Of a stretch of 64,000 nucleotides of DNA, positions 1-64,000 are shown one piece after another. Position 1 is the first letter of the stretch, and each line of letters begins with the position of its first letter. Below the pieces are notes generated by a model. That model was not told the origin of the DNA. It made no database searches and was given only the letters and a program-made list of their open reading frames with translations. The stretch spans positions 797 to 64,796 of the forward strand of contig JACQLT010000002.1 of the NCBI GenBank assembly GCA_016203945.1, in the 5' to 3' direction. Both the position numbers and the translations under genes were made by a program. This stretch comes from Parcubacteria group bacterium (GTDB taxonomy: Bacteria > Patescibacteriota > Minisyncoccia > Minisyncoccales > UBA10102).

Positions 1-41
1 TGGATGCGACTTGTACTCAACCCTTACATATGGGTGATGCC

Positions 42-70
42 ATCGTAGCCGAACAGAACATGTCTGTCAA
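42..70 (-). promoter_or_regulatory. sigma-70-type promoter TTGACA-N17-TACGAT firing toward coordinate 1
   Basis: rc of 65-70 = TTGACA and rc of 42-47 = TACGAT with a 17-nt spacer. No ORF follows (ATG then TAA), so the target is probably an RNA or a long leader that leaves the window. Confidence 0.35.
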
Positions 71-106
71 CCCCGTTTTATCCCGCACAAATTTACTTTA
101 TGTATG

Positions 107-177
107 AGCCGCCTGTCAGAATCGAACTGACGTCTGTGCTTTACAAAAGCACTGCTTTACCACTAAGCTAAGGCGGC
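107..177 (-). tRNA. tRNA-Thr (anticodon UGU)
   Basis: rc reads GCCGCCT-TA-GCTT..AAGC-A-GTGCT-TTTGTAA-AGCAC-..-GTCAG-TTCGATT-CTGAC-AGGCGGC-T. Full cloverleaf, TGT in a 7-nt anticodon loop, GTTCGAtT T-loop. Confidence 0.88.
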
Positions 178-190
178 AAAGATGGACGCT

Positions 191-574
191 TTACTTCTCT
201 TCTTTCTTCTTTTTTCTTAATCGGCCCCAGTAATCTTCAGAAAAGCTCTTTGGCTTCTGGGGAACCTTTTTCCCGTTCTTCTCTTGCGTGCGGGTACGCA
301 AGCGCTCCAGCCATGTGCCCACGACGCGTTCTGAACGCAGCATGAAAATTCTGGTTTTGGAAAGGATGCGGTGCAGCAGCTTTTCTGGATGGTTGTTCTG
401 GGCAACCGAAGAACGCTGTAAAGAAACAAACCACGCTTTCATAACGTCTTTCCAGGTAACATTATCCTGGTGAGCTACGACCTCCTTCAGTTGGGGAAGC
501 TTCTTTGTCACGATGTATATGATCCCCCCAAAACTGCAGAGCCATACGACGAAGACGGTTAGAAAAAAAATCAT
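191..574 (-). CDS. hypothetical membrane-anchored protein with Lys-rich C-terminal tail
   Basis: ORF track 191..610. Start moved to ATG 574 (MIFFLTV...), 4 nt after the tsf stop. One N-terminal TM helix; no recognisable family. Confidence 0.55.
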   Translation of the reverse strand: MIFFLTVFVVWLCSFGGIIYIVTKKLPQLKEVVAHQDNVTWKDVMKAWFVSLQRSSVAQNNHPEKLLHRILSKTRIFMLRSERVVGTWLERLRTRTQEKNGKKVPQKPKSFSEDYWGRLRKKKKEEK

Positions 575-578
575 TTGA

Positions 579-1028
579 TTAGAGTTCAAATCGTATGAAT
601 CGTTCCACAACGATATTTTCTCCGAGCTTCGCTATCATCTCCTCTACAAGATTGCGTATGGTTTTGGAGGCGTCCCGCACGTATTGCTGGTCCAAAAGAG
701 AAGGAACGTCTGCAGGATCCATGGAAACAACCTGGAGCGCGAGCTCGTGGCAAAGATTCTTAAAGTCAGCTGACCTGCTCACGAAATCGGTCTCGCAGCG
801 CACCTGCACCATCGCCGCTACCTTGCCGGTGGCGTGTGCGTAGACCCCCACCAAGCCCTCTTTCGCTTCTCGCTTCTGCTTGCGCTCGGCCACTTCCTTG
901 CCCCATGCTCGAAGCAATCCCTTGGCTTTCGCCATGTCCCCCGATGCCTGTTCAAGGGCCTTTTTGCATTCGCCGACAGAGATGCCGGTTTCTTCCCTTA
1001 GTTGTTTGATAAGATCAATGGATACCAT
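579..1028 (-). CDS. tsf: translation elongation factor Ts (short form)
   Basis: N-terminal UBA-like IDLIKQLREETGISVGECKKALEQASGDMAKAKGLL and core VQVRCETDFVSRS. Start is ATG 1028 or 1037; both overlap the rpsB stop. Classic rpsB-tsf order. Confidence 0.88.
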   Translation of the reverse strand: MVSIDLIKQLREETGISVGECKKALEQASGDMAKAKGLLRAWGKEVAERKQKREAKEGLVGVYAHATGKVAAMVQVRCETDFVSRSADFKNLCHELALQVVSMDPADVPSLLDQQYVRDASKTIRNLVEEMIAKLGENIVVERFIRFEL

Positions 1029-1722
1029 AAAGAGCATCTTGAATTTTGGAAAGAATGTATCGCACGGAACTCGGGGCGTCGTTGTTCGCGGGAATCGGAT
1101 AGTCCACAAACTTGGGGTCGTTGTTGGTATCCGCTATGGCAACTACGGGAACGCTAAGCTTCTTTGCCTCGAGCACCGCAATTTCGTTCTCGTCCAGATC
1201 GCACACAAACACCGCAGCTGGAGCTCCGACAAGCTGCTTGATGCCTCCGAACTTCTCTTCAAGAGAGTTCATGCGCTTTAACAGTTCGGCCTGTTCTTTC
1301 TTGGTGTACTTCTGCCAGTCTCCCCGTTCCCTGGCAATACCCAGATCTTTCAACTCATCCAAGCGCTTTTGGGTCATGGTAAAGTTCGTGAGCGTGCCTC
1401 CGATCCACCGCTCAGCCACAAAGGGCAAGCCCAGCGCAAGAGCGGTTTCCTTCACGATTCCCCGGATAGATGTCTTCGTCCCCACCATGAGGATAATCTT
1501 GCCTTCCTCGCGAAGCTTCCTGAGAAACGCAATCGCCTCGTCAAGCTTGAGCTGCGTAAACTTCACGTCTATGATATGGATGGCGTTTCTCATCCCGGAA
1601 ATATAGGGCCGCATATTGGGATGGGTTTTTGAGGTTTTGTGACCGAAATGCAAACCCGCCCGTATCATTTCTTGCGAAACAGGATCAACAGGAGCTTGAG
1701 ATTTCATTTCTAGGGCTTCCAT
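1015..1722 (-). CDS. rpsB: 30S ribosomal protein S2
   Basis: GLHFGHKTSKTHPNMRPYISGMRNAIHIIDV and VVAIADTNNDP are S2 signatures. Full-length ORF. Confidence 0.95.
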   Translation of the reverse strand: MEALEMKSQAPVDPVSQEMIRAGLHFGHKTSKTHPNMRPYISGMRNAIHIIDVKFTQLKLDEAIAFLRKLREEGKIILMVGTKTSIRGIVKETALALGLPFVAERWIGGTLTNFTMTQKRLDELKDLGIARERGDWQKYTKKEQAELLKRMNSLEEKFGGIKQLVGAPAAVFVCDLDENEIAVLEAKKLSVPVVAIADTNNDPKFVDYPIPANNDAPSSVRYILSKIQDALYGIH

Positions 1723-1731
1723 GTCCTTCTC

Positions 1732-1760
1732 TCTGTACCATAGTTGATTTTAGAAGGCAA
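1732..1760 (-). promoter_or_regulatory. candidate rpsB promoter TTGCCT-N17-TACAGA, 9 nt from the ATG
   Basis: rc of 1755-1760 = TTGCCT and rc of 1732-1737 = TACAGA. The start codon at 1722 lies 9 nt downstream. Hexamers are weaker than the other promoters here. Confidence 0.3.
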
Positions 1761-1772
1761 GCGTGATATCAT
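1744..1772 (+). promoter_or_regulatory. candidate rpmE promoter TTGATT-N17-(TGa)TATCAT, 9 nt from the GTG start
   Basis: 1744-1749 TTGATT, 1767-1772 TATCAT preceded by TG (extended -10). Overlaps the divergent rpsB promoter back to back. Confidence 0.4.
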
Positions 1773-1781
1773 GCATCTACC

Positions 1782-1994
1782 GTGAAAAAAGAAGGGCATC
1801 CGACATACTATCCCAAAGCAAAGATCACGTGCTCCTGCGGCAACGTATTTGAGCTTGGGTCCACGCAAGAAACCCTTGAGATTGAAACGTGTTCTGCTTG
1901 CCATCCGTTCTTTACCGGACAAGAGAGGTCTGGGGAACGCGTCGGCCAGATCCAAAAGTTCAAGAAACGCCTTGCGGCAAAGCGTCCCCGGTAA
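1782..1994 (+). CDS. rpmE: 50S ribosomal protein L31 (zinc-binding type)
   Basis: [24 protein letters not shown]...[11 protein letters not shown] is the L31 signature with two Cys pairs. GTG start. Confidence 0.92.
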
Positions 1995-3022
1995 TGGACC
2001 TGAACAGTATCAGAGAAGAATATCGAGGAGTCCTCAAGGAACTCAGCAACCCTGACATCGTTTCAGATCGCCAGAAGTTTCAGGAGCTTGCCCGCAGCAA
2101 GGCCCGCTTGGAAAAGATCATCAGGAAGACGGACGAGATTGAGACCGTCGCACAACGCATTGAGGAAAACCAGCAGATCTTGGCCTCCCGCGAAGATGGA
2201 GATCTCTCGGCGCTGGCTGAGCAAGAGCTCCAGGGCCTTGTGAAGCAACATACGGAACTCCAGAAAGAACTGGAGGATTTGTCGCATGAGAAAGAAGAGC
2301 GCGGAGCCCTGATCATGGAGATACGCCCCGGTACCGGAGGCGAAGAAGCCGCATTGTTCGCGGCCAGCCTGCTCCGCATGTACACCAGGTTCTCAGAACG
2401 CAGGCACTGGAAATACAAGCAGCTGAGCATAAACGAAACGGAGCTCGGCGGCGTAAAAGAAGCGGCCCTGGAAATTGAAGGGGAAGGGGCCTTTGCTGTG
2501 CTCCGTCACGAAGCAGGGGTGCACCGCGTCCAGAGGATTCCCGCAACCGAAAAGGCAGGAAGGGTGCATACCTCGACAGCTTCGGTCGCAATACTGCCAA
2601 AACCGGAAGCAGGAGAACTGATCCTTCGTCCGGACGACTTAGAGGTTGATTTTTACCGGTCTTCGGGAGCCGGAGGCCAGAACGTGAACAAGCGCGAAAC
2701 CGCAGTGCGTCTCACGCACAAGCCAACGGGCATCGTGGTCACCTCGCAAACCGCCCGCACGCAACCGGAAAACAAGGAATACGCGCTTTCTCTACTGGCC
2801 GCCCGCGTCCTGAAAAAACAACAAGAAGAAAAAACCGGCAATATCGCCGAAGCGAGGCGAGGGCAAATCGGCAAGGCAATGAGGGCTGAAAAAATCAGAA
2901 CGTACAACTTTCCTCAGGATCGGCTCACTGACCACAGAATCAAAAAAACCTGGCACAATCTGGAACAGATCATGGCAGGCGACCTCGACCCAATCTTCGA
3001 ATCCTTTTCTTCTTCATCATAA
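1994..3022 (+). CDS. prfA: peptide chain release factor 1
   Basis: RF1 tripeptide PAT ([14 protein letters not shown]) and GGQ ([15 protein letters not shown]). ATG 1994 overlaps the rpmE TAA (TAATG). The upstream extension in the ORF track is rejected. Confidence 0.95.
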
Positions 3023-3046
3023 TTATAAGAGGGCGAGCGCTTTCTT

Positions 3047-4417
3047 CTATTGTAGGGCGAGATCTTTACCAGCTCCTGCGGCAAGAGCTTTGATATCGTC
3101 TTCGTATCCTTTGGCAATCGCCATCACCGAGTCGCCGTAAAAACGGTACCGCGTATTCGTGCTGCCCGAGAAATAGATCATGGCGGCCCGCCACTCAGCC
3201 GTATACGTCTGTTTCGCGGCGCCAGAATCAACCAGTAACACGGCAGCTGCCATGAAGGCGTCTTTAATATTCCAAGGGTCTCCCGGGCGCCCGAGGATAT
3301 CTTTCAATTTCTTTTCATATAACGCCCATGTTGAAGGGATGAACTGGGCAGGACCCATAGCTCCCCCATATCCTCCGACCGACGGAATCGGGCAGGAAAC
3401 TGGGGTCTTAGAAGCATCCCTTCCCAGTTCTCCTGTGATGCGCAAGAAGGGTTGCACATCACGCGAGGGCTTCATGACGTTCCGTATTGCAGCTCCCGTG
3501 CGGATGCTTATTCCCCCGCCAGTCGCTGCATCTGTCATGTAGCACTGACCCACATTCTTTCCCAAATTAGATTCCTGGGTGAGGACGGCTAGCAAGAGAG
3601 CAGCCCTGATCCCGGTTCTCGCAGAAACCTCCTGGGCAATGGCCAGCGCCTCTCCGAACGTGGGGGCATCTGGCACACCGACAATATCAAAAATCCGGTT
3701 TCTGATTTCCTGCGCACGCAGCCGAGTGTTTGCAAGCTGCTTTTGATATTCAGCCTCCTTTCCCTGTGTCTGTTGGAGCAGACGCTCCTGCTCTGCCTTT
3801 GCCGCCTGGGTCTGCTGGCGCTGCAGGATCTGGATCTTCACGAAGTTCTCTTCTTCTTGCTTGTCCGTCTCTAATGAAACCTTCTGGTCCTGGAGATAGA
3901 CGTTCAAGTCCTGAATATCTAAGAGCAACGCCCGGTTTCTTGCGTTGAGAGAATCAAGCGCCACGAGATTCTCAAAGAATTCCGAAAGGTCGGATCCCGT
4001 AAGGAGAATTTCCAGCGCGGTTTTCTGATCTTCTTCGTAGATGCGCTGAAGAATATCTCCCAGCTGAGCTTTCTTGTCTTCAATATCCCGCCCGGTCTTA
4101 TCTATAGAGGACGAGGTGTCCGCAATCTGCACCTTCAGATCTGAAATGAGTCTGTTCGACTGGGTAATCTGCAGGTTGAGCTTTGCGATCTGGTTTTTGA
4201 CAATAGTAATCTGATTCTGCAAAGTCTTTTTTTCCTGCTGGGTCTTCGTAATATCCTGCTCGTATTGCTGAATCTGCTGCTCCAATTGCTGAAGCTCCAG
4301 CTCCAACTGGCTCCGTTCTTCCTGGGGGGTGAGAGCAAACACGCCGCCAAGCGGCAAAAGAAAAACAAGCATCAAGGTCGTTGCCGCGGCTTTTTTCGGA
4401 AACCTCAAAATGCTCAT
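3047..4417 (-). CDS. secreted coiled-coil protein with C-terminal MltB-like lytic transglycosylase domain
   Basis: Signal/TM (LMLVFLLPLGGVFA), then ~220 aa of Q/E/K-rich heptad-like sequence. C-terminal AVLTQESNLG (catalytic Glu context) and GGAMGPAQFIPSTW resemble the SLT_2/MltB family. Confidence 0.7.
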   Translation of the reverse strand: MSILRFPKKAAATTLMLVFLLPLGGVFALTPQEERSQLELELQQLEQQIQQYEQDITKTQQEKKTLQNQITIVKNQIAKLNLQITQSNRLISDLKVQIADTSSSIDKTGRDIEDKKAQLGDILQRIYEEDQKTALEILLTGSDLSEFFENLVALDSLNARNRALLLDIQDLNVYLQDQKVSLETDKQEEENFVKIQILQRQQTQAAKAEQERLLQQTQGKEAEYQKQLANTRLRAQEIRNRIFDIVGVPDAPTFGEALAIAQEVSARTGIRAALLLAVLTQESNLGKNVGQCYMTDAATGGGISIRTGAAIRNVMKPSRDVQPFLRITGELGRDASKTPVSCPIPSVGGYGGAMGPAQFIPSTWALYEKKLKDILGRPGDPWNIKDAFMAAAVLLVDSGAAKQTYTAEWRAAMIYFSGSTNTRYRFYGDSVMAIAKGYEDDIKALAAGAGKDLALQ

Positions 4418-5082
4418 TCCTGAGTTGGCGTTGATTCGGCTGACTCTTCTTCTGGTTCCTCTTTCTTTTCTTTCTCTATCTTTGCCACCTCTTCCACGCG
4501 TTCCTCCACCGGAGTGGCTAACTCTTTCTCAACATCGGTCACGGGAACCACCTGAGCCACGACGTCTTCAAGGGTATGCTCTATGGTCACGCCCTCTGGT
4601 ATTCGTATGTCTTTTACGAAAATGCGGTCTTCAAAGGTAGCCAAACTCTCCACGTTGCAGATAAGCTCATGGGGAAGATTCTGGGGAAGCGCGGAAACCG
4701 AAATCTCCTGGATATGCCTAATAAGCGTGCCGCCCAGTTCCTTTACCGCAGGAGCTTCTCCTTGGACCGTGATGGGCAGATCAACCTTCACCTTCTTGTC
4801 CAACGGAGGCTCGTAGAAATCAATATGAATGACGGTACCCTGCAAAGGATCACGCTGCACGTCGTGGATGAGCACAGGCACCTTCCGATCCCCAACCTCC
4901 AGGCTCAACAGCGTGCTCTCCCCTGCTTCCTTGAAGGCTTTCTCAAACTCCCTCTGTTCCACGGAAATCATCTGGCTCTTGCTTTTGGGTCCATACAAAA
5001 CAGCAGGGATCTTTCCTGCTCCCCGTAATGCGTTCGTTTTTCTGCCTTGTTCCTGGCGTAGACTCGCCTGAATGCTGGTCAT
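4414..5082 (-). CDS. rplY: 50S ribosomal protein L25 / general stress protein Ctc form
   Basis: RGAGKIPAVLYGPKSKSQMISV N-terminus, two-domain length, acidic C-terminal tail. Confidence 0.9.
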   Translation of the reverse strand: MTSIQASLRQEQGRKTNALRGAGKIPAVLYGPKSKSQMISVEQREFEKAFKEAGESTLLSLEVGDRKVPVLIHDVQRDPLQGTVIHIDFYEPPLDKKVKVDLPITVQGEAPAVKELGGTLIRHIQEISVSALPQNLPHELICNVESLATFEDRIFVKDIRIPEGVTIEHTLEDVVAQVVPVTDVEKELATPVEERVEEVAKIEKEKKEEPEEESAESTPTQE

Positions 5083-5088
5083 ACCTTC

Positions 5089-5117
5089 ACCCTATCAGAG
5101 GCTCCGAACAAAATCAA
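5089..5117 (-). promoter_or_regulatory. candidate rplY promoter TTGATT-N17-TAGGGT, 6 nt from the ATG
   Basis: rc of 5112-5117 = TTGATT and rc of 5089-5094 = TAGGGT. ATG at 5082. Confidence 0.35.
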
Positions 5118-5151
5118 CCCCGTAATTCACTACGGAGTCAATCCCTATACA

Positions 5152-5625
5152 TCATTTTTGAGATGAACGCACGAGTTTGTCTGCTTCTTTCGCAGACCGG
5201 AATTCTTTTACCTTCACCCATTTGTTGGGCTCCAAGCGCTTGTATATCTCAAAAAACTCTTTGATTTCTTTCCTCATAAAGTCCGGAAGGTCGCTCACCT
5301 CTTTTATGTGCTGCCACCTGGGATCAAGCTTTGCCTGAGGAACCGCCACCACCTTGTGATCCACGCCGGATTCGTCCTCCATCTCAAGATAGCCGATGAC
5401 CTCGGCCTCAACAATGCATCCCGAAAACGTAGGAAATGAGACGAGGAGCACGGCATCCAGAGGATCCCCGTCTTCCCCTTTTGTGCCTTCAATGAACCCG
5501 TATTCAAAGGGAAAAGCAACGGGCCCGTGCAGCGCCCGGTCCAGCTTTATTTGGCCTGTGCTTTCGTCCCGCTCGTACTTATTATGAGATCCTTTGGGAA
5601 TCTCGACAAAAATCTTGACCGTCAT
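5152..5625 (-). CDS. ppa: inorganic pyrophosphatase (family I)
   Basis: VEIPKGSHNKYE, YGFIEGTKGEDGDPLDAVLL, DHKVVAV. Start ATG 5625 overlaps the gap TGA (ATGA). Confidence 0.92.
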   Translation of the reverse strand: MTVKIFVEIPKGSHNKYERDESTGQIKLDRALHGPVAFPFEYGFIEGTKGEDGDPLDAVLLVSFPTFSGCIVEAEVIGYLEMEDESGVDHKVVAVPQAKLDPRWQHIKEVSDLPDFMRKEIKEFFEIYKRLEPNKWVKVKEFRSAKEADKLVRSSQK

Positions 5626-6653
5626 ATGGTAGCTGCCATTTGCTGCACGTGCTTCACGAGCGTCGCAACGTACCCCCATTCGTTATCGTACCATGAAAGC
5701 ACTTTCACAAGATCTCCGCCAACGACCCTGGTGCTCTCCAGGTCAACGATTGCCCCATACGGCTCTCCGACAATGTCAGAAGAGACAAGCGGATCGTTCG
5801 TTACCTTTAGAATACCCTGCCACCTGGGTTCTTGCGAGGCTTGGGTCAGTGTGTCGTTGATTTCTTCTGGCGATGTCTTCCGTTTTGCCAGAAACGTGAT
5901 GTCTGCGATGGAACCCGTGAGCGTAGGGACGCGAAGGGCTATGCCGTCAAACTTTCCCGCAAGCTGAGGAATGGCCCGGATGACGGAAATCGCGGCTCCC
6001 GTGGACGAAGGAACGATATTAAATGCTCCGGCCCTCCCCCGTCTGAAATCCTTGCCGCGCGTGGGGCCGTCCACCAAGTTCTGCGTTGCGGTATACCCGT
6101 GCACCGTGTTCAAGGATGCCTTCAGAATGCCCGGATTTTCACTTAATATTTGCACGACAGGGGCTGCAGCGTTTGTCGTACAAGAACCGTTGGAGGAAAT
6201 GAGACAGGTCTTGAGATGCTCCTCGTTCACTCCCATGAGAATGGTTTTGAATTCGTCTCGATCCTCATCTTTTGCAGGAGCCGTAATGACAACGCGCCTT
6301 GCCCCTGCCTTCAGGTGTACTTGAGCTTTCTCATACGACTCAAATACGCCGGTCGCTTCCACGACAATATCAATACTCATCTTCTTCCAGGGCAGGGCCG
6401 AGGAGTCTTTGACCTGCGAAAACGCAATGCGCTTGCCCTCGCAAACAAGCACGCCTCCGTCTGCCGTCTTTTCTACAACCTCTACGTTTGCCGCCAGCTT
6501 TCCGTATACAGAATCATACCTGAGCAGATAGGCAAGGTTCTCAATGTCGCCCAGGTCATTGATGGCAACCACCTGAATATCCTTTGCCTTGATTGCCTGC
6601 CTAAAAAATAGGCGCCCTATCCTCCCGAACCCGTTGATTGCGACTGTCTTCAT
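5622..6653 (-). CDS. gap: glyceraldehyde-3-phosphate dehydrogenase
   Basis: INGFGRIGR, catalytic SCTTNAAAP, WYDNEWGY. Confidence 0.96.
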   Translation of the reverse strand: MKTVAINGFGRIGRLFFRQAIKAKDIQVVAINDLGDIENLAYLLRYDSVYGKLAANVEVVEKTADGGVLVCEGKRIAFSQVKDSSALPWKKMSIDIVVEATGVFESYEKAQVHLKAGARRVVITAPAKDEDRDEFKTILMGVNEEHLKTCLISSNGSCTTNAAAPVVQILSENPGILKASLNTVHGYTATQNLVDGPTRGKDFRRGRAGAFNIVPSSTGAAISVIRAIPQLAGKFDGIALRVPTLTGSIADITFLAKRKTSPEEINDTLTQASQEPRWQGILKVTNDPLVSSDIVGEPYGAIVDLESTRVVGGDLVKVLSWYDNEWGYVATLVKHVQQMAATI

Positions 6654-6656
6654 GAA

Positions 6657-7520
6657 TTATCCAATCACCTCGGAAATCGCATCAATGACATCCATTGCGG
6701 TAAGAGATTCCTTGAGTTTAGCTCCCGCGAGCTCCCCTGCTTTTCCGTTGATGTAGGCTCCGGCAGCTGCGGCCAGCATCGGGGAGATTTCGCGGGAAAG
6801 CAAAGCTCCTATGATCCCGCTCAGCGTGTCTCCCAAGCCGCCTCCCGACATATACGGAGAACCCGTTTCGTTGGTGATGACTTCCTTGCCGTCTGAGGCG
6901 ATATCTATGGCGGCCTTTAAAAGAATGGTTGTCTGCAGCCGGGCCGCTTCCTGCTGCACCACCTTTATGCGTTCCTCGTGAGGAAGCTCGCGCACCTCTT
7001 TTCCGGTCAGCAAAGCGAATTCAAATGTGTTTGGGGTGACGACAAAAGGCTTTCCTGCCAACACCCCAGGGTTTTTTGCCAAGGCGTGAATGCCGTCGGC
7101 ATCAATGACAGCAGGAATATCCGTTGCCGCGAGATAGTCTGCAATCGTCTGAAGCGTCTCTTCGGTCCTTCCCATGCCGCCTCCAATAAGAACCGCGACA
7201 TTTCCGCGAGCTACCGCTTTGGCGCTAGCCGTCATTTCAAGCAAGAGAGGCAAATCTTGTTTTGAAACACGGGTGTTTGCAATGGGGTATGCCGCGAGCA
7301 GCGGAGAAAAGGAAGCGATGATGTCAGCCGCTCGCTTGGGAGCGATGAGACGCGCCATGTCCAGACCCGCCCGATGTGCGGCGAGCGCAGAGAGCGCAGG
7401 AGATCCGGAGTAAAAGTCGGATCCTCCAATGATGATCAACAGGCCGTAGTCGTACTTCCGGACCTCGGAAGGACGGGGGGGATACACATTCTGAATGATG
7501 TCCTTGGTTGTCTTGATCAT
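6657..7520 (-). CDS. nnrD: ADP-dependent NAD(P)H-hydrate dehydratase (YjeF C-terminal / carbohydrate-kinase fold)
   Basis: IGGSDFYSGSPALSALAA, LIGGGMGRTEET, GGGLGDTLSGIIGALL. Confidence 0.8.
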   Translation of the reverse strand: MIKTTKDIIQNVYPPRPSEVRKYDYGLLIIIGGSDFYSGSPALSALAAHRAGLDMARLIAPKRAADIIASFSPLLAAYPIANTRVSKQDLPLLLEMTASAKAVARGNVAVLIGGGMGRTEETLQTIADYLAATDIPAVIDADGIHALAKNPGVLAGKPFVVTPNTFEFALLTGKEVRELPHEERIKVVQQEAARLQTTILLKAAIDIASDGKEVITNETGSPYMSGGGLGDTLSGIIGALLSREISPMLAAAAGAYINGKAGELAGAKLKESLTAMDVIDAISEVIG

Positions 7521-8392
7521 ACAAGTTTTTCCTCTTTAAGAAATGTGGTCATCGCTGTTCCAAACTCGGGATGCTTGAGAGAAAGATAGAGGTTGGAACG
7601 AAGCCACCCTATCTTGTCTCCGCATTCCAGCCATCTTCCCTCTACTTCGTATCCATATACTATCTTACCATCTCTCAGCATCTGAGACAAAGCTTTGGCC
7701 AGCATGATCTCCCCCTTTTTGTTGGGGCTCGCTTTCTTCAGATACGAAAATACCTCCGGCGTGAGAACGGCTCTTCCCAGAAATACGAGGTTGGAAGGGG
7801 CGGAGCCGGGAGTTGGTTTCTCCACGAATTCTTTGAGCTTGTAGAACCGTTTGGCTATCTTTTCCACCTTAGCTACCCCATACGCAGATACCCGGTCCTC
7901 AGGAAGCTCATAGAGCGCGAGAACGGGTTTCTGGGCGGTCTTAAATACTCCCAGCAGCTGCTGGGCGCAAGGAACCCTTGCATCAACCACGTCGTCTGGA
8001 AACATGATAAGGCAGGGCTCTTCTCCCACAAGCTTTTTTGCCTGAAGAATCGCATGGCCATCCCCCAGAGCATGATCTGACACGAATGAGAATGTCATCC
8101 CCTCGCAAAGTTCCTCAATGCGCTTGAGAAGCTTAAGCAAATGTTCTTGCTTGCGCTCTTCCAGGGTTTTTTCCAGTTTTAGAGATCTCTTGAAATAGTC
8201 CTCAATGAATTTCCTGTTTGAGTTGACGACAAAAATGATCTCCGTAATACCCGAGGCCTTTGCCTCTTCCACCGCATATTGGATAAGGGGTTTATCCACG
8301 AGCGGCAGGAGCTCCTTGGGAATGACTTTGGAAATGGGCAAGTATCTGGTACCAAGGCCCGCAATGGGCACGATTGCTTTTGCTACCTCCAT
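7517..8392 (-). CDS. galU: UTP--glucose-1-phosphate uridylyltransferase
   Basis: AIVPIAGLGTRYLPISKVIPKELLPLVDKPLIQY, plus a VEKP motif region. Confidence 0.92.
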   Translation of the reverse strand: MEVAKAIVPIAGLGTRYLPISKVIPKELLPLVDKPLIQYAVEEAKASGITEIIFVVNSNRKFIEDYFKRSLKLEKTLEERKQEHLLKLLKRIEELCEGMTFSFVSDHALGDGHAILQAKKLVGEEPCLIMFPDDVVDARVPCAQQLLGVFKTAQKPVLALYELPEDRVSAYGVAKVEKIAKRFYKLKEFVEKPTPGSAPSNLVFLGRAVLTPEVFSYLKKASPNKKGEIMLAKALSQMLRDGKIVYGYEVEGRWLECGDKIGWLRSNLYLSLKHPEFGTAMTTFLKEEKLV

Positions 8393-8402
8393 CTTTCTTC
8401 GG

Positions 8403-9833
8403 TTACCGTTTAACTTTCACCCGCAAAAAAGCGGGGACATCCCATTTCTTCTCCTCTTCCTGGATCTCCTGAAGCTTCCCGTCCAGCTCCTGCTTGAGAT
8501 CTAGGGCGTTCTTTCTGGTTCTCTCTATTATTTCTTCCGTTTTCTCCTGTTGCCCGGCCAGGAGAATCTTTTTCACGCGCCTTGTTTTCTTTTGGACCAT
8601 ACGCGGTTTTTTCCGGGGCTCTACCGACTGCCTGCCGGCCCGCTTCGCCGAAACTTTAGCGAGGCGAGTAGGCATGGTTTTTTTCTCAGGTTCTCGGCTT
8701 ACTCTGAGTTTGTCGAAGGGCTGTTTTCCTGCCTTGCCGGCAGGCAGGCCTTCCACGCACCCCACGGCAAACAGCATAATCCTTAACTTGTCCCTGAACT
8801 CGGGGCGGAGTGTAATGCCCAGAATGATGCGGGCTTTTGGATTCAGGGAGAAAATTCCCCTGCTCACGTCAGCCACCTCATGCATCTTGACGTTCTTATC
8901 TGCTACCAGGTGAAAGAGAATACGGTCCGCTCCCTCCACCCCGTACTCGTGAAGAGAGTTCGCGAACAGTGCGTTCAGCGCCCCCTTTGCGCGCTCGGGT
9001 CCTGCAGAAACCGCAGCCGCAGCATACGCAAGGCGGCCCCTTCCCTCAAGGACCGACCGCACGTCTGCAAAATCAATATTGATAAGACCAGGACTATGCA
9101 GGGCGTCAATGAGCCCCCCCAAAGAATCGGCAAGGTTCCTGTTGAGCTGCGAAAGGGCTTGCGGAAACGGAGTGACCTTCTCTATGGTCTTAAAAATCTG
9201 CTCGTTCGGGATAACGGTGTAGGCGTTCACGAGCGGGCGGAGCTTCTCTAGCGACAAATTCGCGATGTCTTTGCGCTTCTTTCCCTCGAACTCAAAGGGT
9301 AGGGTAAAAATGCCAAGCACCAGGTTTTTCGCTTCCCGGGCTGCTTCTGCGAACACGGGAACCGCCCCGGATCCCGTTCCTCCTCCCAGAGAAGCTATGA
9401 GAATGGAGATGTCCTGCCCTTCAAAAAGTTTCTTGATGCGGTCTTTCTCAGATCGCGCCGCCTGCTCTCCAAGACCCGCATCCATGCCGCAGCCCAGGCC
9501 TCGCGTGAGCTTCTGGCCGAAAGGAAATACGCGGACTTTCCCGGAAACTTTCTTTAAGTCCTGCATGTCGGTGTTGGCCGCGAAAAAATCAGCCCTCGGG
9601 ACGCGAGACGCGATCTCCTCGACGATATTGCTTCCGCCTCCTCCGACGCCAACCACCCGGATTTTGGTCCGAGGGATATCAAACGAAGCGTCTGATTTTT
9701 TCTGCGTCCGCTTTGCCGAAGCTCCAGCGAGGCGAGCCGATTTTCTGGTCTTCTTTGCAGATCTGCGCTTTGCCTGCCTCGCCGTAGCTCGGCGAAAGCG
9801 GGTGGCCTTCTTGTTCCTACGGGCCTTTGACAT
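8403..9833 (-). CDS. ftsZ: cell division GTPase FtsZ with long basic N- and C-terminal extensions
   Basis: VVGVGGGGSNIV and GGGTGSGAVPV tubulin signatures; terminal WDVPAFLR matches the conserved FtsZ C-terminal peptide. ATG 9833 is preferred over TTG 9842 because of the promoter geometry. Confidence 0.9.
   Translation of the reverse strand: MSKARRNKKATRFRRATARQAKRRSAKKTRKSARLAGASAKRTQKKSDASFDIPRTKIRVVGVGGGGSNIVEEIASRVPRADFFAANTDMQDLKKVSGKVRVFPFGQKLTRGLGCGMDAGLGEQAARSEKDRIKKLFEGQDISILIASLGGGTGSGAVPVFAEAAREAKNLVLGIFTLPFEFEGKKRKDIANLSLEKLRPLVNAYTVIPNEQIFKTIEKVTPFPQALSQLNRNLADSLGGLIDALHSPGLINIDFADVRSVLEGRGRLAYAAAAVSAGPERAKGALNALFANSLHEYGVEGADRILFHLVADKNVKMHEVADVSRGIFSLNPKARIILGITLRPEFRDKLRIMLFAVGCVEGLPAGKAGKQPFDKLRVSREPEKKTMPTRLAKVSAKRAGRQSVEPRKKPRMVQKKTRRVKKILLAGQQEKTEEIIERTRKNALDLKQELDGKLQEIQEEEKKWDVPAFLRVKVKR
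8643..8668. repeat. GC-rich repeat copy (core CCGAAaCTTTAGCGAGG) in frame in the ftsZ C-terminal linker
   Basis: cttcgccgaaactttagcgaggcgag is 22/26 identical to 9711-9736. Translated as RLAKVSAKR. Confidence 0.7.
9711..9736. repeat. GC-rich repeat copy (core CCGAAGCTCCAGCGAGG) in frame in the ftsZ N-terminal extension
   Basis: ctttgccgaagctccagcgaggcgag, translated as ARLAGASAKR. Confidence 0.7.
9774..9798. repeat. diverged inverted copy of the same repeat in the ftsZ N-terminal extension
   Basis: rc = ctttcgccgagctacggcgaggcag, which resembles ctttgccgaagctccagcgaggcgag. Forms an inverted pair with 9711-9736. Confidence 0.5.
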
Positions 9834-9841
9834 ATTCTTCA

Positions 9842-9870
9842 AGTGTAGGGACCGGGTTGTTCTTTGTCAA
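9842..9870 (-). promoter_or_regulatory. ftsZ promoter TTGACA-N17-TACACT, 8 nt from ATG 9833
   Basis: rc of 9865-9870 = TTGACA and rc of 9842-9847 = TACACT. Only TGAAGAAT separates the -10 from the ATG. Confidence 0.55.
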
Positions 9871-10041
9871 ACCTCGTAGTAGAAATTTGATAATGCCCCA
9901 GATGATTTCTGGATCTGTTCTATGTAAACACGTTGTTCTCTTGCATTGACGCTTGTTTATCATATTGATCCGTACGGACATTAGATAGAAATTATTTTCA
10001 AATTTTCACTACGGGGTTGTACCCCCAGGCGCGTTTCCACG

Positions 10042-10074
10042 CAAAACAAAACCCCGCACGCAAGGCGTACGGGG
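10042..10074 (-). terminator. rho-independent terminator after the zinc-ribbon micro-ORF
   Basis: Minus strand: CCCCGTACGC-CTT-GCGTGCGGGG followed by TTTTGTTTTG. Confidence 0.7.
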
Positions 10075-10102
10075 AATTGGATGCTACCTATCTTAAGAGA
10101 TC

Positions 10103-10228
10103 TCAGCGAGCCGGACGCTTTGACTTGTAGCACTCTTTGCAGAATATCGGGCGACCTTCGGCTGGCTGAAAAGGCAACTCGGTAATTTTTGTCCCGCACT
10201 CAGAGCACTGCCAGTCTCCCTGGATCAT
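10103..10228 (-). CDS. stand-alone CxxC-x18-CxxC zinc-ribbon micro-protein (41 aa; 52 aa if GTG 10261)
   Basis: Below the 60-aa cut-off of the ORF track. Hand translation: MIQGDWQCSECGTKITELPFQPAEGRPIFCKECYKSKRPAR. GAGG lies upstream of the ATG. Own promoter and terminator. Confidence 0.65.
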   Translation of the reverse strand: MIQGDWQCSECGTKITELPFQPAEGRPIFCKECYKSKRPAR

Positions 10229-10316
10229 CGGCCTCGCAAAGGGTTTGTTGTTTTCTTCCACTGAATTGAAAAGTCAAATGGATATGTGATGTACCTCGAC
10301 GCGTACAGACAATCAT

Positions 10317-10345
10317 AGTATGGTATCCGTCTGCGCGAATGTCAA
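10317..10345 (-). promoter_or_regulatory. promoter TTGACA-N17-CATACT for the zinc-ribbon micro-ORF
   Basis: rc of 10340-10345 = TTGACA and rc of 10317-10322 = CATACT. Confidence 0.45.
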
Positions 10346-10354
10346 GTAAAGAGC

Positions 10355-10831
10355 TTATTGCACCCAGAGCAGTTCCACTTCAAACACGAGCGTTGAATTG
10401 GCGGGGATGCTGCCCACTGCGCGATCTCCGTAGGCTAATGCGGGAGAAATAGTGAGCTTTCGCTTCCCTCCCACTTTCATTCCCGGTATCCCCTGCTCCC
10501 ATCCTTCAATGACGCTCCTCTGCCCGATGGTGAAAGAGAAGGGCTCTCCGCGGTCGAGCGAACTGTCAAACTTCTTCCCGTCCGCCAAGGTTCCCGTGTA
10601 ATGCACGGATACCGTGCTCCCGGTTTTTGCTTCCGTTCCCGTCCCCACTACGATTTCCTCAATCCTCAATCCGTTTGGCTGTTCCATAGTTGGTGGTATA
10701 AATTGATCTTCTTGTGTCTGGAGGTTCAACAACCCCTTATTCTCCGAAGAGAAGCTGTCCGAGAACACGAAGTAGAGAATCCCTCCCGCGATGATAACGA
10801 CTCCGATACTCAACAAATGAGATAGTTTCAT
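10355..10831 (-). CDS. membrane-anchored FKBP-type peptidyl-prolyl cis-trans isomerase
   Basis: N-terminal TM, then VSVHYTGTLADGKKFDSS and GWEQGIPGMKVGGKRKLTISPALAYG. Confidence 0.92.
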   Translation of the reverse strand: MKLSHLLSIGVVIIAGGILYFVFSDSFSSENKGLLNLQTQEDQFIPPTMEQPNGLRIEEIVVGTGTEAKTGSTVSVHYTGTLADGKKFDSSLDRGEPFSFTIGQRSVIEGWEQGIPGMKVGGKRKLTISPALAYGDRAVGSIPANSTLVFEVELLWVQ

Positions 10832-10835
10832 ATTG

Positions 10836-12077
10836 CTATCTATACGAACGATGGCTTCTATCCTGATAGCCGCTTCTTCTTCGGCTCCACGGCCGCTGCT
10901 GAGACCTATACTGCGGCCTGGGAGCTACAAACTGGACCCGCGGAAGCTCGGGAAGCCTAGATATTGGCAGAGGTTTTCGGATGAGGCGCTCAATCGCACG
11001 CACCTCGTGCTGTTCCTGGGGCATGGCAAAGGTAATGGCATGGCCCTGTGCTCCTGCGCGCGCAGTCCTGCCGATGCGATGGACGTAGTCGTCTGACGTG
11101 GAAGGCAAGTCATAGTTAATCACCAGTTCAATGCCCACAACGTCAATGCCGCGGGAAGCGATGTCTGTTGCGACGAGCACGCGGTATCTTCCCGACTTGA
11201 ATCCTTCAAGGGCCTGCCTGCGCTGGCCCAGTGTCCTGTTTGAATGGATCTCTGCTGCCGCAACGCCGAGATTCTTAATGTGCCGCAAGATCTTGGTGGC
11301 CCCGTGTTTCGTCCTTGAGAACACCAGGGTCGGACCTTGATATGTCTCAAGCAGCTTTCCCAAAAGCGCTATCTTTTGTTCCCTGGGAACGATGAAAAGC
11401 TCTTGAGTGACGCCTTCTACGGTGGTGCCGCTGGGAGCCATTTCCACCCGCACCGGAAGCTTCATGGAAGCCGCGGCTATCTTCATGATCTCAGGCGGCA
11501 TGGTGGCTGAAAACAGCATGGTCTGGCGCTCTTTGGGAAGGCGCTCTAAAATCTTCCTGATCTGGGGAAGGAATCCCATGTCAAGCATGCGGTCGGCCTC
11601 GTCCAGCACGACGATACCCACTTCGTCCAGGCGAATGGTCCGCTGTTCTAAATGATCGATGAGTCTGCCCGGGGTCGCAATGATGATATGGGGCCTTTTG
11701 GAAAGGGCATGGATCTGGGGGCCTATGGAAAGCCCGCCTATAAGGACGGCGGTCCTCAATCCCAACACGCGGCTCATCTTCTGTATCTCTTCGTCAACCT
11801 GAAGGGCAAGTTCTCTGGTGGGGACGACGATAAGACCGCGCTTGCGTATCTGCTCCAAGCGCTGAAGCATGGGGATGCCAAAGGCAAGGGTCTTGCCGGT
11901 TCCCGTCTGCGCGATGCCCACCATGTCTTTCCCCTGAATTGCAATGGGAATTGCCTGGGATTGAATAGGCGTGGGTTCTGTAAACTTAAGACGCCGGAGT
12001 ATTTCTAAAATAGCCGGGGCAATGCCCAAGCCGTAAAAACTTGAGTTCGCCGCATGATATTGAACGCGGTTTTGCAT
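10836..12077 (-). CDS. DEAD-box ATP-dependent RNA helicase
   Basis: AQTGTGKT, VVLDEADRM, FSATMP, HRIGRTARAG; basic C-terminal tail. Confidence 0.93.
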   Translation of the reverse strand: MQNRVQYHAANSSFYGLGIAPAILEILRRLKFTEPTPIQSQAIPIAIQGKDMVGIAQTGTGKTLAFGIPMLQRLEQIRKRGLIVVPTRELALQVDEEIQKMSRVLGLRTAVLIGGLSIGPQIHALSKRPHIIIATPGRLIDHLEQRTIRLDEVGIVVLDEADRMLDMGFLPQIRKILERLPKERQTMLFSATMPPEIMKIAAASMKLPVRVEMAPSGTTVEGVTQELFIVPREQKIALLGKLLETYQGPTLVFSRTKHGATKILRHIKNLGVAAAEIHSNRTLGQRRQALEGFKSGRYRVLVATDIASRGIDVVGIELVINYDLPSTSDDYVHRIGRTARAGAQGHAITFAMPQEQHEVRAIERLIRKPLPISRLPELPRVQFVAPRPQYRSQQRPWSRRRSGYQDRSHRSYR

Positions 12078-12085
12078 GCGCCTGC

Positions 12086-12114
12086 AATATATCGCAAAAC
12101 AGAGAAACTATCAA
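12086..12114 (-). promoter_or_regulatory. promoter TTGATA-N17-TATATT, 8 nt from the helicase ATG
   Basis: rc of 12109-12114 = TTGATA and rc of 12086-12091 = TATATT. GCAGGCGC, then ATG at 12077. Confidence 0.5.
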
Positions 12115-12142
12115 GCTCGATAAATTTTATCCGGAAATAGAA

Positions 12143-12481
12143 TTATAACCCGGAGAGGTCGCTTTCTATCGCTTCGAGTTCGGCATCAAGTCCCGAAAGA
12201 TCGGTTTCGTTGAGATCGGCCTTAATGGCATCAAGCTCGTCGGAAGTTCGCACGCTTTGCAAATCTTTTGCGGTTGCGTCTTCCCCAGAAGGAATGGCGA
12301 GTCCTTCGGCTTGAAGCGCCTGCTGTTCTTCTTGAGTCAACTCAATCGGAGTTAAATCCTGCTCAATCGTAATGGACTCCTTCTGATACGAAGGGCCACG
12401 GTTCAAGAAAAATAATATTCCTCCCGCAACAACAACGAGGATAATGATTACACTGATAAGTTTGTTTTTGCTTATGGTCAT
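12143..12481 (-). CDS. hypothetical TM-anchored acidic protein
   Basis: N-terminal TM (LISVIIILVVVAGGILFF) and a D/E-rich ectodomain. ATG follows the upstream stop by 2 nt. Confidence 0.5.
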   Translation of the reverse strand: MTISKNKLISVIIILVVVAGGILFFLNRGPSYQKESITIEQDLTPIELTQEEQQALQAEGLAIPSGEDATAKDLQSVRTSDELDAIKADLNETDLSGLDAELEAIESDLSGL

Positions 12482-12483
12482 GA

Positions 12484-13899
12484 TTATATACTGGTATTTG
12501 ATCTGGAACTGTTGTAATCGTCGGCTGCTTGTGCATGCACCTCAATAATTATGGCGCGGAGGTTTTCTATGTCTGTTTTAAGCTCCGCGGCTATGGCGCG
12601 GGCTTCTTCCGCAACTCCTCCTACATTTTCGCCCAAAAGCAGCGATTCATATTTCGCCTTAAGCTCTTCCATCTTTGCCTCGTTTTCAACGCTCATACTT
12701 TTAGCTTTCTCAATAAGCGGGGCTGTTGATGATGTATCAATCCCTTGCGCTTCAAGTTTTAGAATCCGCAATTCCAGCCGGCCTAAAATATGGTCAAACC
12801 GGGCCATTGCCGAGCGGTAACGATTGAGCATGCGCAATCCTTTGCCGTGGGCAACGGCAATGCGCGCCGTTTTTCCGTGATCCACATGGCCTATTGTTGT
12901 TTCAACATTTTCTCGGAAATTATCGCGAAGCGCTTTTGCGGCTTCATGAACTGCGGGCTCACGAACCTTCTGTACGGCCGGCAGTAATAAAGCGGATCGT
13001 TGTAGATCTGATAGCGCCGAATCGGTCTGATGTAAGAGCGCCCGCTCCAGTCCCAACACATCCGCAATCAAACCCTTGTCTTCCACAGCCGCAAGCAACT
13101 CAATGTCGCCCTCAACAATCTTTTTTACGGTCAGAAGCGACTGGATTGCCTCTTCTTTTCTGCCGTCTTTGATCGCCTTCTCTGCCTCAGTCGTCACGTC
13201 CGCCCTGCTCTTTGCATGGTCCCCAACCGTTATGCATACCTTTGTATCACAACCCTTGAGCCGTTCCTGTATCTTCCCAATGGTATTCTGCATCAACTCA
13301 ATCTTTTTACCAGGGATTCCTTGAATTTTAATATATGATTTAGATTGCGGGGTATCTCCTGCGCTAGGAGCAGAAACTTTACGTTGGTTTCCATCTGTAT
13401 CCTCAATCTGTGTTTCTCCTGCAGGTGCCGATTTAGTGTTGGATTTGGACTCGTTGTAGTTCTTTCCCGCGGCTGGAGCAGGAACCGCCCCTGAAGTAAA
13501 TTCTTTTTCGGGAGAATCAGCTCTGCGATCGGGAAAGCCGTGTGCGTTACCGTCTCCTGCAGATTCTTTTGTAGCAGAATCAGCTCCGGCGCCAAGCTCA
13601 TCAAGTTTTGTTAAAACTTCCTGGATGCCAGGGTCGCTTACACCAAATCTAACTAGCATCGCCCTGAGGTCAACCGTGCTAATGCCTCGAGCAAGAGCAT
13701 CCGTCACCTCATTGATCTCCGCGCCGCCAATGCCGTAGCGCAAAAGAATATCTCCAACGTGTTTGTTTGCTATTGGTATGTTTACTACTGATATTGAGGT
13801 ATTTGACCTCGAGCTGTTGTAATCGTCGGCAGAAAATACAGCCGCAGCAGAGAGTACCGCTGCCCCCACGATGAATATTGTGATTATTTTTATACGCAT
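12484..13899 (-). CDS. hypothetical secreted protein with identical 13-aa terminal peptides
   Basis: Signal peptide MRIKIITIFIVGAAVLSAAAVFS. ADDYNSSRSNTSI follows it directly and recurs as the last 13 residues. Helical C-terminal half; no family recognised. Confidence 0.6.
   Translation of the reverse strand: MRIKIITIFIVGAAVLSAAAVFSADDYNSSRSNTSISVVNIPIANKHVGDILLRYGIGGAEINEVTDALARGISTVDLRAMLVRFGVSDPGIQEVLTKLDELGAGADSATKESAGDGNAHGFPDRRADSPEKEFTSGAVPAPAAGKNYNESKSNTKSAPAGETQIEDTDGNQRKVSAPSAGDTPQSKSYIKIQGIPGKKIELMQNTIGKIQERLKGCDTKVCITVGDHAKSRADVTTEAEKAIKDGRKEEAIQSLLTVKKIVEGDIELLAAVEDKGLIADVLGLERALLHQTDSALSDLQRSALLLPAVQKVREPAVHEAAKALRDNFRENVETTIGHVDHGKTARIAVAHGKGLRMLNRYRSAMARFDHILGRLELRILKLEAQGIDTSSTAPLIEKAKSMSVENEAKMEELKAKYESLLLGENVGGVAEEARAIAAELKTDIENLRAIIIEVHAQAADDYNSSRSNTSI
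12487..12525 (-). repeat. C-terminal ADDYNSSRSNTSI coding copy
   Basis: GCC GAC GAT TAC AAC AGT TCC AGA TCA AAT ACC AGT ATA. Confidence 0.85.
13792..13830 (-). repeat. N-terminal (post-signal) ADDYNSSRSNTSI coding copy
   Basis: GCC GAC GAT TAC AAC AGC TCG AGG TCA AAT ACC TCA ATA. Same peptide; differs from 12487-12525 only at synonymous sites. Confidence 0.85.
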
Positions 13900-13921
13900 A
13901 AATTTGTATGCTGATATTTCA

Positions 13922-13949
13922 ACTTTACCTTATCTGGTGATAGCGTCAA
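13922..13949 (-). promoter_or_regulatory. candidate promoter TTGACG-N16-TAAAGT upstream of the 471-aa gene
   Basis: rc of 13944-13949 = TTGACG and rc of 13922-13927 = TAAAGT. 22-nt leader without an obvious SD. Confidence 0.35.
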
Positions 13950-13996
13950 GAGGAAAAAAACGGCTGTGCGTGTCTGACTTGCACAGCTATGCAGGG

Positions 13997-14029
13997 GTCT
14001 CGGTCACCTGACTTAGCATATGACGGCTG
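13997..14029. repeat. 33-bp direct repeat, distal copy
   Basis: gtctcggtcacctgacttagcatatgacggctg, identical to 15049-15081. Confidence 0.9.
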
Positions 14030-14121
14030 TGTACCTTGGCCTAGAACCAAGGGGTTAAGAGGGATTTCATGGATTTCTAGGGATGTCTCATTGACCCGTC
14101 TCGGTCACACGATCAAATGGA

Positions 14122-14283
14122 CTAAGTAAATAAAAGTTTGAATATCTCAAATATGATCCAGGTAGTAATAAAGCCAATGCCGTACAAAAGCAAAAAACTT
14201 AGAAACGAACGTTTTTTATTGATACCAAAACTAACAACAAGTACTTCTACAGCAGCAAGTATTGCAATAAAATCGAAATTCAT
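14122..14283 (-). CDS. hypothetical 53-aa two-TM micro-protein
   Basis: Not in the ORF track (<60 aa). MNFDFIAILAAVEVLVVSFGINKKRSFLSFLLLYGIGFITTWIIFEIFKLLFT. ATG lies 1 nt after the upstream TAA. Confidence 0.35.
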   Translation of the reverse strand: MNFDFIAILAAVEVLVVSFGINKKRSFLSFLLLYGIGFITTWIIFEIFKLLFT

Positions 14284-14284
14284 A

Positions 14285-14458
14285 TTATTTTTCTAATCCT
14301 TTTTCGTGTAAACAATTCTCATGGAGAACTCCAGCGAATTCTTTTTTAGCACACTCTTTTCTGATTTGCGTCGGCCGCCACTCATACCAATAAAAAACAA
14401 ACTCTAAAACTATAAGCAGTATTAAGACGATGTATTTATATTGTTTTATTTTTCCCAC
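14285..14458 (-). CDS. possible 57-aa single-TM micro-protein (GTG start)
   Basis: VGKIKQYKYIVLILLIVLEFVFYWYEWRPTQIRKECAKKEFAGVLHENCLHEKGLEK. The only possible start is a GTG, with no SD. Confidence 0.2.
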   Translation of the reverse strand: MGKIKQYKYIVLILLIVLEFVFYWYEWRPTQIRKECAKKEFAGVLHENCLHEKGLEK

Positions 14459-14530
14459 ATACTTAGTTGAAGTCTATTTTAATGCAAGAGTATCTTAATC
14501 TATTCGTCTCGGTCGAGATTCTATCCAAAA

Positions 14531-15043
14531 TTATGGTGTTAATCGAAGCACTTTCTCAATAATGGGAAAAGCGAGAAAAAGAACCCATAATGATAAAATA
14601 ATATTTCCAGCCAGATATGCCGGTCCAGCTAAATGCGAGTTGAAATATGGGATAAAAGGAATAGCAATTAGCGCCAAAGCCACATTAGATAAGCAAACAA
14701 CTGCGAACGTCTTTAAATCAATTGTAAGTTCTCGCATGGAAGCTTCTATTTTTGTTATATCTTCGGCAATAACCCCTATAGGGACACTCATCCTATCTCG
14801 CTTCGTCTGATCTCGTTGCAATTTGAATACGGCAAGCATCCCCAAGAAAGCTACCAACGCAACAAATCCTTGGACTATGGTGCTGAACGAATAGTAGTAA
14901 ACATACGAACCTCCTTGTCCAAAGAGAGCCGTAAGGTCAAAAAGACCCTTCAGCAAATACGTAACTAGCCCACTCAAAAGAAACGGCATTATAATATGAC
15001 CGACTCTATATTTCCGCATAATTTTCTTTAATTTATTAGTCAT
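14531..15043 (-). CDS. hypothetical 4-TM membrane protein
   Basis: 170-aa ORF in the AT-rich islet with four hydrophobic helices. No family recognised. Confidence 0.55.
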   Translation of the reverse strand: MTNKLKKIMRKYRVGHIIMPFLLSGLVTYLLKGLFDLTALFGQGGSYVYYYSFSTIVQGFVALVAFLGMLAVFKLQRDQTKRDRMSVPIGVIAEDITKIEASMRELTIDLKTFAVVCLSNVALALIAIPFIPYFNSHLAGPAYLAGNIILSLWVLFLAFPIIEKVLRLTP

Positions 15044-15048
15044 AACGC

Positions 15049-15081
15049 GTCTCGGTCACCTGACTTAGCATATGACGGCTG
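15049..15081. repeat. 33-bp direct repeat, tRNA-proximal copy
   Basis: Identical to 13997-14029. Its last 3 nt are the 3' end of tRNA-Gln. Confidence 0.9.
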
Positions 15082-15149
15082 CGGGACCAGGATTCGAACC
15101 TAGATTAACGGATTCAGAGTCCGCTGTCCTACCATTAGACGATCCCGCA
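15079..15149 (-). tRNA. tRNA-Gln (anticodon CUG)
   Basis: rc: TGCGGGA-TC-GTCT..GGAC-A-GCGGA-CTCTGAA-TCCGT-TAAT-CTAGG-TTCGAAT-CCTGG-TCCCGCA-G. The U1-A72 pair is typical of bacterial tRNA-Gln. Confidence 0.88.
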
Positions 15150-15389
15150 ATGTTTCATTTTCGCTTTTAATGCGCGCTTCCCTTTTGCTGTTTTATAAAA
15201 TCGCTCGATTCTAAATGCCTCATATTTATCTTCGTATTGTTCAGAATAGATTAATTTTATTGGCAACCTATTCTTTGTAGAACGAACTCTTCCTGACTGA
15301 TGAATTGCGATTCGCTTGTTTAAATCTTCGGTGCATCCGATGTACAGATTACCATCTCTCTCGCTTCTCAAAATATACACCGTATGCAT
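15135..15389 (-). CDS. GIY-YIG (URI-domain) nuclease, 84 aa
   Basis: VYILRSERDGNLYIGCTEDLNKRIAIH..., with downstream R and E residues of the GIY-YIG fold. The last five codons plus stop (TGC GGG ATC GTC TAA) are nt 1-15 of tRNA-Gln. Confidence 0.85.
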   Translation of the reverse strand: MHTVYILRSERDGNLYIGCTEDLNKRIAIHQSGRVRSTKNRLPIKLIYSEQYEDKYEAFRIERFYKTAKGKRALKAKMKHCGIV

Positions 15390-15396
15390 ACTATAT

Positions 15397-15461
15397 GTCC
15401 TACCATTAGCCTCGCCCGTAGGCCAGTAGCCTTCGGGCTACGGCCGAGGGACGATCCCGCA
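15397..15461 (-). pseudogene. orphan tRNA-Gln 5' fragment interrupted by a 41-nt GC-rich hairpin
   Basis: TGCGGGATCGT + CCCTCGGCCGTAGCCCGAAGGCTACTGGCCTACGGGCGAGG + CTAATGGTAGGAC. No anticodon or T arm follows. Confidence 0.6.
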
Positions 15462-15482
15462 AAGTAGTGGACTGCGGTGCGA

Positions 15483-16394
15483 TTATACCTCCAAATACCG
15501 CCTCATTGCAATGGCGGCAGACAAGACGCCAAGGCCAATGCCGAGCACAAGCTGGAGGAGGAGGATGAGGAAGATGTTGGATAGGAAATAGCCTGCCAGG
15601 TTGAATCCCGGAAGCAGACGTTCCACGAATCCGCTGATGAGGAATACCGGAACCATGAACAGCAGGGTGGTGACAATGCTTGCGATGACGCCTATCATGG
15701 CTCCCTGCATGAAGAAGGGCCCCCGGATGAAGGCGTTTGAAGCTCCCACCAGGCGCATCACCTCAATCTCTTTTCTCGCGTGGTATATGGCAAGGCGGGT
15801 AGTATTGAATGCCACGAGCACTACCGCAATGCCGAACAGGAGCACCACGAGGAATCCGATCGTCTGAATGCCCGTTGTCAGGGCCCCTATCTTTTCAATC
15901 GTGGGCCGGCGGTCCTGATAGTCAATCTTCTCAATGATGGAAGCGGAATCCCCTCTCTGCAGCGCGTCCACCACCTTCGCGTAGTCCCCCTGCTCCCAGG
16001 TGCGGATGTTCAAAGAAGCAAGCAAAGGGTTCCTTCCCACTTCCTGGAGAGAAGACAGAATGACGGGATCGTTCTGATTCGCTTCGGTGAACTTCTTGAG
16101 CGCGTCCTCCTGGGAGACGTACTTTACGTCCCTAATCTCTGGAAGCTGGAGGAGCTGGGTCTGCACATCCAGAATGTTTTGCTCTGGAGTTTCCTTGAGA
16201 AAGTACGCGCTCACGTCAACGCGGCTCTCTAAAGCAAGCACCAGGAATGACGTGGCTCCCCGCACCAGGAACAGCGTTGTCGCCCCGGAAAGCGTGAGCA
16301 CCATAATGAACAGCAGGGCCATGGAAGAGCCCTTGTCCCTCAAAAAGCTCTGGTATCCGTACCTGGCGATGCGTTTTAATGAGACGAAAAACAT
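15483..16394 (-). CDS. ftsX: cell division permease FtsX
   Basis: TM1, extracellular domain, then three C-terminal TM helices. ATG 16394 (MFFVSLKRIARYGYQ) lies 4 nt after the ftsE stop. Confidence 0.85.
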   Translation of the reverse strand: MFFVSLKRIARYGYQSFLRDKGSSMALLFIMVLTLSGATTLFLVRGATSFLVLALESRVDVSAYFLKETPEQNILDVQTQLLQLPEIRDVKYVSQEDALKKFTEANQNDPVILSSLQEVGRNPLLASLNIRTWEQGDYAKVVDALQRGDSASIIEKIDYQDRRPTIEKIGALTTGIQTIGFLVVLLFGIAVVLVAFNTTRLAIYHARKEIEVMRLVGASNAFIRGPFFMQGAMIGVIASIVTTLLFMVPVFLISGFVERLLPGFNLAGYFLSNIFLILLLQLVLGIGLGVLSAAIAMRRYLEV

Positions 16395-16398
16395 ATGA

Positions 16399-17082
16399 TT
16401 AGATGACGAATCTTCCTTTTTGCTCGTCTCGTATGAGACGGCCCTGATCAAGCGTGAGTACGCGTTTTCCCAGACGGTTAATCACTTCTTTGTTGTGGGT
16501 GGCAAGAATGATAGTGGTTCCGAGCTCGTTAATCTTCAGCAGCAGATGAATGATGTCTCTCGTATGGTACGGGTCCAAGTTGCCGGTGGGCTCGTCTGCG
16601 ACGATAACGCCGGGGCGGTGAATAAGGGCACGCGCTATGGCGACGCGCTGTTTCTCTCCTCCGGAAAGCTGGTCCGGGAAATGGTCGGATCTGTCGCTCA
16701 GTCCCACGATGCGTAGCACCTCGGTAACGTCTCTCGCAATCTCCTCTTCTTCAGCTCCCATAACCTCCATGACGTAAGCGATGTTCTCGTAGGCGGTCTT
16801 GTGGGGCAGCAGGCGGTAATCCTGGAACACCATACCGATCTTCCTTCTGAAATCAGGTAGGCGGGAAGGGCGTATTCCTCCTATATTCCCTCCATCCACG
16901 AGGACGCGCCCCGAGCTTGGCTTCTCTTCCGCAAGCAGGAGCTTGAGCAAGGTCGTCTTTCCCGCTCCCGATTTTCCGACGACGGAGACGAACTCTCCTT
17001 GATCAATGGAAAAGGAGATATCTTCCAGCGCGACTGATCCTGGCGGATACACCTTGCTGACTCGTTCAAAAACAATGTTCAT
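16399..17082 (-). CDS. ftsE: cell division ATP-binding protein FtsE
   Basis: GKSGAGKTT, LSGGEKQRVAIARAL, VIVADEPTGNLD. Confidence 0.92.
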   Translation of the reverse strand: MNIVFERVSKVYPPGSVALEDISFSIDQGEFVSVVGKSGAGKTTLLKLLLAEEKPSSGRVLVDGGNIGGIRPSRLPDFRRKIGMVFQDYRLLPHKTAYENIAYVMEVMGAEEEEIARDVTEVLRIVGLSDRSDHFPDQLSGGEKQRVAIARALIHRPGVIVADEPTGNLDPYHTRDIIHLLLKINELGTTIILATHNKEVINRLGKRVLTLDQGRLIRDEQKGRFVI

Positions 17083-17087
17083 CGGTT

Positions 17088-18180
17088 CTAGTATAGCAGA
17101 CGGAGCTCGGCTTCGATAAACTCGTCCAGGTCGCCATCCAGCACAGCTTGCGTGTCTGAAGTTTCAATGCCGGTCCTCATGTCTTTTATCATCTGATAGG
17201 GATGCAGTACGTATGACCTGATCTGGCTCCCCCATTCAATGCTGGATTTCTGGCCCCTGAGCTTTGCCAGTTCCCCCTGTCGCTCCTGCTCTTTGAGCGC
17301 ATACAGCTTTCCCATAAGCTGCTCCATCGCTTTCTGCCGGTTCTCCTGCTGGGTTCTTTGCGTTTGAGAGCCCACAATAATGCCGGTTGCAAGATGCGTA
17401 ATACGTATTGCGGTTTCCCGCTTGTTTACGTTCTGGCCTCCGGGGCCAGAGGCCCGGAACACATCCACACGGATTTCTTCTGGCTTAACCCGAATTTCTT
17501 CTTCTGCGGATTCTGTAATGCGCGGAATCACTTCTACTGCGGCAAACGAAGTGTGGCGGAGTTGTTGGGCCGAAAACGGAGATATGCGCACCAACCGGTG
17601 CACTCCGCTCTCGCGCTTCAGTTGCCCAAACACATACTGCCCTTTGATTTCAAGCGAAACCTGCTTGGTGCCGATCCTGCCTTCTGGTCCCGGATCTCCA
17701 AATGATTGGCTCAGGATCTGCGTATTCCATCGTTTTTTCTGGCAGTAGCGCTCGTACATGCGCAACATCATGGTTGCCCAGTCTTGAGCCTCCTGTCCTC
17801 CGGCTCCCGCGGTAATGGTGAGAATTGCGTCGTTCCGATCATATGTTCCCGACAAGAATATTTTGCGTTCTTCTTGCGCGATACTTTGCTCAAGCGGTGC
17901 AAGCTGACCGGCCATCTCGCCGTCTCCCGCAAGCTCCAAGAACTCACGGATTTCCTGAACCTGTTTCTTGAGCCGCTCTATGCTTTGACTGGCTTCTCTG
18001 AGCTGATCGAGCTCTTTGCTCAGCTGCACCGCGCGCTCTTTGTCCTGCCAGAAATTCGGAGACTCAACAAGCGTTTCCAATTCTTTAATCCGCTTCTCCT
18101 TCTTTCCAACGTCAAAGACGGTCCGCCAGCTGGCGGATCTTATCTTCCAACTCGTTCAAATGCTCCAACGTTCCTTTCAT
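17088..18180 (-). CDS. prfB: peptide chain release factor 2 (requires a programmed +1 frameshift at 18111-18117)
   Basis: SPF (RISPFSAQ) and GGQ (SGPGGQNVNK). Frame 0 reads MKGTLEHLNELEDKIRQLADRL then TGA. The +1 frame continues DVGKKEKRIKELETLVES..., joining the 330-aa ORF. Confidence 0.92.
18111..18117 (-). promoter_or_regulatory. RF2 autoregulatory +1 frameshift site CTT TGA C
   Basis: rc of 18111-18117 = CTTTGAC, the canonical prfB shift heptamer. Confidence 0.85.
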
Positions 18181-18203
18181 GCGTCCATCATACCCGAATA
18201 GTG

Positions 18204-18247
18204 AAAAAAATCAATAAAAAGAGAGCCAGCAATGGCATTGCCGGCTC
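18204..18247 (-). terminator. rho-independent terminator after the 64-aa ORF
   Basis: GAGCCGGCAATG-C-CATTGCTGGCTC followed by TCTTTTTATTGATTTTTTT. Confidence 0.7.
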
Positions 18248-18255
18248 ATGTGCGA

Positions 18256-18450
18256 TCAGAAAGAACGAGGTTGTTCCTCCATCCCTCGAACCCCTAGGGG
18301 GAGAAGGCGATTCCCCATATCCCGAAAATCCGTCCCTGGAGCTGTTTCCACTAATTTTGGCGAGGGAAGGTATATATGCTTATGTGTCCTCCCCGGCCAA
18401 TCTGAACAGTTACATCTCCTCTCCACTCTGATGGGCTTTTCTTTTGGCAT
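18256..18450 (-). CDS. hypothetical 64-aa basic protein
   Basis: MPKEKPIRVERRCNCSDWPGRTHKHIYLPSPKLVE... Strong SD GGGGAGGAG 5 nt upstream of ATG 18450. Own promoter and terminator. Confidence 0.55.
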   Translation of the reverse strand: MPKEKPIRVERRCNCSDWPGRTHKHIYLPSPKLVETAPGTDFRDMGNRLLPLGVRGMEEQPRSF

Positions 18451-18495
18451 CGAGCTCCTCCCCTTTGTATGCTGTGCCAAGACCTACCTTACAAT

Positions 18496-18524
18496 AATTT
18501 ATACGCTCAAGAAATATATGTCAA
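18496..18524 (-). promoter_or_regulatory. promoter TTGACA-N17-TAAATT for the 64-aa ORF
   Basis: rc of 18519-18524 = TTGACA and rc of 18496-18501 = TAAATT. Confidence 0.5.
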
Positions 18525-18549
18525 GCCGATTCCATTTTTATCCCATTAG

Positions 18550-18621
18550 AGCCGATGGTCGGATTCGAACCGACGACCTACTCTTTACGAAAGAGTTGCT
18601 CTACCACTGAGCTACATCGGC
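18550..18621 (-). tRNA. tRNA-Thr (anticodon CGU)
   Basis: GCCGATG-TA-GCTC-AGTGGTA-GAGC-A-ACTCT-TTCGTAA-AGAGT-AGGTC-GTCGG-TTCGAAT-CCGAC-CATCGGC-T. Confidence 0.9.
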
Positions 18622-18627
18622 ATCATG

Positions 18628-18698
18628 AGCGAGAGACGGGAATCGAACCCGCGTATCTTGCTTGGGAAGCAAGCGTACTGCCATTGTACTACTCTCGC
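18628..18698 (-). tRNA. tRNA-Gly (anticodon CCC)
   Basis: GCGAGAG-TA-GTAC-AATGGCA-GTAC-G-CTTGC-TTCCCAA-GCAAG-ATAC-GCGGG-TTCGATT-CCCGT-CTCTCGC-T. Confidence 0.9.
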
Positions 18699-19084
18699 GA
18701 GAACCACGTCCTGGGATCCCACCACACCTTAGAGGGCTTGCCTTGCGCTTCCGGCTTTGGCTCTTCTGGCACCACGGTGATGACCTGCTCTCCCGGCTTC
18801 TGGTACAATCCTTTTTCCCGAAGAATCTTCTCTTGATATTCCGGCTGCTGCCCTTGTGTAATATTCGTCTCAAGTTCCGCTTTCTGCGCCTCTAGAGCTT
18901 CTTTCTGCGATCTCAGCTCCTCTGTCTTTGACCGCAACTCCTGCGTCTTCCGGTAGAGCTGTATGTTGTTCACCAGCAGTACCCCTCCTATTCCAGCTAC
19001 CAAGAACAAGAATAGCCCCGCAAGAAAGAGATTCTGGAATCTTGAAGAGCGCGGATGGAACGATTGTTTCCGCTTGGCTTTCAC
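18689..19084 (-). CDS. septum formation initiator (FtsB/DivIC-like)
   Basis: Basic N-terminus, one TM, a coiled coil, and EKILREKGLYQKPGEQVI resembling the DivIC/FtsB C-terminal motif. The 3' end overlaps tRNA-Gly by 10 nt. Confidence 0.65.
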   Translation of the reverse strand: MKAKRKQSFHPRSSRFQNLFLAGLFLFLVAGIGGVLLVNNIQLYRKTQELRSKTEELRSQKEALEAQKAELETNITQGQQPEYQEKILREKGLYQKPGEQVITVVPEEPKPEAQGKPSKVWWDPRTWFSRE

Positions 19085-19096
19085 CAGGCCATCCTA

Positions 19097-20917
19097 CTAC
19101 TCATTTCTGAAAATTTCAAGAAACACTCGGGCGGGAATCCGGATGCGGGCCTTTCCCGCAAGCTCCTTCTTCCCTTCCTTTTGGCGTTCCAAAAGTTTCC
19201 GTTTTCTTGTCACGTCTCCCCCATATAGGGGGGCGGTCACGTCCCGACGCTGAGCTCCAATGGTTTCGCGGGCGATGATCTTTCCGCCCAGGGCTGCTTG
19301 CAAGGGCACTACGAACAGCTGCTTTGGCAAAAGCTTCTTGAGCTTTGCGACCAATACTTTCCCTTCCTGGTACGCCCTGCCCACGGGAACTATCTGGCTG
19401 AGCTCTTCTCGCTTGACCCCTGCCACCAGCACGTCAAGCTTTACGAGATCAGCCGGCTGCATGCCTATAATCTCATACTCTAAGGAAGCCAAGCCCGAAC
19501 TCGCGCTCTTGAGACGGTCGTGCAGGTTCTGGATCAATTCCCTCAAGGGAAACTCATACACCAGAACCGTGGTCTGGTCTCCAAGATATCTCATCTCTAC
19601 CTGTTTCCCTTCTGCGGCTTCCAGCACCTGAAGCGTGCCGGAAAAAGCAGCAGGAGGAGCCAATACCTCAACCCTCGCCCAGGGTTCTTTGATCTGCTGT
19701 ATCTGGCTGGGATCTAACCAATCGCCAGCAGACTTTACCAGGAGCTCCCTGCCCCTGGTGTCCGTAATCTGGTACTCAACTGAAGGGCGGGAAAGCACGA
19801 GCTCTAATCCGAACTCGCGTTTCAAGCGCTCAGCTATGATCTCAGAATGGAGGACTCCGAGAAATCCGCAGCGGAATCCCCTGCCCAAGGCATCTCGGAA
19901 CTCCTGCTCAAAGGTAAACGAGGGATCTTGCAAATGGAGCTTGCGGAATCCTTCGCGCAAGACGTCAAAATCGTTGGGGTCTTCGGGATAGAAGCTCACG
20001 AATACCACGGGTTTTGGAATTTTGAATCCCGGAAGCGCTTGCGCATAACTTTGAGTTTTTGCATGTGAGCCTTCTGTTATGGTGTCTCCGATACGTACCT
20101 TGTCCGATTCTTTCACGCCAGTTGCGATATATCCAATTTCTCCCGTATGCAGAACGGGGATGGGTTCCCGGCCCGGGATGAAATATCCGACTTCTTTGGC
20201 GAATGCCGGAGTTTTAGAGCCCAGTAAAAACAGCTTATCTGTCTGCTTCACCTCTCCCTCCATCACCCGCACGTGCGCCACGACTCCCAGGTGCGCGTCG
20301 TGGAGCGAGTCAAAGATGAGCGCCCGCAAAGGAACCTCAGCACTGCCTTGCGGAGAAGGAACCCGCTCCACCACCGCTCCCAGTAACTCCTCCACGTTCA
20401 GGCCCTGTTTGGCTGAGATTCTGAAGATCTCCTCCTTCTGAATCTGAAGCATCTCTGCTAGCTCTTGCGCAACTTCCTCGGTCCGTGCCGAAGGCAGGTC
20501 TATTTTATTCACCGCGGGAATGATTGCCAAACCCTGCTGCTTTGCCAATCTCAGGTTGGCCAATGTCTGCGCCTGCACCCCTTTGGCCGCGTCCACCAGA
20601 AGTATGGCTCCTTCCACGGCAGCCAGGGACCTAGAAACTTCATATGAGAAATCTACGTGGCCAGGAGTATCAATGAGGTTGAGTATATACTCAACTGATT
20701 TATGCCGATAAAGCATCCTTACGGGCTGCATCTTGATGGTAATCCCCTTTTCGCGCTCCAAAGGCATCAAATCCAAAAACTGCTCTTGCATCTTGCGCTT
20801 TTCTATGGTGCCGGTGATGTCCAGCAGCCGGTCAGCTAACGTGGATTTTCCATGGTCTACATGGGCAATGATGACAAAATTGCGAATGTGCTCTTGTCTT
20901 AAAGATCTTTCAGACAT
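19097..20917 (-). CDS. lepA: translation elongation factor 4 (LepA)
   Basis: IIAHVDHGKSTLADRL, DTPGHVDF, NKID, and the LepA C-terminal domain. ATG 20917 lies just after the murJ stop. Confidence 0.95.
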   Translation of the reverse strand: MSERSLRQEHIRNFVIIAHVDHGKSTLADRLLDITGTIEKRKMQEQFLDLMPLEREKGITIKMQPVRMLYRHKSVEYILNLIDTPGHVDFSYEVSRSLAAVEGAILLVDAAKGVQAQTLANLRLAKQQGLAIIPAVNKIDLPSARTEEVAQELAEMLQIQKEEIFRISAKQGLNVEELLGAVVERVPSPQGSAEVPLRALIFDSLHDAHLGVVAHVRVMEGEVKQTDKLFLLGSKTPAFAKEVGYFIPGREPIPVLHTGEIGYIATGVKESDKVRIGDTITEGSHAKTQSYAQALPGFKIPKPVVFVSFYPEDPNDFDVLREGFRKLHLQDPSFTFEQEFRDALGRGFRCGFLGVLHSEIIAERLKREFGLELVLSRPSVEYQITDTRGRELLVKSAGDWLDPSQIQQIKEPWARVEVLAPPAAFSGTLQVLEAAEGKQVEMRYLGDQTTVLVYEFPLRELIQNLHDRLKSASSGLASLEYEIIGMQPADLVKLDVLVAGVKREELSQIVPVGRAYQEGKVLVAKLKKLLPKQLFVVPLQAALGGKIIARETIGAQRRDVTAPLYGGDVTRKRKLLERQKEGKKELAGKARIRIPARVFLEIFRNE

Positions 20918-20921
20918 GGAG

Positions 20922-22313
20922 TTATGGCTGCAGCGCAGCAAGCTTCTTTCTCAAGAACAATGCGAGCGTGCCGCACTGAAAGAGGCCTGAAAGGAACAGC
21001 GCGAATGGAAACGCGAGCACCCGCGCGTCAGCGCCCTGTTCAAGCGAAAGAAAAGAACTCATCTGAGAAGGAATTCCGGAAGTTTGAATGATTGAAATCA
21101 AAGAAACCGCAAAGAATATGTTGAGCGCGACTGAAGACAAACCGATGATGGTTGGGGTCTTGGTGTCCTGCATGGCAAAAAACGCTCTCGCCAAAAGCGG
21201 AATGAGAGCTTGGAATACGACGCCCAGCGCAAACACGCCGAGGAGAGCCGCGGTAAGATTGACTTCTGTCTCGCCGAAGTTTCCCATGCTGTAGGCGAAC
21301 CGCACGGCCTCTTTACGAAACAAGAACAGCATACCCGCCAAAGGAAGAACCAAATATACCACATGCTTGAATGCGGAAATAAACGCTCGGCTCATCTCCT
21401 GAGTTTTTTTCTCCGCGAAGGCTCGCGACAACGCGGGAAACGCAGCTATGGCAAAAGGCACGCCGATGAGATTTACCGGAAATGACTGAAGATCATTCGC
21501 AAAAGTAAACACCGTGATGCTTCCTGCGGAAAGCAGGGAGGCCAGCGCGGTCATTGCAATGACGTTGAACTGGTATCCCATGGCTCCCGGGATGCGGGGA
21601 AGCGCAAGGCGCAGGACGCGGGCGATCGCAGGGTCTTTGGGCCGGAACCTGAATTTCCAGACGAATCCGGAGGCAAAAAAAGAAGGGAGTTGGATGAGAA
21701 GATAGAGCGTAGCTCCCGCCACCACGCCAATGCCAACTCCCAGCACTCCGATGGAAGGGGCTAAGAACAGGATGCCGGCAATAATGCCCAAGTTATACAG
21801 CACGGGAGCCAAGGCGTATGCGATAAAGCGGTTGTGATACTGCAGTACTCCAGAAAGCAAAGATGAAATTCCAAACAGCACCGGGCTCAAGAACAGCAGG
21901 CGCGTTAAGGTAATTGCAGATGCCTTTTGTTCGGGGCTGAATCCAGGAGCAATGAGTTCCATGAGCAAGGGGGCCATAATCGCAAGAAGAACACAGGCGG
22001 CTCCCAACACGACAAGCAGTACGTGGAGCAGATTGTTCACAAACTCCCATGCTTCTTCTTTTCTTCGCGCGGCATACTCTGCAAAAAGCGGCAGGAATGC
22101 CACGGTGATTCCTCCCATAATGACGATGCCGTAGATGAAGTCCGGAATCCGGAATGCTGCCAGATACACGTCGGTTTCCCCTCCTGCTCCGAACTGGCTT
22201 CCGAGCAAACGGTTGCGCACGAGCCCGAGAAACGCGCTTATCAATGAAGAAGCCGTCAGCACAAAGGCCGAAGTCCGCACATCCAGCGTTTTCAGATTCA
22301 AGAGATTTATCAT
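20922..22313 (-). CDS. murJ: lipid II flippase MurJ (MviN family)
   Basis: About 14 predicted TM helices, LGLVRNRLLGSQFGAGGETDVYLAAFRIPDF. Start moved to ATG 22313 because the longer ORF runs into the rnpB terminator. Confidence 0.85.
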   Translation of the reverse strand: MINLLNLKTLDVRTSAFVLTASSLISAFLGLVRNRLLGSQFGAGGETDVYLAAFRIPDFIYGIVIMGGITVAFLPLFAEYAARRKEEAWEFVNNLLHVLLVVLGAACVLLAIMAPLLMELIAPGFSPEQKASAITLTRLLFLSPVLFGISSLLSGVLQYHNRFIAYALAPVLYNLGIIAGILFLAPSIGVLGVGIGVVAGATLYLLIQLPSFFASGFVWKFRFRPKDPAIARVLRLALPRIPGAMGYQFNVIAMTALASLLSAGSITVFTFANDLQSFPVNLIGVPFAIAAFPALSRAFAEKKTQEMSRAFISAFKHVVYLVLPLAGMLFLFRKEAVRFAYSMGNFGETEVNLTAALLGVFALGVVFQALIPLLARAFFAMQDTKTPTIIGLSSVALNIFFAVSLISIIQTSGIPSQMSSFLSLEQGADARVLAFPFALFLSGLFQCGTLALFLRKKLAALQP

Positions 22314-22344
22314 CTTTCTCACTATATCATAAAGAGGAAACGAA

Positions 22345-22370
22345 CCCCCCACCATTATTTTGGTGGGGGG
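22345..22370 (-). terminator. hairpin terminator after rnpB
   Basis: CCCCCCACC-AAAATAAT-GGTGGGGGG followed by TTCGTTTCCTCTTT. Confidence 0.55.
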
Positions 22371-22371
22371 A

Positions 22372-22760
22372 ACGACGAGTTGCCAGTAAGCCGAATTCTG
22401 TTCCGCCAACTGGCGGATGGCAATCATCTATCTGGGCCGACTGTTGCCAGCGGGCTCAAGCAAGCTACCTTTGCACAGAAGCTCTACAGGTAAGCAAAAC
22501 TTCTGGTTTGCTCTTGCACTCAGGTAAGGATTTAGCCGTTTCACTCCCAAAATTGCTTTTGGGACTCGCCCCGTCATGCTTGCCCCGTCGAATGACGGAG
22601 CGACGGGGCGGTCTTCAGCTTTCGCTTCAGACCGTCTCTGCTCGCACCTCTCGGATTGCTCCGGACGGGCGTTACCCGCTACCTGTGATCTCGTAAAGAG
22701 AACTGAGTGTTCGGACTTTCCTCCCCGCAGAATCTGCGGAGTGATTGCCTCGGCAACTCG
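22372..22760 (-). ncRNA. rnpB: RNase P RNA (bacterial type A)
   Basis: rc contains GGGGAGGAAAGTCCGAACAC (CR-I), GGTAACGCCCG, GGGAGTGAAACGG, GCTTGCTTGAGCC, CAGATAGATGATTGCC and ACAGAATTCGGCTTAC (CR-V). P1 pairs CGAGTTGCC with GGCAACTCG. Confidence 0.9.
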
Positions 22761-22764
22761 TGAT

Positions 22765-23223
22765 TCAGAGCATAGTACGCAAACCTTTGTTTGTCAAGGC
22801 CTCATCCAATGCCTCGTTGACCATAGCGTCAGCCACCTTGTTCTGTTCTCTGGGCACCGCTTCAAAAGAGACGCTCTTGAAGTCCAGTTTGAGATTCCAG
22901 AGCTGAAGAAAAAACTGCTGCGTGGTTGGATGCTCCACCTTATACCTCCCCGTCATCTGTTTGACCATGAGTTCTGAGTCAGCGCGCACGAGCACATCCG
23001 CCTTCTTTGTTTTTCCTTTTCCAATGAGAGCTTTCAGTTTCTTGAGGGCTGAGATTGCCGCTCTGTACTCTGCTTCGTTATTCGTCGTTGTTCCCAAAAA
23101 CTCTCCTTGCTTCTTTATCAGGCGCCCTTGCGTATCATAGATGGCAAATCCCAAGGCAGCCGGGCCCGGGTTTCCCCGCGCTCCCCCGTCCGTATACAGG
23201 ACAAACGAATTATATTCGGACAT
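22765..23223 (-). CDS. rnhA: ribonuclease HI
   Basis: LYTDGGARGNPGPAALG, TNNEAEYRA, D/E catalytic pattern. Confidence 0.88.
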   Translation of the reverse strand: MSEYNSFVLYTDGGARGNPGPAALGFAIYDTQGRLIKKQGEFLGTTTNNEAEYRAAISALKKLKALIGKGKTKKADVLVRADSELMVKQMTGRYKVEHPTTQQFFLQLWNLKLDFKSVSFEAVPREQNKVADAMVNEALDEALTNKGLRTML

Positions 23224-24370
23224 GGGTTTTAAAATAGTCGGCTAAACACGCGTTAAATTTTTCCAGGTTCTCGTTTTTCAGCCTAAAGCCCGATGCCGGA
23301 GAATGCCCTCCGTACCGCTCCAGCAAATCTTTGCATTGCTCCATGGCCTGCACCGTGTTGAATCCGGAAGAGGCCCGTGCGCTTCCCAGACTCCCTTCTT
23401 TACGCTTCTTGAACAGGAATACGGGTTTTGCTTCTTGGTTTGTAATAATAGAAGCAACGCTCCCCAGCAATTCGTAGTCAAACGATTCGTCTCCTTCAAA
23501 TACGAGAGGTTCCTCTTTTTTTAAGGCGATGCGTTTTCTCACCTCCTGGGCCAATTGGCGCACGCGTTCTCTTCTGATCTTGGTCTTCTGCGAAAAATCC
23601 TCCACCATCGCTCGCGCCTCGTCCATGGATTGCGTCGTGAGCAGGCGGAACCCGCCAGGATATCCATCTGCCATGTCGCGAACGTTCAGCAGACCTACCA
23701 TCTGCTCCATGGCAACCTGCCTACTTTCCCGCACCAGTTCCTCTTCACGTTCTAGGAACGCCCGAATGCCGGGTCTCCAGGATTCAAAGAAGGCATCCAT
23801 GCCCTGCTCTATGATCAAAAGATTGTCCTGCTGCCGGGGCATCATGTCAGCTACCGTACCCAATGCGGCGAGTTCAAGAAAACTCCTTTCAAGAGCGGGA
23901 GATAGTTTAGACCCGAGCATTGCTTTTGCGGTCAGGAACGCGAGTCCGCACGCGGCAAACCCTTTGAAGGGATACTCGTCTCCCGGCTGCTTGGGGTCCA
24001 CGACGATATCAGCTACAGGCACCCTTCCCAAGATCTCGTGATGATCAATGATGATCACTTCAAAGCCGAGCTTTTTTGCCTCTTTTACTTCTTCAAAGTT
24101 TCCGATGCCAAGATCTGCAACAATCAAGAGGGCGGGAGCCAAGTGCTTGAGCTCGGCTAATGCTTTCGGGGTAAGACCGTATCCATCGTGTTCCCGGTTG
24201 GGAAACGTCGTAGCGGCAACCGTTCCTCCGAGACTCTTGATCGCCTCTCCGAGAATAATGAGCGAAGAGATGCCGTCTAAGTCAGCGTCCCCGTACAGGA
24301 TGATGCGCTCTAATCTGACTGCCGCCTGCCTTATTCTTGCTGCAGCTTTTGTGAGATTCTTAATTTCCAT
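23210..24370 (-). CDS. DHH/DHHA1 phosphoesterase (RecJ-core / NrnA-like)
   Basis: GDADLDGISS, IIIDHH, GGHSPASGF. ATG 24370 (MEIKNLTK) is preferred over the longer ORF. Confidence 0.75.
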   Translation of the reverse strand: MEIKNLTKAAARIRQAAVRLERIILYGDADLDGISSLIILGEAIKSLGGTVAATTFPNREHDGYGLTPKALAELKHLAPALLIVADLGIGNFEEVKEAKKLGFEVIIIDHHEILGRVPVADIVVDPKQPGDEYPFKGFAACGLAFLTAKAMLGSKLSPALERSFLELAALGTVADMMPRQQDNLLIIEQGMDAFFESWRPGIRAFLEREEELVRESRQVAMEQMVGLLNVRDMADGYPGGFRLLTTQSMDEARAMVEDFSQKTKIRRERVRQLAQEVRKRIALKKEEPLVFEGDESFDYELLGSVASIITNQEAKPVFLFKKRKEGSLGSARASSGFNTVQAMEQCKDLLERYGGHSPASGFRLKNENLEKFNACLADYFKTHVRI

Positions 24371-25424
24371 CGTAATATCCCAATGCCGCCAATCCCGGAA
24401 GCCGATCTCCCGCAAGAAACGCGAGCAACGCCCCCCCTCCGGTTGAGACATGACTGAACTTATCCTGCAATCCCTGCTTTCGCAAAAACGCGTTTAGATT
24501 TCCTCCGCCGGCAACCGAATACGCATGGCTCGCAATGACGGCCTGAGCCAGGGCGAGAGATCCTTTCTTATATTCCTCCTCTTCCACCCTCCCCACGGGA
24601 CCCGACCAAAATACGGTTTTTGCGTCCTTTAGCATCTCGCAAAACAGCGCGATGGTGCCAGGTCCGATATCAAAATTCAGTCCGTTGCCCGGATTCCCGT
24701 CAACTGGTTTCACAACCTTCTGCATATTCTTAAACCGTATGTTCTTTAACTCAAGCTCTCTGGCGATGAGATTGCTCACCAGAAGCGCGTCCGCGGCCTC
24801 GGAAATCGTATCCAGAAAATCCGCCTTGGTCTCCACCTTTGTGCCCCCGACGATGACGACCATGGGCTTTGCGGGGTTCTTGAGCAAGGGTTCTAGGGCC
24901 CGTACCTCTTCAAGAAGCGCCAGCCCAGCGAACGAAGGAATCAAAGAGGGCAGCTGGTCTATTGATGCATGGGCCCGATGGCTCGCGGAAAACGCTTCGT
25001 TGACGTATTGGTCTCCCAGACGAGCCAACTGTTTGGCGAACTCGGGGCTGTTCTTTTCTTCTCCTTCATGGAAACGCAGGTTTTCAAGCAAGAGCACGTC
25101 TCCCGGCTTTATCGCCAGGATTGCGTTCTCCACATCCTTGCCGACGCAGTCATCCGCCTTGTTCACAGGGATGCCGAGAAGCGAAGCCAGCTGAGAGCGT
25201 ACCGAGTTGAGCCGAAATCGCTCCACTACCTTGCCTGCGGGCCTATCCAAATGGCTTATGAGAATGACCTTTGCCCCCTCTTGCACCAGGTATCGTATGG
25301 TTCTGAGCGCGGAAACAATGCGCAAATCGTCCAGAATATTGCCCTGCTCATCTAAAGGAACGTTGAAGTCGCATCGAACAAGCACCCGTGTATTAAGGAC
25401 CTGGGCCTGCTGGATGCTCTTCAT
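24360..25424 (-). CDS. pgk: phosphoglycerate kinase (short form)
   Basis: RCDFNVPLDEQG, ISHLDRP, VVIVGGTKVETK, STGGGALLAFL. Confidence 0.92.
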   Translation of the reverse strand: MKSIQQAQVLNTRVLVRCDFNVPLDEQGNILDDLRIVSALRTIRYLVQEGAKVILISHLDRPAGKVVERFRLNSVRSQLASLLGIPVNKADDCVGKDVENAILAIKPGDVLLLENLRFHEGEEKNSPEFAKQLARLGDQYVNEAFSASHRAHASIDQLPSLIPSFAGLALLEEVRALEPLLKNPAKPMVVIVGGTKVETKADFLDTISEAADALLVSNLIARELELKNIRFKNMQKVVKPVDGNPGNGLNFDIGPGTIALFCEMLKDAKTVFWSGPVGRVEEEEYKKGSLALAQAVIASHAYSVAGGGNLNAFLRKQGLQDKFSHVSTGGGALLAFLAGDRLPGLAALGYYDGN

Positions 25425-27091
25425 TGAGAATCAAATGAAACGGTCTGTCCGGGCTCCAGGTTCCCCTGTTCGCCCCCCCCGGAAGGAGCTTTCTGTTCAA
25501 GGGCAGAAAACAGGGCTTTTCGCACTGCGTCCCGGTCTATATCTTTATGAGGCCTGTTCGTTTCCCGGTTTTGCCTTGAAGGATGAAACAAGACGGGCTC
25601 GATAGAATGCGCCTGATTGAAAGAAGGGGGGCGCCGCTGCTGTAGTTTTTTCCGGCAGGACTTGCAGTAGGTCGGGCGCTTGCCGTCCGGCTGGAACACA
25701 ACTTTCGTGTCCCTGCCGCAGATGCTGCACCTGGCGTCATATAAAGCCTGAGGCTGTTCTTGGGGCGCAAAAGGAGCAGTGCGCAGCTGAGAAGAAGGGG
25801 CTGTTGATTGAATCCCCACCCAGTCTGCGATGCTTTCCTCCACTCTGGCTACCTGAGTGCCGTACGTTTGTCTGGAAGCTGCGATGATTTCTTGTTCGTG
25901 CGAATCTGCGGGGCGCGCCTGGGGAGCGAGCGTACTCGCCGAAAAAGGCTTTCCCGCGATGCCGTCTATCATGAGTTTTACGTACGCGTGATATTTCGTA
26001 AGATTCACAAAATCCTGCAGGAGAAAGTCCGGGGAGAACTCTTTTTCAAGCACTTCCGCGTCCTCGGCTCCCACGCGGAATGTCACGATGGTTCCCATGT
26101 TTCCGAATACGGCGTCGCGCACCTGCGCCTGGTCCCCCGTTCCCAGCTGGGCTATATACTGATGACTCAGGATAAGGGCCAAGCGGTATTTTCTGGCCTC
26201 TGAAAGAATGTTTACGAAGCTCTCTGTGGCGAAGTTCTGAAACTCGTCAATGTACAAGAAGAAATCTTTGCGACTCTGTTCTGGAATATCCACGCGAGAC
26301 ATGGCAGCCAGCTGGAGCTTGGTGATGAGCAGGGCTCCCAAGAGTCTGGAGTTATCCTCCCCGATCCTCCCTTTCGCGAGATTCGCGATAAGAATTTTCT
26401 GCCCGTCCATGATTTCGCGCATGTTGATGGTGGAGTGGGTCTGACCAATGATGTTGCGCACAAGCGGGTTGGCGATGAACTGACCAACCTTGTTTTGAAT
26501 TGCGGCCGTTGCCTCTACCTCATAGCGCTGCGTGTACCTTGCGTATTCCTGCGTCCAAAACGCCTTTACCACGGGGTCCCCGATGTTGTTCACCACCCGT
26601 TTTCGGTATTCAACGTCAGCCAGCATGCGGTTTACTCCCAACAGCGTGGAACCCGGAGATTCCAGAAGCGCCAAAATCGCGTTGTTGAGAATATACTCCA
26701 TGCGGGCAGACCACACGTCAGGCCAGATCTTCTTGAACACAGACATGAGGCCGGAAGCCACCAAGTGCCGGAACTCGGGGCCCACGTCTTCCATGACGTT
26801 AAAGGCAATGGGATACGCCATGTCGGCCGGATTAAAATACACTACGTCCTGCACGCGCTCTTTCGGCACGAAATGAAGAATCTCTTCTGCGGCCTCTCCG
26901 TGCGGGTCAACGAATCCGACTCCCTCGCTCCCCACGATGTCCTGAATGATCATCTGCTCTAACATAGAGGTCTTGCCCATGCCGGTCTTGCCAAGCACAT
27001 AGAAATGGCGGCGCCTGTCGTCGCGCTTGATGCCGAATTTCTGCCGCCGATTGCGAAAAGTTGTCTCTCCGAAAAAATTAATGTCTATCAT
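25421..27091 (-). CDS. FtsK/HerA-superfamily, VirD4/TraD-like P-loop ATPase with C-terminal CxxC-x17-CxxC zinc ribbon
   Basis: YVLGKTGMGKTS (Walker A), FFLYIDEFQNF (Walker B), ARKYRLALILSHQ, then CSICGRDTKVVFQPDGKRPTYCKSC at 25655-25729. Confidence 0.75.
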   Translation of the reverse strand: MIDINFFGETTFRNRRQKFGIKRDDRRRHFYVLGKTGMGKTSMLEQMIIQDIVGSEGVGFVDPHGEAAEEILHFVPKERVQDVVYFNPADMAYPIAFNVMEDVGPEFRHLVASGLMSVFKKIWPDVWSARMEYILNNAILALLESPGSTLLGVNRMLADVEYRKRVVNNIGDPVVKAFWTQEYARYTQRYEVEATAAIQNKVGQFIANPLVRNIIGQTHSTINMREIMDGQKILIANLAKGRIGEDNSRLLGALLITKLQLAAMSRVDIPEQSRKDFFLYIDEFQNFATESFVNILSEARKYRLALILSHQYIAQLGTGDQAQVRDAVFGNMGTIVTFRVGAEDAEVLEKEFSPDFLLQDFVNLTKYHAYVKLMIDGIAGKPFSASTLAPQARPADSHEQEIIAASRQTYGTQVARVEESIADWVGIQSTAPSSQLRTAPFAPQEQPQALYDARCSICGRDTKVVFQPDGKRPTYCKSCRKKLQQRRPPSFNQAHSIEPVLFHPSRQNRETNRPHKDIDRDAVRKALFSALEQKAPSGGGEQGNLEPGQTVSFDSQ

Positions 27092-27101
27092 ATATATGAA
27101 C

Positions 27102-28373
27102 CTACTCTTGGGGAATGTTTGGGACGGCCTGCCCCTTCTTGGTTTCCACCCGCTGCACAGCTTGGGTGGTGACGGTCATCTCCGACGGGATATGGAAAAT
27201 CGTAGCCATCTCTTCGGTATTGAGCAAATACATGCCGCGTACGGCATCCGGGAAAAACGGAGGGAGGCGCTTCGTAAAGTTTCGAAAAAGGCGGCGTTTG
27301 CGCGTAAACACCCGTCTCCTATCCAAAAACCAAAGAGGAATGGTGTGTACCTTGGTTATGGTGTCCCGCAATGGACGCATATTGTTCAGGTTCCACGTGC
27401 TCAGCTGGCTGAAAAAGCTCATCACGACGGCTTTTGCCGGACTGAAGTAGTTCTCGCGCTTTGCTACGTACATAAAACGCATGGATGTCAAAAACCCGTA
27501 CTTGCCGATCTTCTCTTCAATGGCGGTGACAATGACCTTCTCCCCTGGCGTCAGCTTCATTTCCGGAGGAATGATTTCCTGGGCTTTCGGGGCTTCCGGC
27601 AGCTGGCCGGTGATCAAAAGATTGCTAGACGACTGAAGCTGACCCCTCAGAGAGGTGTCGGCTGCCTTGGGCCTGCGCACGAGCACGTCTACGATCTTTT
27701 TCCCGACCCCGTTATACTGATACTCAACTTGCGTAATCGGACGAAGCAAGAACTGAAGCCACAGCTGCTCTCCGGGTCCCAACGTCGTCAATCCTTCCAA
27801 GAGCAGAGCCAAAGGGTCCATGCGTTTCTCCTCTGGCGTCATCATGCTTTCTTCAAAAAATTTGGCGTAGGTCTTGATGGGATACACGTCTGGCTTCTCT
27901 AACATGTAATTCGTGCCCCAAAGATCCCAATCCTTGTTTGGGATATCCTGGGGAACGTTTTTCGTATAGTCCTCAACTTCGCTGAGCTCCGCATCCTGGT
28001 ATTGCGAGTAAATGGCAGACTCAATGAGCTTGCGGGAAGCCCGGGGAAAACGCATATAGAAATGGATTGATCCTTCAATGGAAACGATTTCCAGAGAAAT
28101 CCTGAGAAGATATTTTCCTTCAAACCACTTCTCCCTTGGATTGGCGGGGTCATACATCTGCCAAAATCCCATGAATACGTTCTCCATGGTTTGAATGGGC
28201 CGGAGCACTTGCCGAGGAAACATCAGCTCCAACATCATGTACGGGTTGTACGTGTCAAACACCTCCATGCGCCACCACAGCCACAAGAAGCGTGCCGGGG
28301 GAAACAGGACAAAAGGAAAAAAGAGCCACCACCAGGCGTCTAGAAATTCCCAGAGTAAGTTAAGCAAAGACAT
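27102..28373 (-). CDS. hypothetical membrane-anchored protein (partner of the ATPase)
   Basis: ATG 28373 (MSLLNLLWEFLDAWWWLFFPFVLFPP...) lies 5 nt after the upstream stop. N-terminal Trp/Phe-rich hairpin and a large soluble domain with no family recognised. Confidence 0.6.
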   Translation of the reverse strand: MSLLNLLWEFLDAWWWLFFPFVLFPPARFLWLWWRMEVFDTYNPYMMLELMFPRQVLRPIQTMENVFMGFWQMYDPANPREKWFEGKYLLRISLEIVSIEGSIHFYMRFPRASRKLIESAIYSQYQDAELSEVEDYTKNVPQDIPNKDWDLWGTNYMLEKPDVYPIKTYAKFFEESMMTPEEKRMDPLALLLEGLTTLGPGEQLWLQFLLRPITQVEYQYNGVGKKIVDVLVRRPKAADTSLRGQLQSSSNLLITGQLPEAPKAQEIIPPEMKLTPGEKVIVTAIEEKIGKYGFLTSMRFMYVAKRENYFSPAKAVVMSFFSQLSTWNLNNMRPLRDTITKVHTIPLWFLDRRRVFTRKRRLFRNFTKRLPPFFPDAVRGMYLLNTEEMATIFHIPSEMTVTTQAVQRVETKKGQAVPNIPQE

Positions 28374-28378
28374 ATATG

Positions 28379-29395
28379 CTATCTGCGATAGGAATATCTT
28401 TCCTGCTCGTCTTTGGCAAAGAGAGAGCGGTCCTGAAGGTTCAAGAGCACCGTGCTCGTCTTCACCTGGCGCAAGCGAAGCACCTCTTGTATGATAGCAT
28501 CTTTTTTCATTGGCTGCTGCTTCTCCTTGAGTATGCCCACGATAACATCCTTGACGGTGCCCGGCGCAACCCCCCACTCTGCGAGTGCGTATGTTCCCCT
28601 TCCGACGAGCACAAATCTCTTATCTTTAATGAGCTCGTTGTGCACGGTCTGCACGAGCGTGGAAACCTGTCTCTTCTGAAGTCCGAGCGCGTCAATGAGC
28701 TGGGCGACTTCGCGGAAATGGAGGGGATGACGCTTGTGCTTGAGAACGATATATGCGCGATCTCTCACTCCCCGGGGTTTTACCTCGGGCCATTCCACAA
28801 GTCCCCATTTTCCTTCAAAGGTCTGCTCAATATCTTTGGCAACTTCCAAATGCGACGCCAATATGCGATCCTCCAGGGAACGCGCAAGCTCGTTGAACTG
28901 AATGGGTTTCCCCTGCGACTCCAACCGCTGTCTGAGCTTTTGGAGAATCCCAGGAAGGATTTTGCCCAGGTCTCTTCTCTTGGTCCAGAACGAATAGAAA
29001 TTGTCGCTCTCCTTCTCTCGCACGAGATCCTGGGCGAAGGTCAAAAGAAAAGCAACTGAATTCTCAAGAGACGAGACCCGATCGGTCAGTTCCTGCAGCA
29101 GCAGGTCTTCCCGCCTGAATCCTCCTGCCTTTGCCAGCAAGGATGAGGTGAGCTCAAAGAGCTTTGAGGTCGCATGCTCTTTTTTCTCTTGATTCAAGAG
29201 TTCCTGGATTTGCTTCAATCCCCCGGCCTCAATCTGGCGGATCCGTTCGCGCGTGACGCCAAAGCTCTGTCCTATCGCTTCAAGGGTTTGCGGCCCCTCT
29301 TCCTGAAGCCCAAACCTCCGAGACAGCACATCCCTGGTTCTTTCTTCTACAGAAGCTAGAAGTGCTAATGAAAGCTTTTGATAGTCGATTGCCAT
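28379..29395 (-). CDS. DNA-binding protein: sigma-70 region-4-like HTH plus HARE-HTH-like winged helices
   Basis: RDVLSRRFGLQEEGPQTLEAIGQSFGVTRERIRQIE (region 4.2-like) and HNELIKDKRFVLVGRGTYALAEWG (HARE-HTH-like). Confidence 0.7.
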   Translation of the reverse strand: MAIDYQKLSLALLASVEERTRDVLSRRFGLQEEGPQTLEAIGQSFGVTRERIRQIEAGGLKQIQELLNQEKKEHATSKLFELTSSLLAKAGGFRREDLLLQELTDRVSSLENSVAFLLTFAQDLVREKESDNFYSFWTKRRDLGKILPGILQKLRQRLESQGKPIQFNELARSLEDRILASHLEVAKDIEQTFEGKWGLVEWPEVKPRGVRDRAYIVLKHKRHPLHFREVAQLIDALGLQKRQVSTLVQTVHNELIKDKRFVLVGRGTYALAEWGVAPGTVKDVIVGILKEKQQPMKKDAIIQEVLRLRQVKTSTVLLNLQDRSLFAKDEQERYSYRR

Positions 29396-29402
29396 ATCTT
29401 CT

Positions 29403-29431
29403 ATTGAACCAGATATTTGACATTAGGTCAA
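29403..29431 (-). promoter_or_regulatory. promoter TTGACC-N17-TTCAAT, 7 nt from ATG 29395
   Basis: rc of 29426-29431 = TTGACC and rc of 29403-29408 = TTCAAT. Overlaps the secF stop codon. Confidence 0.4.
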
Positions 29432-30312
29432 GTCCTGTTTCTCTTATGCCAGAACAAGAGCAAGGGAGGAGCAAGGAGAATGGAAGAGTACGTGCCAGCG
29501 ATAACCCCCGCAATGAGCACGAGCGCAAAGGGCTTGAGCGTTGCTCCTCCCCAGACATACAGCGCGACGAGCACTAAGAGCACTGTGAACGAAGTACTCA
29601 GAGACCTGCCGAAGGTCTGCCGGACAGAGATACCAATGGTATCTTCCAGCGTGGCTCCCGTACGCTTTCTCAGGTTTTCCCTGACCCTGTCAAACACCAC
29701 GATGGTATCGTTGATGGAGTATCCGAGGACGGTCAAGAGCCCGACTATCACGGGAATCCCAACCTGCAGATCCTGAAATCTGCCAAGCACAGCGAACACT
29801 CCCAGGGGCACCACCAGGTCATGCATCGTCACGATCAGCGCAGCCAAGCTGTATTCCCAGGAATGCACCTTTCCCCCATGCTGGCGAAACGCCAAGGCGA
29901 TGTAGAGAACGATGATGAATGAGGAGAGCGCTGCCATGAACAGCGTGCTTTCTCTCAGCTCCTTTCCCACCACAGGTCCTATGGATTCAAAACGCAGTTC
30001 TTTGACATCAGCTCCCAGGAGCGATAGGACGAGCTGATGCTGATGCTCTGGAATATCCTTCATTTTTATGATGAGGTTCCGTTCTCCAGCTGGCTGCAAA
30101 GACTCAAGGCCGATATCAAGACCAGAAAGCCTCTGCATGACTTCTTCGTTGGAAGGACGCATCCCCTGATATTCCACTTCCATGATGCTCCCTCCCGCAA
30201 AATCAATGCCGGGACGCAATCCAAATACCAGCAAGACGCCCAAGCTCGCTAAAACCATAAGCAGACAGAAGATGAGAAAGAATGGGGCTAATCTGGAAAA
30301 CGTCATATTCAT
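29428..30312 (-). CDS. secF: protein translocase subunit SecF
   Basis: 6-TM SecF topology, GIDFAGGS, INDTIVVFDRVREN. Confidence 0.9.
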   Translation of the reverse strand: MNMTFSRLAPFFLIFCLLMVLASLGVLLVFGLRPGIDFAGGSIMEVEYQGMRPSNEEVMQRLSGLDIGLESLQPAGERNLIIKMKDIPEHQHQLVLSLLGADVKELRFESIGPVVGKELRESTLFMAALSSFIIVLYIALAFRQHGGKVHSWEYSLAALIVTMHDLVVPLGVFAVLGRFQDLQVGIPVIVGLLTVLGYSINDTIVVFDRVRENLRKRTGATLEDTIGISVRQTFGRSLSTSFTVLLVLVALYVWGGATLKPFALVLIAGVIAGTYSSILLAPPLLLFWHKRNRT

Positions 30313-31562
30313 ATCTTTGCAATTCGTTCAAGCTTCGTGCCAGCCATAAGGCGCAGCAATACCCGGGTCACCATCATGGCTGAAATCATGCTCACGATAA
30401 TACCTATGGACAGAGCCACGGCAAATCCCTTCACAAAAGAAGAGCCGAATTGGAAAAGAATAAAGGCAACGAGCAGCGTGGTGCCGTTTCCGTCCCGAAT
30501 AGACGGCCACGCCCGAGAAAACCCTTCTTCCAGAGCAATAATGAAGCTCTTCTGGGACTTTAACTCTTCTCGCATGCGGGCGAATACCAGAATGTTTGCG
30601 TCAACCGCCATGCCAATGGAAAGGATGAATCCCCCGATGCCAGCCAAGGTAAGGGTAATGGGGATGAGCTTGAACACCGCAAGTACGAGAGCCACGTACC
30701 ACAGCAGAGCCAGAACCGAGGCGAGCCCGGGGAGTCGATAGAAGACAAGCATAAAAAGAATCACGAGTCCAAATCCTGCGATGCCCGCGCGCATCGACCG
30801 CTCCAGAGAAACCGCCCCCAATGTGGGACCCACTGACTGCTGGGAAATGAGAGATATGGGAACCGGCAGAGCCCCCGCATTCAATTCACGCACGAGCTGC
30901 CTTGCTTCCTGGGGGGTGAATGATCCTGAAATCTGCGCGTTGCCGCTGGAGATTGTTTCTTGCACTATTGGAGCCTGAAGTATCTGGTAATCCAGGAAAA
31001 TCGCGAGGGGCTTCCCTACGTTCCTGCTGGTGACCTGTTCAAAAAGCTTCGCTCCCTCATCATTGAACTCCAACTGAATGAGAGGGGTATTCGTGATCGA
31101 GTCAAAACCGACTTGCGCCTTCTTGAGATACTTGCCGGTGAGCTGGGTGTCTTGGAAGGGATCTTCGTTCTGTTCCGCCAACTGTTGATAGTTCTCTTTA
31201 GTCTCACGAAACTGAAGAAACGGCGTTTGGCCGATAATCTGGATGGCCTGGTTGGGGTCCTGGATGCCCGCGAGTTCCACAAGAAGGCGGCCCGCTTCTC
31301 CTCTTCCTTCGGTCTGCACAATTGGTTCTGTCACCCCGAACAGATTCACCCTGCGCTCAATCACATCCCTGAGGCCAGCCATGACCTCGTCATAATCCTG
31401 GGAAGGAATCTTAGAAAGATCCGCTTGGTATACAAGAGAAACCCCTCCCTGAAGGTCAAGGCCGAAGCGGAACGGAAATTGTGAGCTCCAATCTACGAAA
31501 ACAGCTACTCCTCCGACGAAAAGAATGACGAGAAGCGCGATAAAAATGCGAGTTCTTCCCAT
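30309..31562 (-). CDS. secD: protein translocase subunit SecD
   Basis: GLDLQGGVSLVYQ, periplasmic domain, LAGIGGFILSIGMAVDANILVFARMREE. 4-nt overlap with secF. Confidence 0.9.
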   Translation of the reverse strand: MGRTRIFIALLVILFVGGVAVFVDWSSQFPFRFGLDLQGGVSLVYQADLSKIPSQDYDEVMAGLRDVIERRVNLFGVTEPIVQTEGRGEAGRLLVELAGIQDPNQAIQIIGQTPFLQFRETKENYQQLAEQNEDPFQDTQLTGKYLKKAQVGFDSITNTPLIQLEFNDEGAKLFEQVTSRNVGKPLAIFLDYQILQAPIVQETISSGNAQISGSFTPQEARQLVRELNAGALPVPISLISQQSVGPTLGAVSLERSMRAGIAGFGLVILFMLVFYRLPGLASVLALLWYVALVLAVFKLIPITLTLAGIGGFILSIGMAVDANILVFARMREELKSQKSFIIALEEGFSRAWPSIRDGNGTTLLVAFILFQFGSSFVKGFAVALSIGIIVSMISAMMVTRVLLRLMAGTKLERIAKI

Positions 31563-31576
31563 AGAAAATTATCCTA

Positions 31577-32050
31577 TCACCATTTCTTCGCTTTTTGCAA
31601 GCTCGCCTTGCTACGAGACAGGTAGCTGCGCAGCAGCCAAGAGCTGGACTGGATCTTTCCACCCCTCCCTATGCCAAATACCATAGCGCACCTAATCTCT
31701 CTGCACACCGTGACCTCGGGCACGTTGTGTTTTTTCCTATCCCCTCCGTTAGCAAAAATATCGGGACGAATCTTCCGAAGCTCCTTTGATACGCTCATGT
31801 CCTGTACGTTCTTTGTGTGAGAGGTAAGGACAACGCGATCCACCGGCCTCAGGGCTTCAATGACTTCTTTGCGTTCTTTTTCTGGCATGAATACGTACCC
31901 CTTTTTCTTGCGCAGCCAGTTGTCGTTATTCAAAATCACCACGAGTTCGTTTCCCAGAGTGCGAGCTTCCTTAAACAGACGGATGTGCCCGATGTGAACG
32001 GGATCAAACCCTCCGGATACCGCGACAACGAGTTTTCGCTTTTTTGCCAT
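31577..32050 (-). CDS. cytidylyltransferase-family nucleotidyltransferase (HxGH type)
   Basis: VVAVSGGFDPVHIGHIRLFKEA. Size and pattern match the RfaE-domain-II/TagD/RibL-like enzymes; substrate unknown. Confidence 0.65.
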   Translation of the reverse strand: MAKKRKLVVAVSGGFDPVHIGHIRLFKEARTLGNELVVILNNDNWLRKKKGYVFMPEKERKEVIEALRPVDRVVLTSHTKNVQDMSVSKELRKIRPDIFANGGDRKKHNVPEVTVCREIRCAMVFGIGRGGKIQSSSWLLRSYLSRSKASLQKAKKW

Positions 32051-32068
32051 TGAGATATTCTATCCTGC

Positions 32069-32386
32069 CTACGCTTCTTTCTCAAGCATTGCCTGGATGC
32101 GCCGCACCTCTGCCTCCACGAGCCCTCCTTCATACTCTCCACTGTGAGCCGATACCCCGCTGTAGCTTGGCTGCCGCTGGTCAATGTGCAGATTACAGGA
32201 AGCCGTGCGCTCCTGCTGCTTCATGCCGCAATACATATGGAATCTGGGGTATCGAGACCTTCCGCCCCCAAGGTAACGGGAAAATCTCCATTCTCCGGTT
32301 TTCTCGTCGGTGCCCTCCGGCGCATATCCTGCTCTCCGCATCAGCAGCGGAAAATTCTCTTTGGGAAATTTTGCCTCAAATCTCAT
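32069..32386 (-). CDS. hypothetical protein
   Basis: 105-aa ORF overlapping its upstream neighbour by 11 nt. No motif recognised. Confidence 0.45.
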   Translation of the reverse strand: MRFEAKFPKENFPLLMRRAGYAPEGTDEKTGEWRFSRYLGGGRSRYPRFHMYCGMKQQERTASCNLHIDQRQPSYSGVSAHSGEYEGGLVEAEVRRIQAMLEKEA

Positions 32387-32603
32387 GTTTTTTCATCCGG
32401 TAACCGTCTTTCTTCACGCGTATCCGTATCCAAATTGATTGAACTATCATTTTCGCGATTGCCTCCAACCCTCCGATTTGAAGAGACAACTTAATATCCC
32501 CTGAAACGATATATACCACGAGAACGGTGATGAATGTGGCGATTATGCGCCATTCTGCGGCAAGAAAAAAATCTTCGGCAAACTTTTTGAATATCGAGCG
32601 CAT
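32376..32603 (-). CDS. small 2-TM membrane protein (DUF2061-like)
   Basis: EWRIIATFITVLVVYIVSGDIKLSLQIGGLEAIAKMIVQSIW resembles the DUF2061 pattern. Confidence 0.5.
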   Translation of the reverse strand: MRSIFKKFAEDFFLAAEWRIIATFITVLVVYIVSGDIKLSLQIGGLEAIAKMIVQSIWIRIRVKKDGYRMKKHEI

Positions 32604-32623
32604 CGTATTGTAAAAAAATACGT

Positions 32624-33091
32624 TTATTGTATATGTTCGACTTCTTTTAATTGATGCTCAAGGATCGTATCTGAACCATCAAACACGAATATCCCATGAA
32701 ACTTCTTGCCTTGCAAGAACAACGGAAACCAGTGTTCGTCATCCGGCCACATATCTTGAAAAGGAATTTCGTTTACCGAAAACCATTGCGGCTTCATCTC
32801 CTCCGTTTCCTGCGGTTCTCCGGTAAAACGAATTACTCTGAATATGTGCACCTCAAGAATTTCAGGATTTCCCTGAAATTCAAATTCAAGAATCCCCTGT
32901 TTTTCCATCTCTTCTGCGACAACACCCGCTTCTTCCCGGAGCTCTCGCATTGCGGCCGTTTCCATGCTCTCTCCCTCTTGAATTTTTCCTCCAAATCCAT
33001 TCCATCTCCCCTGCCCGAATCCCCTCTTCTTCATCCCCAAAAGCACGCTCCCGTCTTTCTGAATCATGCACAGCGTCAGCACTTTTTTCAT
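32624..33091 (-). CDS. NUDIX hydrolase (MutT-like)
   Basis: Nudix box GGKIQEGESMETAAMRELREEAGV. Confidence 0.88.
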   Translation of the reverse strand: MKKVLTLCMIQKDGSVLLGMKKRGFGQGRWNGFGGKIQEGESMETAAMRELREEAGVVAEEMEKQGILEFEFQGNPEILEVHIFRVIRFTGEPQETEEMKPQWFSVNEIPFQDMWPDDEHWFPLFLQGKKFHGIFVFDGSDTILEHQLKEVEHIQ

Positions 33092-33109
33092 TCTCTTACC
33101 CTATCACGC

Positions 33110-33142
33110 AAGAGAAGAAAAGAAAAAGAGCTTTGAAGCTCT
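33110..33142 (-). terminator. rho-independent terminator after the GNAT gene
   Basis: AGAGCT-TCAA-AGCTCT followed by TTTTTCTTTTCTTCTCTT. Confidence 0.55.
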
Positions 33143-33143
33143 C

Positions 33144-33629
33144 TCAATTCAGTTTTAGCTGCATATAGAGATCAGTCTCGTATGACAAAGAAAGATGGGT
33201 GATGGGAACAAAGCCATGCTTTTTAAATATCCGGTGGGCTTCGATTGATTCACGCTTCGTACTCAGCCAAACGGTTTCGAACGAATGAGTTTTTGCATAC
33301 CCCAATGCAGTCTTGAGCAGTTTTGAACCAATACCCATGCCGCGCTTCTCTGGTGAAATATACCAGCGCCGCAGAAGGACGCGCTTTCTATCGAGCACCT
33401 GAATTCCTACGGTTCCAACAATGACTTCTCCCTCTCGTGCCAACCAAAACTCTCCGCCGTTTTGCTGATACGTCCTGCTGATAGAAAAAATATCTACTCC
33501 TGCGCCGTCGCGCCGGAGCGGTCTGCCGAGATCTGTCCAAACCGTCTCAATAAATTCGGCGGTCTGCTTTTGCAGCTCCGGACGAAATGCCTCTATATGA
33601 AATGTTCTTTTCTGCGCAATAGAGCTCAC
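33144..33629 (-). CDS. GNAT-family N-acetyltransferase
   Basis: ISPEKRGMGIGSKLLKTAL (acetyl-CoA binding R/Q-x-x-G-x-G). Confidence 0.8.
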   Translation of the reverse strand: MSSIAQKRTFHIEAFRPELQKQTAEFIETVWTDLGRPLRRDGAGVDIFSISRTYQQNGGEFWLAREGEVIVGTVGIQVLDRKRVLLRRWYISPEKRGMGIGSKLLKTALGYAKTHSFETVWLSTKRESIEAHRIFKKHGFVPITHLSLSYETDLYMQLKLN

Positions 33630-33635
33630 GGTAGA

Positions 33636-34883
33636 TCAAACGACTGCCGGAACAAGCAGAGGTTCAGGAACTTTTACTTCAACCAGAGGAAGAGGCTCTT
33701 TGTTTATGTGCACGACTTTAGGCGGACGGAATCCGTTGAAATAGGTTGCGGAAGCAAATGTATACGCCCCGATATTTTCCGTGTAGAGAAGATCGTCCAG
33801 CTCCAAATCCTCGGGCAACTCATCCATTAATGAAATGGTGTCAAAGGCGTCGCATGTGGGGCCGAAGGTAGAAACAATTTTTTTCTCTCCCTCTTTAAAG
33901 GCGTGGAGCGGATAGCGCTGATGATCGTACACCTGCCCGGAAAACGTGTGGTACACGCCGTCATCCAAGTAGTAGCATGTTTTTTCGTCGCGCACGGATT
34001 TGCCGATGATCTTGACTACCAATATGCAGGAGGTGGCCACTAAGAATCGGCCGGGTTCTGCGATGACTTTTACATTATCTGAGCCGAACAAACGCTTGAT
34101 CTCAGAATTTAGCTTTCTGGCCAAGAAAGTAAACGATTTCACTTCGGAGGTATACCTCACCGGAAATCCCCCTCCTATATCCAAAATCTTCAGCTTGCTT
34201 CCGTCTTTCTGGTTAAATCCAATATCCAGACCGCGCAACTTTGCTTCTTTGAACACCGCAGAAGTAAGATTGAGCGCCTGCACGTAGTTCTCAAAATTAT
34301 TGCATTGGCTGCCCACGTGAAAGCTGATTCCTCCCACCTCAAGGCCCATGTTGACTGCTTCTGCCATGAGGTCTACGGCTTCTGCGGAATCTGCGCCAAA
34401 TTTGGAAGAAAGCTCCACCATAGAACCGGTATTGGGCACCCGAAGCCGCAAGATCAAACCCATCTTGGGAGCAAATTTCTTTATCTTTTTCAATTCTTCA
34501 ATATTGTCAAACGTGGTCATTATTCTGCTCAGCTTGGCCAGGTCTGGAGCCGGCTTGATGGTATTGGCGTAGATCATTTTATCCCAAATAAACTCCTGCC
34601 TTTTCTTTTCGGACAAATGCTTGATATTCTTATGGACCATTCTGAATTCCTGGATAGAGGCGACGTCAAAACCAGACCCCATGTCGTATAGAGTTTTTAG
34701 AATTTCGGGGTGCGAGTTGGATTTAATGGCGAAATACGCCTGCACGTCAGGCAATTTTTCAGTGAATTCACGGTAGTTCTGCCTGATGGCTTCGTGGTCA
34801 ATAACAAACAGAGGCGTGCCGTGCTTGGCTGCAATTTTTTGCAAAGCCTCTTTTTGCTCTCTTTTCACTGTAGTGTCTTGCAA
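33636..34883 (-). CDS. PLP-dependent ornithine/lysine/arginine decarboxylase (group IV, alanine-racemase fold)
   Basis: YFAIKSNSHPEILKTL (PLP-Lys), ILDIGGGFPV, FGPTCDAFD. Confidence 0.85.
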   Translation of the reverse strand: MQDTTVKREQKEALQKIAAKHGTPLFVIDHEAIRQNYREFTEKLPDVQAYFAIKSNSHPEILKTLYDMGSGFDVASIQEFRMVHKNIKHLSEKKRQEFIWDKMIYANTIKPAPDLAKLSRIMTTFDNIEELKKIKKFAPKMGLILRLRVPNTGSMVELSSKFGADSAEAVDLMAEAVNMGLEVGGISFHVGSQCNNFENYVQALNLTSAVFKEAKLRGLDIGFNQKDGSKLKILDIGGGFPVRYTSEVKSFTFLARKLNSEIKRLFGSDNVKVIAEPGRFLVATSCILVVKIIGKSVRDEKTCYYLDDGVYHTFSGQVYDHQRYPLHAFKEGEKKIVSTFGPTCDAFDTISLMDELPEDLELDDLLYTENIGAYTFASATYFNGFRPPKVVHINKEPLPLVEVKVPEPLLVPAVV

Positions 34884-34893
34884 ATAATAATAC

Positions 34894-36342
34894 TCAGGGC
34901 AGGAACACGAAATTATGAAACTGCCATGGATCGGAATCCGAAACGCTTGCCGGATTGCCTTGAAAATATGTGGTGCGATTTTTTAATGGAGTCCAGTCGG
35001 AAGGAGTAGAGATGAATTCGCCCAGATATGGTTTGGCGATATCCAGCACAAAGTCATGCGGCAGGTCATCTGGCAAATTGATGCCTTTGTTCGGATTCTC
35101 AAGCATCCAAAGCACCGCGGCAATGACTCCGGCCGCCACTTGAAGCGTAGTGGCATTTTGGTTCGGGATCAGACGCCTGGTCTCTTCAATAGAGAGATTG
35201 CTTCCGGTCCACCACGAGCCATATGCATGCCCCATAAGAAGGGCTCCCAGGATATCGGCTCCCGTAGTGATCTCGTTCGACATGATGCGCTGCTTTGCAG
35301 GCAACACGTAGTTCAGACCGCGCAATTCGTGCAACGAAGAAAGTGTCTCGTGGCACGGCATATAGGCATAGTGCACGGTCGGACGATGAACTACTTGGCC
35401 GTTTTCCCAAACAGTAAGCCGATCAGAAATACCGAATGCCTCTCCGTGCCGAATCACCATGCCGACGATTTCCTCGTCTGGAATCCACGACCTCACCCAG
35501 GTATTCATCCCCATCTGGTTCAGGAAAATCTGATTTTTCGGGCCATATTCGGGAACAACCGCATGCGCGGGAATTTTCTTTTCGTGCGTGCCCCAGCCCA
35601 TTTCAGAGGGCGCACTTCCCTCTTCACGCAATCCCTCAATGCTCCACGTGCCGACAAATTCGTTGACCTCTTTGGGCTGGTTTGTGATCTGCGTGTCGCG
35701 CTCTGAGCAATGAATCACCTTGACTCCAAGCTTTTGGGCGAGCTTCGCAAAGTTGCGGTCTTTCACGTACCGATTAATTTCTTCCTGGTCTGCTTGCGAA
35801 ACTTTTTTGTCTGCAATAAGCCTGTTGCCAATATCCACCAAGCCCTGCTTGGTAAAGTGAGAAATGAGCCCCGGATTTGCCCCGTGGTCCACGACAGCGG
35901 TAGTCGAGTTTTTCCAATCCTTGCCAAGCTCAGCCAATTGCATCTGCAGGAAATACAGTGATTTTTGAAGCGGAGTTTCCGTCTGAATCCCGGTGTAGGG
36001 ATCCCATGTCTCCACCGAAGTGTTGACATACAATACATTGTGGTTATGACACCACGTCAGAATGTCCACACAGCCGATATTCCAAGCCAAATCAATGATC
36101 AACCCTCCATCATCCACATTCTCAGAGAGAATTTTGTCAAGGTTCTCTTTGACGATCTTTTTCTTTACATATTTCACTCCCAGGTCCGTATATTTTTTCA
36201 ACGCTTCGGATTTGTCGTCAAAATCAATGACGGTCACGTTTGAAAACGGCGCATCTATCTTTTCAAACAAAAGCGGAATCGTACACTGAGAGACGGACCC
36301 GTATCCGATAACAAGAATTTTATGGCCAAATTTCTTTTTCAC
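34894..36342 (-). CDS. hss: homospermidine synthase
   Basis: ILVIGYGSVSQCTIPLL, HGANPGLISHF, FVGTWSIEG, SIEETRRLIPNQNATTLQVAAG and DPWQFHNF parallel the bacterial HSS sequence as I recall it (from memory, no alignment run). GTG start. Confidence 0.88.
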   Translation of the reverse strand: MKKKFGHKILVIGYGSVSQCTIPLLFEKIDAPFSNVTVIDFDDKSEALKKYTDLGVKYVKKKIVKENLDKILSENVDDGGLIIDLAWNIGCVDILTWCHNHNVLYVNTSVETWDPYTGIQTETPLQKSLYFLQMQLAELGKDWKNSTTAVVDHGANPGLISHFTKQGLVDIGNRLIADKKVSQADQEEINRYVKDRNFAKLAQKLGVKVIHCSERDTQITNQPKEVNEFVGTWSIEGLREEGSAPSEMGWGTHEKKIPAHAVVPEYGPKNQIFLNQMGMNTWVRSWIPDEEIVGMVIRHGEAFGISDRLTVWENGQVVHRPTVHYAYMPCHETLSSLHELRGLNYVLPAKQRIMSNEITTGADILGALLMGHAYGSWWTGSNLSIEETRRLIPNQNATTLQVAAGVIAAVLWMLENPNKGINLPDDLPHDFVLDIAKPYLGEFISTPSDWTPLKNRTTYFQGNPASVSDSDPWQFHNFVFLP

Positions 36343-36395
36343 TTTTTGTATTATCTTTTCGAAGATTTTTTTATGAAAAATTCTTCGATTACATC

Positions 36396-36423
36396 ATCGT
36401 ACAACAGCCAAGAGTGTTGTCAA
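36396..36423 (-). promoter_or_regulatory. promoter TTGACA-N16-TACGAT upstream of hss
   Basis: rc of 36418-36423 = TTGACA and rc of 36396-36401 = TACGAT. The 53-nt leader contains an AT-rich imperfect palindrome (36361-36388). Confidence 0.45.
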
Positions 36424-36433
36424 GAGTTTTTTG

Positions 36434-36466
36434 GCAAAAAATAAAAAACGGGCAGCTTGGTGCCCG
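36434..36466 (-). terminator. rho-independent terminator after the secA/DUF3850 unit
   Basis: CGGGCACC-AA-GCTGCCCG followed by TTTTTTATTTTTTG. Confidence 0.7.
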
Positions 36467-36497
36467 ATATCTTTTGAAAATTTTGCTCTCGCAGTGA

Positions 36498-36764
36498 TTA
36501 TTCCAGAGAAATAATCTGGATTCCCTTTTCTTTTATTTCACTTTCTGGCCAAAATAGCTTATCAATTTTAAATTTCGCAACATAGTTTACTTTCTTCTCA
36601 GTCTTTCTGCCTGTATATGCTTTCGTCTTCTGGTCCCACTCTTCCAATACGAGCATATCGCCTTCTGCAACGTCAAAATCATCCAGCCGCAGCTCAAACT
36701 TCTTTTTCCCGGAAGCAACTGCTTCAAAATACTCCGGCCAGATTTTCTTCTTGATGATTGCCAT
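36498..36764 (-). CDS. ASCH/DUF3850-like small protein
   Basis: MAIIKKKIWPEYFEAVASGKKKFELRLDDFDVAEGDMLVLEE. ATG 36764 lies just after the secA stop. Confidence 0.6.
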   Translation of the reverse strand: MAIIKKKIWPEYFEAVASGKKKFELRLDDFDVAEGDMLVLEEWDQKTKAYTGRKTEKKVNYVAKFKIDKLFWPESEIKEKGIQIISLE

Positions 36765-36765
36765 G

Positions 36766-39234
36766 CTATTGTCCGTGGCAACGTTTATATTTTTTGCCAG
36801 AACCACAGGGACACGGATCATTCCTTCCCACTTTTGGCATAGACTGTACGGGCTTGCCCTCCGAAGCCCCGAGCGAAGTCGAGGGGACAGAGGTGGAAGC
36901 CAACTTCATATTCATGATGGTTTCTGCGATCAAAGCGTCTATGATCTGCAAAAGACCCTGAAACATCTTGTGCCCCTCGTTCTTGTATTCCACCAAAGGG
37001 TCCTGCTGGCCGTACGCGCGCAATCGCACAGAATCCCGCAGCTGCTCCATGTTCTCCAAGTGTTCCACCCACGAGGAATCAATGACGCGCAGAGGAATGA
37101 TCCTCTCTGCCTGGCGCATGTTCTCCTCACCAACCTCCTGTTCTTTCTTCTCATACTCTTCTTGCGTGTGTCCTGCCTTTTGCGTAATAGCCATGATCTT
37201 GGACCTCAGCTGCGCGGGGTCCTGCTGCTCCAGCATCTCGTTCCTCTTGCGATACATTGTCTCTCGATGCCGGTTCAGTACGTCGTCATACTCAAGCAAA
37301 TGCTTCCTGGCGTCAAAGTTGAATCCTTCCACCTTGCCCTGGGCAGACTCAATGGCCTTGGAAACCATAGCGTGCTGAATGGGCTCGCCTTCCGGCAAGT
37401 GGAATTTTTCCATGATGCCTTTTAGCTTGTCCCCTCCGAATATTCTCATGAGGTCGTCCTCCAGGGATACAAAAAACTGGGAAGAGCCCGGATCTCCCTG
37501 CCTTCCAGACCTGCCGCGCAGCTGGTTGTCAATACGGCGGGCCTCGTGGCGTTCGGTACCGATAACATAAAGACCGCCCAGGCTTCGACACTGCTCAGCC
37601 TCTTTAAGAACCTGCGGGTTCCCTCCGAGAACGATATCCACGCCCCGGCCCGCCATGTTGGTCGCTATGGTCACGGCCCCCTTTCTTCCTGCCTGCGCGA
37701 TGATGGCTCCCTCTCGCTCGTGGTTCTTCGCGTTCAGCACCTCGTGGGGAACGCCGTCCCGCGACAGCAGCTGCGAAAGACGCTCGTTCCTCTGGATGGA
37801 AGCCGTGCCAACGAGCATGGGCTGCCCTTTGAGGTGTCGTTCTTTCACTTCCCGCACAACGGCATTGAACTTTTCTTCTTCTGTTTTATACACCAGGTCC
37901 CGAAGATCCTGGCGGACTAAAGGCTTGTTCGTTGGAATCGAAAGCACGTCAATGTTATATACCTTGTGAAACTCCTCAGCTGAAGTGAGAGCCGTGCCGG
38001 TCATGCCGGCCAACTTCTTATACATGCGGAAATAGTTCTGGAACGTGATAGAGGCCAGCGTCAAGGATTCCGGCTGCACGAATACATTCTCTTTTGCCTC
38101 AAGCGCCTGGTGCAAGCCTCCTGAATATCTGCGGCCCGGAAGCAAACGGCCCGTGAACTCGTCCACGATGACGAGCTGCCCGTCTTTCACCACGTAGTCG
38201 CGGTCCCGCTGAAACATCGCCTCTGCTCGCAGGGCTTGCTCTAAATGATGCAGATACTTGATCCCTTTTTCCTGATAGATATCTCCTGCTCCGATGAGTT
38301 CTTGAACATGGTCAATCCCGTGTTCGGTCAGCGTGACCGCTTTTCTTTTTTCGTCTATTTCATAATCGGTTTCGGCTTTGAGTTTTGGAATCAATCTCGC
38401 AAAATCTTTGTACCAGGAAGAGCTTTGCGTATCGGGGGCTGAAATAATAAGCGGGGTACGCGCTTCGTCAATAAGAATAGAGTCGACTTCGTCTACGATG
38501 GCAAAGTTATGCCCCCGCTGCACCATATGCGCCAAGTCGTAGACCATGTTGTCTTTGAGATAATCGAATCCGAATTCATTGTTTGTGCCATATGTAATAT
38601 CCGCAGCGTATGCGTCTTTTCGTGAAACCGGCCTTAAAAACTTTTCCACTATCTTGAATCCTCCCACGGCATCCCTCTCCTTATCGATAGGCTCGCCCTC
38701 CGAAGCTTTAGCGAAGGAGGGGTCATATATATATGAGGTGTCGTGCACGATACATCCCACCGACAGCCCCAGCGCGTGGTAGATCTGACCCATCCAGGCG
38801 GCGTCCCGGCGCGCAAGATAGTCGTTCACCGTCACCACGTGCACTCCCTTGCCCTCCAGTGCATTCAGGGCAGTTGCCAGGGTTGCGACAAGCGTCTTTC
38901 CTTCTCCGGTCTTCATTTCCGCGATCTTTCCCCGATGCAAAGCAATGCCGCCCATAAGCTGCACGTCAAAATGGCGCTGACTCAAAGTGCGCAAGGCAGC
39001 TTCTCTCACAAGCGCAAAGCACTCCGGCAGCACGTCGTTGAGCGTTTCACCTGCCTCGCCGGTAGGCGGGCCCTTTTGGACCCGCTCGCGCAGCTGGCTG
39101 AAACGTTCTGCGAGCTGTGCCAAGGAAAGATCCTTGAGCGCAGTTTCCTCTCCATTAATCTCCTCGACCAAAGGACGCATGCTCGCAACAACGCGCTCAT
39201 CCGCATCTCCTAAGATTTTGCCGAGTATGCTCAT
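36766..39234 (-). CDS. secA: preprotein translocase ATPase SecA
   Basis: [42 protein letters not shown]-terminal zinc finger [14 protein letters not shown]. Confidence 0.96.
36853..36886. repeat. GC-rich repeat copy in frame near the secA C-terminus
   Basis: cttgccctccgaagccccgagcgaagtcgagggg, translated as [22 protein letters not shown] arms flank the CCGAAGC..AGCGAAG core. Confidence 0.65.
38692..38722. repeat. GC-rich repeat copy in frame inside secA
   Basis: ctcgccctccgaagctttagcgaaggagggg, translated as [11 protein letters not shown]. Confidence 0.65.
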
Positions 39235-39279
39235 CTCGTTATAAAGCCTCTCTATTATTCATTACTTTCGTTATTTTGT

Positions 39280-39313
39280 AAATGAAAAGGGGCGAGAACT
39301 GTGTCCTCACCCC
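39280..39313 (-). terminator. rho-independent terminator after the GNAT gene
   Basis: GGGGTGAG-GACACAGTT-CTCGCCCC followed by TTTTCATTT. Confidence 0.6.
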
Positions 39314-39333
39314 TTGGTGTCCGCCAAAGCGGC

Positions 39334-39855
39334 TTATTCCCCGAGAACGGTTTCCGGCCGAGCCCAGAACCATGCCTGGTCCTTCTCCTCTCCATCGTAC
39401 TCCCAGACGTCCGGGATGACGACGGTCTTGAATGGCTTAAAGACCTTCTCGTAGAAGCCCTTGCTGCCGGCCGAGCTGACGACGAAGACCGTCGCAATCT
39501 CGAACCCCTCAAAGATGACATCTCCTTCCACGAACTGCCGCAGAGTCTCTCTGACGAGGCGCCTGCCGATGCCGCTCTGCTGCAGGTCCTCGCGGACTGC
39601 GATGAAGTCGAGCTCCAGGCTGACGCGTTCGTCGGAGGCGTCAGAGACGCCCCAGACGATCGCCCCGACCAGTTTCCTGCCGTGGAAGGCGGCAAACACC
39701 TGGCACCAGGGATGATCCTGGAGATAGTCGTTCATCCACCGATGGTGGACGCCCCGCCGATTTTCCTCTTCGTAGATCTCCGCAGCCAGAAGGTGCGAGA
39801 CCTTTCTGATCAGCCGTTGATCTTGCGGATTGATCCGTCGAATCTGGACTTCCAC
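39334..39855 (-). CDS. GNAT-family acetyltransferase
   Basis: FIAVREDLQQSGIGRRLVRETL. GTG start with AGAAGGA SD 9 nt upstream. Higher GC than its neighbours. Confidence 0.7.
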   Translation of the reverse strand: MEVQIRRINPQDQRLIRKVSHLLAAEIYEEENRRGVHHRWMNDYLQDHPWCQVFAAFHGRKLVGAIVWGVSDASDERVSLELDFIAVREDLQQSGIGRRLVRETLRQFVEGDVIFEGFEIATVFVVSSAGSKGFYEKVFKPFKTVVIPDVWEYDGEEKDQAWFWARPETVLGE

Positions 39856-39989
39856 CTGAAATTTCCTTCTTTCACTAAATTGCCGTGTGTACCAAAAAAG
39901 ATAGTAGCATGTTATAAAAAGTCAAGTTGTGAATAACTTGGCTCGGCCAAGGATAGGTCGAGGATAAAGCGAAAAGAAAATGCCCCGCG

Positions 39990-40460
39990 TCAGGCGACGG
40001 GGGCGGGTTCGAAAACGGGCTCAAGGAAGGGCGGCGTAGCCTCTTCCCTAAGCCGGAATGTCTCAGAGTTGTTGTTTGCGTGCGTTGTGTACAAGCGAAC
40101 AAACAACCCGTGGACTTTCTCCAGCTCGACCGAGCAGAAAGCCTCACACACCGGGCATTCGAACTGCAGAGGCAAACACCTCTCCGGAATCTCGGACCCG
40201 TGTTTGATGAGAATCTCCGAGCAGCACCGCTTCAGAACCGGGGGCGTTGTTGATCCCTCAGGCTTGAGGAACGGGTAGCCCTTCAGGGAATCGACCGTCC
40301 AAACGATGGATGAGGCAAGGTTAGTGTACCTGTTCCGCTTTTCCTTGCGCCACGGATGACTGTTGGGAAGACACACGAACTCCTTTCCGTCTTCGTAGAA
40401 TTTTCCCCATTGGAGAATCCAATTCTCGCAACAGTTAAGAAGAATCGTTCTGCCAATCAT
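39990..40460 (-). CDS. hypothetical Cys-rich protein
   Basis: 156 aa with 11 Cys, including CPVCEAFC. Canonical promoter and AAAGGAG SD 8 nt from the ATG. No family recognised. Confidence 0.6.
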   Translation of the reverse strand: MIGRTILLNCCENWILQWGKFYEDGKEFVCLPNSHPWRKEKRNRYTNLASSIVWTVDSLKGYPFLKPEGSTTPPVLKRCCSEILIKHGSEIPERCLPLQFECPVCEAFCSVELEKVHGLFVRLYTTHANNNSETFRLREEATPPFLEPVFEPAPVA

Positions 40461-40499
40461 GTCGAAACTCCTTTCGAAACTTCCGAAATGGCTATTGAC

Positions 40500-40528
40500 A
40501 TCCTAATCTATGCACATATGCTTGTCAA
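40500..40528 (-). promoter_or_regulatory. promoter TTGACA-N17-TAGGAT for the Cys-rich ORF
   Basis: rc of 40523-40528 = TTGACA and rc of 40500-40505 = TAGGAT. Confidence 0.5.
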
Positions 40529-40546
40529 TAAAAAGGACCGAGAGAA

Positions 40547-41503
40547 TTATCGCACGAATTGGATTTCTTCCTCTAGCCGCGCGCCGAATTTCTTTTTTGC
40601 TTGCTTTTTTACTTTTTCAGCAAGTTTTTTTACATCTTCTGCTTTTCCGTTTCCCAAATTCACCATGTAATTCGGGTGTTTTGTTGAAACTTGAATGTCC
40701 CCCACGCGCAGGCCCTTCAATCCGGCCTCTGCAATGATAGCTGCCGTAGGGATGACGGGAAAGGGATCGATCTTGATGACGCTGGCGAAGTGCTTCTGCC
40801 AACGAGTCGACATTTTTTTGACATCGCAGTTCTTAAACACGCTTCCCGCATTAGGATACTCAAGAGGGTGACGCTCTCTGCGATATCTCATATGGCTCTT
40901 CGCAATCCTGGAAAGCTCTTTTGCGTTCCCCTTTTTCAGACGGAGGCGAGCCGCAAACACGACGTACTTCTTTTCCTTGAATAGCGAGGATCGATAGGAA
41001 AACTTGCACTGCGCCTTTGAAAACGTGCGCACACGACCCTTCTCGTTAATCGCTTTGACGGAGACGACCGCATCTTTGATTTCTCCTCCGAAAGCTCCAG
41101 CGTTCCCTCGTACGGCTCCTCCCAGGGTACCTGGAAGTCCTCCCGCCCATTCCAATCCTGCCAACCCGCGCTTTGCGGTTTCTCTCACAAGTAAATCCAT
41201 AGAAACTCCGGCGCCTGCAACAACGCGCGTGCCTGTAATTGTATAGTTCTTTATATTTATAAAAATGACGAGGCCTTTGAACCCCTTGTCTGCTATCACC
41301 ACGTTGCTGCCTCCTGCCAAAACGAAAAATGGAGTTCTGCGGGACTTCGCCGCCCGCAGCGCACGGATGACGGCAGACGGGGTACGCGCAATAAAAAAAT
41401 ATCTCGCGAGGCCTCCTATGCGAAATGTCGTATACGGTGCTAACAATACTCCTTCCCGAGCTTGAGGAAGGAGCTGCTGTATCGATTTCTTCGATGTATT
41501 CAT
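40547..41503 (-). CDS. murB: UDP-N-acetylenolpyruvoylglucosamine reductase
   Basis: LAPYTTFRIGG, VLAGGSNVV, GAGVSMDLL, NAGSVFKN. ATG 41503 (MNTSKKS) is preferred. Confidence 0.9.
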   Translation of the reverse strand: MNTSKKSIQQLLPQAREGVLLAPYTTFRIGGLARYFFIARTPSAVIRALRAAKSRRTPFFVLAGGSNVVIADKGFKGLVIFINIKNYTITGTRVVAGAGVSMDLLVRETAKRGLAGLEWAGGLPGTLGGAVRGNAGAFGGEIKDAVVSVKAINEKGRVRTFSKAQCKFSYRSSLFKEKKYVVFAARLRLKKGNAKELSRIAKSHMRYRRERHPLEYPNAGSVFKNCDVKKMSTRWQKHFASVIKIDPFPVIPTAAIIAEAGLKGLRVGDIQVSTKHPNYMVNLGNGKAEDVKKLAEKVKKQAKKKFGARLEEEIQFVR

Positions 41504-41607
41504 AATATCCGCTATGGGCCGGAGGAGTAAACTCCAATACAAAGTCTTTTGTGAGTGCTGCCTCCGACCCGGCTTTATTTTTACACGGGGGCATAAAAAA
41601 AGCAAAA

Positions 41608-41742
41608 GGCCTCGCTGGAGGTTGAAGCAAACTGCTTTGCTTCAACGGGCGTTTTAGCGAAGCTTTAGCGAGCGTTAAAAAACGCCCAGTGCCCCCGAGA
41701 GCGGGTGTCTTAAAAAGTAACAGATCCCGCTCGAGGGGGATC
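41608..41742 (-). repeat. cluster of three strong hairpins containing two more copies of the GC-rich repeat core
   Basis: 41621-41646 has an 11-bp perfect stem. 41647-41687 is GGGCGTTTT...AAAACGCCC enclosing agcgaagctttagcgagcg. 41723-41742 is GATCCC..GGGATC. 41608-41621 has rc CCTCCAGCGAGGCC. Confidence 0.6.
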
Positions 41743-41805
41743 TATCACCGACTTTGTGGAAGCTCCCTTGCGGGAACACTCACGTCCTTATCTTATCATG
41801 TCGCC

Positions 41806-43524
41806 CTATTTTGTCAACCCCGAAAGCTGATTAAGTTTCGCTCTCGTGGCGGGCCCCACGTACCCGGTCCCCTGCGTAAGACCGAGGGGGGCGAGCACTT
41901 CTGTGCGGTGTTTCTCCTGGAAGCGGACAACCGCCGCCAAGGTGAGCTGGCCGAAGTTTCCGGTAATAAAGCCTTCGGGGTATACGTCGTCCTGTTTAAG
42001 CTGCTGCTGCAGGCAACGCACCTCGTCGCTGTTTCGCATGCCAAAGAAGAGGTTGCTCTGCAACGCCTGGCAGGAAACCTGTGCCGATCCGGATTGCAGG
42101 GTAGCTAACTGGCTTCGCAAACGGGCAATCTGGCTAAGCAGCGCCTCAATCTGCGCGCTAATCCCGGCGCCGGAATCCTGGGATGCTCCCGAGGTTATCG
42201 AGATTCTCCAGGAAAAGAAATATGAAGAAGCGCTTGAACCAAAACCGGCATTCCTCCCCTCTATGAAGGGCATGAGGATGAGAGCTGTGACGTCGTCTCC
42301 GAACCGCGGGATACTGATACTGCCGTGCTGAGCCGAGTCAATCGCCATAATCCTCAGCTCATATCCTCCGGATGCTTTTTCTAAAAGATACGGGACCCTG
42401 AAACGGACCTGCCCGTTGCCGTCAAACACGAACTCCATCTGCCCTTTCGGACCTCCGCTCACCTTATACCAATTCCCGGCCCATTCTTTTGTCTGACTGC
42501 TGAACGAAAGCTCGCTTGTCCCGAATGCGGGAAGAAAACTCGTATAGGGAGCCACGCGCAGTTGCCGCAGGGCTTGGGCCGTCAAACAAAACTGTTTTCC
42601 GTACGAACAATCATTCAAAAACAGCGCAACCACCCAGTTCTGAAAAACATCGGCAAACGTATCCTTGAATCCGTTCTTTACAAGCGCTTCGTTAAAGGCG
42701 TCAACGCCTTTCTTGTTGGAAAACACTATGTCTTGAGGGACTTTTATACCGTATTGTTCGCGCACATACTCAAAGAACATGCTAACGACCCCGTAGTCAA
42801 CGGAAGTGTTGCGCCATTCCACGAGAGAATCTCTTGGGTTCGTTATAAAGTCGCGCACCCGTTTTGCAAGGTATTCTTGCTCTTCTTCGTCTCTGTTTTT
42901 TGTCATCAAGGGGGCAAGCTCTGCAAACGCTTCCTGTATCCATACGTCGTCATCCACGCCTCTCAGAATGTCTTTCTGATTCAGATAAATGAGATGCATG
43001 TACTCGTGGGCGAGATAGCTTACGGCAAAGGATGAGGTGACGTATGTCCCGTTCAGGTATACCATCTCCCGCTCGTTTGACCTTGGGGCTTGCAGACGGG
43101 AAAATCCGTCTGCGGTATTCACATATCCCCGCACGTCTTCTCGCATCGGATGTATGAGCACGGTAATGTGGACGTCCCGGTCAATGCCAGGCGTATTCTC
43201 ATATCCAAACAGCCCAGTCAGGGAAGGGTACACGTCCCGCTCAAAGACCACGGCAATCTGAGACAAAGATGCCAGCACGGCATTCGCTTCCTGCGCTCCG
43301 AGCCCGTTCCACCAGTCATTCTCAATGTAGAAGTAGAGCTGCGGACTCATCTTCCTCAGAGTAGCTGTAACCTCGCTTCTCTTTGAAACGTCGTACGTGG
43401 TGTCAACGGAAAACACGCGCTGCTGATCTACCACGTCGGCTGAAACCAAAAGAGGCTGCCCGATAACAAAAATTACAGAGATAAAAAAGATTATGCGAAA
43501 AACCAGCCTCATCGTTTCTTCCAT
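41806..43524 (-). CDS. secreted putative zinc metalloprotease with C-terminal peptidoglycan-binding domain
   Basis: Signal peptide, HExxH (YLAHEYMHLIY), and a C-terminal PG_binding_1-like region VRCLQQQLKQDDVYPEGFITGNFGQLTLAAVVRFQ. Confidence 0.6.
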   Translation of the reverse strand: MEETMRLVFRIIFFISVIFVIGQPLLVSADVVDQQRVFSVDTTYDVSKRSEVTATLRKMSPQLYFYIENDWWNGLGAQEANAVLASLSQIAVVFERDVYPSLTGLFGYENTPGIDRDVHITVLIHPMREDVRGYVNTADGFSRLQAPRSNEREMVYLNGTYVTSSFAVSYLAHEYMHLIYLNQKDILRGVDDDVWIQEAFAELAPLMTKNRDEEEQEYLAKRVRDFITNPRDSLVEWRNTSVDYGVVSMFFEYVREQYGIKVPQDIVFSNKKGVDAFNEALVKNGFKDTFADVFQNWVVALFLNDCSYGKQFCLTAQALRQLRVAPYTSFLPAFGTSELSFSSQTKEWAGNWYKVSGGPKGQMEFVFDGNGQVRFRVPYLLEKASGGYELRIMAIDSAQHGSISIPRFGDDVTALILMPFIEGRNAGFGSSASSYFFSWRISITSGASQDSGAGISAQIEALLSQIARLRSQLATLQSGSAQVSCQALQSNLFFGMRNSDEVRCLQQQLKQDDVYPEGFITGNFGQLTLAAVVRFQEKHRTEVLAPLGLTQGTGYVGPATRAKLNQLSGLTK

Positions 43525-43551
43525 CGTACCAAAAGAAAGCCGAAACGCAAC

Positions 43552-45381
43552 TTACCTGTATGAAGGAACAAGGCGGTGCAGCGTATCAACTAAAGATTGC
43601 GATTCAGCTCCTGCCAGGCCTTCTTGCAGATGCCCTAGCCCCTTTTCCAGCAACGCGGCATCCAGGGGCGGAAGCTTCGCTATGAAAATCTTCTGATGCT
43701 GGGTTGCGCTCGTCCCCTCTTCCGCGCTCAGCATTTCTTCAAAAAGCTTTTCTCCGGGTCTCATGCCGGTAAATATGAACTGAATGTCGCGATCCGCTTC
43801 CAAACCCGAAAGACGAACCATTTCCCGGGCTAAATCCACAATCTTCACGGGGCTGCCCATATCAAGCACGAATATCTCTCCCCCTTTTCCCATGGCTGAA
43901 GCCTGCATCACGAGCAGACAGGCTTCGGGATTGGTCATGAAATAGCGTTTCATTTCAGGATCGGTAATCTTTACAGGCCCTCCTCTTTTAATCTGTTCCC
44001 GGAAAAGCGCCACAACATTCCCCCTGCTGTCCAATACGTTCCCAAAACGCACCGCAACAAAACGGGTGCCGCCCTTTCCGGAAAGCTCCTGACAAATCAT
44101 CTCTCCCACGCGCTTGGTAGCGCCCATGACCGAAGTCGGGTTAACCGCCTTATCGGTGGAAATATATACGAAACATTCAGTCCCGAGTCTTCCGGCAATT
44201 TCTGCAACGATTCTCGTACCTAATATATTCGTTCGCACGGCTTCTGCGGGATCGGCCTCCATTAATGGTACATGCTTGTAGGCCGCGGCATGAAACACAA
44301 TATGTGGCTGCCATTGCTTGAATACGCGCTCTATTTTCTGCTCATCGGTAATATTGCCCACGCATGAAATAATGCGTACGTGAGAAAACCGCTCATTGAG
44401 CTCTTGGGCGAGCATGAATATCCCGCTTTCATCTTGATCAAGGAGCACAATGACTGAGGGCGCGAATGTTGAAACCTGACGGGCAAGTTCAGAACCAATA
44501 GAGCCTGCGGCTCCGGTAATGAGTACAATTTTTTCACGGAGAAACCGGGAAAGCGCGTCTGTATCCAAAGATACCACTTCTCTTCCGAGAAGATCCTGTA
44601 CCTGCACGTCCCGCACGTCTGCAAAAGAGACCTTTCCGTCAAGGATCTCTCCCAGAGAAGGCAACACTTTCATGGTCTCAATCTGGGCTTGGCGTCCAAG
44701 CTCCACCGCTCGCTTTATGGCAGAGGAAGGGGCCGAGGGCATCGCAATGATCATCTCCTGGATTCCGTACTGTTTTGCGACAGCAGGGATATCAGGTACC
44801 GTTCCCGCAACGCGTACGCCGTGGATGCTCAACCCTTGTTTTCTCTTGTCGTCATCCACAAAACACGAAGGTGTGTATTTTTTCTGGCCGGTCTGCATGC
44901 TTCGCAGCAGCTGTTCTCCCGCATCGCCTGCTCCGACGATAAGGACACGGACACCTCCTGCGTTTTGCAGGGAGATATGCTGGGCAATGCGTTTTGCCAT
45001 GCGTATGGCTCCCGTGAAAAAGAACGTCAGTACGTATCCGACGAGCAATGTAGACCTGGGAAGTTCTGCAAACGCCCTCACGCCCTGGACGCTCACGACA
45101 ATGGTGGTGATCAACAGGAACCCGCCGGTCACGGCATACCAAAGCACAAGCACATCTCTCGTGCTCACGTGACGCCAGGAGAAAGAATACAGGCGGGCCC
45201 AAAGGAAAACAGGGAGAATCGCGGCCCAACCCAGCACGATCATGACGGGCAATGTTAGATAAAGATGTACAGCCGGAATCATTCCGTCAAAACGCAGAAA
45301 GAACGCAAGGAAAAATGCGAGCGCTATAAACAGCGCATCACCGAATAGAAACAACAGGGTTCTTGAAATCCTCTGAGTCAT
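43552..45381 (-). CDS. membrane-anchored polysaccharide biosynthesis protein (CapD/WbpM/PglF-type UDP-HexNAc 4,6-dehydratase)
   Basis: Four N-terminal TM helices, VLIVGAGDAGEQL and VLITGAAGSIGSEL Rossmann motifs. Confidence 0.85.
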   Translation of the reverse strand: MTQRISRTLLFLFGDALFIALAFFLAFFLRFDGMIPAVHLYLTLPVMIVLGWAAILPVFLWARLYSFSWRHVSTRDVLVLWYAVTGGFLLITTIVVSVQGVRAFAELPRSTLLVGYVLTFFFTGAIRMAKRIAQHISLQNAGGVRVLIVGAGDAGEQLLRSMQTGQKKYTPSCFVDDDKRKQGLSIHGVRVAGTVPDIPAVAKQYGIQEMIIAMPSAPSSAIKRAVELGRQAQIETMKVLPSLGEILDGKVSFADVRDVQVQDLLGREVVSLDTDALSRFLREKIVLITGAAGSIGSELARQVSTFAPSVIVLLDQDESGIFMLAQELNERFSHVRIISCVGNITDEQKIERVFKQWQPHIVFHAAAYKHVPLMEADPAEAVRTNILGTRIVAEIAGRLGTECFVYISTDKAVNPTSVMGATKRVGEMICQELSGKGGTRFVAVRFGNVLDSRGNVVALFREQIKRGGPVKITDPEMKRYFMTNPEACLLVMQASAMGKGGEIFVLDMGSPVKIVDLAREMVRLSGLEADRDIQFIFTGMRPGEKLFEEMLSAEEGTSATQHQKIFIAKLPPLDAALLEKGLGHLQEGLAGAESQSLVDTLHRLVPSYR

Positions 45382-46511
45382 GACAGTAGATCCATGCTCT
45401 CTTGAAGAGCTTTGATTACCCTATGTTGCTGCTGGGGCTGAAGCACCGAAGAAAACGGCAACGCAATCGTCCTGTCGCCAACCCACTCCGTATGCGGGAA
45501 CTTTCCGAGCTTGGACCCGAATGCCTGACGATAGAACGGCTGCAGATGAATGGGCTCAAAGTATGTGCTGCACTGCACCCCTCTTTTTGCCATGAGTTTC
45601 ACAATCCTATCCCGATGAGATTTCGTAAAAGGAGGGGTGAGCATGAGCACGTATACGAACCAGCTTCGTTTCGCGCCGGGCCTGGAAACCGGAAGGATGA
45701 CCCGCTTCTCTTGCGAGAGCAGACGAGAGTACAACGAGGCGGCTCTTGCTCGTTTTTGCAACATCCCTGGCAGGCGCTTGAGCTGCGCCAACCCCAGGGC
45801 GGCCTGCATCTCTGTCATCCGGTAGTTGTATCCCAATCTCACGTGCCCCAGCCAAGTATTCTTTCCCTGCTTTCTTCCTTGATTCGTCATGCTCCGACAG
45901 AGATCCGCAATCCTCTTATCGTCAGTCAGCACCATCCCTCCTTCTCCGGTGGTCATCTGCTTGTTCGGATAGAAAGAGAATATGGCGGCATCTCCAAATC
46001 CTCCGCACTTCTTGCCTTTGTATATGGCCCCAATGGCTTCTGCAGAATCCTCAATAACCTTCAACCGGTATTTCCTTGCGATGCGCAAAATCTCATCCCA
46101 CGCGGCTGGTTCGCCGAACACGTCTACCGCCAAAATCGCTTTCGTCCGCCCTGGGCGAATCACCTTCTCTATCTTTGCAGGATCAATATTAAATATGTCT
46201 TTTTCAATGTCCACGAATACGGGCGATGCCCCCACGTACAGGATACAGTTGGAAGAAGCGATGAAAGAAAACGAGGGCACGATCACCTCGTCCCCTTTGC
46301 CGATCCCCAATGCAGACAAGGCAAGATGCAGCGCCGAGGTTCCGGAGTTCACGGCAACGGCATACTTCCTGCCAGCCAGCCGCGCCATGCCCTTTTCAAA
46401 TGTCGATATCTGGGGACCCGAACCCATGGAAGTCAGAATGGGCGTTTTCAATACATTCTGCACCGCCGTGCGTTCGGCTTCTGTAATGTCTGGGGAAGAA
46501 AGGGGAATCAT
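45378..46511 (-). CDS. DegT/DnrJ/EryC1/StrS-family sugar aminotransferase (PglE-like)
   Basis: AVNSGTSALHLAL and SFYPNKQMTTGEGG (PLP-Lys region). 4-nt overlap with the dehydratase gene. Confidence 0.88.
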   Translation of the reverse strand: MIPLSSPDITEAERTAVQNVLKTPILTSMGSGPQISTFEKGMARLAGRKYAVAVNSGTSALHLALSALGIGKGDEVIVPSFSFIASSNCILYVGASPVFVDIEKDIFNIDPAKIEKVIRPGRTKAILAVDVFGEPAAWDEILRIARKYRLKVIEDSAEAIGAIYKGKKCGGFGDAAIFSFYPNKQMTTGEGGMVLTDDKRIADLCRSMTNQGRKQGKNTWLGHVRLGYNYRMTEMQAALGLAQLKRLPGMLQKRARAASLYSRLLSQEKRVILPVSRPGAKRSWFVYVLMLTPPFTKSHRDRIVKLMAKRGVQCSTYFEPIHLQPFYRQAFGSKLGKFPHTEWVGDRTIALPFSSVLQPQQQHRVIKALQESMDLLS

Positions 46512-46528
46512 GAATGGCTTGTAGCTTC

Positions 46529-46930
46529 TTAGCTTTTTAGCTTTTTGATGACTCGAGCGGGAATTCCAAATGCGACCGCGTTGGCAGGAATATCCTTATT
46601 GACAAAACTGAATGCTCCCACAATGGCTCCTTTGCCTATCGTAACTCCTGGCATGATGAGCGAATGAGATCCGATGCTGCAGTTTTTTTTCAGCACCACT
46701 TTTCCTTCTTTTTGGTCAATCGTAGATACGGAATAAATGGAACAATGGGATCCTATTTGGGCCTCGTCCTCAATAACCACCCCGTATTTTGCATTGATAT
46801 AGGTAAAGGCACCGATATCGGTTTTCTTCCCAAGCTTCAAGTTCTTGGCGTGCTGGACCAGCCAGTGATATTTTGTCGGTCTTCCCTCCCGTATGGTCGG
46901 ATATTTCCAGCGAACAAATCGGTCATTCAT
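46529..46930 (-). CDS. hexapeptide-repeat acetyltransferase (PglD/WbbJ-like)
   Basis: Left-handed beta-helix repeats IGSHCSIYSV / IGSHSLIMPGVTIGKGAIVGAFSFV. Confidence 0.8.
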   Translation of the reverse strand: MNDRFVRWKYPTIREGRPTKYHWLVQHAKNLKLGKKTDIGAFTYINAKYGVVIEDEAQIGSHCSIYSVSTIDQKEGKVVLKKNCSIGSHSLIMPGVTIGKGAIVGAFSFVNKDIPANAVAFGIPARVIKKLKS

Positions 46931-46935
46931 GGCGT

Positions 46936-47550
46936 TTATTTATAGTCTTCAACAACCCCTTTCGCCCCGTATTGGCCTTTTCCCAATAGCACGATTATAG
47001 CCGTATAGAAGAGAATTTTCAAGTCAAGAAAAATGGACCAGTGCTCAATGTACCATACGTCCCACCGAATGCGCTCTTTCCAGGAAAGCGTGTTCCATCC
47101 TTTCAGCATCGCCATATTCGCTATTCCGGGTTTTACCAAAAGACGCTTTCGTTCTGATGCGGAATATTGGGCCGCCTGATGCGGAAGGGCGGGCCGCGGC
47201 CCGACAAATGACATCTCCCCTTTCAAAATATGGAAGAGTTGAGGAAGCTCGTCAATGCCGAATCTCCGGAGTATCCGCCCGACCCAGGTGATGCGAAAAT
47301 CATTTTGCTCCACCTCAATCCCCCTTCCCATATTCACCGCGTTCTCTACCATCGTCCGGAACTTCAGCATTCTAAACACCTTCCCGTCTTTCCCCACCCG
47401 TTCTTGGATGAAAAATATAGGGCCTCTGGAGTCTATCCTGATGAGAATTGCGATAATAAAAAAAGGGATCGCAAGCACGACGAATATCGCTAATGCCGCG
47501 AGAAGATCAAATACTCTCTTGAGAAATCTCTGAAATCCCATCATATGCAT
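46936..47550 (-). CDS. polyprenyl-phosphate sugar-1-phosphate transferase (bacterial sugar transferase, PglC/WbaP-C type)
   Basis: FFIQERVGKDGKVFRMLKFRTM and GIDELPQLFHILKGEMSFVGPRP. Confidence 0.88.
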   Translation of the reverse strand: MHMMGFQRFLKRVFDLLAALAIFVVLAIPFFIIAILIRIDSRGPIFFIQERVGKDGKVFRMLKFRTMVENAVNMGRGIEVEQNDFRITWVGRILRRFGIDELPQLFHILKGEMSFVGPRPALPHQAAQYSASERKRLLVKPGIANMAMLKGWNTLSWKERIRWDVWYIEHWSIFLDLKILFYTAIIVLLGKGQYGAKGVVEDYK

Positions 47551-47556
47551 ATCCTA

Positions 47557-49584
47557 TCACGGATTCTGCCCGAGAGAAGATATGCGAAGTTTCGCTTTCA
47601 GAAGCTGCTCGTACTCTTTCCGAAGTAGTTCGAATACCGCATCCTGATCATATTCCCGCTCCACCTTTTTTCTCCCCTCCTCCCCCATTACTTTGGCTTC
47701 TTCCGGATGAGAAAGAATATGCTCAATCGCCTCCGCCAGCTTTGCTGGATTACTGGAAGGAACCAGGAATCCCGTCTTTTTGTCATCCACCCCCTCCCTG
47801 CATCCTCGAATATCAGAAGCCACAACAGGTCTCTTCATCGCAGAGGCCTCTAAAATGGAGAGCCCCAGTCCTTCCCTGTACGAAGGCAGGACGAAGACAT
47901 CCATAACGGAATACAGCTCGATGACGTCTATGCGCTCTCCAAGAAACAGCACCTTGTCCCGGATGCCGTATGTATCAACAATGTTTTTATCCAGCGCATC
48001 TCTTTTTTCTGGCTCCTCCGGTCCTATGATAAGCAGTACTGTATTCGGAAATCGTTTTAGGATTTGGACAAACGCGGCAAAAAGAGGAATAAATCCCTTT
48101 TCTCTCACCAAGCGAGCCACAATTCCAACAACCTTCGTATTGAGAGGAACGCCTATTTCCCGCTTCTTTTGCGCGATGAACTCTTTTGAAAATCGACTCG
48201 GATCAAATTTTCGAAGGTTAATGCCTCCTCCGACATATATTACTTTTCCAGAGGGGTAAATCCCATGACCAGTTAAAAATGCGACATCTTCCTTGTTTAC
48301 CGAAAATGCCTTATGGACGATTTTTGCGATAATCCTCTCTATGGGAATAAAGATGAATTTCTTTTGCCAGGAAGAATCTTTCTGAAAATAGAGCCCGTGA
48401 ATGGTCGTGATGCGAACTGGAACTCTTGCGAAGAATGCCGCGAGCTGTCCCAAGAAACTTGCCTTGGGCGTATGAGTGTGCACAATATCAAATCGCTCTT
48501 TTTTGAAAAACCAATAAAGTCTAAATAATGCCGCAAGGTCTGCAATTGGGGTAAAGAGCCGCCTTGTAATCATAGTGGTCTGCACCTTTATTCCGGTATT
48601 TCTGATTTCTGGCACCCATTTCCCATCCGAAGATGCCGCATGCACCTCGTATTTCTCTTTCTGAAGGTAGCGCATAAAATCCAGGAGAAGAAACCGCAGA
48701 GAAATATCTGCGGACGCCACCTGGCATATTTTAAACATACGATCCTGTTCTTTGTGGGAACGAGCTCCCCTTAATTGATACCCCATCCCTTTTATCCCTC
48801 GCCTCAAAGAAGCAGGGACAAGATAGCTCACATATCCTCTTGCAATGCCAAGAGAGGCCCGCAAGCTCTTTGGGTAAAACCCCTCTCTAAGAGCTTTCTG
48901 TCTTGCCTTGAGCGCAAAGAGCGCCTGTTCTCTGTTTCTGGTCCGCGTGATGGAATCAGGGGCAAATCGGTAGGTGGTCAAATATGCAGAGAGATTCGCA
49001 GTGTCGTAGAATTTTGCAATGCGGAAATAAAGCTCGTAATCTTGAGTGTATTTCCAGCGCTCATCGTACCAGCCAACCTTGTCGAGGGCCTCTTTTCTCA
49101 TCATGATGGCCGAGTGTACGAATGGGTTAGTGAAAATAAGCGCTCTTTTGAGGGCGGCGCTATCTGTGGGAAGTTTCTTTTTGTTCGCTATGGTTCCCTC
49201 CTTGTCCATCTCATACGCCCAGGTGCCCAGAAGGGCGCAGGAAGGATTGGCTTCAAGAAACTCCACTTGAAGCTGAATCCTTTCCTTGTGTGCGATGGCT
49301 TTGTCGTCTACACGAGCAATATACTTTCCCTTCGCTTCCCTCAAGGCCTTGTTGAGAGATTTGGTAAGGCCAAGGTTTGTTTGATTGCTCAGGAGCCGGA
49401 TCCTTGCGTCTCGAACGGCGTATTCTTTGAGTATGTGAGAAGTTTCATCCGAAGAAGCATCATCTACGATAAGAAGTTCCAGATTTTTGTAGCTTTGAGA
49501 AAGAATGCTTTCTACGGACTCTTTGAGAAGCGAAGCGCGGTTGCGAGTAGCCATGACTACGGAAACAAGAGGTCTGTTTTTCAT
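47557..49584 (-). CDS. bifunctional glycosyltransferase, GT2 (N-terminal) + GT4 (C-terminal)
   Basis: VSVVMATRNRASLL..LELLIVDDASSDET (GT2). REGLGLSILEASAMKRPVVASDIRGCREGV (GT4 E-x7-E region). Confidence 0.85.
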   Translation of the reverse strand: MKNRPLVSVVMATRNRASLLKESVESILSQSYKNLELLIVDDASSDETSHILKEYAVRDARIRLLSNQTNLGLTKSLNKALREAKGKYIARVDDKAIAHKERIQLQVEFLEANPSCALLGTWAYEMDKEGTIANKKKLPTDSAALKRALIFTNPFVHSAIMMRKEALDKVGWYDERWKYTQDYELYFRIAKFYDTANLSAYLTTYRFAPDSITRTRNREQALFALKARQKALREGFYPKSLRASLGIARGYVSYLVPASLRRGIKGMGYQLRGARSHKEQDRMFKICQVASADISLRFLLLDFMRYLQKEKYEVHAASSDGKWVPEIRNTGIKVQTTMITRRLFTPIADLAALFRLYWFFKKERFDIVHTHTPKASFLGQLAAFFARVPVRITTIHGLYFQKDSSWQKKFIFIPIERIIAKIVHKAFSVNKEDVAFLTGHGIYPSGKVIYVGGGINLRKFDPSRFSKEFIAQKKREIGVPLNTKVVGIVARLVREKGFIPLFAAFVQILKRFPNTVLLIIGPEEPEKRDALDKNIVDTYGIRDKVLFLGERIDVIELYSVMDVFVLPSYREGLGLSILEASAMKRPVVASDIRGCREGVDDKKTGFLVPSSNPAKLAEAIEHILSHPEEAKVMGEEGRKKVEREYDQDAVFELLRKEYEQLLKAKLRISSLGQNP

Positions 49585-50327
49585 ATGCGCTTTCTGAGAA
49601 AAAACTTACGAAAAAAAAATTTAATGTCGTACCAGAGAAAAAAGGGGATCAAGGCAAGCCCTTTGATCTTTGCTTTTTGTTTTGCTTTCTTCAGATCTTC
49701 TCCGCCAAGCACCAGGGAAAGCGCTTTTGCAAGTTGCGCAGGGGCTGGTTGAAGTTCCAAAAATGCGATGAGTTTTCTCATGGTGCCTTGGGTATTCTCG
49801 AGCATTTCTTCATAGGAAATTTCAAGCGTCCGGAGATCAGGGTTTCTTTCAAAAAATTCTTTAATGCGCTCTTCGTACACACGAGTAATTCGTAAGGCTT
49901 CATCTCTCCGCATCCCTGACCTCTTCTGTAAGGACTCGGCAATCTGGTTGGGATTTCTCTTGCAATGAATAAAATAAGGATTTCTCAAGAAGGGAAAGTA
50001 GAGAGATATGGTGAGGCTCGTACGAGGATCTTTCCAGCCCCAAAGATCTCGCTCTGATCTTGCAATAAGATTTTTTATTCTTGGAGCAAAACGATCTCTA
50101 ATCGCTTCAAGCTCGGAAAGAGAAGGGGGGTGAGCCGCGTCTCCATTCGCTGCGAGCAGGAGGGTATCATTCAGCTCTACAAATTCCGCATTCTCAAAAT
50201 GGCCGAGGGGATTTGAGGATGTCGCTCCAATCAGCTTCTTTCCCAGATGCACCCCCAAGACATTCAAGATGCTTGCTGTCAAAGAGGTGCCGGATCGATG
50301 CATGCCAATCACGACTATGGTTTTCAT
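49581..50327 (-). CDS. PAPS-dependent sulfotransferase family protein
   Basis: VVIGMHRSGTSLTASIL matches the 5'-phosphosulfate-binding loop of sulfotransferases. 4-nt overlap with the GT gene. Confidence 0.7.
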   Translation of the reverse strand: MKTIVVIGMHRSGTSLTASILNVLGVHLGKKLIGATSSNPLGHFENAEFVELNDTLLLAANGDAAHPPSLSELEAIRDRFAPRIKNLIARSERDLWGWKDPRTSLTISLYFPFLRNPYFIHCKRNPNQIAESLQKRSGMRRDEALRITRVYEERIKEFFERNPDLRTLEISYEEMLENTQGTMRKLIAFLELQPAPAQLAKALSLVLGGEDLKKAKQKAKIKGLALIPFFLWYDIKFFFRKFFLRKRI

Positions 50328-50339
50328 GAATGAGAAGAA

Positions 50340-50873
50340 TCACCGAATATATCCATGTCCTTTCAGATAATCAAGAATCTTTTGCTTGTTTTCTTCGATG
50401 CTCGCAGTATCCGTATGAAGTTCTATGTTCGGGTTTTCTGGAAATTCGTATGGATCGGAAACTCCGGTAAAATTGGGGATCTCTCCTCTCTCTGCTTTTT
50501 TATACAACCCTTTTTTATCTCTCTGTTTACAAACCTCCAAAGAGCAACTGCAGAATACTTCAATAAAGTTTTGAACCTCCTTCCGCACCCCTTCCCTCTG
50601 CGCCCGATACGGAGAGATAAAAGAAGCTATCACTCCGACACCATTTCGACTCAGCAACGCGGCAAGAAATCCAACCCGTCTGATATGTTCGTCGCGATCC
50701 TCCTTTGTAAAACCGAGGTCTTTCCAGAGGTGCTTGCGCACAAGGTCTCCGTCCAAGCGTTCTGCAAGATACCCTCTTTGCTTGAGCTCTTCCTCTACTC
50801 GGTCTCCCAGAGTTGTTTTTCCAGAACCTGAGAGGCCGGTAAGCCAAAGTACAAATCCTTTTTGCATGTGCAT
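50340..50873 (-). CDS. cysC: adenylyl-sulfate (APS) kinase
   Basis: WLTGLSGSGKTTLG, LDGDLVRKHL, VIASFISPY. ATG 50873 lies just after the upstream stop. Confidence 0.9.
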   Translation of the reverse strand: MHMQKGFVLWLTGLSGSGKTTLGDRVEEELKQRGYLAERLDGDLVRKHLWKDLGFTKEDRDEHIRRVGFLAALLSRNGVGVIASFISPYRAQREGVRKEVQNFIEVFCSCSLEVCKQRDKKGLYKKAERGEIPNFTGVSDPYEFPENPNIELHTDTASIEENKQKILDYLKGHGYIR

Positions 50874-50877
50874 GTTC

Positions 50878-51714
50878 TTACTCTTCTCTCGTGGAAAGTT
50901 TTTCTGGATCTTCAATGCCCTGAAGTTTCATCAACTCTGCGTTCAGGGATTCTCCGGCTTCGTGTAATCTGAGCTCTAAACCTTTTTCTCTTGCAAAATG
51001 AATGAAAGCCCGCATATCTTTTGGAAAACATTTCCCTCCGTAGCCCCGATATCCGCTATGGCGCACATCAAGATGACTCTGCCCAATGCGAGGATCAGCT
51101 CCTGCACATTCTCTGACCGCTTCATAGTCAATGCCGAGCTGCTCGCAGAGGTCTGAAAGTTGGTTTGCAAAAATCACTTTGAGGGCCAAAAATGTATTGC
51201 CAAAATATTTCACCATTTCTGCTTCCTCTGCCTTGATTATTCTTGCAAGTGGCGCGCGAGGAAGCATCTCTAAAATCTGCTGGGCCGCTCCTTGGCTTTT
51301 CTCTGTATATCCAACAATCTGTCGCAACGGATGCAGCATATCTTCCAGCGCTCTACTCTCTTGGAGGAACTCGGGGTTGTAGAGAAACGTATGGTGAGGA
51401 TATGCCTCTTGCAGCCTGGCGGTGGTGCCAGGCAGCATAGTTGATTTGAGTACGACCACTTTTTGCCCTCCTATGTTGCGGCATGCCTCCTCTACAAAAG
51501 ATAGGTCTACTTTTCCTTCTTTGGTGGAAGGGGTGGGCACACAGACAAACATTACGTCTGCCTTGTTTAGTTCTTCAAGAGAACCCATTCGCTTTGGGGG
51601 ATCATACAGCAAAGGAGTCATGCCCTCCCCTTGAAAATAGTCGGCAAGCGCCCTTCCCACGGTTCCCACGCCAATAATTCCTATGCTCACACCGTTGTTT
51701 TTCTTATGGGGCAT
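50878..51714 (-). CDS. UDP-glucose/GDP-mannose dehydrogenase-family protein lacking the C-terminal domain
   Basis: IGIIGVGTVGRAL, NPEFLQESRALEDMLHP, catalytic-Cys context GYGGKCFPKD. Only 278 aa. Confidence 0.7.
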   Translation of the reverse strand: MPHKKNNGVSIGIIGVGTVGRALADYFQGEGMTPLLYDPPKRMGSLEELNKADVMFVCVPTPSTKEGKVDLSFVEEACRNIGGQKVVVLKSTMLPGTTARLQEAYPHHTFLYNPEFLQESRALEDMLHPLRQIVGYTEKSQGAAQQILEMLPRAPLARIIKAEEAEMVKYFGNTFLALKVIFANQLSDLCEQLGIDYEAVRECAGADPRIGQSHLDVRHSGYRGYGGKCFPKDMRAFIHFAREKGLELRLHEAGESLNAELMKLQGIEDPEKLSTREE

Positions 51715-52624
51715 AGTGCTTCAAAAACCATTTTTTTGTTCTCTCCACCCCCTCTGCAAAAGAAACTTTCGGCTCCCATGCGAGATACGCTTTTGCGAGT
51801 TTCAAATCCGCCCTCGTGTGTTCTACGTCTCCTGCTCTTTTGGGCAGATACATCTTGGGGCCTCCCAGCAAATTCACGAGCTCATTCACAGAATGAGAAT
51901 CGGCCGCGCCGACATTCACTATCTCCCCTCCCTTCAAGGTCTTCGCTGTCATTGCTTTGATGGTTGCCTCTACAACATCATCCACATAGCAAAAAGCCCT
52001 CGTCTGTGTCCCGTCTCCGAAAACGCTAAGAGGCTTTCCTTCCCTGCGCATCCTGAGAAATTTTCCAATCACCAAGCTGTAGTCAGAATCAAAATCAATG
52101 CGGGGGCCGTACACGTTGAAATACCGGAGAGAAATCACCGGCAGTCCATACAGAGAAGAAAACATCTTTGCCCACTGCTCTCCTACCCATTTCTGAAGGC
52201 CGTATGGACTCACGGGATGAGGCATCATGTTTTCTCTCAGAGGAAGGGTTTTCTGGTCTCCATACACGGAAGAGGAAGAGGCAAAAACAATCCGCTTGAC
52301 TTTCGCATCAAGCGCTGCTTTGAAAACACAGAGTGTGCCTGCAATATTTACCTCAGAAGTGCCGATGGGATCCGCGACAGAAAGCGGAACCCGAGGAAGA
52401 GCGGCTAGATGAAAGATACCTGATGGTTTTTCCTTTCGGAACACCCGGGATACAAAAGCGAGATTTCTGATATCGCCCCGCACAAAGACCGCTTGTTTGT
52501 TGACATTTTTTTTTCTGCCGGTAGAGAGATTATCCAGAACCACCACCCGGTGCTTCTTTTGAATAAGGCGGTCGGTCAAATGAGAGCCGATAAATCCTGC
52601 TCCGCCCGTCACAAGTACTTTCAT
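51704..52624 (-). CDS. NAD-dependent sugar epimerase/dehydratase (SDR)
   Basis: VLVTGGAGFIGSHL, SPYGLQK (YxxxK). Confidence 0.88.
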   Translation of the reverse strand: MKVLVTGGAGFIGSHLTDRLIQKKHRVVVLDNLSTGRKKNVNKQAVFVRGDIRNLAFVSRVFRKEKPSGIFHLAALPRVPLSVADPIGTSEVNIAGTLCVFKAALDAKVKRIVFASSSSVYGDQKTLPLRENMMPHPVSPYGLQKWVGEQWAKMFSSLYGLPVISLRYFNVYGPRIDFDSDYSLVIGKFLRMRREGKPLSVFGDGTQTRAFCYVDDVVEATIKAMTAKTLKGGEIVNVGAADSHSVNELVNLLGGPKMYLPKRAGDVEHTRADLKLAKAYLAWEPKVSFAEGVERTKKWFLKHYAP

Positions 52625-52632
52625 ACCCGTCT

Positions 52633-52661
52633 ATAATGGAGCAGGAACGTAAAAAAGTCAA
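52633..52661 (-). promoter_or_regulatory. internal promoter TTGACT-N17-CATTAT, 8 nt from ATG 52624
   Basis: rc of 52656-52661 = TTGACT and rc of 52633-52638 = CATTAT. Confidence 0.4.
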
Positions 52662-52673
52662 CCGCTCTTTCCT

Positions 52674-54104
52674 TTAAAATGAGGTGCCAGAAGGCCAATA
52701 GCGATCTTCTAGAAAGCCAAAGTTCGTACTAAAGTACAGGTCAAAGAGGAAGCGGAAGGTGTTCACCGCGCTCCAGGATTCTGGAGGGACTTCGCTTTTT
52801 CCAGGAAGCAGGAATGCTGAAAAGTTCCTCAGTTGGAGCTTTGCACGTTCCTCGTCATTCTCCACCCACTCTTTGGGCAGATGCACCCCGTGATCTGATT
52901 GAATAACGACTATGGGAGGCGTGGAACCCGCAGCCGCAAGAATGGTATCCACCGCTTCCTTGAACTTCTTGTCGGCAAACTTGAGCTGCCCCAAGTAGAG
53001 CTCCATGTCGCGGGGAGTATCCTTCTGCCCCGGATTGTTGCCAATGTACTCTCCGTTCTCTCCGAACACATAGGGTATGTGAGGAATGAGGATGTGGACA
53101 ATGACAAACTTGGGGCCAGGGAGTTTTGTTGCTTTCTCAATGTCGGAAAATGCGTTCAGCACTTTGGTCCGGGGATTCATAAGGGGCCCCAATGCGGTCA
53201 TGCTTTGTACGATGCGATGGAAATCGCTGCTGGTGAAGCGCACGTCGGCCTCTTCTCCTGTTATTACAGAGGAGCCAGAACCTACAAATACGAATTTGTA
53301 CCCTCGCTCTTTCAAAAAACTTGCCGCCTTGTTCTGTTCGGCGAGTTGCCTTGTGTAGGAAAGGTCGCTGGAAGAGAGATACTCCATGTTGAAGGTAGAG
53401 GGTAGGGAGAATCTCGTGGAAGGATAGTTGCTCAAACTATTCTCCACAATATGGAATCCTCTGCTCTCAAGCTCTTCACGGAAAGCGCTATCGTCATATC
53501 CGAAGAACTCAGAGAGTATCTCGGAGTTCGCGCGGCCGTCAGGAATGAGGTAGTAAATGTCGGGAAGAGCTGCCTCGGCGCTCAAAGGCGCGGACGGCAG
53601 AGTTTGCGAGGAAATATCTTGACGGTAAGTAAACTCATACGCAACCAGGTTCCCGATCGGAAGAAGCAAGAGCAGAATAAGCGCAAACGAAAGAGGTTTT
53701 GAAATAGGGCGCAAGGTAGCTCGCCATTTCAAGGAAACAAGAAGCAAAACTCCCCACAAGAACGCCCAGAGAACTATAAGGGTTCTATTTCGCGAAAACT
53801 CTCGCAAAAATGCGCCCTCCTTGGCAAACAAGCCAAAAAGAGATTCATAAAAAAATCCATAGTACCAAAAAGCGCATATAAACAAAGAGGCAAGAAGAGA
53901 GGCGCTACATATCTCTCTTTTCAATATATGCGCAAAAAAGAAAAATGCGATAAGCGCGCTTGCGCCGGCAGCAAGCAGAGGAAACCAAAGCTCTCCGTAC
54001 AAAAGTTCCTGGCGATTGTGGCTAAAAAGAAAGAGGACCGGAAAAAGGGCCAGAGCAAGTGGCGGAAAGAGCGCTGAGAGGATAGAACGGAACTTTATAT
54101 TCAT
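52674..54104 (-). CDS. polytopic membrane protein with C-terminal alkaline-phosphatase-superfamily (sulfatase/LtaS-like) domain
   Basis: Multi-TM N-terminal half. C-terminal PDIYYLIPDG..., FVIVHILIPHIPY, VVIQSDHG. Confidence 0.7.
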   Translation of the reverse strand: MNIKFRSILSALFPPLALALFPVLFLFSHNRQELLYGELWFPLLAAGASALIAFFFFAHILKREICSASLLASLFICAFWYYGFFYESLFGLFAKEGAFLREFSRNRTLIVLWAFLWGVLLLVSLKWRATLRPISKPLSFALILLLLLPIGNLVAYEFTYRQDISSQTLPSAPLSAEAALPDIYYLIPDGRANSEILSEFFGYDDSAFREELESRGFHIVENSLSNYPSTRFSLPSTFNMEYLSSSDLSYTRQLAEQNKAASFLKERGYKFVFVGSGSSVITGEEADVRFTSSDFHRIVQSMTALGPLMNPRTKVLNAFSDIEKATKLPGPKFVIVHILIPHIPYVFGENGEYIGNNPGQKDTPRDMELYLGQLKFADKKFKEAVDTILAAAGSTPPIVVIQSDHGVHLPKEWVENDEERAKLQLRNFSAFLLPGKSEVPPESWSAVNTFRFLFDLYFSTNFGFLEDRYWPSGTSF

Positions 54105-55480
54105 ATTTTTTTCATAAGATAGAGGATGCGGTGGGAATCAATAACCTGCTCTTGGCGAATGATGCGAAAGAATTGTGAAAATGCTTCTTCAAAATGCTCC
54201 TTGGTATAAGAAGGAAAGATATCATCCCTTGAGCGAAGCAGGAACTGCGCGTTTGAATCTTCCTTTGGCACAAACTCAATGACCAAGGCGGAACAAATGC
54301 GAGAGAGAAACTTTGCAATTTCCCCAAAGGGAACATTGTTGGAAATGGCAAGATGGTGCAAAAGGGCCAAGGCAAACACCATATCGGCAGGGCCGCGCTC
54401 TGCCAAAGACATCCGTTCTTCTCCTGCCCAGCCCAGAGACGAGCTTGGGTTGGTAAAATCCATAAGCAGAGGCAAAAGATTCGTCTCTTTGCGCATTTTC
54501 ACCTCATGCCAATTCTTCTCAACGGTTTCGTGGTCAATATCAAAGGCAACGGTGGAGACCCCGTTTCCAGACGCAATTCTGCTGAACACCCCGGTATTTG
54601 CCCCCAGATCCCAGACCGTCTTTGGAGAAATTTCCTCCACTACCGCTTTTATAAAGTCCTTCTTTGCCTGAAATGCCTGACTAGAATAGTTTGTTTCTCC
54701 GTAGTATTCCCCCCATTCGCTCCTTTTGCTGCTCAACTTCAAGCCCTCCACTGCGTCTTTCAAGCTTTCTAAAAACGCGGCGAGCTGAGCTTTGGAAAGC
54801 CGAGGAGTTTTTTTCTTCTCTGCTCCCTTTTCGTATCGTTTTTGAAAAGCGGCATGAATGCGAAGATGCGAAAGAAGAGAGGGTTTAAAATTGCTGGAAA
54901 ACGGCAAAAGGGAACTGGCCAGGTCCAAGGGAATGCCGTCAATAAAAACTCTCATGAGCTGACTTAATCTCACGTCTCTCTCGCTCATCAGGGCCAAGGG
55001 GGCCAAAAAATGACGGCAGAACTGGCCGTAGGCAACCCACGGTGTTCCCTCCTTATGGAAGTCAAAGGAAAGGGTGTCTATGAACATCGCCTTTCCCTTG
55101 AAAAACTGAATGTTGTAGCAGCTCGCGTCTTTGAGCGTCATGCCAAACCGCAATGCAATCTTCTGCACGGCCAGCGTGGCAAGGGCAGCTGCCTTGAGCT
55201 GGCTGAAACACCATTCGTAAGGATACGAGATGAACGGAATAACCCGCGGCTTGAGAATCTTATACGCTCCTTGCATGCGTTGCAGCGCTTCTCTCAATTC
55301 TTCATGGGGCAAGAGAAGGTTTTTTCCGACCAGAGCCTCGTACAAACCAGAGCTCATAAGATGATCGTACTGCGCTTTATAGGCAGGAGCTACCATGCGA
55401 TAGGGCTCTCCCTTTTCATAAAAAAGAAAGCCGCTGGGATCTCGAAAGCTTCCTTTATCTCTCGAGTTGATCGTTGTCAT
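54101..55480 (-). CDS. two-domain class I SAM-dependent methyltransferase
   Basis: C-terminal VWDLGANTGVFSRIAS (motif I) and LALLHHL. The N-terminal ~270 aa belong to an unassigned domain (GSFRDPSGFLF). ATG 55480 is preferred. Confidence 0.7.
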   Translation of the reverse strand: MTTINSRDKGSFRDPSGFLFYEKGEPYRMVAPAYKAQYDHLMSSGLYEALVGKNLLLPHEELREALQRMQGAYKILKPRVIPFISYPYEWCFSQLKAAALATLAVQKIALRFGMTLKDASCYNIQFFKGKAMFIDTLSFDFHKEGTPWVAYGQFCRHFLAPLALMSERDVRLSQLMRVFIDGIPLDLASSLLPFSSNFKPSLLSHLRIHAAFQKRYEKGAEKKKTPRLSKAQLAAFLESLKDAVEGLKLSSKRSEWGEYYGETNYSSQAFQAKKDFIKAVVEEISPKTVWDLGANTGVFSRIASGNGVSTVAFDIDHETVEKNWHEVKMRKETNLLPLLMDFTNPSSSLGWAGEERMSLAERGPADMVFALALLHHLAISNNVPFGEIAKFLSRICSALVIEFVPKEDSNAQFLLRSRDDIFPSYTKEHFEEAFSQFFRIIRQEQVIDSHRILYLMKKI

Positions 55481-55706
55481 CGCGCTTTCTCCTAAACATT
55501 CCGAAAATCTTTCTCCAATAGATTTTGAGCATATAGAGAGCGCCCGCAAACGTCGCTATGACAACCTGCACCACCATGCTCCCCGTCCCAGGATCAAGAT
55601 ATGCCTCGGCCCAGGCAGGCAAAAGGATGAGGGTGAGGAGGAACGAAAGGAAAGAAAATATACGCATAGAATACATCATAGTATCACTCTTTTGAAATAG
55701 GGGCAA
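55455..55706 (-). CDS. small membrane protein with YLDPGTGS motif
   Basis: Two hydrophobic helices and a basic tail. Start uncertain (several Met in the first 14 codons). Confidence 0.45.
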   Translation of the reverse strand: MPLFQKSDTMMYSMRIFSFLSFLLTLILLPAWAEAYLDPGTGSMVVQVVIATFAGALYMLKIYWRKIFGMFRRKRDDNDQLER

Positions 55707-55709
55707 CTG

Positions 55710-57097
55710 TTATTGGGTGGACAATTGATCTTCAAGAAAAGGATAGCACTGATCTTCAAGAAATCCAAAGTTGGTGTCAAAGTAGAGGTCAAAGAGAAAA
55801 CGGAAGGTGTTCACCGCGCTCATGTCAGAGGGAAGAGCAGCATCTTTTCCGGGAAGATAGTATGCCCCAAAGTTTCGTAATTTTCTCCGTGCGCAACCTT
55901 CCCGGATCTTGAACCCTTCCACATACGTTGTTCCATGATCTGACTGGATAATCACCACCGGGGGTGCTGAACCTGAGGCCGCAAATATTTTTTCTACCGC
56001 CTCCATGAGCTTTTTATTCGTAAACTTGAGTTGCTCAAGATATGACGAATCAATAGCTTCTCCGTTCTCGCCAAAAATAAATGGCGCGTGAGGAACTAAA
56101 ATATGCGCCATCACGAACTTTGGACCCTCAATCTTTGCCGCCTTTTCTATGTCGGAAAACGCACCCAGTATTCTGCCCCGGTGATCAATAACATGGCCAA
56201 GTACGGTTATGCTCTGCACGATGCGGTAGAAATCATTATTCGTGAAGTTAATGTCTGCCTCCTCTCCTGTCATCATACTGGAACCCGACCCTATAAATAT
56301 GAACTTGTACCCTTGTTCTTTGAGAAACCTTATAACCTTGTTATTTTCGGCAAGCTCTCTCGTATTTTCAAAATCGCTGGAAGAAAGATACTCCATGTTG
56401 AGAGTAGAAGACAAGGAAAGGTGTGTAGCGGTGTAGTTGCTCCTACTGTTTGTAACCACTTGAAAGCCGCGAGAACGCAGATACCCAAGAAATTCCGCGT
56501 TGTCATATTCAAGAAATCGCTTGAGAGCTTCGGAATTTGCATAAGCATCGGGAACGATGTAGTAAATGTCGGGCAGCGCCCCCCCTCAGAGGACGAGGAG
56601 AGAAGCGTATGTTCCGGAGATATCCGGCGGTGAGTAAGTTCATACGCCGCTAAGTTTCCAATCTGCAGAAGTAAAAGAACTCCAAGGGTGAAAGATAGGG
56701 GTTTTAGAATTTTATGCCAATGGGTTTTTAATCTGACAGCGACAAGAAATATAGCTCCCCATACAAAACCCCAGACCAATAGAGATGTTCTTTGACGCGG
56801 AAAATCCCGCCAGAAAACTCCTTCGACGTCAAATAACCCGGAAAGTCTTACGTAAAAAAATCCATAGTACCAAAAAGCGCACATGAGGAGAGAGGCAACA
56901 AGAGATGCGAAAAACACATCTCTGGTAAAAATCCTCGCCAGGAAAAATACGGCAAGGGCGCCAGCTGCACTCAAAAAGAGGGGAAGCCAGAGCTCTTGGC
57001 GCAAAAGCTCCTGGCGATTGTGGCTGAAAAGAAAAAGAACTGGGAATACGGATATGGCAAGACAGGGGAAGAAAGCTATAAGCGTCTGTTTCTTCAT
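55710..57097 (-). pseudogene. frameshifted paralogue of the 52674-54104 membrane transferase
   Basis: ORFs 56330..57097 and 55710..56459 align to the N- and C-terminal halves of the 476-aa protein. The frames meet at a G7 run (C7 on plus, 56579-56585). Confidence 0.8.
56579..56585 (-). repeat. homopolymeric G7 tract at the frameshift point
   Basis: TCT GAG GGG GGG CGC as sequenced. G8 (or G5) would read ...SEGGALPDIYYIVPD, matching ...AEAALPDIYYLIPD of the paralogue. Confidence 0.85.
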
Positions 57098-58419
57098 GTT
57101 TTTCCTATGGTATCGCGAACCCTCAGCGCGAGTAAAGAAAGAAGCGCAAGGAACGCGGGGATGCGAATACGCATATACACTCCAAAATTGCTTACGATGA
57201 ACAACGAAAGAAGCCCGAGGAGGCCGATCCCGAAGAGCACCACCGGAAGCATCATTCTCCAGCGCTTATGAGAAACAACAACGCCCTTGGCAATGAAGAA
57301 AAAGAGGGCATACCACCACATCGTTTCTCCAAGAGTCAGCCAATGACGAGGATACTGGAACTGCCACGGGAAGGGCCCGAAGGAAACAACAAGAAACGAG
57401 CGTATGGAGTTGAAAAGAAAGCTCAAGGGATTTTCGGTCCCGGCTTGTACCACCACCGTAGAACCGCGACCCCTGGGCAGCTCCTGGGGCTGGGAAGGGG
57501 GCCGTTCAGGCTCTGAAGAGCCTTCAGGCTCGATGAGTTGAGGCTGTTGAGGTTGAGATATACTTGGCGCATAGGCTACCTCCCGATACAAGCGAATGAC
57601 GCTGGGCCTGAGGAAGTGAGCAGCGGTGGAAAGTCCGTAGTACCCATGCCCGGACAATTGGGGCAAAAATCCCAGCAAGGGCACAATGACAAGGGCGCAT
57701 ACTGCCTTGCGCTTCCTTGGCATGCGCAGAAGAAAGGCAAATGAAATGAGAAAGACCAAGAGCGCGACAAATCCGATATAAAAGCGAAAGTGAATAAGGA
57801 GGGCCAACACGCCGTACAGCGCAAAAAATGTCTTCCAAGAGAAACGTCCAAGAAATCGCAGGGTGAGCCAGAGGGAAAAAAGCGCAAGAAACGCAACAAG
57901 GCTCTCCCGCAAGAGCAAGCTTCCAAAATACAGCAGGCTGGGATAGAGCGCCGCAGCAACCCCTGCCCCCATTGCGAGAGTAGGAGAAGCTCCCAACTCC
58001 TTTGCGATGAGATATACAAGGATCACCGCGAGAACGGCAAACCATACGCTAAGCATAATACCAATAAGTTCTTCTCCTATCGTGAGCGCATAGGCAGCTC
58101 CCAGTACTGCGGGATACCAATGAGGAGCGCCTGTCTGCTTCACATGCCCTTGTATGGCAGAGAAAGAAAAGTTCCCTTCCCGAAAATCCTGTGCGATCGC
58201 AACGGCTGTATCGTGATAAATAGGGCTGTCTCCTCTTCCTCCTCCGAAGGGATAGAACTGGGTATAGAAAATCACAAAGGCTGCTGCAGCATGCAGGGTT
58301 AAAGCAAAGAAAAAGAGAAGGAGAACCTGTTTGGACGCAATCTTTGTTCTTTTGAGTACGAGCAGGGTGCCTGCCGTCAGAAGCGCAAGAAAAGCGATGC
58401 TCACCAAAAATGTCGCCAT
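57094..58419 (-). CDS. polytopic membrane protein, GT-C-like glycosyltransferase or glycan polymerase candidate
   Basis: At least 10 TM helices, GGRGDSPIYHDTA in the first loop, and a P/Q/E-rich loop (SQPQQPQLIEPEGSSEPERPPSQPQ). Family not firmly recognised. Confidence 0.55.
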   Translation of the reverse strand: MATFLVSIAFLALLTAGTLLVLKRTKIASKQVLLLFFFALTLHAAAAFVIFYTQFYPFGGGRGDSPIYHDTAVAIAQDFREGNFSFSAIQGHVKQTGAPHWYPAVLGAAYALTIGEELIGIMLSVWFAVLAVILVYLIAKELGASPTLAMGAGVAAALYPSLLYFGSLLLRESLVAFLALFSLWLTLRFLGRFSWKTFFALYGVLALLIHFRFYIGFVALLVFLISFAFLLRMPRKRKAVCALVIVPLLGFLPQLSGHGYYGLSTAAHFLRPSVIRLYREVAYAPSISQPQQPQLIEPEGSSEPERPPSQPQELPRGRGSTVVVQAGTENPLSFLFNSIRSFLVVSFGPFPWQFQYPRHWLTLGETMWWYALFFFIAKGVVVSHKRWRMMLPVVLFGIGLLGLLSLFIVSNFGVYMRIRIPAFLALLSLLALRVRDTIGKT

Positions 58420-58429
58420 AAAGATGCTG

Positions 58430-59428
58430 TTATTTGCTGATCACTTCTTGAATAACCGCCTGCCACTCACGCTGCAACTTCCCTAAAGAAAACTGGCGGA
58501 CAAACTTGTATCCTCTTTCCCCCTGCGCTTTCTTTGCTTCGGGATGAGAAAGAAGATATTCAACCTTTTGCTTCAATGCTCCGAAATCGTCGCATATCGT
58601 CTGGCCCGAGCTCTCAAGGAGCTCCTGCATTGCGGCAATAGACGTGCCGATCACCGGCGTCTTAAATAACATCGCCTCGCAAGCCGTCATATCCCAGCCC
58701 GTGCGAAAGCGGGTCATGAATACCGCAACATCCGTTGCCTTGAGAAGGCAGAGAAAATTTCTTCTTGTGAGATTCAAATTGCGGGCCGGGATCTTTACTA
58801 ATTCTTCCCCTGAAGTAACGAGGTAGACATCCAAATCTTTCAAGGCCTCGTACGCCTCCACCACTCCTTTCTCCCGCTCGCAGTTGCCCAGGTACACAAT
58901 GGGCTTCCCTTCCAGCTGGAACTCTTTTTTGAATCTCTCCACTTCTTCATCAGATACGCGGTATTCTTCTACGGGAAAGCAGTTGTAAATCTTATATACC
59001 CTGGCAAAACCCCGCTCCCGAAAATGCCGTTCCCAATACCGAGAAATGACCACGACCGCATCTGCTCCGCGGAGATTAGAGTAGATATATCCTTCCAGCA
59101 AACGGTACATTGTGCGCGCCCACCACGGCCATACCGAAGGATCAATATGATGGATGAGAAAAATATTTTTCTTTCTCGTCCACAAGGGAACAATGCCTGC
59201 CATGATAAAGTCGCGAATCCACACATCTCTTGGTTTCTTGAACCAAAGAGAAATCAATCCCAGAGCCCATAAGACGGGCTTGAGAGCCTTTACATCAATG
59301 CTGTGAAAGGAGACGTCTTGCAATTCCACCTCAAAAAAGGGGGAGAGTTTCTCTCTGACCCACGCTCCGTATTGAAATCCTCCTGAACGCTTGCGAGAAA
59401 GCGTTATCCAGGCAAGGCGCGGCTTCAT
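58430..59428 (-). CDS. glycosyltransferase (GT-B fold, GT4-like)
   Basis: C-terminal TACEAMLFKTPVIGTSIAAMQELL. Weak N-terminal similarity. Confidence 0.6.
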   Translation of the reverse strand: MKPRLAWITLSRKRSGGFQYGAWVREKLSPFFEVELQDVSFHSIDVKALKPVLWALGLISLWFKKPRDVWIRDFIMAGIVPLWTRKKNIFLIHHIDPSVWPWWARTMYRLLEGYIYSNLRGADAVVVISRYWERHFRERGFARVYKIYNCFPVEEYRVSDEEVERFKKEFQLEGKPIVYLGNCEREKGVVEAYEALKDLDVYLVTSGEELVKIPARNLNLTRRNFLCLLKATDVAVFMTRFRTGWDMTACEAMLFKTPVIGTSIAAMQELLESSGQTICDDFGALKQKVEYLLSHPEAKKAQGERGYKFVRQFSLGKLQREWQAVIQEVISK

Positions 59429-60384
59429 TGGAGTAAATAATCAACTACTTTTTTTATCCCCTCTTCTAAGGAAACTTTTGCCTGATAGTGCTCTTTCATT
59501 CTTGTAATGTCCGCAAAACGGGATTTCACTCCTTCGGGTTTGTCTTCAAGATTCTTGATTGCAGGACTATATCCCGCGTATCTTGCAGCAAGTTCTGCCA
59601 CGTCTCTGAATGTGTTGGAAACACCCCTTCCCAAGTTCATCGTCTCGTATCCCCGCAATTTCGGAAGGTAGGAAATAATGGCTTCCACGATATCGTCAAC
59701 ATAGATAAAATCGCGCGTCTGTTTTCCGCTTCCCCATATAACCAGAGGGTCTTCTTTGTTCGCCGCGCGAGCACAAATGGCAGGCACAGGATAGCTTGGG
59801 TCCTGATCTTCCCCGTATCCCGAGAAGGGACGAGGGCAGAATACGTTCAAATCGTAGTGCTTCGCAAAGGTAGAGGCGAGAAATTCACCGCTCAATTTAC
59901 TCCAGCCGTATACGAGATCTGGCATTCCGAATCTGGAGCAAAGAGCTTGAAGATCGACAAGGTCCTCTTTCAAGGCAATACCCTTTTCTTCGCCGTCTTG
60001 AAGATCAATGGGATATATGGCGGGAGAACTCATATAGACAATTTGCTTTGGCTTGTGCTGGGTAGCCCATCTGAAAAACAAAGCGTCTAATTCCAAAGAG
60101 TGGGCGTTCAGCGCCGGTTTCCCTTCCATTACCGCCCTTCCTCCCACTACTGCCGCAAGATGTATGACAAGATCATACTGCTGCTTCTCATTTTTTAGAT
60201 AATCTCTTATGTCTGCCTGCACAAAATGAACGGGGGCTTTCAGGTGCAAAGGCCACTGGTCGGGATGCAGCCCTGTGCTCAGGTCGTCCACCAAGACAAT
60301 ATCGCAGCTGCGTTCTGCAAGATATCGCGCAAAGTGCCTGCCCAAAAATCCGCATCCGCCCGTAATAAGCACTCGCTGTTTCAT
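59425..60384 (-). CDS. NAD-dependent sugar epimerase/dehydratase (SDR)
   Basis: VLITGGCGFLGRHFARYL, YGWSKLSGE (YxxxK). ATG 60384 is preferred. Confidence 0.85.
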   Translation of the reverse strand: MKQRVLITGGCGFLGRHFARYLAERSCDIVLVDDLSTGLHPDQWPLHLKAPVHFVQADIRDYLKNEKQQYDLVIHLAAVVGGRAVMEGKPALNAHSLELDALFFRWATQHKPKQIVYMSSPAIYPIDLQDGEEKGIALKEDLVDLQALCSRFGMPDLVYGWSKLSGEFLASTFAKHYDLNVFCPRPFSGYGEDQDPSYPVPAICARAANKEDPLVIWGSGKQTRDFIYVDDIVEAIISYLPKLRGYETMNLGRGVSNTFRDVAELAARYAGYSPAIKNLEDKPEGVKSRFADITRMKEHYQAKVSLEEGIKKVVDYLLQ

Positions 60385-60398
60385 AGAGATGTATTTTA

Positions 60399-61535
60399 CT
60401 ATAGGAAGTCCCACTGAGCAAGAACTTTTTTAATATCAAAATCAAAAGCCCTTTGCCGCGCTTTTCTTGAAAGCTCTGCCAATTGGACCGAATCCGTCAA
60501 AAGGTCAGCAATGGCTTTTGCAAGCAGCTCTTCATCTGTCGCTTGAACCAGCAAACCATATTCTCCCGCCTCAATTCCTGTTGCCTGTTTTGTTATCGGA
60601 GTGGAGGGGGCCAAGATCTCACGTGGTCCCGATTTGCAGTCAAACGAGACGATAGGAAGTCCACACGCCAAGGCCTCAAGAAGGACGTCGGGCAGGCCCT
60701 CCCAAAGAGACGAGAGCGCAAACACCTTTGCCCGTGCAAGAAATCGAAATGGATTCTCTTGCCATCCGAGAAAGTGAACCGAATCCTGTATACCCAACTC
60801 GTGCGAAAGCTCCTGCAAAGAATCCTTCAGAGAACCTTCTCCCAGAAGCACCAACTGAGCTTGCGGAATCTTTTTTTTCACTTGTGTAAAAGCTCTCAGA
60901 AGTTTTCCGTGTGCTTTCTGCTTTTCCAAGCGGCCCATGGCAATAATCACGGGGGAGGCAAAGAGCGATTCGTATTCCGGGCCAAGGGGCTCTTGCGCTA
61001 AGGCCTGGAGTTTTGCCACGTTCACCGGATTGTAAATCACTCTGATCTTTTCTGCAGGAATGCGGAAGTTCTTCTCAAGATCCAGCGCAATGGCTTTAGA
61101 AACCGCTACAAGGAGGTGCGCCTTTTTGAAAAAGAAACGCACAAAGAGTTTGAATGGAAGTTGTCTCCATCCTTTCCTGCTTCCTGAAATGTGCATGTCC
61201 ACGCGAACTACCGAACGAGGGTGCGCGAGAATGCTTATGGCATTTGCCGAAGCTCCCGCCGACACCACGCAATCCGGCTTCTCTTGAGCAAGCACCTTGA
61301 GGAATCTCAGCCAGCGCACAAAAAACCGAAAGAAGCGCGAGAAGAGGTTTTTGGAGATCGGAGAATCCAAGCTGATAAGCTTCCCTCGATAGGGATAGGA
61401 TATCTTTTTCTCAAACACCACAATGACAGGTTCCATAGACTCCGGGAGCGCGAGCGAAACCTCGGAAATAACGCGTTCGGCTCCCCCCCGAAAGAGCGTG
61501 GGGATCAAAAAAAGGATTTTTTTCTTTTGCGGCAT
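60399..61535 (-). CDS. glycosyltransferase family 4
   Basis: LIPTLFRGGAERV, WEGLPDVLLEALACGLPIVSFD. Confidence 0.88.
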   Translation of the reverse strand: MPQKKKILFLIPTLFRGGAERVISEVSLALPESMEPVIVVFEKKISYPYRGKLISLDSPISKNLFSRFFRFFVRWLRFLKVLAQEKPDCVVSAGASANAISILAHPRSVVRVDMHISGSRKGWRQLPFKLFVRFFFKKAHLLVAVSKAIALDLEKNFRIPAEKIRVIYNPVNVAKLQALAQEPLGPEYESLFASPVIIAMGRLEKQKAHGKLLRAFTQVKKKIPQAQLVLLGEGSLKDSLQELSHELGIQDSVHFLGWQENPFRFLARAKVFALSSLWEGLPDVLLEALACGLPIVSFDCKSGPREILAPSTPITKQATGIEAGEYGLLVQATDEELLAKAIADLLTDSVQLAELSRKARQRAFDFDIKKVLAQWDFL

Positions 61536-62794
61536 AGGTCTTTCAACGTAGAGAAGGTGCGTTCCGAACTCTTCCCGTCTTGATAGGTATACGTAAGCTC
61601 TCGCACCTTTTTTCGAAAAAGAGCATACTCGTCTTTTCCCTCCCGGATATCCTTGAGCGCGTCAAGAAGCTCTGGAAGGGTTTTTGCTTTGGGACCCGGA
61701 GTAATTTCCTCGTAGGGAAAATACAACTCTCGATCTTTCGTCACATACTTTTCATAGTCAAATGGAAAGAATATGATGGGGCGATCAAGTAAAAGAAATT
61801 CAAAATAAATGCCAGAGTAATCAGTCACCAATATATCTATGGAAGAAAGCAGGGGGTCCGCGTCAGATTCCGGATTCACGAATATGATATTTTTGTATTC
61901 TCTACCCCCCCTGGCATTGACCGTGGCCTGTGCCTGCGCCAAAGGATGAAGTTTTAAAAAGAAAAAAAGATTCTCTTGTGCAAGAAATTCGTCCAAGCGA
62001 AGTAGGACATCTGGCTTTTCAAAGAATGAATCCCCTCCCGTATCCCGCCACGTGGGAGCGTACAAAATCGTCCTTGGCAAAGATGATTCTTTTTTGAGTT
62101 GTTGCAGCTTAACAAGAACTTCTGGATCTGCCCCCACATCAGCTCCCGGAATATCCTTAAAATAAATATCGTTCTTTGGAAATCCCGTCACAAACACCCT
62201 TTCCTTGGTAATGCCAAAAGCGCTTGTAAAAATTTTTTGGAAGACCGGCGAGGTTGCCACCATGTAATCTGGCTTGCGGAATCTCCAGGGAAGAAGAACA
62301 TGGTAGAGAACACTGGACAGGCCGCGGGAACGCCAGAGTTTCATTTCTGCAGAATTGCCCTTAGTTACGTCCTGCTCAATTTTTTTTAATGGAATGCCGT
62401 GCCACAAGAGTATTTCTTTAGCTCCTCCAGAAAGCCAAAAAGAAACGGTTTCAATTGAGGCGTCCACTATGAAGTATCCCGCTCGAAGACAACTCCAAAC
62501 GCCGCGAAAAGACCAAAAAAAGACAGTGGGGTATCCTTTTGCTTGAAGCTCCCGCATAAGTGTTCTGTCTCTCGAAATCCAGAGAGGCTGTACTTCTTTC
62601 AAGTTTTTATTTCCAAGACAGAGAAAAAGATACTTACTGCTCCACGTGAACTTTCTTGGAATGCCAAAAACCCATAAGGTGCTTTTTCGCGGAAAGAAAT
62701 GAGAGAGGCCATACACCAAAAACAAAAAGGGGTGTGTCAACAAATGCGCTCCGTATCTTTTGATTTTCGTGAAGTAAACCGTATTCATGCGCAA
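61505..62794 (-). CDS. CDP-alditol (glycerol/ribitol) phosphotransferase, TagB/TagF family
   Basis: ILYAPTWRDTGG, FFLKLHPL, ILVTDYSGIYFEFLLLDRPIIFFPFDYEKY. Confidence 0.8.
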   Translation of the reverse strand: MRMNTVYFTKIKRYGAHLLTHPFLFLVYGLSHFFPRKSTLWVFGIPRKFTWSSKYLFLCLGNKNLKEVQPLWISRDRTLMRELQAKGYPTVFFWSFRGVWSCLRAGYFIVDASIETVSFWLSGGAKEILLWHGIPLKKIEQDVTKGNSAEMKLWRSRGLSSVLYHVLLPWRFRKPDYMVATSPVFQKIFTSAFGITKERVFVTGFPKNDIYFKDIPGADVGADPEVLVKLQQLKKESSLPRTILYAPTWRDTGGDSFFEKPDVLLRLDEFLAQENLFFFLKLHPLAQAQATVNARGGREYKNIIFVNPESDADPLLSSIDILVTDYSGIYFEFLLLDRPIIFFPFDYEKYVTKDRELYFPYEEITPGPKAKTLPELLDALKDIREGKDEYALFRKKVRELTYTYQDGKSSERTFSTLKDLCRKRKKSFF

Positions 62795-62803
62795 TATCCT
62801 GCA

Positions 62804-63523
62804 TTATAGGGCTTTCCTCCTGAGAATTTCAGCTCCTTTTTGCAGATCGTCAAAATCGTCTACCTCCATACAAAGCTCGTTCTTCTGGAAGTACACGGGG
62901 GACAGAGGGAATTGCGGAGACATCTCGTTGAATGCATGCTCTGCGTATTCCTTGGTCCTCCCCTCTTTCACAAACTGGCCAATCGCCTCCATCCACGATA
63001 CAAAGTCTTCCTGTCGCAGTTTATAAAGAGGAGCCAAAAAACGGAGGCCATCTCCTGTAAGCCTCACATCAATCTCTGTAATGAGCCCGTCTTTGATCCT
63101 CGCGTTGAAGTCCTTTGCAGAAACCTCGGTCTTGTGCACAAGAACCCCAGAGACCTTCTGGTCTAACAACCTTCCAAGCAGATGGGGCTCAAAAAGCACA
63201 TCGCTGTGGAACAGAAGAATATCGTCTCCCGCCATAGCATCCCTGGCAAGCCACATTGAGTAAATATAGTTTGTATTTTCATAGTCAGGGTTCCTCACAT
63301 ACGCCGGGGATAGAGAAGGGTAGTTGGCGGCCATAAACTTCTTCAACATATCTTCCAGGTGTCCTGTAGTGAATACAATATCTGTAATGTGATATTCCAA
63401 GAGCGTATCCACGATGCGACTCAAAAGCTCCTTTCCGCATACCCGAACAAGGGTCTTGGGGTTCTCATCGGTAAAGGGACGGAGACGACTTCCAACGCCA
63501 GAAGCAAGGATCACTGCTTTCAT
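62804..63523 (-). CDS. sugar/alcohol-phosphate nucleotidyltransferase (LicC/GlmU-N-like)
   Basis: MKAVILASGVGSRLRPFTDENPKTLV (G-x-G-x-R-x-x-P signature). Confidence 0.8.
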   Translation of the reverse strand: MKAVILASGVGSRLRPFTDENPKTLVRVCGKELLSRIVDTLLEYHITDIVFTTGHLEDMLKKFMAANYPSLSPAYVRNPDYENTNYIYSMWLARDAMAGDDILLFHSDVLFEPHLLGRLLDQKVSGVLVHKTEVSAKDFNARIKDGLITEIDVRLTGDGLRFLAPLYKLRQEDFVSWMEAIGQFVKEGRTKEYAEHAFNEMSPQFPLSPVYFQKNELCMEVDDFDDLQKGAEILRRKAL

Positions 63524-64000
63524 GTGATTTCCTTCAGAATGAGGCGGAGGGCTTCTATGGTAAGGATGCGGGGATTGTTTTTTACACGCTCGGGGTTGAA
63601 CCCGTTCTCCACAATGAGATTTACGTCTTCTTCTGCACGAACGCCGAGCCGAGAGAGTCGGCGTTCTAAATGAATCTCGTCCATAAGCTGCTCAAGTTTC
63701 TCCTTCGCTTCCCTGCCATCCCTTGCGCCAAACAAGTTCACTAATTCAGCCATGGCTTTCTTAACATATACCACTCCCCTGCTGTCGTTGAGGCTTTGTT
63801 CATCAGCCTCGCTGTTGAAAAGAATCATGCTCGGCAATGTAAGAGCGACTGCGTGCCCGTGCGGAACTCCAAAATACGAAGTAAGGGGATACGAAATCGC
63901 ATGGCACGCCGTGGTAAAAGAGATGTTGATTGCTTTGCCGGCCAAGTGCGCGCCTTTGCTCATTGCACCTCGTGCTTCAGGGGTCGGGGTATTCACCGCA
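63520..64000 (-). CDS. iron-containing (group III) alcohol dehydrogenase family protein, 3' part only
   Basis: FTTACHAISYPLTSYFGVPHGHAVALTLP is the metal-binding His region of Fe-ADHs. The ORF continues beyond the window end. Confidence 0.7.
   Translation of the reverse strand, partial: AVNTPTPEARGAMSKGAHLAGKAINISFTTACHAISYPLTSYFGVPHGHAVALTLPSMILFNSEADEQSLNDSRGVVYVKKAMAELVNLFGARDGREAKEKLEQLMDEIHLERRLSRLGVRAEEDVNLIVENGFNPERVKNNPRILTIEALRLILKEIT

Follow-up and report, generated by a model that had tools for sequence, protein, structure and literature searches.

Positions 43552-64000 of the window, the 64,000-nt stretch of DNA analyzed here, hold a real, contiguous surface-glycan cluster of more than 20 kb in a Patescibacteria genome. 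We put the probability at roughly 0.6 that its product, taken as a whole, is best explained as a glycan built on a polyprenyl phosphate carrier, together with a phosphonate-tailoring tail. The gene families, the gene order and the conservation of a core in other Patescibacteria follow directly from profile, structure or synteny, using Pfam and NCBIfam searches as well as AlphaFold models compared with the PDB by Foldseek.

One contiguous cluster in a Parcubacteria genome

The host is an ultra-small, groundwater-type bacterium (Parcubacteria), and the window comes from a 248,619-nt contig that NCBI lists under a MAG named "Parcubacteria group bacterium". The SecA encoded in the window has a 100% identical match among Parcubacteria MAG proteins, and NCBI places both SecA and seven locus proteins on this one contig, which brings flank and locus together. 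The tetranucleotide composition of the locus fell inside the flank's own spread, and base composition gave no sign of a chimera. With SecA and the locus proteins thus on the same contig, the earlier note's view of a contiguous surface-glycan locus stands, with a single organism as its source.

All open reading frames listed in that note were present, forming 20 tightly packed genes that all read from the minus strand, with a frameshift splitting one of them (Table 1), and nearly all its family assignments were confirmed by Pfam and NCBIfam profiles. Junctions range from -130 nt, where the halves of the frameshifted gene overlap, to +49 nt, with a spacing of ≤20 nt at 17/21 of them. Since the locus is cut by the window end, the cluster must exceed 20.4 kb. 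It is one long gene cluster, possibly comprising two transcription units. An internal promoter had been proposed as well; the sigma-70-like match in the largest gap agrees at 9/12 positions, which is no better than chance (19 such matches in the region versus 18.1 in shuffles).

Table 1. Features of the glycan locus, in order of window position
Feature	Position	Strand	Basis
PglF/CapD-type membrane-anchored UDP-HexNAc 4,6-dehydratase, 609 aa	43552..45381	-	PF02719 3.8e-111, CoA_binding_3
DegT/DnrJ/EryC1 sugar aminotransferase, 377 aa	45378..46511	-	PF01041 5e-121
Left-handed beta-helix (hexapeptide) acyltransferase, 133 aa	46529..46930	-	PF00132
Small monotopic phosphoglycosyl transferase, PglC-type architecture, 204 aa	46936..47550	-	PF02397 (Bac_transf) 2.7e-62
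Glycosyltransferase fusion, GT2 at N-terminus and GT4 at C-terminus, 675 aa	47557..49584	-	PF00535, PF00534
Sulfotransferase, 248 aa	49581..50327	-	PF13469 (Sulfotransfer_3) 2e-14, PF00685
Adenylyl-sulfate (APS) kinase CysC	50340..50915	-	PF01583 5.8e-61
Short UDP-sugar-dehydrogenase-like protein without C-terminal UDP-binding domain, 278 aa	50878..51714	-	UDPG_MGDP_dh
UDP-sugar 4-epimerase-like SDR, 306 aa	51704..52624	-	PF01370 5e-66
Largest intergenic gap (49 nt)	52625..52673	-	Sigma-70-like TTGACT-17-CATTAT
Membrane-anchored AP-superfamily (sulfatase-fold) enzyme, 476 aa	52674..54104	-	PF00884 30.4 bits (cut-off 25)
Two-domain protein: ~250-aa uncharacterised N-terminal domain, C-terminal class I SAM methyltransferase	54101..55549	-	Weak Methyltransf_23
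Small membrane protein, 83-aa ORF, two hydrophobic segments, motif YLDPGTGS	55455..55706	-	ORF, translation
Frameshifted AP-superfamily paralog, ORFs 56330-57097 and 55710-56459	55710..57097	-	Identity to 52674-54104
GT-C-fold polytopic membrane glycosyltransferase, 441 aa	57094..58419	-	Homologs' PF13231, AlphaFold model, Foldseek
GT-B glycosyltransferase, divergent GT4, 332 aa	58430..59428	-	Weak Glycos_transf_1, 8e-9
SDR epimerase/reductase, 329 aa	59425..60414	-	PF01370
GT4 glycosyltransferase, 378 aa	60399..61535	-	Glycos_transf_1, Glyco_transf_4
TagF-like (Glyphos_transf) transferase	61505..62794	-	PF04464 1.2e-66
LicC/PntC-type nucleotidyltransferase, 239 aa	62804..63523	-	PF00483 (NTP_transferase), PF12804
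Iron-containing alcohol dehydrogenase (Fe-ADH), C-terminal ~160 residues, cut by window end	63520..64000	-	Translation

The core conserved in other Patescibacteria comprises Fe-ADH, the TagF-like protein, GT4, GT-B, GT-C, epimerase, short dehydrogenase and GT2/GT4, and relatives L007, L008 and L004 share a gene order with the window. The closest relative, L013, is arranged as in the window, with identities of 77% for Fe-ADH, 56% for TagF, 55% for GT4, 72% for the same-position 329-aa SDR, 82% for GT-B (MBI4122945.1 in the window), 52% for GT-C, 76% for the small membrane protein, 71% for the methyltransferase protein and 53% for the AP enzyme.

Primer sugar, chain and sulfation genes

The DegT aminotransferase and hexapeptide acyltransferase genes lie between the PglF-like and PglC-like genes. 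The dehydratase joins a Polysacc_synt_2 domain to an N-terminal membrane/CoA_binding_3 part with three hydrophobic segments, and the phosphoglycosyl transferase keeps its Asp-Glu dyad (GIDELPQL). For the aminotransferase, the PseC, LegC and ArnB models of NCBIfam all stayed under cut-off. We rejected a PglD-like assignment for the acyltransferase: it has no counterpart of the N-terminal domain by which PglD/NeuD are defined, scores 69 bits against the NeuD/PglB/VioB model (cut-off 160.8) over model positions 116-202 only, and has galactoside/maltose O-acetyltransferase-like proteins as its nearest solved relatives, with no PglD among them at E<=1e-5. Judged by these relatives, it may be an O-acetyltransferase.

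In the GT2-GT4 fusion, PF00535 spans residues 8-170 and PF00534 residues 472-639; the two halves are separate genes in L007. The 378-aa GT4, best matched in NCBIfam by PglJ (178 bits, under the 500-bit cut-off), is found at the same place in L004-L008, L013 and L014. The SDR enzymes likewise found their best NCBIfam matches below cut-off, namely GalE and TviC for the 306-aa protein, which is 64% identical to its L007 counterpart, and a GDP-fucose synthase-like model for the 329-aa protein. The dehydrogenase-like protein had been called truncated, yet it is a conserved short form, its 58%-identical L007 homolog having 277 aa. Its Pfam matches are to the N-terminal and central domains only, and its alignment with a 444-aa UGDH covers residues 95-313 of the latter, with the catalytic-Cys motif GGKCFPKD kept.

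Sulfation genes are present, as previously noted: CysC passes the cut-offs of NF002059 (245 versus 244 bits) and TIGR00455 (238 versus 139 bits), and the sulfotransferase, identified by profile, is NCBI protein MBI4122936.1 "sulfotransferase". We saw no ATP sulfurylase gene anywhere in the window.

Membrane-associated and export functions

The AP-superfamily enzyme has at least four N-terminal hydrophobic segments followed by an extracytoplasmic catalytic domain with the motifs DIYYLIPDG, PST, HILIPHIPY and SDHG; a sequence search of solved structures gave no match for it. The frameshifted gene, described earlier as a transferase, does switch frame (+1 to +3, between gene nt 474 and 528, about window 56570-56623), but its label has to be revised: judged by its identity to the AP-superfamily gene (54-58% protein, 66% DNA), it is an old paralog of the latter. 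The adjacent 83-aa protein resembles the in-frame C-terminal tail of the L013 GT-C homolog, a tail absent from the other 43 GT-C homologs. The two-domain methyltransferase protein likely starts at the Met at position 55480 and belongs to a large family (1821 representatives at E<1e-30); it scores 23.9 bits with Methyltransf_23, under the 27-bit cut-off, a model matched by 13/40 family members, and its AlphaFold model has a pLDDT of 91.3.

The 441-aa polytopic protein itself has no Pfam match and lacks a large extracytoplasmic domain. Its homologs come from Patescibacteria MAGs, some of them carrying PF13231 (PMT_2), and G61-x-G63-D64 in the first external loop is nearly invariant. Its AlphaFold model (pLDDT 89.6) supports the earlier GT-C-like label, in that the best 37 Foldseek matches in the PDB are all GT-C enzymes.

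Profile searches found no Wzx, Wzy, ABC exporter or PglB-type oligosaccharyltransferase encoded in 43552-64000. None of the genes is assigned as a flippase, polymerase or ligase. The earlier statement that there is no flippase holds for the visible part only: relatives carry a Wzx flippase within the locus, MurJ is encoded 22 kb away at 20922-22427, and the locus continues past the window end.

Synteny points to a probable phosphonate decoration

For the trio of Fe-ADH, nucleotidyltransferase and TagF-like genes, an alditol phosphate (glycerol- or ribitol-phosphate) decoration had been suggested. CDP-glycerol could indeed come from a free-standing HIGH-motif nucleotidyltransferase encoded at 31577-32050, and TagF-like proteins at 26-39% identity mostly lie beside TagD-like cytidylyltransferases rather than PEP mutase, which speaks against a phosphonate. 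Nevertheless, this suggestion is probably wrong, as Fe-ADH follows phosphonopyruvate decarboxylase both in L013 and in all other loci that have an Fe-ADH homolog and upstream sequence. It is more likely that the trio is the tail of a cassette attaching 2-hydroxyethylphosphonate, because it is syntenic with relatives that have a cytidylyltransferase-PEP-mutase fusion and phosphonopyruvate decarboxylase directly upstream of Fe-ADH.

An Fe-ADH homolog, a cytidylyltransferase-PEP-mutase gene and a TPP decarboxylase occur together in L013, L004, L009, L010, L011, L043 and L050; in L012, the decarboxylase appears at the edge of the retrieved stretch. Wherever the contig extends that far, the PEP-mutase gene precedes decarboxylase and Fe-ADH. 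Both enzymes pass their NCBIfam equivalogs, PEP mutase with 395 (L013) and 390 (L004) bits (cut-off 319.55) and phosphonopyruvate decarboxylase with 437 and 422 bits (cut-off 312.5), and the PEP-mutase-specific motif EDKxxxxxNS is present in both loci. The L013 Fe-ADH overlaps the decarboxylase gene by 8 nt, and the L004 copy, 66% identical to ours, has the same context. A further homolog (58% identity) is named "phosphonoacetaldehyde reductase" by NCBI, the activity we predict here, with 2-hydroxyethylphosphonate as product; against NCBIfam, our Fe-ADH gives a family-level match and passes no equivalog.

Nucleotidyltransferase homologs likewise occur after or beside Fe-ADH in phosphonate loci (L012 44%, L043 37%, L011 25% identity). 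The TagF-like protein, whose gene probably starts at the ATG at 62788, conserves both catalytic His motifs (WHGIPLK, KLHP), and wherever upstream sequence is available, its close relatives (54-62% identity) adjoin the PepM-Ppd-FeADH cassette. Neither a PEP mutase nor a phosphonopyruvate decarboxylase gene was found in the window, so it is synteny on which the phosphonate step rests; both genes are predicted just past position 64000. Fom1, a cytidylyltransferase-PEP mutase fusion, yields CMP-HEP, and most PEP mutases are accompanied by PF12804/PF01467 nucleotidyltransferases (PMC6697681), while PhpC-type Fe-ADHs produce HEP and exopolysaccharides bearing HEP are already known (PMC8942020). Our literature search found no publication showing phosphonate transfer by a TagF-fold enzyme.

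A possible route of synthesis

In the pathway we propose, the PglF-like dehydratase, DegT aminotransferase and small hexapeptide acyltransferase would convert a UDP-HexNAc to a 4-amino-4,6-dideoxy-HexNAc derivative, possibly N-acetylated, which the PglC-type transferase would load onto the lipid carrier. On the cytoplasmic side, the GT2-GT4 fusion, GT4 and divergent GT-B would elongate the chain with sugars supplied by the two SDR enzymes and the short dehydrogenase-like protein. APS kinase and sulfotransferase would sulfate it from PAPS, and methylation is probable. PEP mutase and phosphonopyruvate decarboxylase, predicted past 64000, would provide phosphonoacetaldehyde, to be reduced by Fe-ADH to 2-hydroxyethylphosphonate and then activated as a CMP conjugate; Fe-ADH, nucleotidyltransferase and TagF-like enzyme would be the visible tail of this cassette. 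By analogy with TagF, which moves glycerol phosphate from CDP-glycerol, the TagF-like enzyme would pass the phosphonyl group on to the glycan. The product would then be exported by a flippase that the visible part does not encode, and the GT-C protein and the membrane-anchored AP-superfamily enzyme would work outside the membrane.

Comparison with known systems

The earlier note had the locus starting with a PglF-E-D-C-like module. In the direction of transcription, this module is at the 3′ end. The dehydratase has C. jejuni PglF/WlaL as best solved relative (5BJU, 2.8e-82), and the phosphoglycosyl transferase has PglC (8G1N, 7.6e-38), with the WbaP catalytic domain almost level, so that both ends of the module hold. 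The aminotransferase, in contrast, is nearer to perosamine synthetase (3e-76, its best solved relative) than to PglE (1O61, 4.5e-40). Given this and an acetyltransferase without PglD features, a "bacillosamine-type" primer sugar is plausible, and we go no further. Among the tailoring enzymes, the TagF-like family profile matches TagF (3L7I, 1.5e-33), TarL and Bcs3, the best solved relatives of the nucleotidyltransferase are LicC (1JYK, 7e-12) and PntC, the phosphonate cytidylyltransferase from Treponema (6PD1, 8e-10), and the methyltransferase protein best matches the WbdD methyltransferase domain and other methyltransferases in structure. The best 37 fold matches of the GT-C protein, finally, are PglB, STT3, AftB, PMT, ArnT, ALG and Emb enzymes.

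The locus is one gene series on a sound contig

The long minus-strand ORFs between 43552 and 64000 form an unbroken series, with junctions ranging from a 130-nt overlap (the two halves of a frameshifted gene) to a lone 49-nt gap at 52625-52673, and the majority being overlaps of 4 to 38 nt or gaps of 3 to 17 nt. These junctions bear out the tight co-directional run described in an earlier note on this DNA, and Pfam and NCBIfam searches of all 20 products reproduced its list of families almost item for item. One correction concerns direction: the primer module, with which the locus was said to start, lies at the 3′ end of the transcription direction.

Gene order of the locus, with counterparts in L013 (the closest syntenic relative), and further features of the window. 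Locus genes are numbered in transcription order, from high to low coordinates.
Order	Feature	Coordinates	Strand	L013 counterpart (% to window)
			 	Capsule_synth-like, KpsC/KpsS-like (L013:2-1024)
				cytidylyltransferase-PEP mutase
				phosphonopyruvate decarboxylase
1	Fe-ADH, C-terminal part only, cut by window edge	63520-64000	-	Fe-ADH (77%)
				NUDIX gene, opposite strand
2	NTP_transferase	62804-63523	-	
3	Glyphos_transf (TagF-like)	61505-62794	-	TagF-like (56%)
4	GT4		-	GT4 (55%)
5	SDR epimerase/reductase		-	SDR (72%)
6	Divergent GT4 (GT-B)		-	GT-B (82%)
7	441-aa polytopic protein, no family match (GT-C protein)	57094-58419	-	GT-C (52%)
8	Frameshifted gene, two ORFs	frame change near 56570-56623	-	
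9	83-aa membrane protein		-	small membrane peptide (76%)
10	482-aa protein, weak methyltransferase match	54101-55549	-	methyltransferase protein (71%)
11	476-aa membrane protein with Sulfatase (alkaline-phosphatase superfamily) domain (AP enzyme)	52674-54104	-	AP enzyme (53%)
12	GalE/TviC-like epimerase		-	
13	278-aa UDP-sugar dehydrogenase-like protein		-	
14	APS kinase	50340-50915	-	
15	Sulfotransferase		-	
16	GT2+GT4 fusion		-	
17	204-aa Bac_transf phosphoglycosyl transferase		-	
18	133-aa hexapeptide acyltransferase		-	
19	DegT aminotransferase		-	
20	609-aa Polysacc_synt_2 dehydratase		-	
	572-aa PG_binding_1 protein	41806-43524	-	
	Unannotated 211-aa ORF	39301-39936	+	
	SecA	36766-39234		
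	Orn/DAP-decarboxylase-like and saccharopine-dehydrogenase-like genes	33636-36342		
	Free-standing PF01467 nucleotidyltransferase	31577-32050		
	TrwB/TraG-like coupling ATPase	25421-27091		
	RNase P RNA	22372-22760	-	
	MurJ, longest ORF	20922-22427		
	Low-GC patch	12000-16000		
	Release-factor gene	1889-3022	+	

While a glycan locus might have been joined in assembly to the housekeeping flank of another organism, the chimeric contig considered in the earlier note left no sign. With a GC content of 0.45-0.49, the locus lies slightly under most of the flank (0.51-0.54), as a chimera might show, but the tetranucleotide profiles of locus parts correlate with the flank at 0.84-0.90, inside the spread of control 5-kb flank pieces (0.88 ± 0.05), and locus and flank meet in a 27-nt gap between co-directional genes. 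Both sides are also nearest to Parcubacteria/Wildermuthbacteria MAGs. The flank SecA is 100% identical to MBI4122926.1 from a MAG labeled "Parcubacteria group bacterium", with its next relatives at 86-87% identity and Candidatus Wildermuthbacteria following at ~70%; seven locus proteins are NCBI proteins on the same 248,619-nt contig as this SecA, including MBI4122931.1 (the dehydratase) and those ending in 932, 935, 936, 945 and 947; and homologs of the TagF-like and GT-C proteins likewise come from Patescibacteria MAGs. In addition, Logan contigs from independent read sets (SRR12113385, 420, 422, 430) match internal parts of the locus exactly. Exact look-ups with the aminotransferase and GT4 returned only Logan contigs of 1.8 to 4.1 kb, all inside the window; those with the GT-C protein, the nucleotidyltransferase, SecA and the TagF-like protein (from its ATG start) gave no record, and an exact 59-mer search of metagenome contigs gave no match. 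Given composition, taxonomy and the shared contig, we reject a chimera, which we regard as extremely improbable.

The flank carries ordinary housekeeping genes (MurB, SecA, SecDF, MurJ, LepA, FtsZ, FtsX, GAPDH, PGK), along with two release factors, RNase P RNA and four tRNAs. Strand use across the window (1-64000) is extremely biased: the minus strand carries every one of the 20 locus genes, the four tRNAs, the RNase P RNA and, of 37 long ORFs that we counted as genes elsewhere in the window, 35, the exceptions being one release-factor gene and an unannotated ORF. Across the 27-nt junction from the locus stands the gene of a 572-aa protein that has a hydrophobic segment at its N-terminus and a PG_binding_1 domain at its C-terminus. 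This gene may share a transcript with the locus, and its product could be a wall-associated partner or acceptor. Elsewhere in the flank, an Orn/DAP-decarboxylase-like gene adjoins a saccharopine-dehydrogenase-like gene, a pair that resembles the carboxy(nor)spermidine dehydrogenase/decarboxylase of an alternative polyamine route. Amid the housekeeping genes is one for a type IV coupling ATPase that is TrwB/TraG-like and has a treble-clef zinc finger. A low-GC patch (0.44-0.47) encodes a 471-aa protein and a membrane protein of 170 aa with four segments, both without matches in Pfam.

Synteny in relatives points to a probable phosphonate cassette

We were particularly interested in the first three genes, which we read, with a probability of about 70%, as the visible end of a cassette for tailoring with 2-hydroxyethylphosphonate (HEP), the TagF-like enzyme being the predicted transferase. 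This reading draws on the synteny of relatives, on the kinship of the nucleotidyltransferase and on published work on Fom1, PhpC and HEP.

In one-genome-per-species contigs, relatives of the TagF-like protein were found in Patescibacteria (54-62% identity) and in one gammaproteobacterial MAG (32%). Among the relatives' loci compared with the window (contigs with homologs, given L numbers), L004 and L009 have the TagF-like gene preceded by a cytidylyltransferase (PF01467)-PEP mutase fusion, a TPP enzyme and an Fe-ADH. Of the loci found, L013 is nearest in synteny; this 13-kb Logan contig, with a GT-C homolog about 51-52% identical, has its gene order in common with the window over 9 genes. The PEP mutases of L013 and L004 pass the NCBIfam equivalog cut-off (395 and 390 bits; cut-off, 319.55) and carry the PEP-mutase-specific motif EDKxxxxxNS, and their phosphonopyruvate decarboxylases (Ppd) pass that of TIGR03297 (437 and 422 bits; cut-off, 312.5). 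The decarboxylase gene stands directly upstream of the orthologous Fe-ADH in both loci and is found also in L009-L012, L043 and L050; in L010, L011 and L012 it again directly precedes the Fe-ADH homolog, with PEP mutase present too in L010 and L011. In L011 and L012 an NTP_transferase follows right after the Fe-ADH as in the window, the L012 copy being 44% identical to the window's. The Capsule_synth gene directly upstream of PEP mutase in L013 suggests that the locus may run well beyond the phosphonate genes.

The window nucleotidyltransferase (PF00483 and PF12804) has LicC and the PntC phosphonate cytidylyltransferase structure 6PD1 as its best solved relatives, and its homologs stand in PEP mutase/Ppd loci. 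Of the Fe-ADH, a candidate phosphonoacetaldehyde reductase of PhpC/FomC type, only the C-terminal 160 aa are visible; its orthology to the L013 protein rests on synteny. No specific (equivalog) model was passed for Fe-ADH, the L013 protein reaching 194 bits against a TIGR03405 cut-off of 424, and the protein collection held no homolog of the fragment above 66% identity. PEP mutase and decarboxylase were not found within the window by tblastn; their predicted place is past position 64000. In several relatives the Fe-ADH is split into N- and C-terminal ORFs (L004:5105-6228, L010:9573-10468, L012:1878-2916), and many database homologs of its C-terminal domain are only 146 to 260 aa long despite long contigs; this may reflect a truly split gene or a recurrent frameshift. 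According to published work, the Fom1 cytidylyltransferase-PEP mutase fusion leads to CMP-2-hydroxyethylphosphonate, and most PEP mutases are accompanied by PF12804 or PF01467 nucleotidyltransferases (PMC6697681), while PhpC-type Fe-ADHs convert phosphonoacetaldehyde to HEP and HEP-bearing exopolysaccharides are known (PMC8942020).

The TagF-like protein itself matches PF04464 at 1.2e-66, and it aligns with TagF at the invariant residues H130 (WHG) and H281 (LHP). Its assignment as a phosphonyl transferase is tentative, and we put it somewhat short of even odds. To our knowledge, phosphonyl transfer (HEP from its CMP conjugate) has not been described for the TagF fold. Our literature search found no report of a TagF-fold enzyme transferring a phosphonate, and nothing of relevance that ties Patescibacteria, TagF or PF04464 to PEP mutase or to phosphonates.

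The earlier note had instead proposed alditol-phosphate decoration. On such a reading, Fe-ADH and nucleotidyltransferase would make CDP-glycerol or CDP-2-glycerol, and the TagF-like enzyme would add or polymerize alditol phosphate; the product, on a bacillosamine-type primer, would be a glycan that is teichoic-acid-like or decorated with glycerol phosphate. The pneumococcal CDP-2-glycerol route includes an Fe-ADH-type reductase and an NTP_transferase, and besides the strong Glyphos_transf match, TarF and TarL are the best named models of the TagF-like protein, although with TarB they reach 34 to 111 bits against cut-offs of 500 to 1000. Also in its favor may be counted the free-standing nucleotidyltransferase of the flank, which has the HIGH motif SGGFDPVHIGH, shares 31% identity with the cytidylyltransferase domain of the PEP mutase fusion in L013 and could be TagD-like. 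As a control, we scanned metagenome contigs with the TagF profile, obtaining 80 loci. Most TagF-like genes at 26-39% identity had a TagD-like cytidylyltransferase nearby and no PEP mutase, as alditol transfer would have it; the full cassette was seen in L043 and L050, and Fe-ADH in L049. The phosphonate link thus appears to be a trait of particular clades, including that of the window, rather than of TagF-like proteins generally. Ppd is present in every Fe-ADH-homolog locus with upstream sequence, and PEP mutase wherever the contig reaches (L004, L009-L013, L043, L050), L013 with its nine matching genes among them. The window nucleotidyltransferase, moreover, is of LicC/PntC and not TagD type, no TagD, TarI or TarJ homolog was detected in the locus by Pfam or NCBIfam, and the locus has no glycerol kinase or glycerol-phosphate dehydrogenase. 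All this makes alditol phosphate an unlikely decoration, and the HEP cassette our preferred reading.

The primer module has PglF- and PglC-like enzymes and an acyltransferase that is not PglD-like

For the last four genes, the earlier note had suggested a PglF-E-D-C-like module making a bacillosamine-type primer. Two of the four enzymes fit well. The dehydratase (PF02719 at 3.8e-111, with an N-terminal membrane/CoA_binding_3 region) has C. jejuni PglF (WlaL, 5BJU) as its best solved relative, at 2.8e-82, and is convincingly PglF-like in sequence. The small phosphoglycosyl transferase (PF02397 at 2.7e-62) conserves the Asp-Glu dyad (DELPQL) and matches PglC (8G1N) over its full length at 7.6e-38, with the WbaP catalytic domain scoring nearly equal; its predicted architecture is that of PglC. 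The aminotransferase is of the DegT family (5e-121) but is nearer perosamine synthetase (3e-76) than PglE (1O61, 4.5e-40), and it passes no NCBIfam equivalog cut-off. The acyltransferase, only 133 aa long, is without the N-terminal nucleotide-sugar-binding domain of PglD; against the NeuD/PglB/VioB model it scores 69 bits (cut-off, 160.8), matching only positions 116-202 in the C-terminal beta-helix. Among solved structures it comes nearest to galactoside/maltose O-acetyltransferase-like proteins, and PglD is absent from its 52 PDB matches (E≤1e-5). Judged by these alignments, it fails as a PglD. From the dehydratase, the aminotransferase and the small transferase one may thus reasonably infer a primer of 4-amino-4,6-dideoxy-HexNAc type; its N-acetylation to a bacillosamine-type sugar is plausible.

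A small GT-C protein and the question of export

The family of the 441-aa protein extends across Patescibacteria, with some members matching PF13231. In agreement with its earlier description as GT-C-like, the top 37 PDB matches of its model (pLDDT, 89.6) are all GT-C enzymes, namely PglB, STT3, AftB, PMT, ArnT, ALG and Emb. The first external loop has a nearly invariant G-x-G-D, with D64 as the acidic residue. Having neither a soluble domain nor the WWDxG motif, the protein is not a PglB-type oligosaccharyltransferase.

This bears on a second alternative, Pgl-like protein glycosylation, in which a short oligosaccharide on a diamino-sugar primer would be flipped and transferred by the GT-C protein acting as a minimal oligosaccharyltransferase, with the adjacent PG_binding_1 protein, pilins or an S-layer as proposed acceptors. 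Such a system would account for the PglF-like and PglC-like enzymes, for PglJ as the best named model of the GT4, for PglB chains as the best structural matches of the GT-C model (E of 2e-4 to 3e-3), for the absence of Wzy or a chain-length regulator, and for the Wzx that relatives have beside their GT-C and epimerase genes. Yet the GT-C protein is missing the periplasmic domain as well as the WWDxG of PglB/STT3, its TM-scores are only 0.41-0.51, with ArnT, PMT and AftB matching about equally, every Pgl-specific NCBIfam model falls far under its cut-off, and no acceptor is known. We consider protein glycosylation improbable.

Export is where window and relatives differ. L007, L008 and L004 have a Wzx-type flippase (Polysacc_synt) after the GT-C and epimerase genes, and L011 and L012 carry one too; in the window, the epimerase and short dehydrogenase genes overlap by 11 nt with no flippase between them. 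Neither Wzx and Wzy nor PglB (the STT3 family with WWDxG) and PglK were found in 43552-64000, and tblastn with five Wzx sequences found none in the window. The earlier statement that no flippase is evident thus holds for the visible locus, since the sole MOP-family protein of the window is MurJ. The longest MurJ ORF overlaps the RNase P RNA gene by ~55 nt at its start, so the true start is probably further downstream.

A further alternative is a polymer that the two-domain methyltransferase protein would cap in WbdD-like manner and that an ABC transporter encoded outside the window would export, which would account for the lack of Wzx and Wzy. TagF-like enzymes normally act in ABC-dependent pathways (teichoic acid and group 2 capsule synthesis), and the L013 Capsule_synth gene is compatible with such a route. 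With 1821 representatives at E<1e-30, the uncharacterized family of the 482-aa methyltransferase protein is very large, and the model of the protein (pLDDT, 91.3) has a C-terminal class I methyltransferase domain whose best structural and profile match is the methyltransferase domain of WbdD. However, this match covers only the generic methyltransferase fold, matched also by 901 PDB chains; no ABC transporter was seen in the locus or in relatives, which carry Wzx instead; and the N-terminal domain matches no kinase family. ABC-dependent export is, in our view, very improbable.

The N-terminal ~250 residues of the methyltransferase protein (54101-55480) gave no Pfam or PDB family match, with none in Pfam even at E≤10. 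They contain an invariant D118-x4-N123-x11-D135, spaced as in a kinase catalytic loop and DFG and thus possibly recalling a kinase core, as the ABC route would have it. Seen alongside the WbdD-like domain, the spacing hints that a kinase and a methyltransferase are paired here in reverse order. A kinase reading found no support in the Pfam search, in hhalign against one APH-like protein (0.2% probability) or in a PDB profile search, which gave methyltransferases only.

Sulfation and further tailoring genes

The APS kinase passes its NCBIfam equivalog cut-offs; no ATP sulfurylase was seen among the annotated window genes. The short dehydrogenase, described earlier as a truncated UDP-sugar dehydrogenase, retains the catalytic-Cys motif and indeed lacks the UDP-binding domain; in a UGDH of 444 residues it corresponds to residues 95-313. 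Its L007 homolog is of the same length (277 aa), indicating a conserved short form and not a fresh truncation, and we reject a pseudogene as the sole reading. The "frameshifted transferase" does contain a single frame change; it is a paralog of the AP-superfamily gene, with 54-58% protein and 66% DNA identity, which marks it as an old duplicate. The AP enzyme itself has no sequence match in the PDB. Judging from its conservation (76%) in L013, where it forms an in-frame fusion with the GT-C gene, the 83-aa ORF, listed before as a micro-membrane protein, is a real coding sequence. We rejected a lost GT-C tail as the general explanation, given that the fusion occurs in 1 of 44 homologs (L013) and is absent from the other 43.

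Compared with L007, the window has gained the AP/methyltransferase/small-peptide block and a second SDR (both common to L013), the sulfation pair and the GT2-GT4 fusion; the L007 stretch compared ends before the diamino-sugar primer module. The core of the locus is conserved across Patescibacteria. Its gene families are ordinary, yet their combination is unusual for a small-celled lineage, comprising a PglF/PglC-type primer, sulfation, a small GT-C protein, an AP enzyme and what is probably a phosphonate cassette, its transferase being TagF-like.

Patescibacteria depend on other cells or live attached to them, and very little is known of the chemistry of their surfaces. A conserved locus with a diamino-sugar primer, sulfate and, probably, a C-P group resistant to phosphonases would offer concrete candidates for recognizing hosts or for shielding the cell from phages and enzymes. 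The PEP mutase/decarboxylase/Fe-ADH/TagF-like cassette recurs in several phyla and points to a missing step, the enzyme that puts HEP on glycans. It is possible, although we rate the joint proposal below even chances, that a TagF-fold clade consists of phosphonyl transferases using CMP-HEP, and that Parcubacteria thereby add a C-P compound to a sulfated surface glycan finished outside the membrane by the 441-aa GT-C enzyme. If true, this would be the first phosphonoglycan pathway recognized in Patescibacteria.

Comparison with known systems

The C. jejuni pgl locus (PglF, E, D, C and the GT4 enzymes PglA/J/H) resembles the window in having a membrane-anchored Polysacc_synt_2 dehydratase, a DegT aminotransferase, a hexapeptide acyltransferase, a monotopic phosphoglycosyl transferase of ~200 aa and GT4 extension enzymes, all adjacent and co-directional. 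It differs in the N-terminal domain of PglD and in its aminotransferase, that of the window being nearer perosamine synthetase, as well as in having PglK and the WWDxG oligosaccharyltransferase PglB; the window locus, in turn, adds sulfation, a TagF-like protein, an AP-superfamily enzyme and a small GT-C.

As in ArnT, PMT, AftB and GtrC, the GT-C fold of the 441-aa protein is polytopic and its first external loop conserves an acidic residue; as in LtaS, EptA and OpgB, the AP enzyme has its membrane anchor at the N-terminus, ahead of a sulfatase-fold domain that carries metal-binding and nucleophile motifs. Unlike these systems, the window has a GT-C of only 441 aa without a soluble domain, an AP enzyme without a solved sequence relative, and no polyprenyl-phosphate-sugar synthase or small flippase partner identified.

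TagF, TarF, TarL, Bcs3 and Cps3D have in common with the window protein the Glyphos_transf domain, both His motifs and a lipid-linked glycan context. In contrast with wall teichoic acid systems, there is no adjacent TagD, TarI or TarJ, no TagGH exporter and no TagO-type primer, and the nearest homologs of the window protein are linked to phosphonate genes.

Finally, Pnt clusters and the early fosfomycin pathway (Fom1, the Fom2 decarboxylase, the Fe-ADH FomC; PntC/LicC) differ from the proposed cassette in its TagF-fold rather than LicD-type transferase, in its Patescibacterial host and in the absence of PEP mutase and decarboxylase from the window. They are nevertheless matched by relatives whose Fe-ADH and TagF-like genes lie in operons with cytidylyltransferase-PEP mutase and Ppd, and by the window itself, in which the Fe-ADH and a LicC/PntC-type nucleotidyltransferase keep that order.

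Follow-up and report, generated by a model that had tools for sequence, protein, structure and literature searches.

Why would a Parcubacteria bacterium keep an adenylyl-sulfate (APS) kinase inside a gene cluster for making surface sugars, when bacteria of the CPR do not, to our knowledge, generally assimilate sulfate? APS kinase converts APS to PAPS, the donor for sulfotransferases, and in the case considered here a candidate sulfotransferase gene lies next to the kinase gene. Because CPR bacteria generally lack sulfate assimilation, we read this cysC as a dedicated one that would feed the sulfotransferase and not cysteine synthesis. We analyzed the 64-kb stretch of DNA around the two genes (hereafter the window), which comes from a Parcubacteria (CPR/Patescibacteria) MAG (100% identical database protein, MBI4122936.1). 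Our results suggest that this tiny-genome bacterium probably sulfates its own surface sugar polymer.

Organization of the locus

All genes from position 43552 to beyond 63996 run in the same direction and lie no more than 49 nt apart, save for one gap of 160 nt. The 43.5-64 kb region forms one compact operon, all on a single strand, for a glycopolymer of the cell surface, and the sulfotransferase is embedded in it among glycosyltransferase and precursor genes, as sulfotransferases are in the cyanobacterial xss cluster (Table 1).

Table 1. Genes of the surface-glycan operon considered in this analysis, in order of position in the window.
Feature	Length (aa)	Position	Strand	Evidence
Membrane-anchored PglF/WbpM/CapD-type UDP-GlcNAc 4,6-dehydratase	609	43552..45381	-	PF02719 371 bits; PF13727; partial PseB and FnlA matches
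DegT/PglE/PseC-type sugar aminotransferase	377	45378..46511	-	PF01041 405 bits; TIGR03588 326 bits, below cutoff
Hexapeptide-repeat sugar N-acetyltransferase, NeuD/PglD-like	133	46529..46930	-	PF00132; TIGR03570 69 bits, below cutoff
Small PglC-type polyprenyl-phosphate phosphoglycosyl transferase (initiating enzyme)	204	46936..47550	-	PF02397 210 bits; TIGR03025 255 bits, over the model's C-terminal catalytic part
GT2 + GT4 bifunctional glycosyltransferase	675	47557..49584	-	PF00535, residues 8-170; PF13439/PF00534, residues 301-639
PAPS-type sulfotransferase	248	49581..50327	-	PF13469, PF00685, motifs, AF2 model
cysC, adenylyl-sulfate (APS) kinase	175-177	50340..50873	-	PF01583, TIGR00455, NF002059, alignment to 5cb6
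Short nucleotide-sugar dehydrogenase (UGDH family), directly upstream of cysC	278	50878..51714	-	PF03721 and PF00984 only
NAD-dependent nucleotide-sugar epimerase, GalE/TviC-like	306	51704..52624	-	PF01370 223 bits; TIGR01179 195 bits and TviC NF011728 191 bits, both below cutoff
Membrane protein with extracytoplasmic alkaline-phosphatase/'Sulfatase'-fold domain, LtaS/EptA-like architecture	476	52674..54104	-	PF00884 30.4 bits, residues 218-409; no NCBIfam match

The spacing of the central genes is close. An ATGA at 49584-49581 joins the sulfotransferase stop codon to the start of the GT2+GT4 gene, which is the 4-nt overlap described in an earlier note on this sequence, and 12 nt separate the cysC stop from the sulfotransferase ATG. 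The mechanical ORF of cysC (50340-50915, minus strand) reaches a TTG at 50915; translation probably begins at the ATG at 50873 (or 50867), 4 nt past the stop codon (TAA) of the gene upstream. That an APS kinase and a sulfotransferase lie within a glycan operon, and are translationally coupled to it, implies sulfation.

We found no Pfam match to Wzx, Wzy or ABC-2 in the locus. A polytopic protein of 441 aa (57094-58419) matched neither Pfam nor NCBIfam, and MurJ is encoded 25 kb from the glycan locus. The 476-aa protein carrying a 'Sulfatase' domain was considered as a partner in sulfur metabolism or sulfate activation and dismissed, given its LtaS/EptA-like membrane architecture and a weak, generic match to the alkaline-phosphatase fold.

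A PAPS-type sulfotransferase of an uncharacterised subfamily

The earlier note had called the 248-aa ORF a sulfotransferase from its GMHRSGTS loop, and both profile and fold comparisons bear this out. The ORF scored above the Pfam cutoffs for Sulfotransfer_3 (PF13469, 54.7 bits against 27, E 2e-14) and Sulfotransfer_1 (PF00685, 32.9 bits against 22), with no NCBIfam model matched. GMHRSGTS, the 5'-PSB loop, occupies residues 8-15 after a strand at 2-7, and the 3'-phosphate motif KDPRTSLT occupies residues 99-106, after a strand at 95-99 and within WGWKDPRTSLT (96-106). Both motifs are invariant or nearly so across 46 homologues; in the alignment of this 46-sequence family the window protein keeps 16 of 16 invariant columns. 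A further motif, NPLGHFE, lies at residues 39-45, and the hydrophobicity and charge of residues ~221-248 show a C-terminal tail rich in basic and aromatic side chains.

A sequence search against the PDB gave only marginal matches (E 0.14). The AF2 model (pLDDT 95, pTM 0.90) gave 38 fold matches in the PDB at E<=1e-3, nearly all of them sulfotransferases and the top ones all so, the best being 4gbm (E 1e-6). Taken together, profiles, motifs and model place the protein in the PAPS-dependent sulfotransferase superfamily, with sulfuryl transfer as its predicted reaction, and in an uncharacterised subfamily with invariant NPxGxxE and WGWKDPRT motifs of its own.

The same fold comparison raises the possibility that the acceptor is not a glycan at all. 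The best neighbours in the PDB are CurM acyl-ACP and tyrosylprotein sulfotransferases (E ~1e-6, TM 0.5-0.57), such folds match at the same low TM (~0.5) as carbohydrate sulfotransferases, and the family has no characterised member, so that the substrate could be protein Tyr/Ser/Thr (as for TPST/RaxST), a lipid or a small molecule, with the place in the operon incidental. We believe this to be unlikely. The likeness in fold is equally remote to all sulfotransferase classes (identity <=19%), translation of the gene is coupled to that of a glycosyltransferase, and in all contexts examined (CPR, Halanaerobiales and a 315-kb contig) its relatives are flanked by GT2/GT4 genes, nucleotide-sugar enzymes or polysaccharide ABC transporters. 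It is solely the gene neighbourhood that points to a glycan as the acceptor.

That neighbourhood recurs widely. Relatives of the sulfotransferase number more than 580 in GTDB genomes, among them cyanobacteria, Planctomycetota, Paenibacillus, Halanaerobium, Acidobacteriota and others, the best match being 43% identical. As examples, the Frackibacter loci contain eight sulfotransferase genes interleaved with GT2/GT4 genes, and in another locus (L011) a family member occurs with GT2s, a Sulfotransfer_2 gene, cysD, cysN-cysC and cysC. As judged from these gene contexts, the family is glycan-associated across many phyla. Among free-living carriers of the family, cysC is nearby in only 4 of 80 loci, and this rarity fits a dedicated PAPS supply in the CPR.

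An intact APS kinase beside a short dehydrogenase

The gene preceding the sulfotransferase had been named cysC on the strength of GLSGSGKTTLG and FISPY. Both motifs are present, and the above-cutoff profile scores (PF01583, 205 bits; TIGR00455, 238 bits against a cutoff of 138.7; NF002059, 245.3 bits against 244) raise the call to equivalog level. In an alignment with the Synechocystis APS kinase 5cb6 (190 bits) the P-loop, LDGD and ISPY correspond. By its sequence, the product is a canonical APS kinase at the level of the CysC equivalog.

The UGDH-family protein encoded upstream comprises an NAD-binding domain and a central domain, shows the catalytic-Cys motif GGKCFPKD, and lacks the C-terminal UDP-binding domain; it covers model positions 73-295 of 413 in TIGR03026 and aligns to residues 95-313 of the 444-aa UGDH 3vtf. 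We considered whether the insertion of cysC had recently truncated this protein and ruled this out: the protein belongs to a large, conserved family of 255-295 aa, and short UGDHs of 266-278 aa adjoin cysC in L001, L002, L003 and L010 and lie near it in L007.

Conservation and selection

The arrangement of short UGDH, cysC, sulfotransferase and glycosyltransferase is also found in relatives L002-L005, in which the sulfotransferase is 83% identical, and in L010, in which it is 52% identical and synteny extends to PglF-like, PG_binding and MurB genes. Between the window and L002, dN/dS is 0.105 for cysC and 0.29 for the sulfotransferase, over dS of 0.29-0.61. At these values both genes are evidently under purifying selection and the module is not decaying.

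These figures bear on whether cysC and the sulfotransferase are all that is left, without function, of a formerly complete sat-cysC-sulfotransferase cassette. Such a history would account for the missing Sat, which the related locus L007 has at this place, and the operon does contain a frameshifted paralogue close by. Yet neither ORF is interrupted, neither has lost any of the family-invariant residues, both are constrained (dN/dS 0.10 and 0.29), and the arrangement without sat is shared by lineages whose sulfotransferase is as little as 52% identical; we regard decay as very improbable. The earlier note had held that failure of the 248-aa protein in sulfotransferase profile searches, or signs of decay in cysC in a genome lacking any route to APS, would speak against sulfation. 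The protein passes those profiles, and cysC shows intact motifs and no decay. The inference of sulfation has gained support from profiles, the structure model, conserved synteny, purifying selection and the occurrence of the family in glycan loci of many phyla.

Source of APS

The kinase requires APS, and the window supplies no evident means of making it. As the earlier note had observed, it holds no ATP sulfurylase, PAPS reductase or sulfate transporter: when every ORF of 150 aa or longer in the 64 kb was scanned against Pfam, none matched ATP sulfurylase, CysD/PAPS reductase, CysN, CysQ or a sulfate permease; there is no CysH either, and tblastn of three Sat types, CysD and CysN against the window hit nothing but cysC and, in LepA, the GTPase domain. 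Of the complete PAPS-synthesis module, ATP sulfurylase plus APS kinase, the 64-kb window holds only the kinase. ATP sulfurylase is likewise missing from the contigs, 8-14 kb long, that represent the three closest relatives.

Other CPR glycan loci do encode one. In L007-9 the order is cysC, Sat (a PK+PUA_2+ATP-sulfurylase protein of 729 aa), sulfotransferase, GT2 and PglC-like, followed further on by DegT and PglF-like genes; in L018 a Sat-CysC fusion occurs with GT2+GT4. A single contig of Nealsonbacteria GCA_043822745.1 carries Sat (34-36 kb) and cysC (~67 kb), and their separation of 31 kb is a precedent for an unlinked sat. We found that CPR ATP sulfurylase is often a pyruvate-kinase-domain fusion of ~730 aa that is labelled 'pyruvate kinase'; literature searches returned nothing on such a PK-Sat fusion. 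Among the best 120 relatives of this CPR-type Sat, none was attributable to the MAG studied here.

One may ask whether the lineage truly lacks ATP sulfurylase and receives APS, or otherwise activated sulfate, from a host cell in an episymbiont-type hand-off. If so, host-scavenged APS would be the first activated-sulfur nucleotide handed between cells. Consistent with this, sat is missing both from the window and from the syntenic contigs of the relatives at 83% and 52% identity, the best 120 matches to PK-type Sat gave no candidate, and cysC is nonetheless under strong purifying selection. In addition, Sat occupies the very interval between cysC and the sulfotransferase in the syntenic CPR locus L007, which suggests that the gene was lost from this place here. 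Nevertheless, the window is about one quarter of its 248,619-bp source contig, other CPR retain Sat, sometimes tens of kb from cysC, and a non-PK type of Sat, as in L018, would escape ranking in the PK-type search. APS is moreover a scarce and labile intracellular intermediate, and we know of no APS importer. Finally, dozens of CPR genomes are reported to have sat (He et al. 2021, PMC7906910). Supply by a host thus strikes us as quite unlikely, and APS most likely comes from an unlinked sat encoded elsewhere in the genome.

The earlier note had speculated that a DHH/DHHA1 protein in the window removes the by-product pAp. The protein exists (23210-24451), but its proposed role does not hold. 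Its best NCBIfam matches are all RecJ (TIGR00644, 266 bits against a cutoff of 397, over model positions 34-425 of 546), and no NCBIfam match to NrnA appeared at E<=1e-3. We rejected an NrnA-type pAp phosphatase; the protein looks like a short RecJ.

Proposed pathway

The reading that we favor, and hold to be reasonably probable, is cytoplasmic, PAPS-dependent O-sulfation of a lipid-linked glycan, with APS most likely from an unlinked sat. As suggested by domain content, the PglF/PglE/PglD-like trio would make a 2,4-diamino-2,4,6-trideoxyhexose nucleotide sugar, the PglC-like enzyme would load this sugar onto a polyprenyl-phosphate carrier, and the GT2+GT4 fusion would extend the chain, with uronic acid probably supplied by the short UGDH-like dehydrogenase and the epimerase. 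CysC would convert APS to PAPS from within the glycan operon. The sulfotransferase, translationally coupled to the GT2+GT4 protein and probably held at the membrane by its basic, aromatic C-terminal helix, would then sulfate, with PAPS as donor, a hydroxyl on the lipid-linked oligosaccharide while this still faces the cytoplasm and awaits export.

Implications for CPR biology and annotation

Genome surveys of the CPR have taken the presence of sat and cysC to mean 'sulfate reduction' (He et al. 2021, PMC7906910). We saw no PAPS reductase in any CPR sat/cysC glycan context examined here. The presence of sat/cysC in glycan operons beside sulfotransferases, with no PAPS reductase, argues that CPR bacteria activate sulfate for decoration of the cell surface. 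It is possible that sulfated, uronic-acid-containing, glycosaminoglycan-like surface polymers are common and overlooked in the CPR; such polymers would account for the sat/cysC genes so far interpreted as sulfate reduction. It is at this surface that these episymbionts meet the host cell they depend on. Our literature search found no paper on sulfotransferases in CPR/Patescibacteria. We also wish to draw attention to two points of annotation: the CPR ATP sulfurylase hidden under a 'pyruvate kinase' label, and the large family of C-terminally truncated UGDH-like dehydrogenases that accompanies these loci.

Comparison with known systems

Among the closest known systems, with the same overall operon logic, are CPR glycan loci with a complete route to PAPS, L007-9 (Hainich groundwater, GCA_964361475.1) and L018 (Patescibacteria STB_141), which share with the window the combination of short UGDH, cysC, sulfotransferase, GT2, PglC-like, DegT and PglF-like genes; identity to the window is 66% for cysC and 47% for the short UGDH. 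They differ in having Sat, PK-fused in the former and fused to CysC in the latter, whereas the window has none. The L007 sulfotransferase is a different protein of 326 aa with no tblastn similarity to ours, and that of L018, unlike the window's, is fused to a methyltransferase and lies beside a Wzm/Wzt exporter.

At the level of fold, the AF2 model resembles the CurM domain (4gbm), human TPST2 (3ap1) and mycobacterial Stf0/Stf1/Stf9 (1tex, 2zq5, 2z6v), with the 5'-phosphosulfate loop and 3'-phosphate motif at matching positions. Compared with these solved enzymes (identity <=19%, TM 0.4-0.57), the window protein is shorter and has a long C-terminal helix.

Rhizobial NodH with NodPQ, which sulfates Nod factor, and the related glycan sulfotransferases LpsS/KpsS are also among the closest known systems. 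NodH, like the window protein, is a PAPS-dependent sulfotransferase encoded with dedicated, non-housekeeping sulfate-activation genes, and it decorates in the cytoplasm a carbohydrate made by neighbouring glycosyltransferases, the role that we propose here from genes alone. NodPQ provides both ATP sulfurylase (CysDN-type) and APS kinase, while the window has the kinase only; its host is a reduced-genome CPR bacterium, and NodH has no detectable sequence relationship to its sulfotransferase beyond the superfamily. The Nod-factor case is cited by Maeda et al. 2021 (PMC8205485).

The same authors described the xss (synechan) cluster of Synechocystis PCC 6803, in which the sulfotransferases XssA and XssE are encoded in a Wzx/Wzy exopolysaccharide cluster (PMC8205485). 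As in the window, sulfotransferase genes (PF00685/PF03567/PF13469) stand among glycosyltransferases for a surface polysaccharide and a lipid-linked repeat unit is presumed to be sulfated. The xss cluster contains no PAPS-synthesis genes, the assimilatory pathway of the cell supplying PAPS, whereas our locus carries cysC. No Synechocystis record was among the 40 matches listed in a tblastn search of the window sulfotransferase against plasmids, and we see no close relationship to XssA/XssE. Sulfated polysaccharides have been regarded as rare in bacteria and essentially restricted to cyanobacteria, with clusters of this kind unknown outside that group (Maeda et al. 2021, PMC8205485); in contrast, the sulfotransferase family described here is found in many phyla.

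Probable Sulfation Genes in a Surface-Glycan Operon

The sulfotransferase loop that the earlier note had read in a 248-aa ORF is present in both the ORF listing and the sequence, as GMHRSGTS at residues 8-15, and profile searches place this ORF among the sulfotransferases (Sulfotransfer_3, 54.7 bits against a cutoff of 27; Sulfotransfer_1, 32.9 bits). The protein shares 100% identity with MBI4122936.1, "MAG: sulfotransferase [Parcubacteria group bacterium]". The neighbors described with it were found as claimed: the APS kinase gene cysC, with the motifs GLSGSGKTTLG and FISPY, precedes it, and the sulfotransferase stop shares ATGA with the start of the 675-aa GT2+GT4 fusion, a 4-nt overlap. A gap of 12 nt separates the end of cysC from the sulfotransferase start codon, and cysC itself most plausibly begins at ATG 50873, 4 nt past the TAA of the upstream gene. 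The cysC product scores 205 bits with APS_kinase, 238 bits with TIGR00455 (cutoff 138.7) and 245.3 bits with NF002059 (cutoff 244); aligned over its full length with 5cb6, a structure of the APS kinase of Synechocystis, it scores 190 bits and retains the P-loop as well as LDGD and ISPY. By profile score, both identifications are far above chance, and both enzymes are intact in sequence.

The sulfotransferase belongs to a subfamily that is well defined in an alignment of 46 homologues, in which the GMHRSGTS loop is nearly invariant and N39, P40, G42, E45, W96, G97, W98, K99, P101, T103, T106 and R124 are invariant; the window protein retains the loop and every one of these residues. Its AlphaFold model is confident (pLDDT 95, pTM 0.90), and a Foldseek search of the PDB returned essentially PAPS-dependent sulfotransferases only (the CurM and OLS sulfotransferase domains, TPST1/2, Stf0, Stf1, Stf9, SULTs and 3-OST), at TM-scores of 0.4-0.57 and at most 19% identity. 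The alignment, the model and the fold matches together establish the fold and the cofactor site; because no close relative has been solved or characterized, the structure does not reveal acceptor specificity. A long C-terminal helix ends in an aromatic, basic stretch (residues ~221-248) that may act as a membrane-interface anchor.

The sulfation genes lie within a co-directional, tightly packed array that runs from 43552 to beyond the window end, and cysC and the sulfotransferase gene are predicted to be co-transcribed and translationally coupled with the glycosyltransferases of this surface-glycan operon. Adjoining cysC is a short UGDH-family dehydrogenase of 278 aa, which retains the GGKCFPKD catalytic motif and is missing the entire C-terminal UDP-binding domain. 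We rejected the possibility that it is a truncation, since a representative library contains well over 100 clusters (at 50% identity) of such 255-295-aa proteins. Fusions of the short dehydrogenase with APS kinase, GT2, epimerase, NTP transferase, GT4 and D-Ala-D-Ala ligase were found, and the best match is a 451-aa fusion with APS kinase (P0364, 56% identity).

Features of the window and of related loci. Numbered rows follow the array from 43552 toward higher coordinates, opposite to transcription.
Feature	Coordinates	Strand	Remarks
1 PglF/WbpM-type dehydratase	43552-45381
2 DegT aminotransferase
3 Hexapeptide acetyltransferase
4 PglC-type phosphoglycosyl transferase
5 GT2+GT4 fusion	47557-49584	-
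6 Sulfotransferase	49581-50327	-
7 cysC	50340-50873		ORF to 50915
8 Short UGDH-like dehydrogenase	50878-51714	-
9 GalE/TviC-like epimerase
10 LtaS/EptA-like membrane protein	52674-54104		476 aa, "Sulfatase" fold
11 Methyltransferase-like protein
12 Frameshifted paralogue of 10	55710-57100	-
13 Polytopic membrane protein	57094-58419	-	441 aa, without Pfam match
14 Two GT4s and a further epimerase
15 TagF-like glycerophosphotransferase
16 Nucleotidyltransferase
17 Fe-ADH-family protein			C-terminal part
ORF without Pfam match	12484-13899	-	471 aa
Second release-factor gene	17088-18080	-	330 aa
DHH/DHHA1 protein	23210-24451	-	413 aa
ORF without Pfam match	27102-28577	-	491 aa
Short UGDH relatives	L002:4958-5758; L010:3710-4534; L007:6480-7304
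PK-fused Sat	L007:10554-12743; L095:6001-8181; L096:1495-3642
Wzm/Wzt-type locus	L018:5751-16138

Other Features of the Window

The gene content fits a CPR bacterium: anabolism is minimal, a T4SS coupling protein is encoded, and nearly all genes share one strand. GC is 0.45-0.49 in the glycan locus (46-64 kb), below the ~0.52 of the window's first half. Within the operon, the paralogue of the "Sulfatase"-fold membrane protein (55-58% identity) is broken into two frames near 56582-56594, which reflects either a sequencing error or a true frameshift that makes it a pseudogene. Three large ORFs had no Pfam match; one of them, the polytopic protein inside the operon, might serve as a polymerase, ligase or flippase. 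We also point to the second release-factor gene, with PCRF and RF-1 domains, which begins at TTG and matches the PCRF model from position 9 only; it may be prfB, with the upstream programmed-frameshift segment missed by the mechanical ORF call.

The earlier note had suggested, speculatively, that the DHH/DHHA1 protein could remove pAp. We found this role unsupported and rejected an NrnA-type pAp phosphatase, since RecJ models match the protein and NrnA does not. TIGR00644 (RecJ) aligns at model positions 34-425 of 546 with 266 bits, under the cutoff; the protein is apparently a short nuclease similar to RecJ.

Conservation and Selection

Relatives at 83% sulfotransferase identity, from Rifle and other groundwater metagenomes, share the order short UGDH (266 aa), cysC (175 aa), sulfotransferase (248 aa) and glycosyltransferase. 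The same trio is present in a contig at 52% sulfotransferase identity (L010), where synteny with the window reaches the PglF-like, PG_binding and MurB genes. Nei-Gojobori dN/dS between the window and the related locus L002 is 0.105 for cysC, which thus has no signs of decay, and 0.29 for the sulfotransferase; both genes are therefore selectively maintained in a locus that lacks sat. These same values make it unlikely that the pair is decaying, and by these comparisons the arrangement is conserved and under purifying selection.

Measured against L002, neighboring genes have very unequal synonymous divergence: for the sulfotransferase dS is 0.29, for cysC it is 0.61, and for the short UGDH, which has only 59% protein identity, it is saturated. 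This inequality suggests mosaic recombination within the locus (49581-51714).

More distant members of the sulfotransferase family are likewise found in glycan loci, such as a 315-kb JGI contig (a sulfotransferase amid GT2s, plus a Sulfotransfer_2 gene, cysD, cysN-cysC and a separate cysC) and Frackibacter loci with eight sulfotransferase genes and interleaved GT2/GT4. Relatives number more than 580 among GTDB species representatives and are distributed over cyanobacteria, Planctomycetota, Paenibacillus, Halanaerobium, Acidobacteriota, Bathyarchaeota and two Patescibacteria. A cysC gene lies within 10 kb in only 4 of the 80 loci retrieved, so free-living carriers evidently use housekeeping sulfate activation.

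Source of APS

A Pfam scan of all window ORFs of at least 150 aa recovered no Sat, CysD/PAPS reductase, CysN, CysQ or sulfate permease, which bears out the earlier note on ATP sulfurylase, PAPS reductase and sulfate transporter. TBLASTN queries of the window with CysD, CysN, a Nealsonbacteria Sat, a Sat-CysC fusion and a pyruvate-kinase-fused Sat matched only cysC and the GTPase domain of LepA.

CPR loci with Sat were found among cysC relatives at 65-66% identity. In Hainich groundwater loci (L007-9), a 729-aa protein with pyruvate-kinase (PK), PUA_2 and ATP-sulfurylase domains is encoded exactly between cysC and a sulfotransferase that differs from the window's, in an otherwise similar operon. 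Such PK-fused Sat proteins (~730 aa, with the barrel domain PF00224) are common in Nealson-, Staskawicz- and Colwellbacteria, occur also in some Ignavibacteria, Bacteroidetes, Bacteriovoracia and Promethearchaeota, and in some versions carry an extra C-terminal APS kinase (910-944 aa). They are frequently annotated as "pyruvate kinase" or "hypothetical", and our literature search found no paper on the fusion.

Patescibacteria STB_141 (L018) encodes a 690-aa Sat-CysC fusion, followed by Wzm/Wzt, a protein that joins a sulfotransferase of the window's family to a methyltransferase, and GT2+GT4. In this locus the Wzt-like ATPase is fused to a methyltransferase, the permease is Wzm-like, and WsaF is also encoded. 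The layout resembles ABC-transporter-dependent glycan pathways with a capped chain end; sulfate might be a terminal cap there.

In a Nealsonbacteria MAG, cysC stands alone in one glycan locus, and a PK-fused Sat lies 31 kb off on the same contig, adjoining two sulfotransferases. An unlinked sat is most likely the APS source for the window's cysC. None of the best 120 PK-fused Sat relatives could be assigned to the window's organism by name or accession; a genuine absence of sat, with APS derived from a host, is a minority possibility that we consider improbable.

Proposed Pathway and Comparison with Known Systems

We propose that PAPS made by CysC would be consumed in the cytoplasm by a membrane-associated sulfotransferase, which would O-sulfate a polyprenyl-linked oligosaccharide begun with a bacillosamine-like sugar and lengthened by the GT2+GT4 protein. 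This oligosaccharide may also contain uronic acid, supplied by the short dehydrogenase together with the epimerase, and the sulfated product would be exported afterwards. The sat and cysC genes of CPR bacteria have been read as sulfate reduction (PMC7906910). Neither the window nor any CPR locus that we examined contains a PAPS reductase, and therefore the pathway probably serves sulfation, not assimilation. The main weight of the finding lies in its implications for CPR cell surfaces and in the question of the missing sat; our literature search found no report of CPR sulfotransferases.

The locus resembles NodH with NodPQ in having a dedicated sulfate-activation supply beside a carbohydrate sulfotransferase, and the cyanobacterial xss/synechan cluster (PMC8205485) in having a sulfotransferase inside an exopolysaccharide locus. 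It differs in that just the kinase half of sulfate activation is present, an uncharacterized PF13469 subfamily is used, and the carrier is a CPR bacterium.

Follow-up and report, generated by a model that had tools for sequence, protein, structure and literature searches.

A G7 tract splits a second EptA-like transferase gene in a Parcubacteria envelope-glycan locus: a young loss of function or a switch?

Why is a membrane transferase gene in the envelope-glycan locus of an uncultivated Parcubacteria bacterium from groundwater broken precisely at a run of seven Gs? Homopolymers are classic sites of indel errors, and the original prediction, made from the letters of the window alone (the window being the whole 64-kb stretch of DNA that was analysed), had allowed for three answers: ON/OFF control of one decoration of the glycan, a pseudogene, or a sequencing error. 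The disrupted gene and its parts are laid out as follows.

55710..57097, minus strand: disrupted gene for an EptA/MCR-1-like membrane transferase of the alkaline-phosphatase superfamily (462 aa if G8)
56586..57097, minus strand: N-terminal part in the ATG frame, codons 1-171, with five predicted TM helices and the start of the linker
56579..56585, minus strand: G7 homopolymer (plus-strand C7), the frameshift site, Gly172-Gly173, in a low-confidence linker between TM5 and the catalytic domain
55710..56578, minus strand: catalytic domain in the shifted frame (LPDIYY...IQSDHG...), without stop or indel, with D177, D184, T225, H337 and D387-H388

Two minus-strand ORFs make up the broken gene, 56330..57097 (255 aa) and 55710..56459 (249 aa). 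They had been said to align together along the whole 476-aa paralogue encoded at 52674..54104, and indeed the restored protein shares 265/466 identities with it (57%, E = 0, residues 3-453 by BLASTP), with each of the shared motifs quoted beforehand found in the alignment. The minus-strand sequence around the tract reads ...TCC TCT GAG GGG GGG CGC TGC CCG..., the seven Gs being 56579-56585. Read from its ATG (from 57097 down), the upstream frame encodes five hydrophobic helices, continues as ...LLSSSSEGG, and then runs through 84 out-of-frame codons to a stop at 56330. The downstream frame has a TGA directly 5' of the tract (CTC TGA GGG GGG GCG) and from the tract on reads (G)ALPDIYYIVPD...IQSDHG..., ending at 55710. 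Because homology to the paralogue changes frame between ...SSEGG and ALPDIYY and this TGA lies just 5' of the tract, the junction can be placed at the G7 tract itself, the very point (GAG GGG GGG CGC) at which the frames had been claimed to meet.

The lesion is a single-base indel in the longest homopolymer of the gene, and neither half contains a further stop or indel, which agrees with the earlier statement that both are otherwise stop-free and conserved relative to the paralogue. The repair that had been foreseen also works: adding one G yields a 462-aa ORF (...SSSSEGGALPDIYYIVPD...), and removing two yields a 461-aa ORF (...SSSSEGALPDIYY...). The in-frame tract lengths are G8, G5, or G11, and G7 is OFF; in the G8 frame, the peptide over the junction is ...SSEGGALPDIYY..., with SSSSEGGALPDIYYIVPDAYANSEALK as the junction peptide. 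The annotation of the source MAG shows the C-terminal 234 aa alone (HY458_01100; neighbouring tags HY458_01095-01105). Function as a split gene was rejected, since the TGA closes the downstream frame just before the tract and no start codon occurs before codon 214, so that a separate C-terminal product would have neither the metal-binding PDIYYIVPD strand nor a membrane anchor.

The break could be an artefact, the true sequence being G8 and the frameshift a homopolymer error of sequencing or assembly. All of the data apparently come from short-read metagenomes, and a shared systematic bias is conceivable. However, five Logan contigs from separate runs (SRR12113383, SRR12113384, SRR12113420, SRR12113422, and SRR12113430) encode the exact 255-aa G7 product and, over stretches of 1.5-7.4 kb that take in the G7, match the window at 100% identity. 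Moreover, the differently assembled MAG of a divergent second strain (GCA_964471845.1, contig CAYYHJ010000051.1) matches the window at 96.2% identity over 3.5 kb and shares both the G7 and the split with it. With the source MAG, this places G7 in 7 assemblies that represent 2 haplotypes. Six other G/C runs of 7-8 occur in the window, and each is in frame within an intact gene. Among them are the run at the STGGGA motif of pgk and a G8 in a VirD4/TrwB-like gene; ftsZ, an NAD(P)HX dehydratase gene, a GT4 gene, and a TagF-like gene carry others. Positions of such runs are given here.

24431-24437: in-frame G/C run
25473-25480: in-frame G/C run
61483-61489: in-frame G/C run
61905-61911: in-frame G/C run

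Suspicious ORF overlaps at the runs at 24431 (pgk/DHH) and 61483 (TagF-like/GT4) turned out, on an ORF and Pfam check, to be separate intact genes. Overlapping ORF pairs at tsf/rpsB, ppa/gap, ftsE/ftsX, a sigma-like gene, and murB were also considered as split genes and rejected as distinct intact genes, and no other split or frameshifted gene was found within the 64-kb window. The occurrence of G7 in all of these assemblies and in both haplotypes, together with the other runs being in frame, makes a sequencing error very unlikely as the cause of the break; the error that the original prediction had allowed for is effectively excluded, and we give a hidden G8 next to no credence.

Runs of this kind are commonplace in the window. 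Poly-G is neither enriched nor avoided there: GGGGGGG is observed 8 times against 8.68 expected from dinucleotide shuffles of the 64 kb, GGG accounts for 22% of Gly codons, and Gly-Gly pairs encoded as GGG-GGG number 4 against 4.5 expected. Most of the poly-G runs of the window sit in housekeeping genes, and an over-representation of long tracts, mostly in surface genes, was not seen within the 64 kb. Given the in-frame G7 and G8 runs in pgk, ftsZ, and other housekeeping genes, such tracts are nothing unusual in this genome, and a spontaneous indel would most likely strike there. The presence of a G7 is at chance level; what is not random is that the sole split gene found in the window breaks exactly there.

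The protein that the frameshift interrupts has a recognizable fold and an unfamiliar sequence. Against PF00884 (Sulfatase, Pfam), the restored protein scores 24.5 bits with a cut-off of 25 (E = 2e-5), and the paralogue passes with 30.4 bits. An AlphaFold2 model of the restored protein, built on 78 homologues (pLDDT 90.5, pTM 0.90), has five long N-terminal helices (residues 3-26, 37-58, 61-90, 101-122, and 124-155), a low-confidence linker at residues about 156-177 that holds the tract-encoded Gly-Gly, and then an alpha/beta domain. Foldseek matched the model with probability 1.0 to EptA, MCR-1, EptC, ICR-Mc, PbgA, and sulfatases; full-length EptA (5fgn, first) and MCR-1 (9nww) are the top matches, and the sulfatases rank after the other five. 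Among the 78 homologues, D177, H337, and D387 are invariant, D184 is kept in 77/78, and position 225, at the start of helix 225-234, is Thr in 70/78, Ser in 8/78, and Cys in 0/78, within the motif N-Y-x-x-T-x-x-S-L.

The model therefore displays the alkaline-phosphatase-superfamily fold, namely, an alpha/beta core, a metal-binding Asp after beta-1, a nucleophile at a helix N-terminus, and a distal D-H pair. It also displays the EptA/MCR-1-type architecture, in which a five-helix membrane domain is followed by a catalytic domain with a Thr nucleophile. By sequence, the protein falls outside the EptA/MCR-1 type: the restored protein does not match the Pfam EptA_B_N domain, neither it nor the paralogue matches any NCBIfam model at E <= 0.01, and its identity to solved EptA-like enzymes is 12-16%. 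A formylglycine-dependent sulfatase was rejected, as evidenced by the absence of the C/S-x-P-x-R motif and by a nucleophile column that is never Cys. The EptA-type fold, the Thr/Ser nucleophile, and the missing sulfatase motif together point to a putative EptA/LtaS-style, membrane-anchored phospho-group transferase of an uncharacterised subfamily rather than to a formylglycine sulfatase. Its acceptor is presumably the wall glycopolymer of a CPR bacterium that has no lipid A. That the gene is a paralogous membrane transferase belonging to a glycan cluster, as the original prediction had it, is supported.

That neighbourhood contains the following features.

43552..63996, minus strand: cell-envelope glycopolymer cluster, single strand
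52674..54104, minus strand: intact paralogue, 476 aa, 57% identical to the restored protein
54101..55480, minus strand: SAM-dependent methyltransferase-like gene, 459 aa, between both paralogues
55455..55679, minus strand: conserved small protein of about 73 aa, membrane-bound or secreted, encoded directly downstream of the disrupted gene
57094..58419, minus strand: upstream polytopic membrane protein gene with a weak PMT_2 (GT-C-like) match; its stop codon and the start codon of the disrupted gene overlap in ATGA

The sugar and initiation genes of the cluster encode a CapD-like dehydratase, a DegT aminotransferase, a hexapeptide acyltransferase, a Bac_transf initiating transferase, and epimerases. 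Its transferases comprise a GT2-GT4 fusion, several GT4s, a TagF/TarF-like glycerophosphotransferase, and a nucleotidyltransferase, and further genes encode a sulfotransferase, an APS kinase, and a UDP-Glc-DH-like protein. From this gene content, the cluster would be a teichoic-acid-like and possibly sulfated envelope glycan locus. The 278-aa UDP-Glc-DH-like ORF and the ORF at 50340..50915 were considered as a second frameshift pair, which was rejected on finding that the downstream ORF is the APS kinase. The PMT_2-like gene has a hypervariable segment near 57500-57530. Outside the cluster, the window consists of housekeeping genes (rpsB, tsf, ppa, gap, ftsZ, ftsEX, pgk, and murB).

The second strain (P0001/L027) has a 99%-identical copy of the paralogue. 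Neither the paralogue nor its orthologue P0002 contains a tract comparable to the G7; a 'GGGG' in the P0002 protein had raised the idea that poly-G is conserved at this point of the linker, which was rejected since the DNA run is G5 only. In the relative L031 (Logan SRR13727527), the flanks are 88-90% identical to the window at the nucleotide level, and the gene order is GT4 -> PMT_2-like -> small ORF -> methyltransferase, the small-protein gene coming directly after the PMT_2-like gene with no trace of the transferase gene. Its absence there suggests that the transferase gene is dispensable in the lineage and belongs to the variable complement of the locus.

A comparison of the window with the second strain shows how the gene has evolved while broken in both. 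Over the whole 1.39-kb gene, there are zero stops and zero indels in either strain. Downstream of the tract, 28 substitutions separate the two, of which 16 fall at codon position 3, 9 at position 1, and 3 at position 2 of the restored frame. In that frame, omega is 0.19 by the method of Nei and Gojobori (NG86; 16.5 synonymous and 11.5 non-synonymous changes); the two wrong frames give 0.59 and 3.2. For the synonymous excess, the binomial P lies between 6e-5 and 0.014, according to which synonymous fraction is assumed. Neighbouring genes give comparable values (methyltransferase, 0.19; PMT_2-like, 0.30; paralogue, 0.13). Gene conversion from the resident paralogue was rejected as a source of the low omega, since the divergent patch is 67-70% identical to the paralogue. 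The low omega in the restored frame and the synonymous excess indicate that selection acted on the catalytic domain for practically the whole time over which the two alleles diverged.

The tract itself lies in a segment with a different history. From the start codon through the tract plus 135 nt (57110-56445), the two strains differ by 1 mismatch in 666 nt, and the flanks of this block diverge by 3-10% (4-5% upstream, with a 10% patch downstream). Outside the shared block, the strains are 3-8% divergent, and divergence across the locus is strongly mosaic. The G7-bearing segment thus coalesced very recently, by common descent or by homologous recombination, which means that the two strains are not independent witnesses of G7. 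The low omega and the lack of a second lesion exclude a plain long-standing pseudogene, and a loss of function fits them only if the gene was inactivated recently or if recombination spread the G7 block recently. The inactivation is therefore recent, reversible, or bypassed.

Among about 15 billion public proteins, no exact match was found for the products of the window allele with G4, G5, G6, G8, G9, G10, or G11, nor for those of the second allele with G5, G6, G8, or G9; what is on record there is the G7 product and C-terminal fragments only. A search with the full-length restored protein missed fragment clusters that exist, and a catalytic-domain query was therefore added along with the exact look-ups; above 60% identity, this query returned only C-terminal fragments, and no intact orthologue of >60% identity was found. 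GTDB species representatives hold no close relative (best match, 35% identity), and JGI metagenome contigs gave no match to either a protein pattern or a flank-anchored DNA pattern that admitted any tract length. When tract length was compared among relatives, as the original prediction had proposed, G7 was found in every assembly (7/7, in both haplotypes, these being consensus assemblies from about two independent populations), and it was accompanied by no additional disabling mutation.

How, then, might a gene that is broken in every assembly have remained under selection? Slipped-strand mispairing might toggle the tract between G7 (OFF) and G8 (ON), so that sub-populations differ in one decoration of the glycopolymer and the sampled populations are dominated by the OFF state; such a switch could serve, for example, phage escape or altered attachment to host cells. 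The tract lies inside a surface-modification ORF, its length sets the reading frame, and one Gly more or less in a disordered linker should be tolerated. The gene is otherwise intact and under selection across two haplotypes (omega, 0.19), and a lack of other lesions combined with purifying selection between two G7 strains is what intermittent use would predict. The gene is accessory and sits in a recombining, mosaic locus, which is often true of contingency loci. Close functional analogues exist in the poly-T of neisserial eptA/lptA (PMC6111236) and the poly-G of the Campylobacter jejuni capsule (PMC3417653). However, 7 assemblies of 2 haplotypes show no length variation, the shared G7 rides on a recently shared block, and no product of the ON state or of another tract length appears among about 15 billion proteins. 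In the paralogue and its orthologue, the longest run is G5, and the unenriched poly-G of the window, with its other G7/G8 runs in frame in housekeeping genes, gives no sign of a genome-wide contingency strategy. G7/G8 is also at or below the tract length usually tied to efficient switching. The ON/OFF control proposed at the outset is thus neither shown nor refuted: the intact gene and purifying selection speak for it, the lack of length variation, the lack of tract enrichment, and the absence of the gene from the relative speak against it, and we regard it as possible, though on the unlikely side.

Selection in the downstream frame would also be maintained if the G7 gene were expressed by a -1 ribosomal slip, or by insertion of one G by RNA polymerase, to yield the full enzyme at a low or regulated level. 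The sequence GA[G GGG GGG]C is a formal X_XXY_YYZ slippery heptamer in the zero frame; it permits perfect re-pairing, and its -1 product is the G8 product, hence the same as the restored protein. Such recoding fits with a downstream frame that stays under purifying selection though both strains are G7, and low-level compensatory frameshifting on a run of 7 Gs has precedent (PMC5009743). However, G_GG.G_GG.N is among the poorest -1 shifters in Escherichia coli and lies outside the efficient set, and G_GG.G_GG.U without a stimulator gives 0.018% -1 frameshifting in that species (PMC4066793). The heptamer here has no convincing downstream stimulatory structure (MFE z = -1.43; 20/200 shuffles fold as well), the paralogues are without the tract, and no orthologues were found in which the signal might be conserved; an efficient, conserved motif with a stimulator, as in programmed -1 frameshifting, is thus not what the locus presents. 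As for transcriptional slippage, bacteria are documented to use it productively at A/T runs from about 9 upwards, not at G7. We consider recoding at the run to be highly improbable.

The explanation that we favour, with about an even chance of being right, is that a dispensable paralogue recently lost its function through slippage at the tract. The ancestral tract would have been a G8 (GAG GGG GGG GCG, encoding E-G-G-A) in the flexible linker of a second EptA-like transferase, and one G was probably lost through replication slippage. The G7 allele would encode a protein that ends after five membrane helices and has lost its outward-facing catalytic domain, so that the one phospho-type substituent of the glycopolymer added by the disrupted paralogue would be missing. 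The intact paralogue and the rest of the cluster would still function, and the paralogue may cover the lost role. The OFF allele is the consensus of every sampled population, that is, of only about two independent populations that carry the gene; its position on a nearly identical 666-nt block of two strains that are otherwise 3-8% divergent points to a single recent origin, shared by descent or by homologous recombination. The disrupted gene is probably on its way out of the locus, and the loss is possibly spreading by recombination and possibly adaptive. Slippage back to G8 would be mechanistically possible at ordinary homopolymer mutation rates. Counting against a simple loss are the purifying selection in a frame that is now untranslated, the lack of further lesions, and the rarity of pseudogenes otherwise in this streamlined segment. 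As for the pseudogene of the original prediction, its recent form is the one favoured (by the absence of the gene from the relative, of an intact orthologue, and of tract enrichment), and its long-standing form would be the one to discard.

As it stands, the case shows that the annotation of a MAG, here a 234-aa fragment, conceals a disrupted gene; that a Parcubacteria envelope-glycan locus is mosaic, with gene content that varies between strains; and that members of an uncharacterised EptA-like subfamily are paired in such loci. Annotation and population genomics gain from this, and the event is of an ordinary kind that will not surprise a specialist. Stochastic surface switching is known mainly from host-adapted pathogens, and no paper linking phase variation and homopolymeric tracts with CPR bacteria was found in the literature searched. 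It is a tentative thought, one that we would not bet on, that the locus is the first contingency locus in CPR (Patescibacteria), a slipped-strand poly-G switch of the second EptA-like transferase that varies one phospho-substituent of a teichoic-acid-like, possibly sulfated envelope polymer and whose OFF allele has perhaps spread recently by recombination. If so, an ultrasmall episymbiont could plausibly use the switch to evade phages or to attach to its host. Evidence that the tract varies would bring stochastic surface switching to the uncultivated ultrasmall CPR bacteria as well, and it would single out one envelope decoration as subject to fluctuating selection from phages or host contact.

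Known systems resemble the locus to different degrees. The Neisseria enzyme EptA/LptA (PDB 5fgn) shares with the restored protein five TM helices, an extracytoplasmic domain of alkaline-phosphatase fold, and a Thr nucleophile, at only about 14% identity and a TM-score of about 0.42. It is a lipid A phosphoethanolamine transferase that an in-ORF poly-T truncates through slipped-strand mispairing (PMC6111236). The neisserial tract is located close to the 5' end of the gene, and its switching has been measured at about 1e-4; the G7 lies at codon 172, and no switching of it was observed. The tracts of C. jejuni are typically G8-G11. In its capsule locus, 6/28 genes contain poly-G, including those for the paralogous MeOPN transferases cj1421/cj1422, and the MeOPN-type decoration is a phage receptor (PMC3417653). 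Common to both loci are paralogous transferases in a surface-polysaccharide cluster, a phospho-type decoration, and an in-ORF poly-G that sets ON or OFF (PMC3417653). The C. jejuni locus has many tracts with documented length heterogeneity, in contrast to one G7 here, without enrichment or heterogeneity, in an unrelated enzyme family. The present case shares the anatomy of both bacterial switches and shows none of the length polymorphism that defines them.

For recoding, the nearest likeness is the G-run 'savior indel' of herpes simplex virus thymidine kinase, where the frame is also broken in a run of 7 Gs and function is partly kept via rare ribosomal frameshifting; that system differs in that the gene is viral, is selected by a drug, and is translated by eukaryotic ribosomes (PMC5009743). 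An ordinary slippage-derived pseudogene, finally, has much in common with the locus: a single-base indel at the longest homopolymer, a fixed allele, absence of the gene from a relative, and an intact paralogue. Where the two part, in the lack of secondary lesions and the clear purifying selection in the dead frame, the difference indicates that the gene, if it is a pseudogene, is a very young one.

Along window positions 54481-57968, divergence from L029, the second strain, varies in a strongly mosaic fashion: 100-nt bins differ by anything from 0 to 10%, and several blocks of about 600 nt each are near-identical. This pattern indicates that the envelope-glycan locus frequently undergoes homologous recombination. 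The gene that follows has a hypervariable segment at window positions 57500-57530.

57094-58419, gene for a polytopic PMT_2-like protein (counterpart in L031, a more distant relative, at L031:1477-2865)

Between the window and L029, this gene carries 39 differences and gaps within a single 100-nt bin. The L031 protein has a Pro/Gln-rich insertion at the hypervariable segment, giving it 462 amino acids versus 441 in the window. Moreover, two Logan contigs stop at position 57529, inside the segment, which suggests that strains differing at this site co-exist.

Three further features were noted.

55455-55679, small conserved protein of about 73 amino acids
49581-50872, sulfotransferase (Sulfotransfer_3/1) and APS kinase, within the glycan cluster
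50878-51714, UDP-glucose/GDP-mannose dehydrogenase-like ORF of just 278 amino acids

The small protein, which consists of a signal-like or transmembrane segment followed by AYLDPGTGSMVVQV...YWRKIF, matches no family; it adjoins the methyltransferase in all three haplotypes, among them L031, which lacks the frameshifted transferase gene. Because the glycan cluster holds both a sulfotransferase and an APS kinase, the envelope polymer of this Parcubacteria genome may be sulfated; of the glycan-cluster genes examined, none was noticed to encode an ATP sulfurylase. In the dehydrogenase-like ORF, the N domain is partial, the central domain is present, and the C-terminal domain is missing. A frameshift was rejected as the cause of its short length, since the adjoining ORF is the APS kinase. 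An identical 278-amino-acid product was also called in one Logan assembly.

For the frameshifted transferase gene itself, the public annotation of the source MAG has, for the C-terminal fragment, only HY458_01100 (window 55710-56414), a 234-amino-acid "hypothetical protein," and the N-terminal ORF of 255 amino acids is apparently unlisted, judging by consecutive locus tags. The disruption is thus invisible in the public record. When the full restored protein was the query, a word-indexed search for homologues missed fragment clusters of 248 and 228 amino acids, both of which are in the protein collection and are >95% identical to parts of that query, and so negative results from this kind of search need cross-checking.

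G/C runs also occur in frame in other genes of the window.

25421-27091, type IV coupling protein, VirD4/TrwB-like, that includes a treble-clef zinc-finger domain
24431-24437, in-frame G7 run in pgk (STGGGA motif)
9114-9120, in-frame G7 run in ftsZ

The longest G/C run in the window, an in-frame G8 (coding strand, 25473-25480), is close to the 3' end of the VirD4/TrwB-like gene. Since pgk and ftsZ are essential, this genome evidently tolerates such G7 runs.
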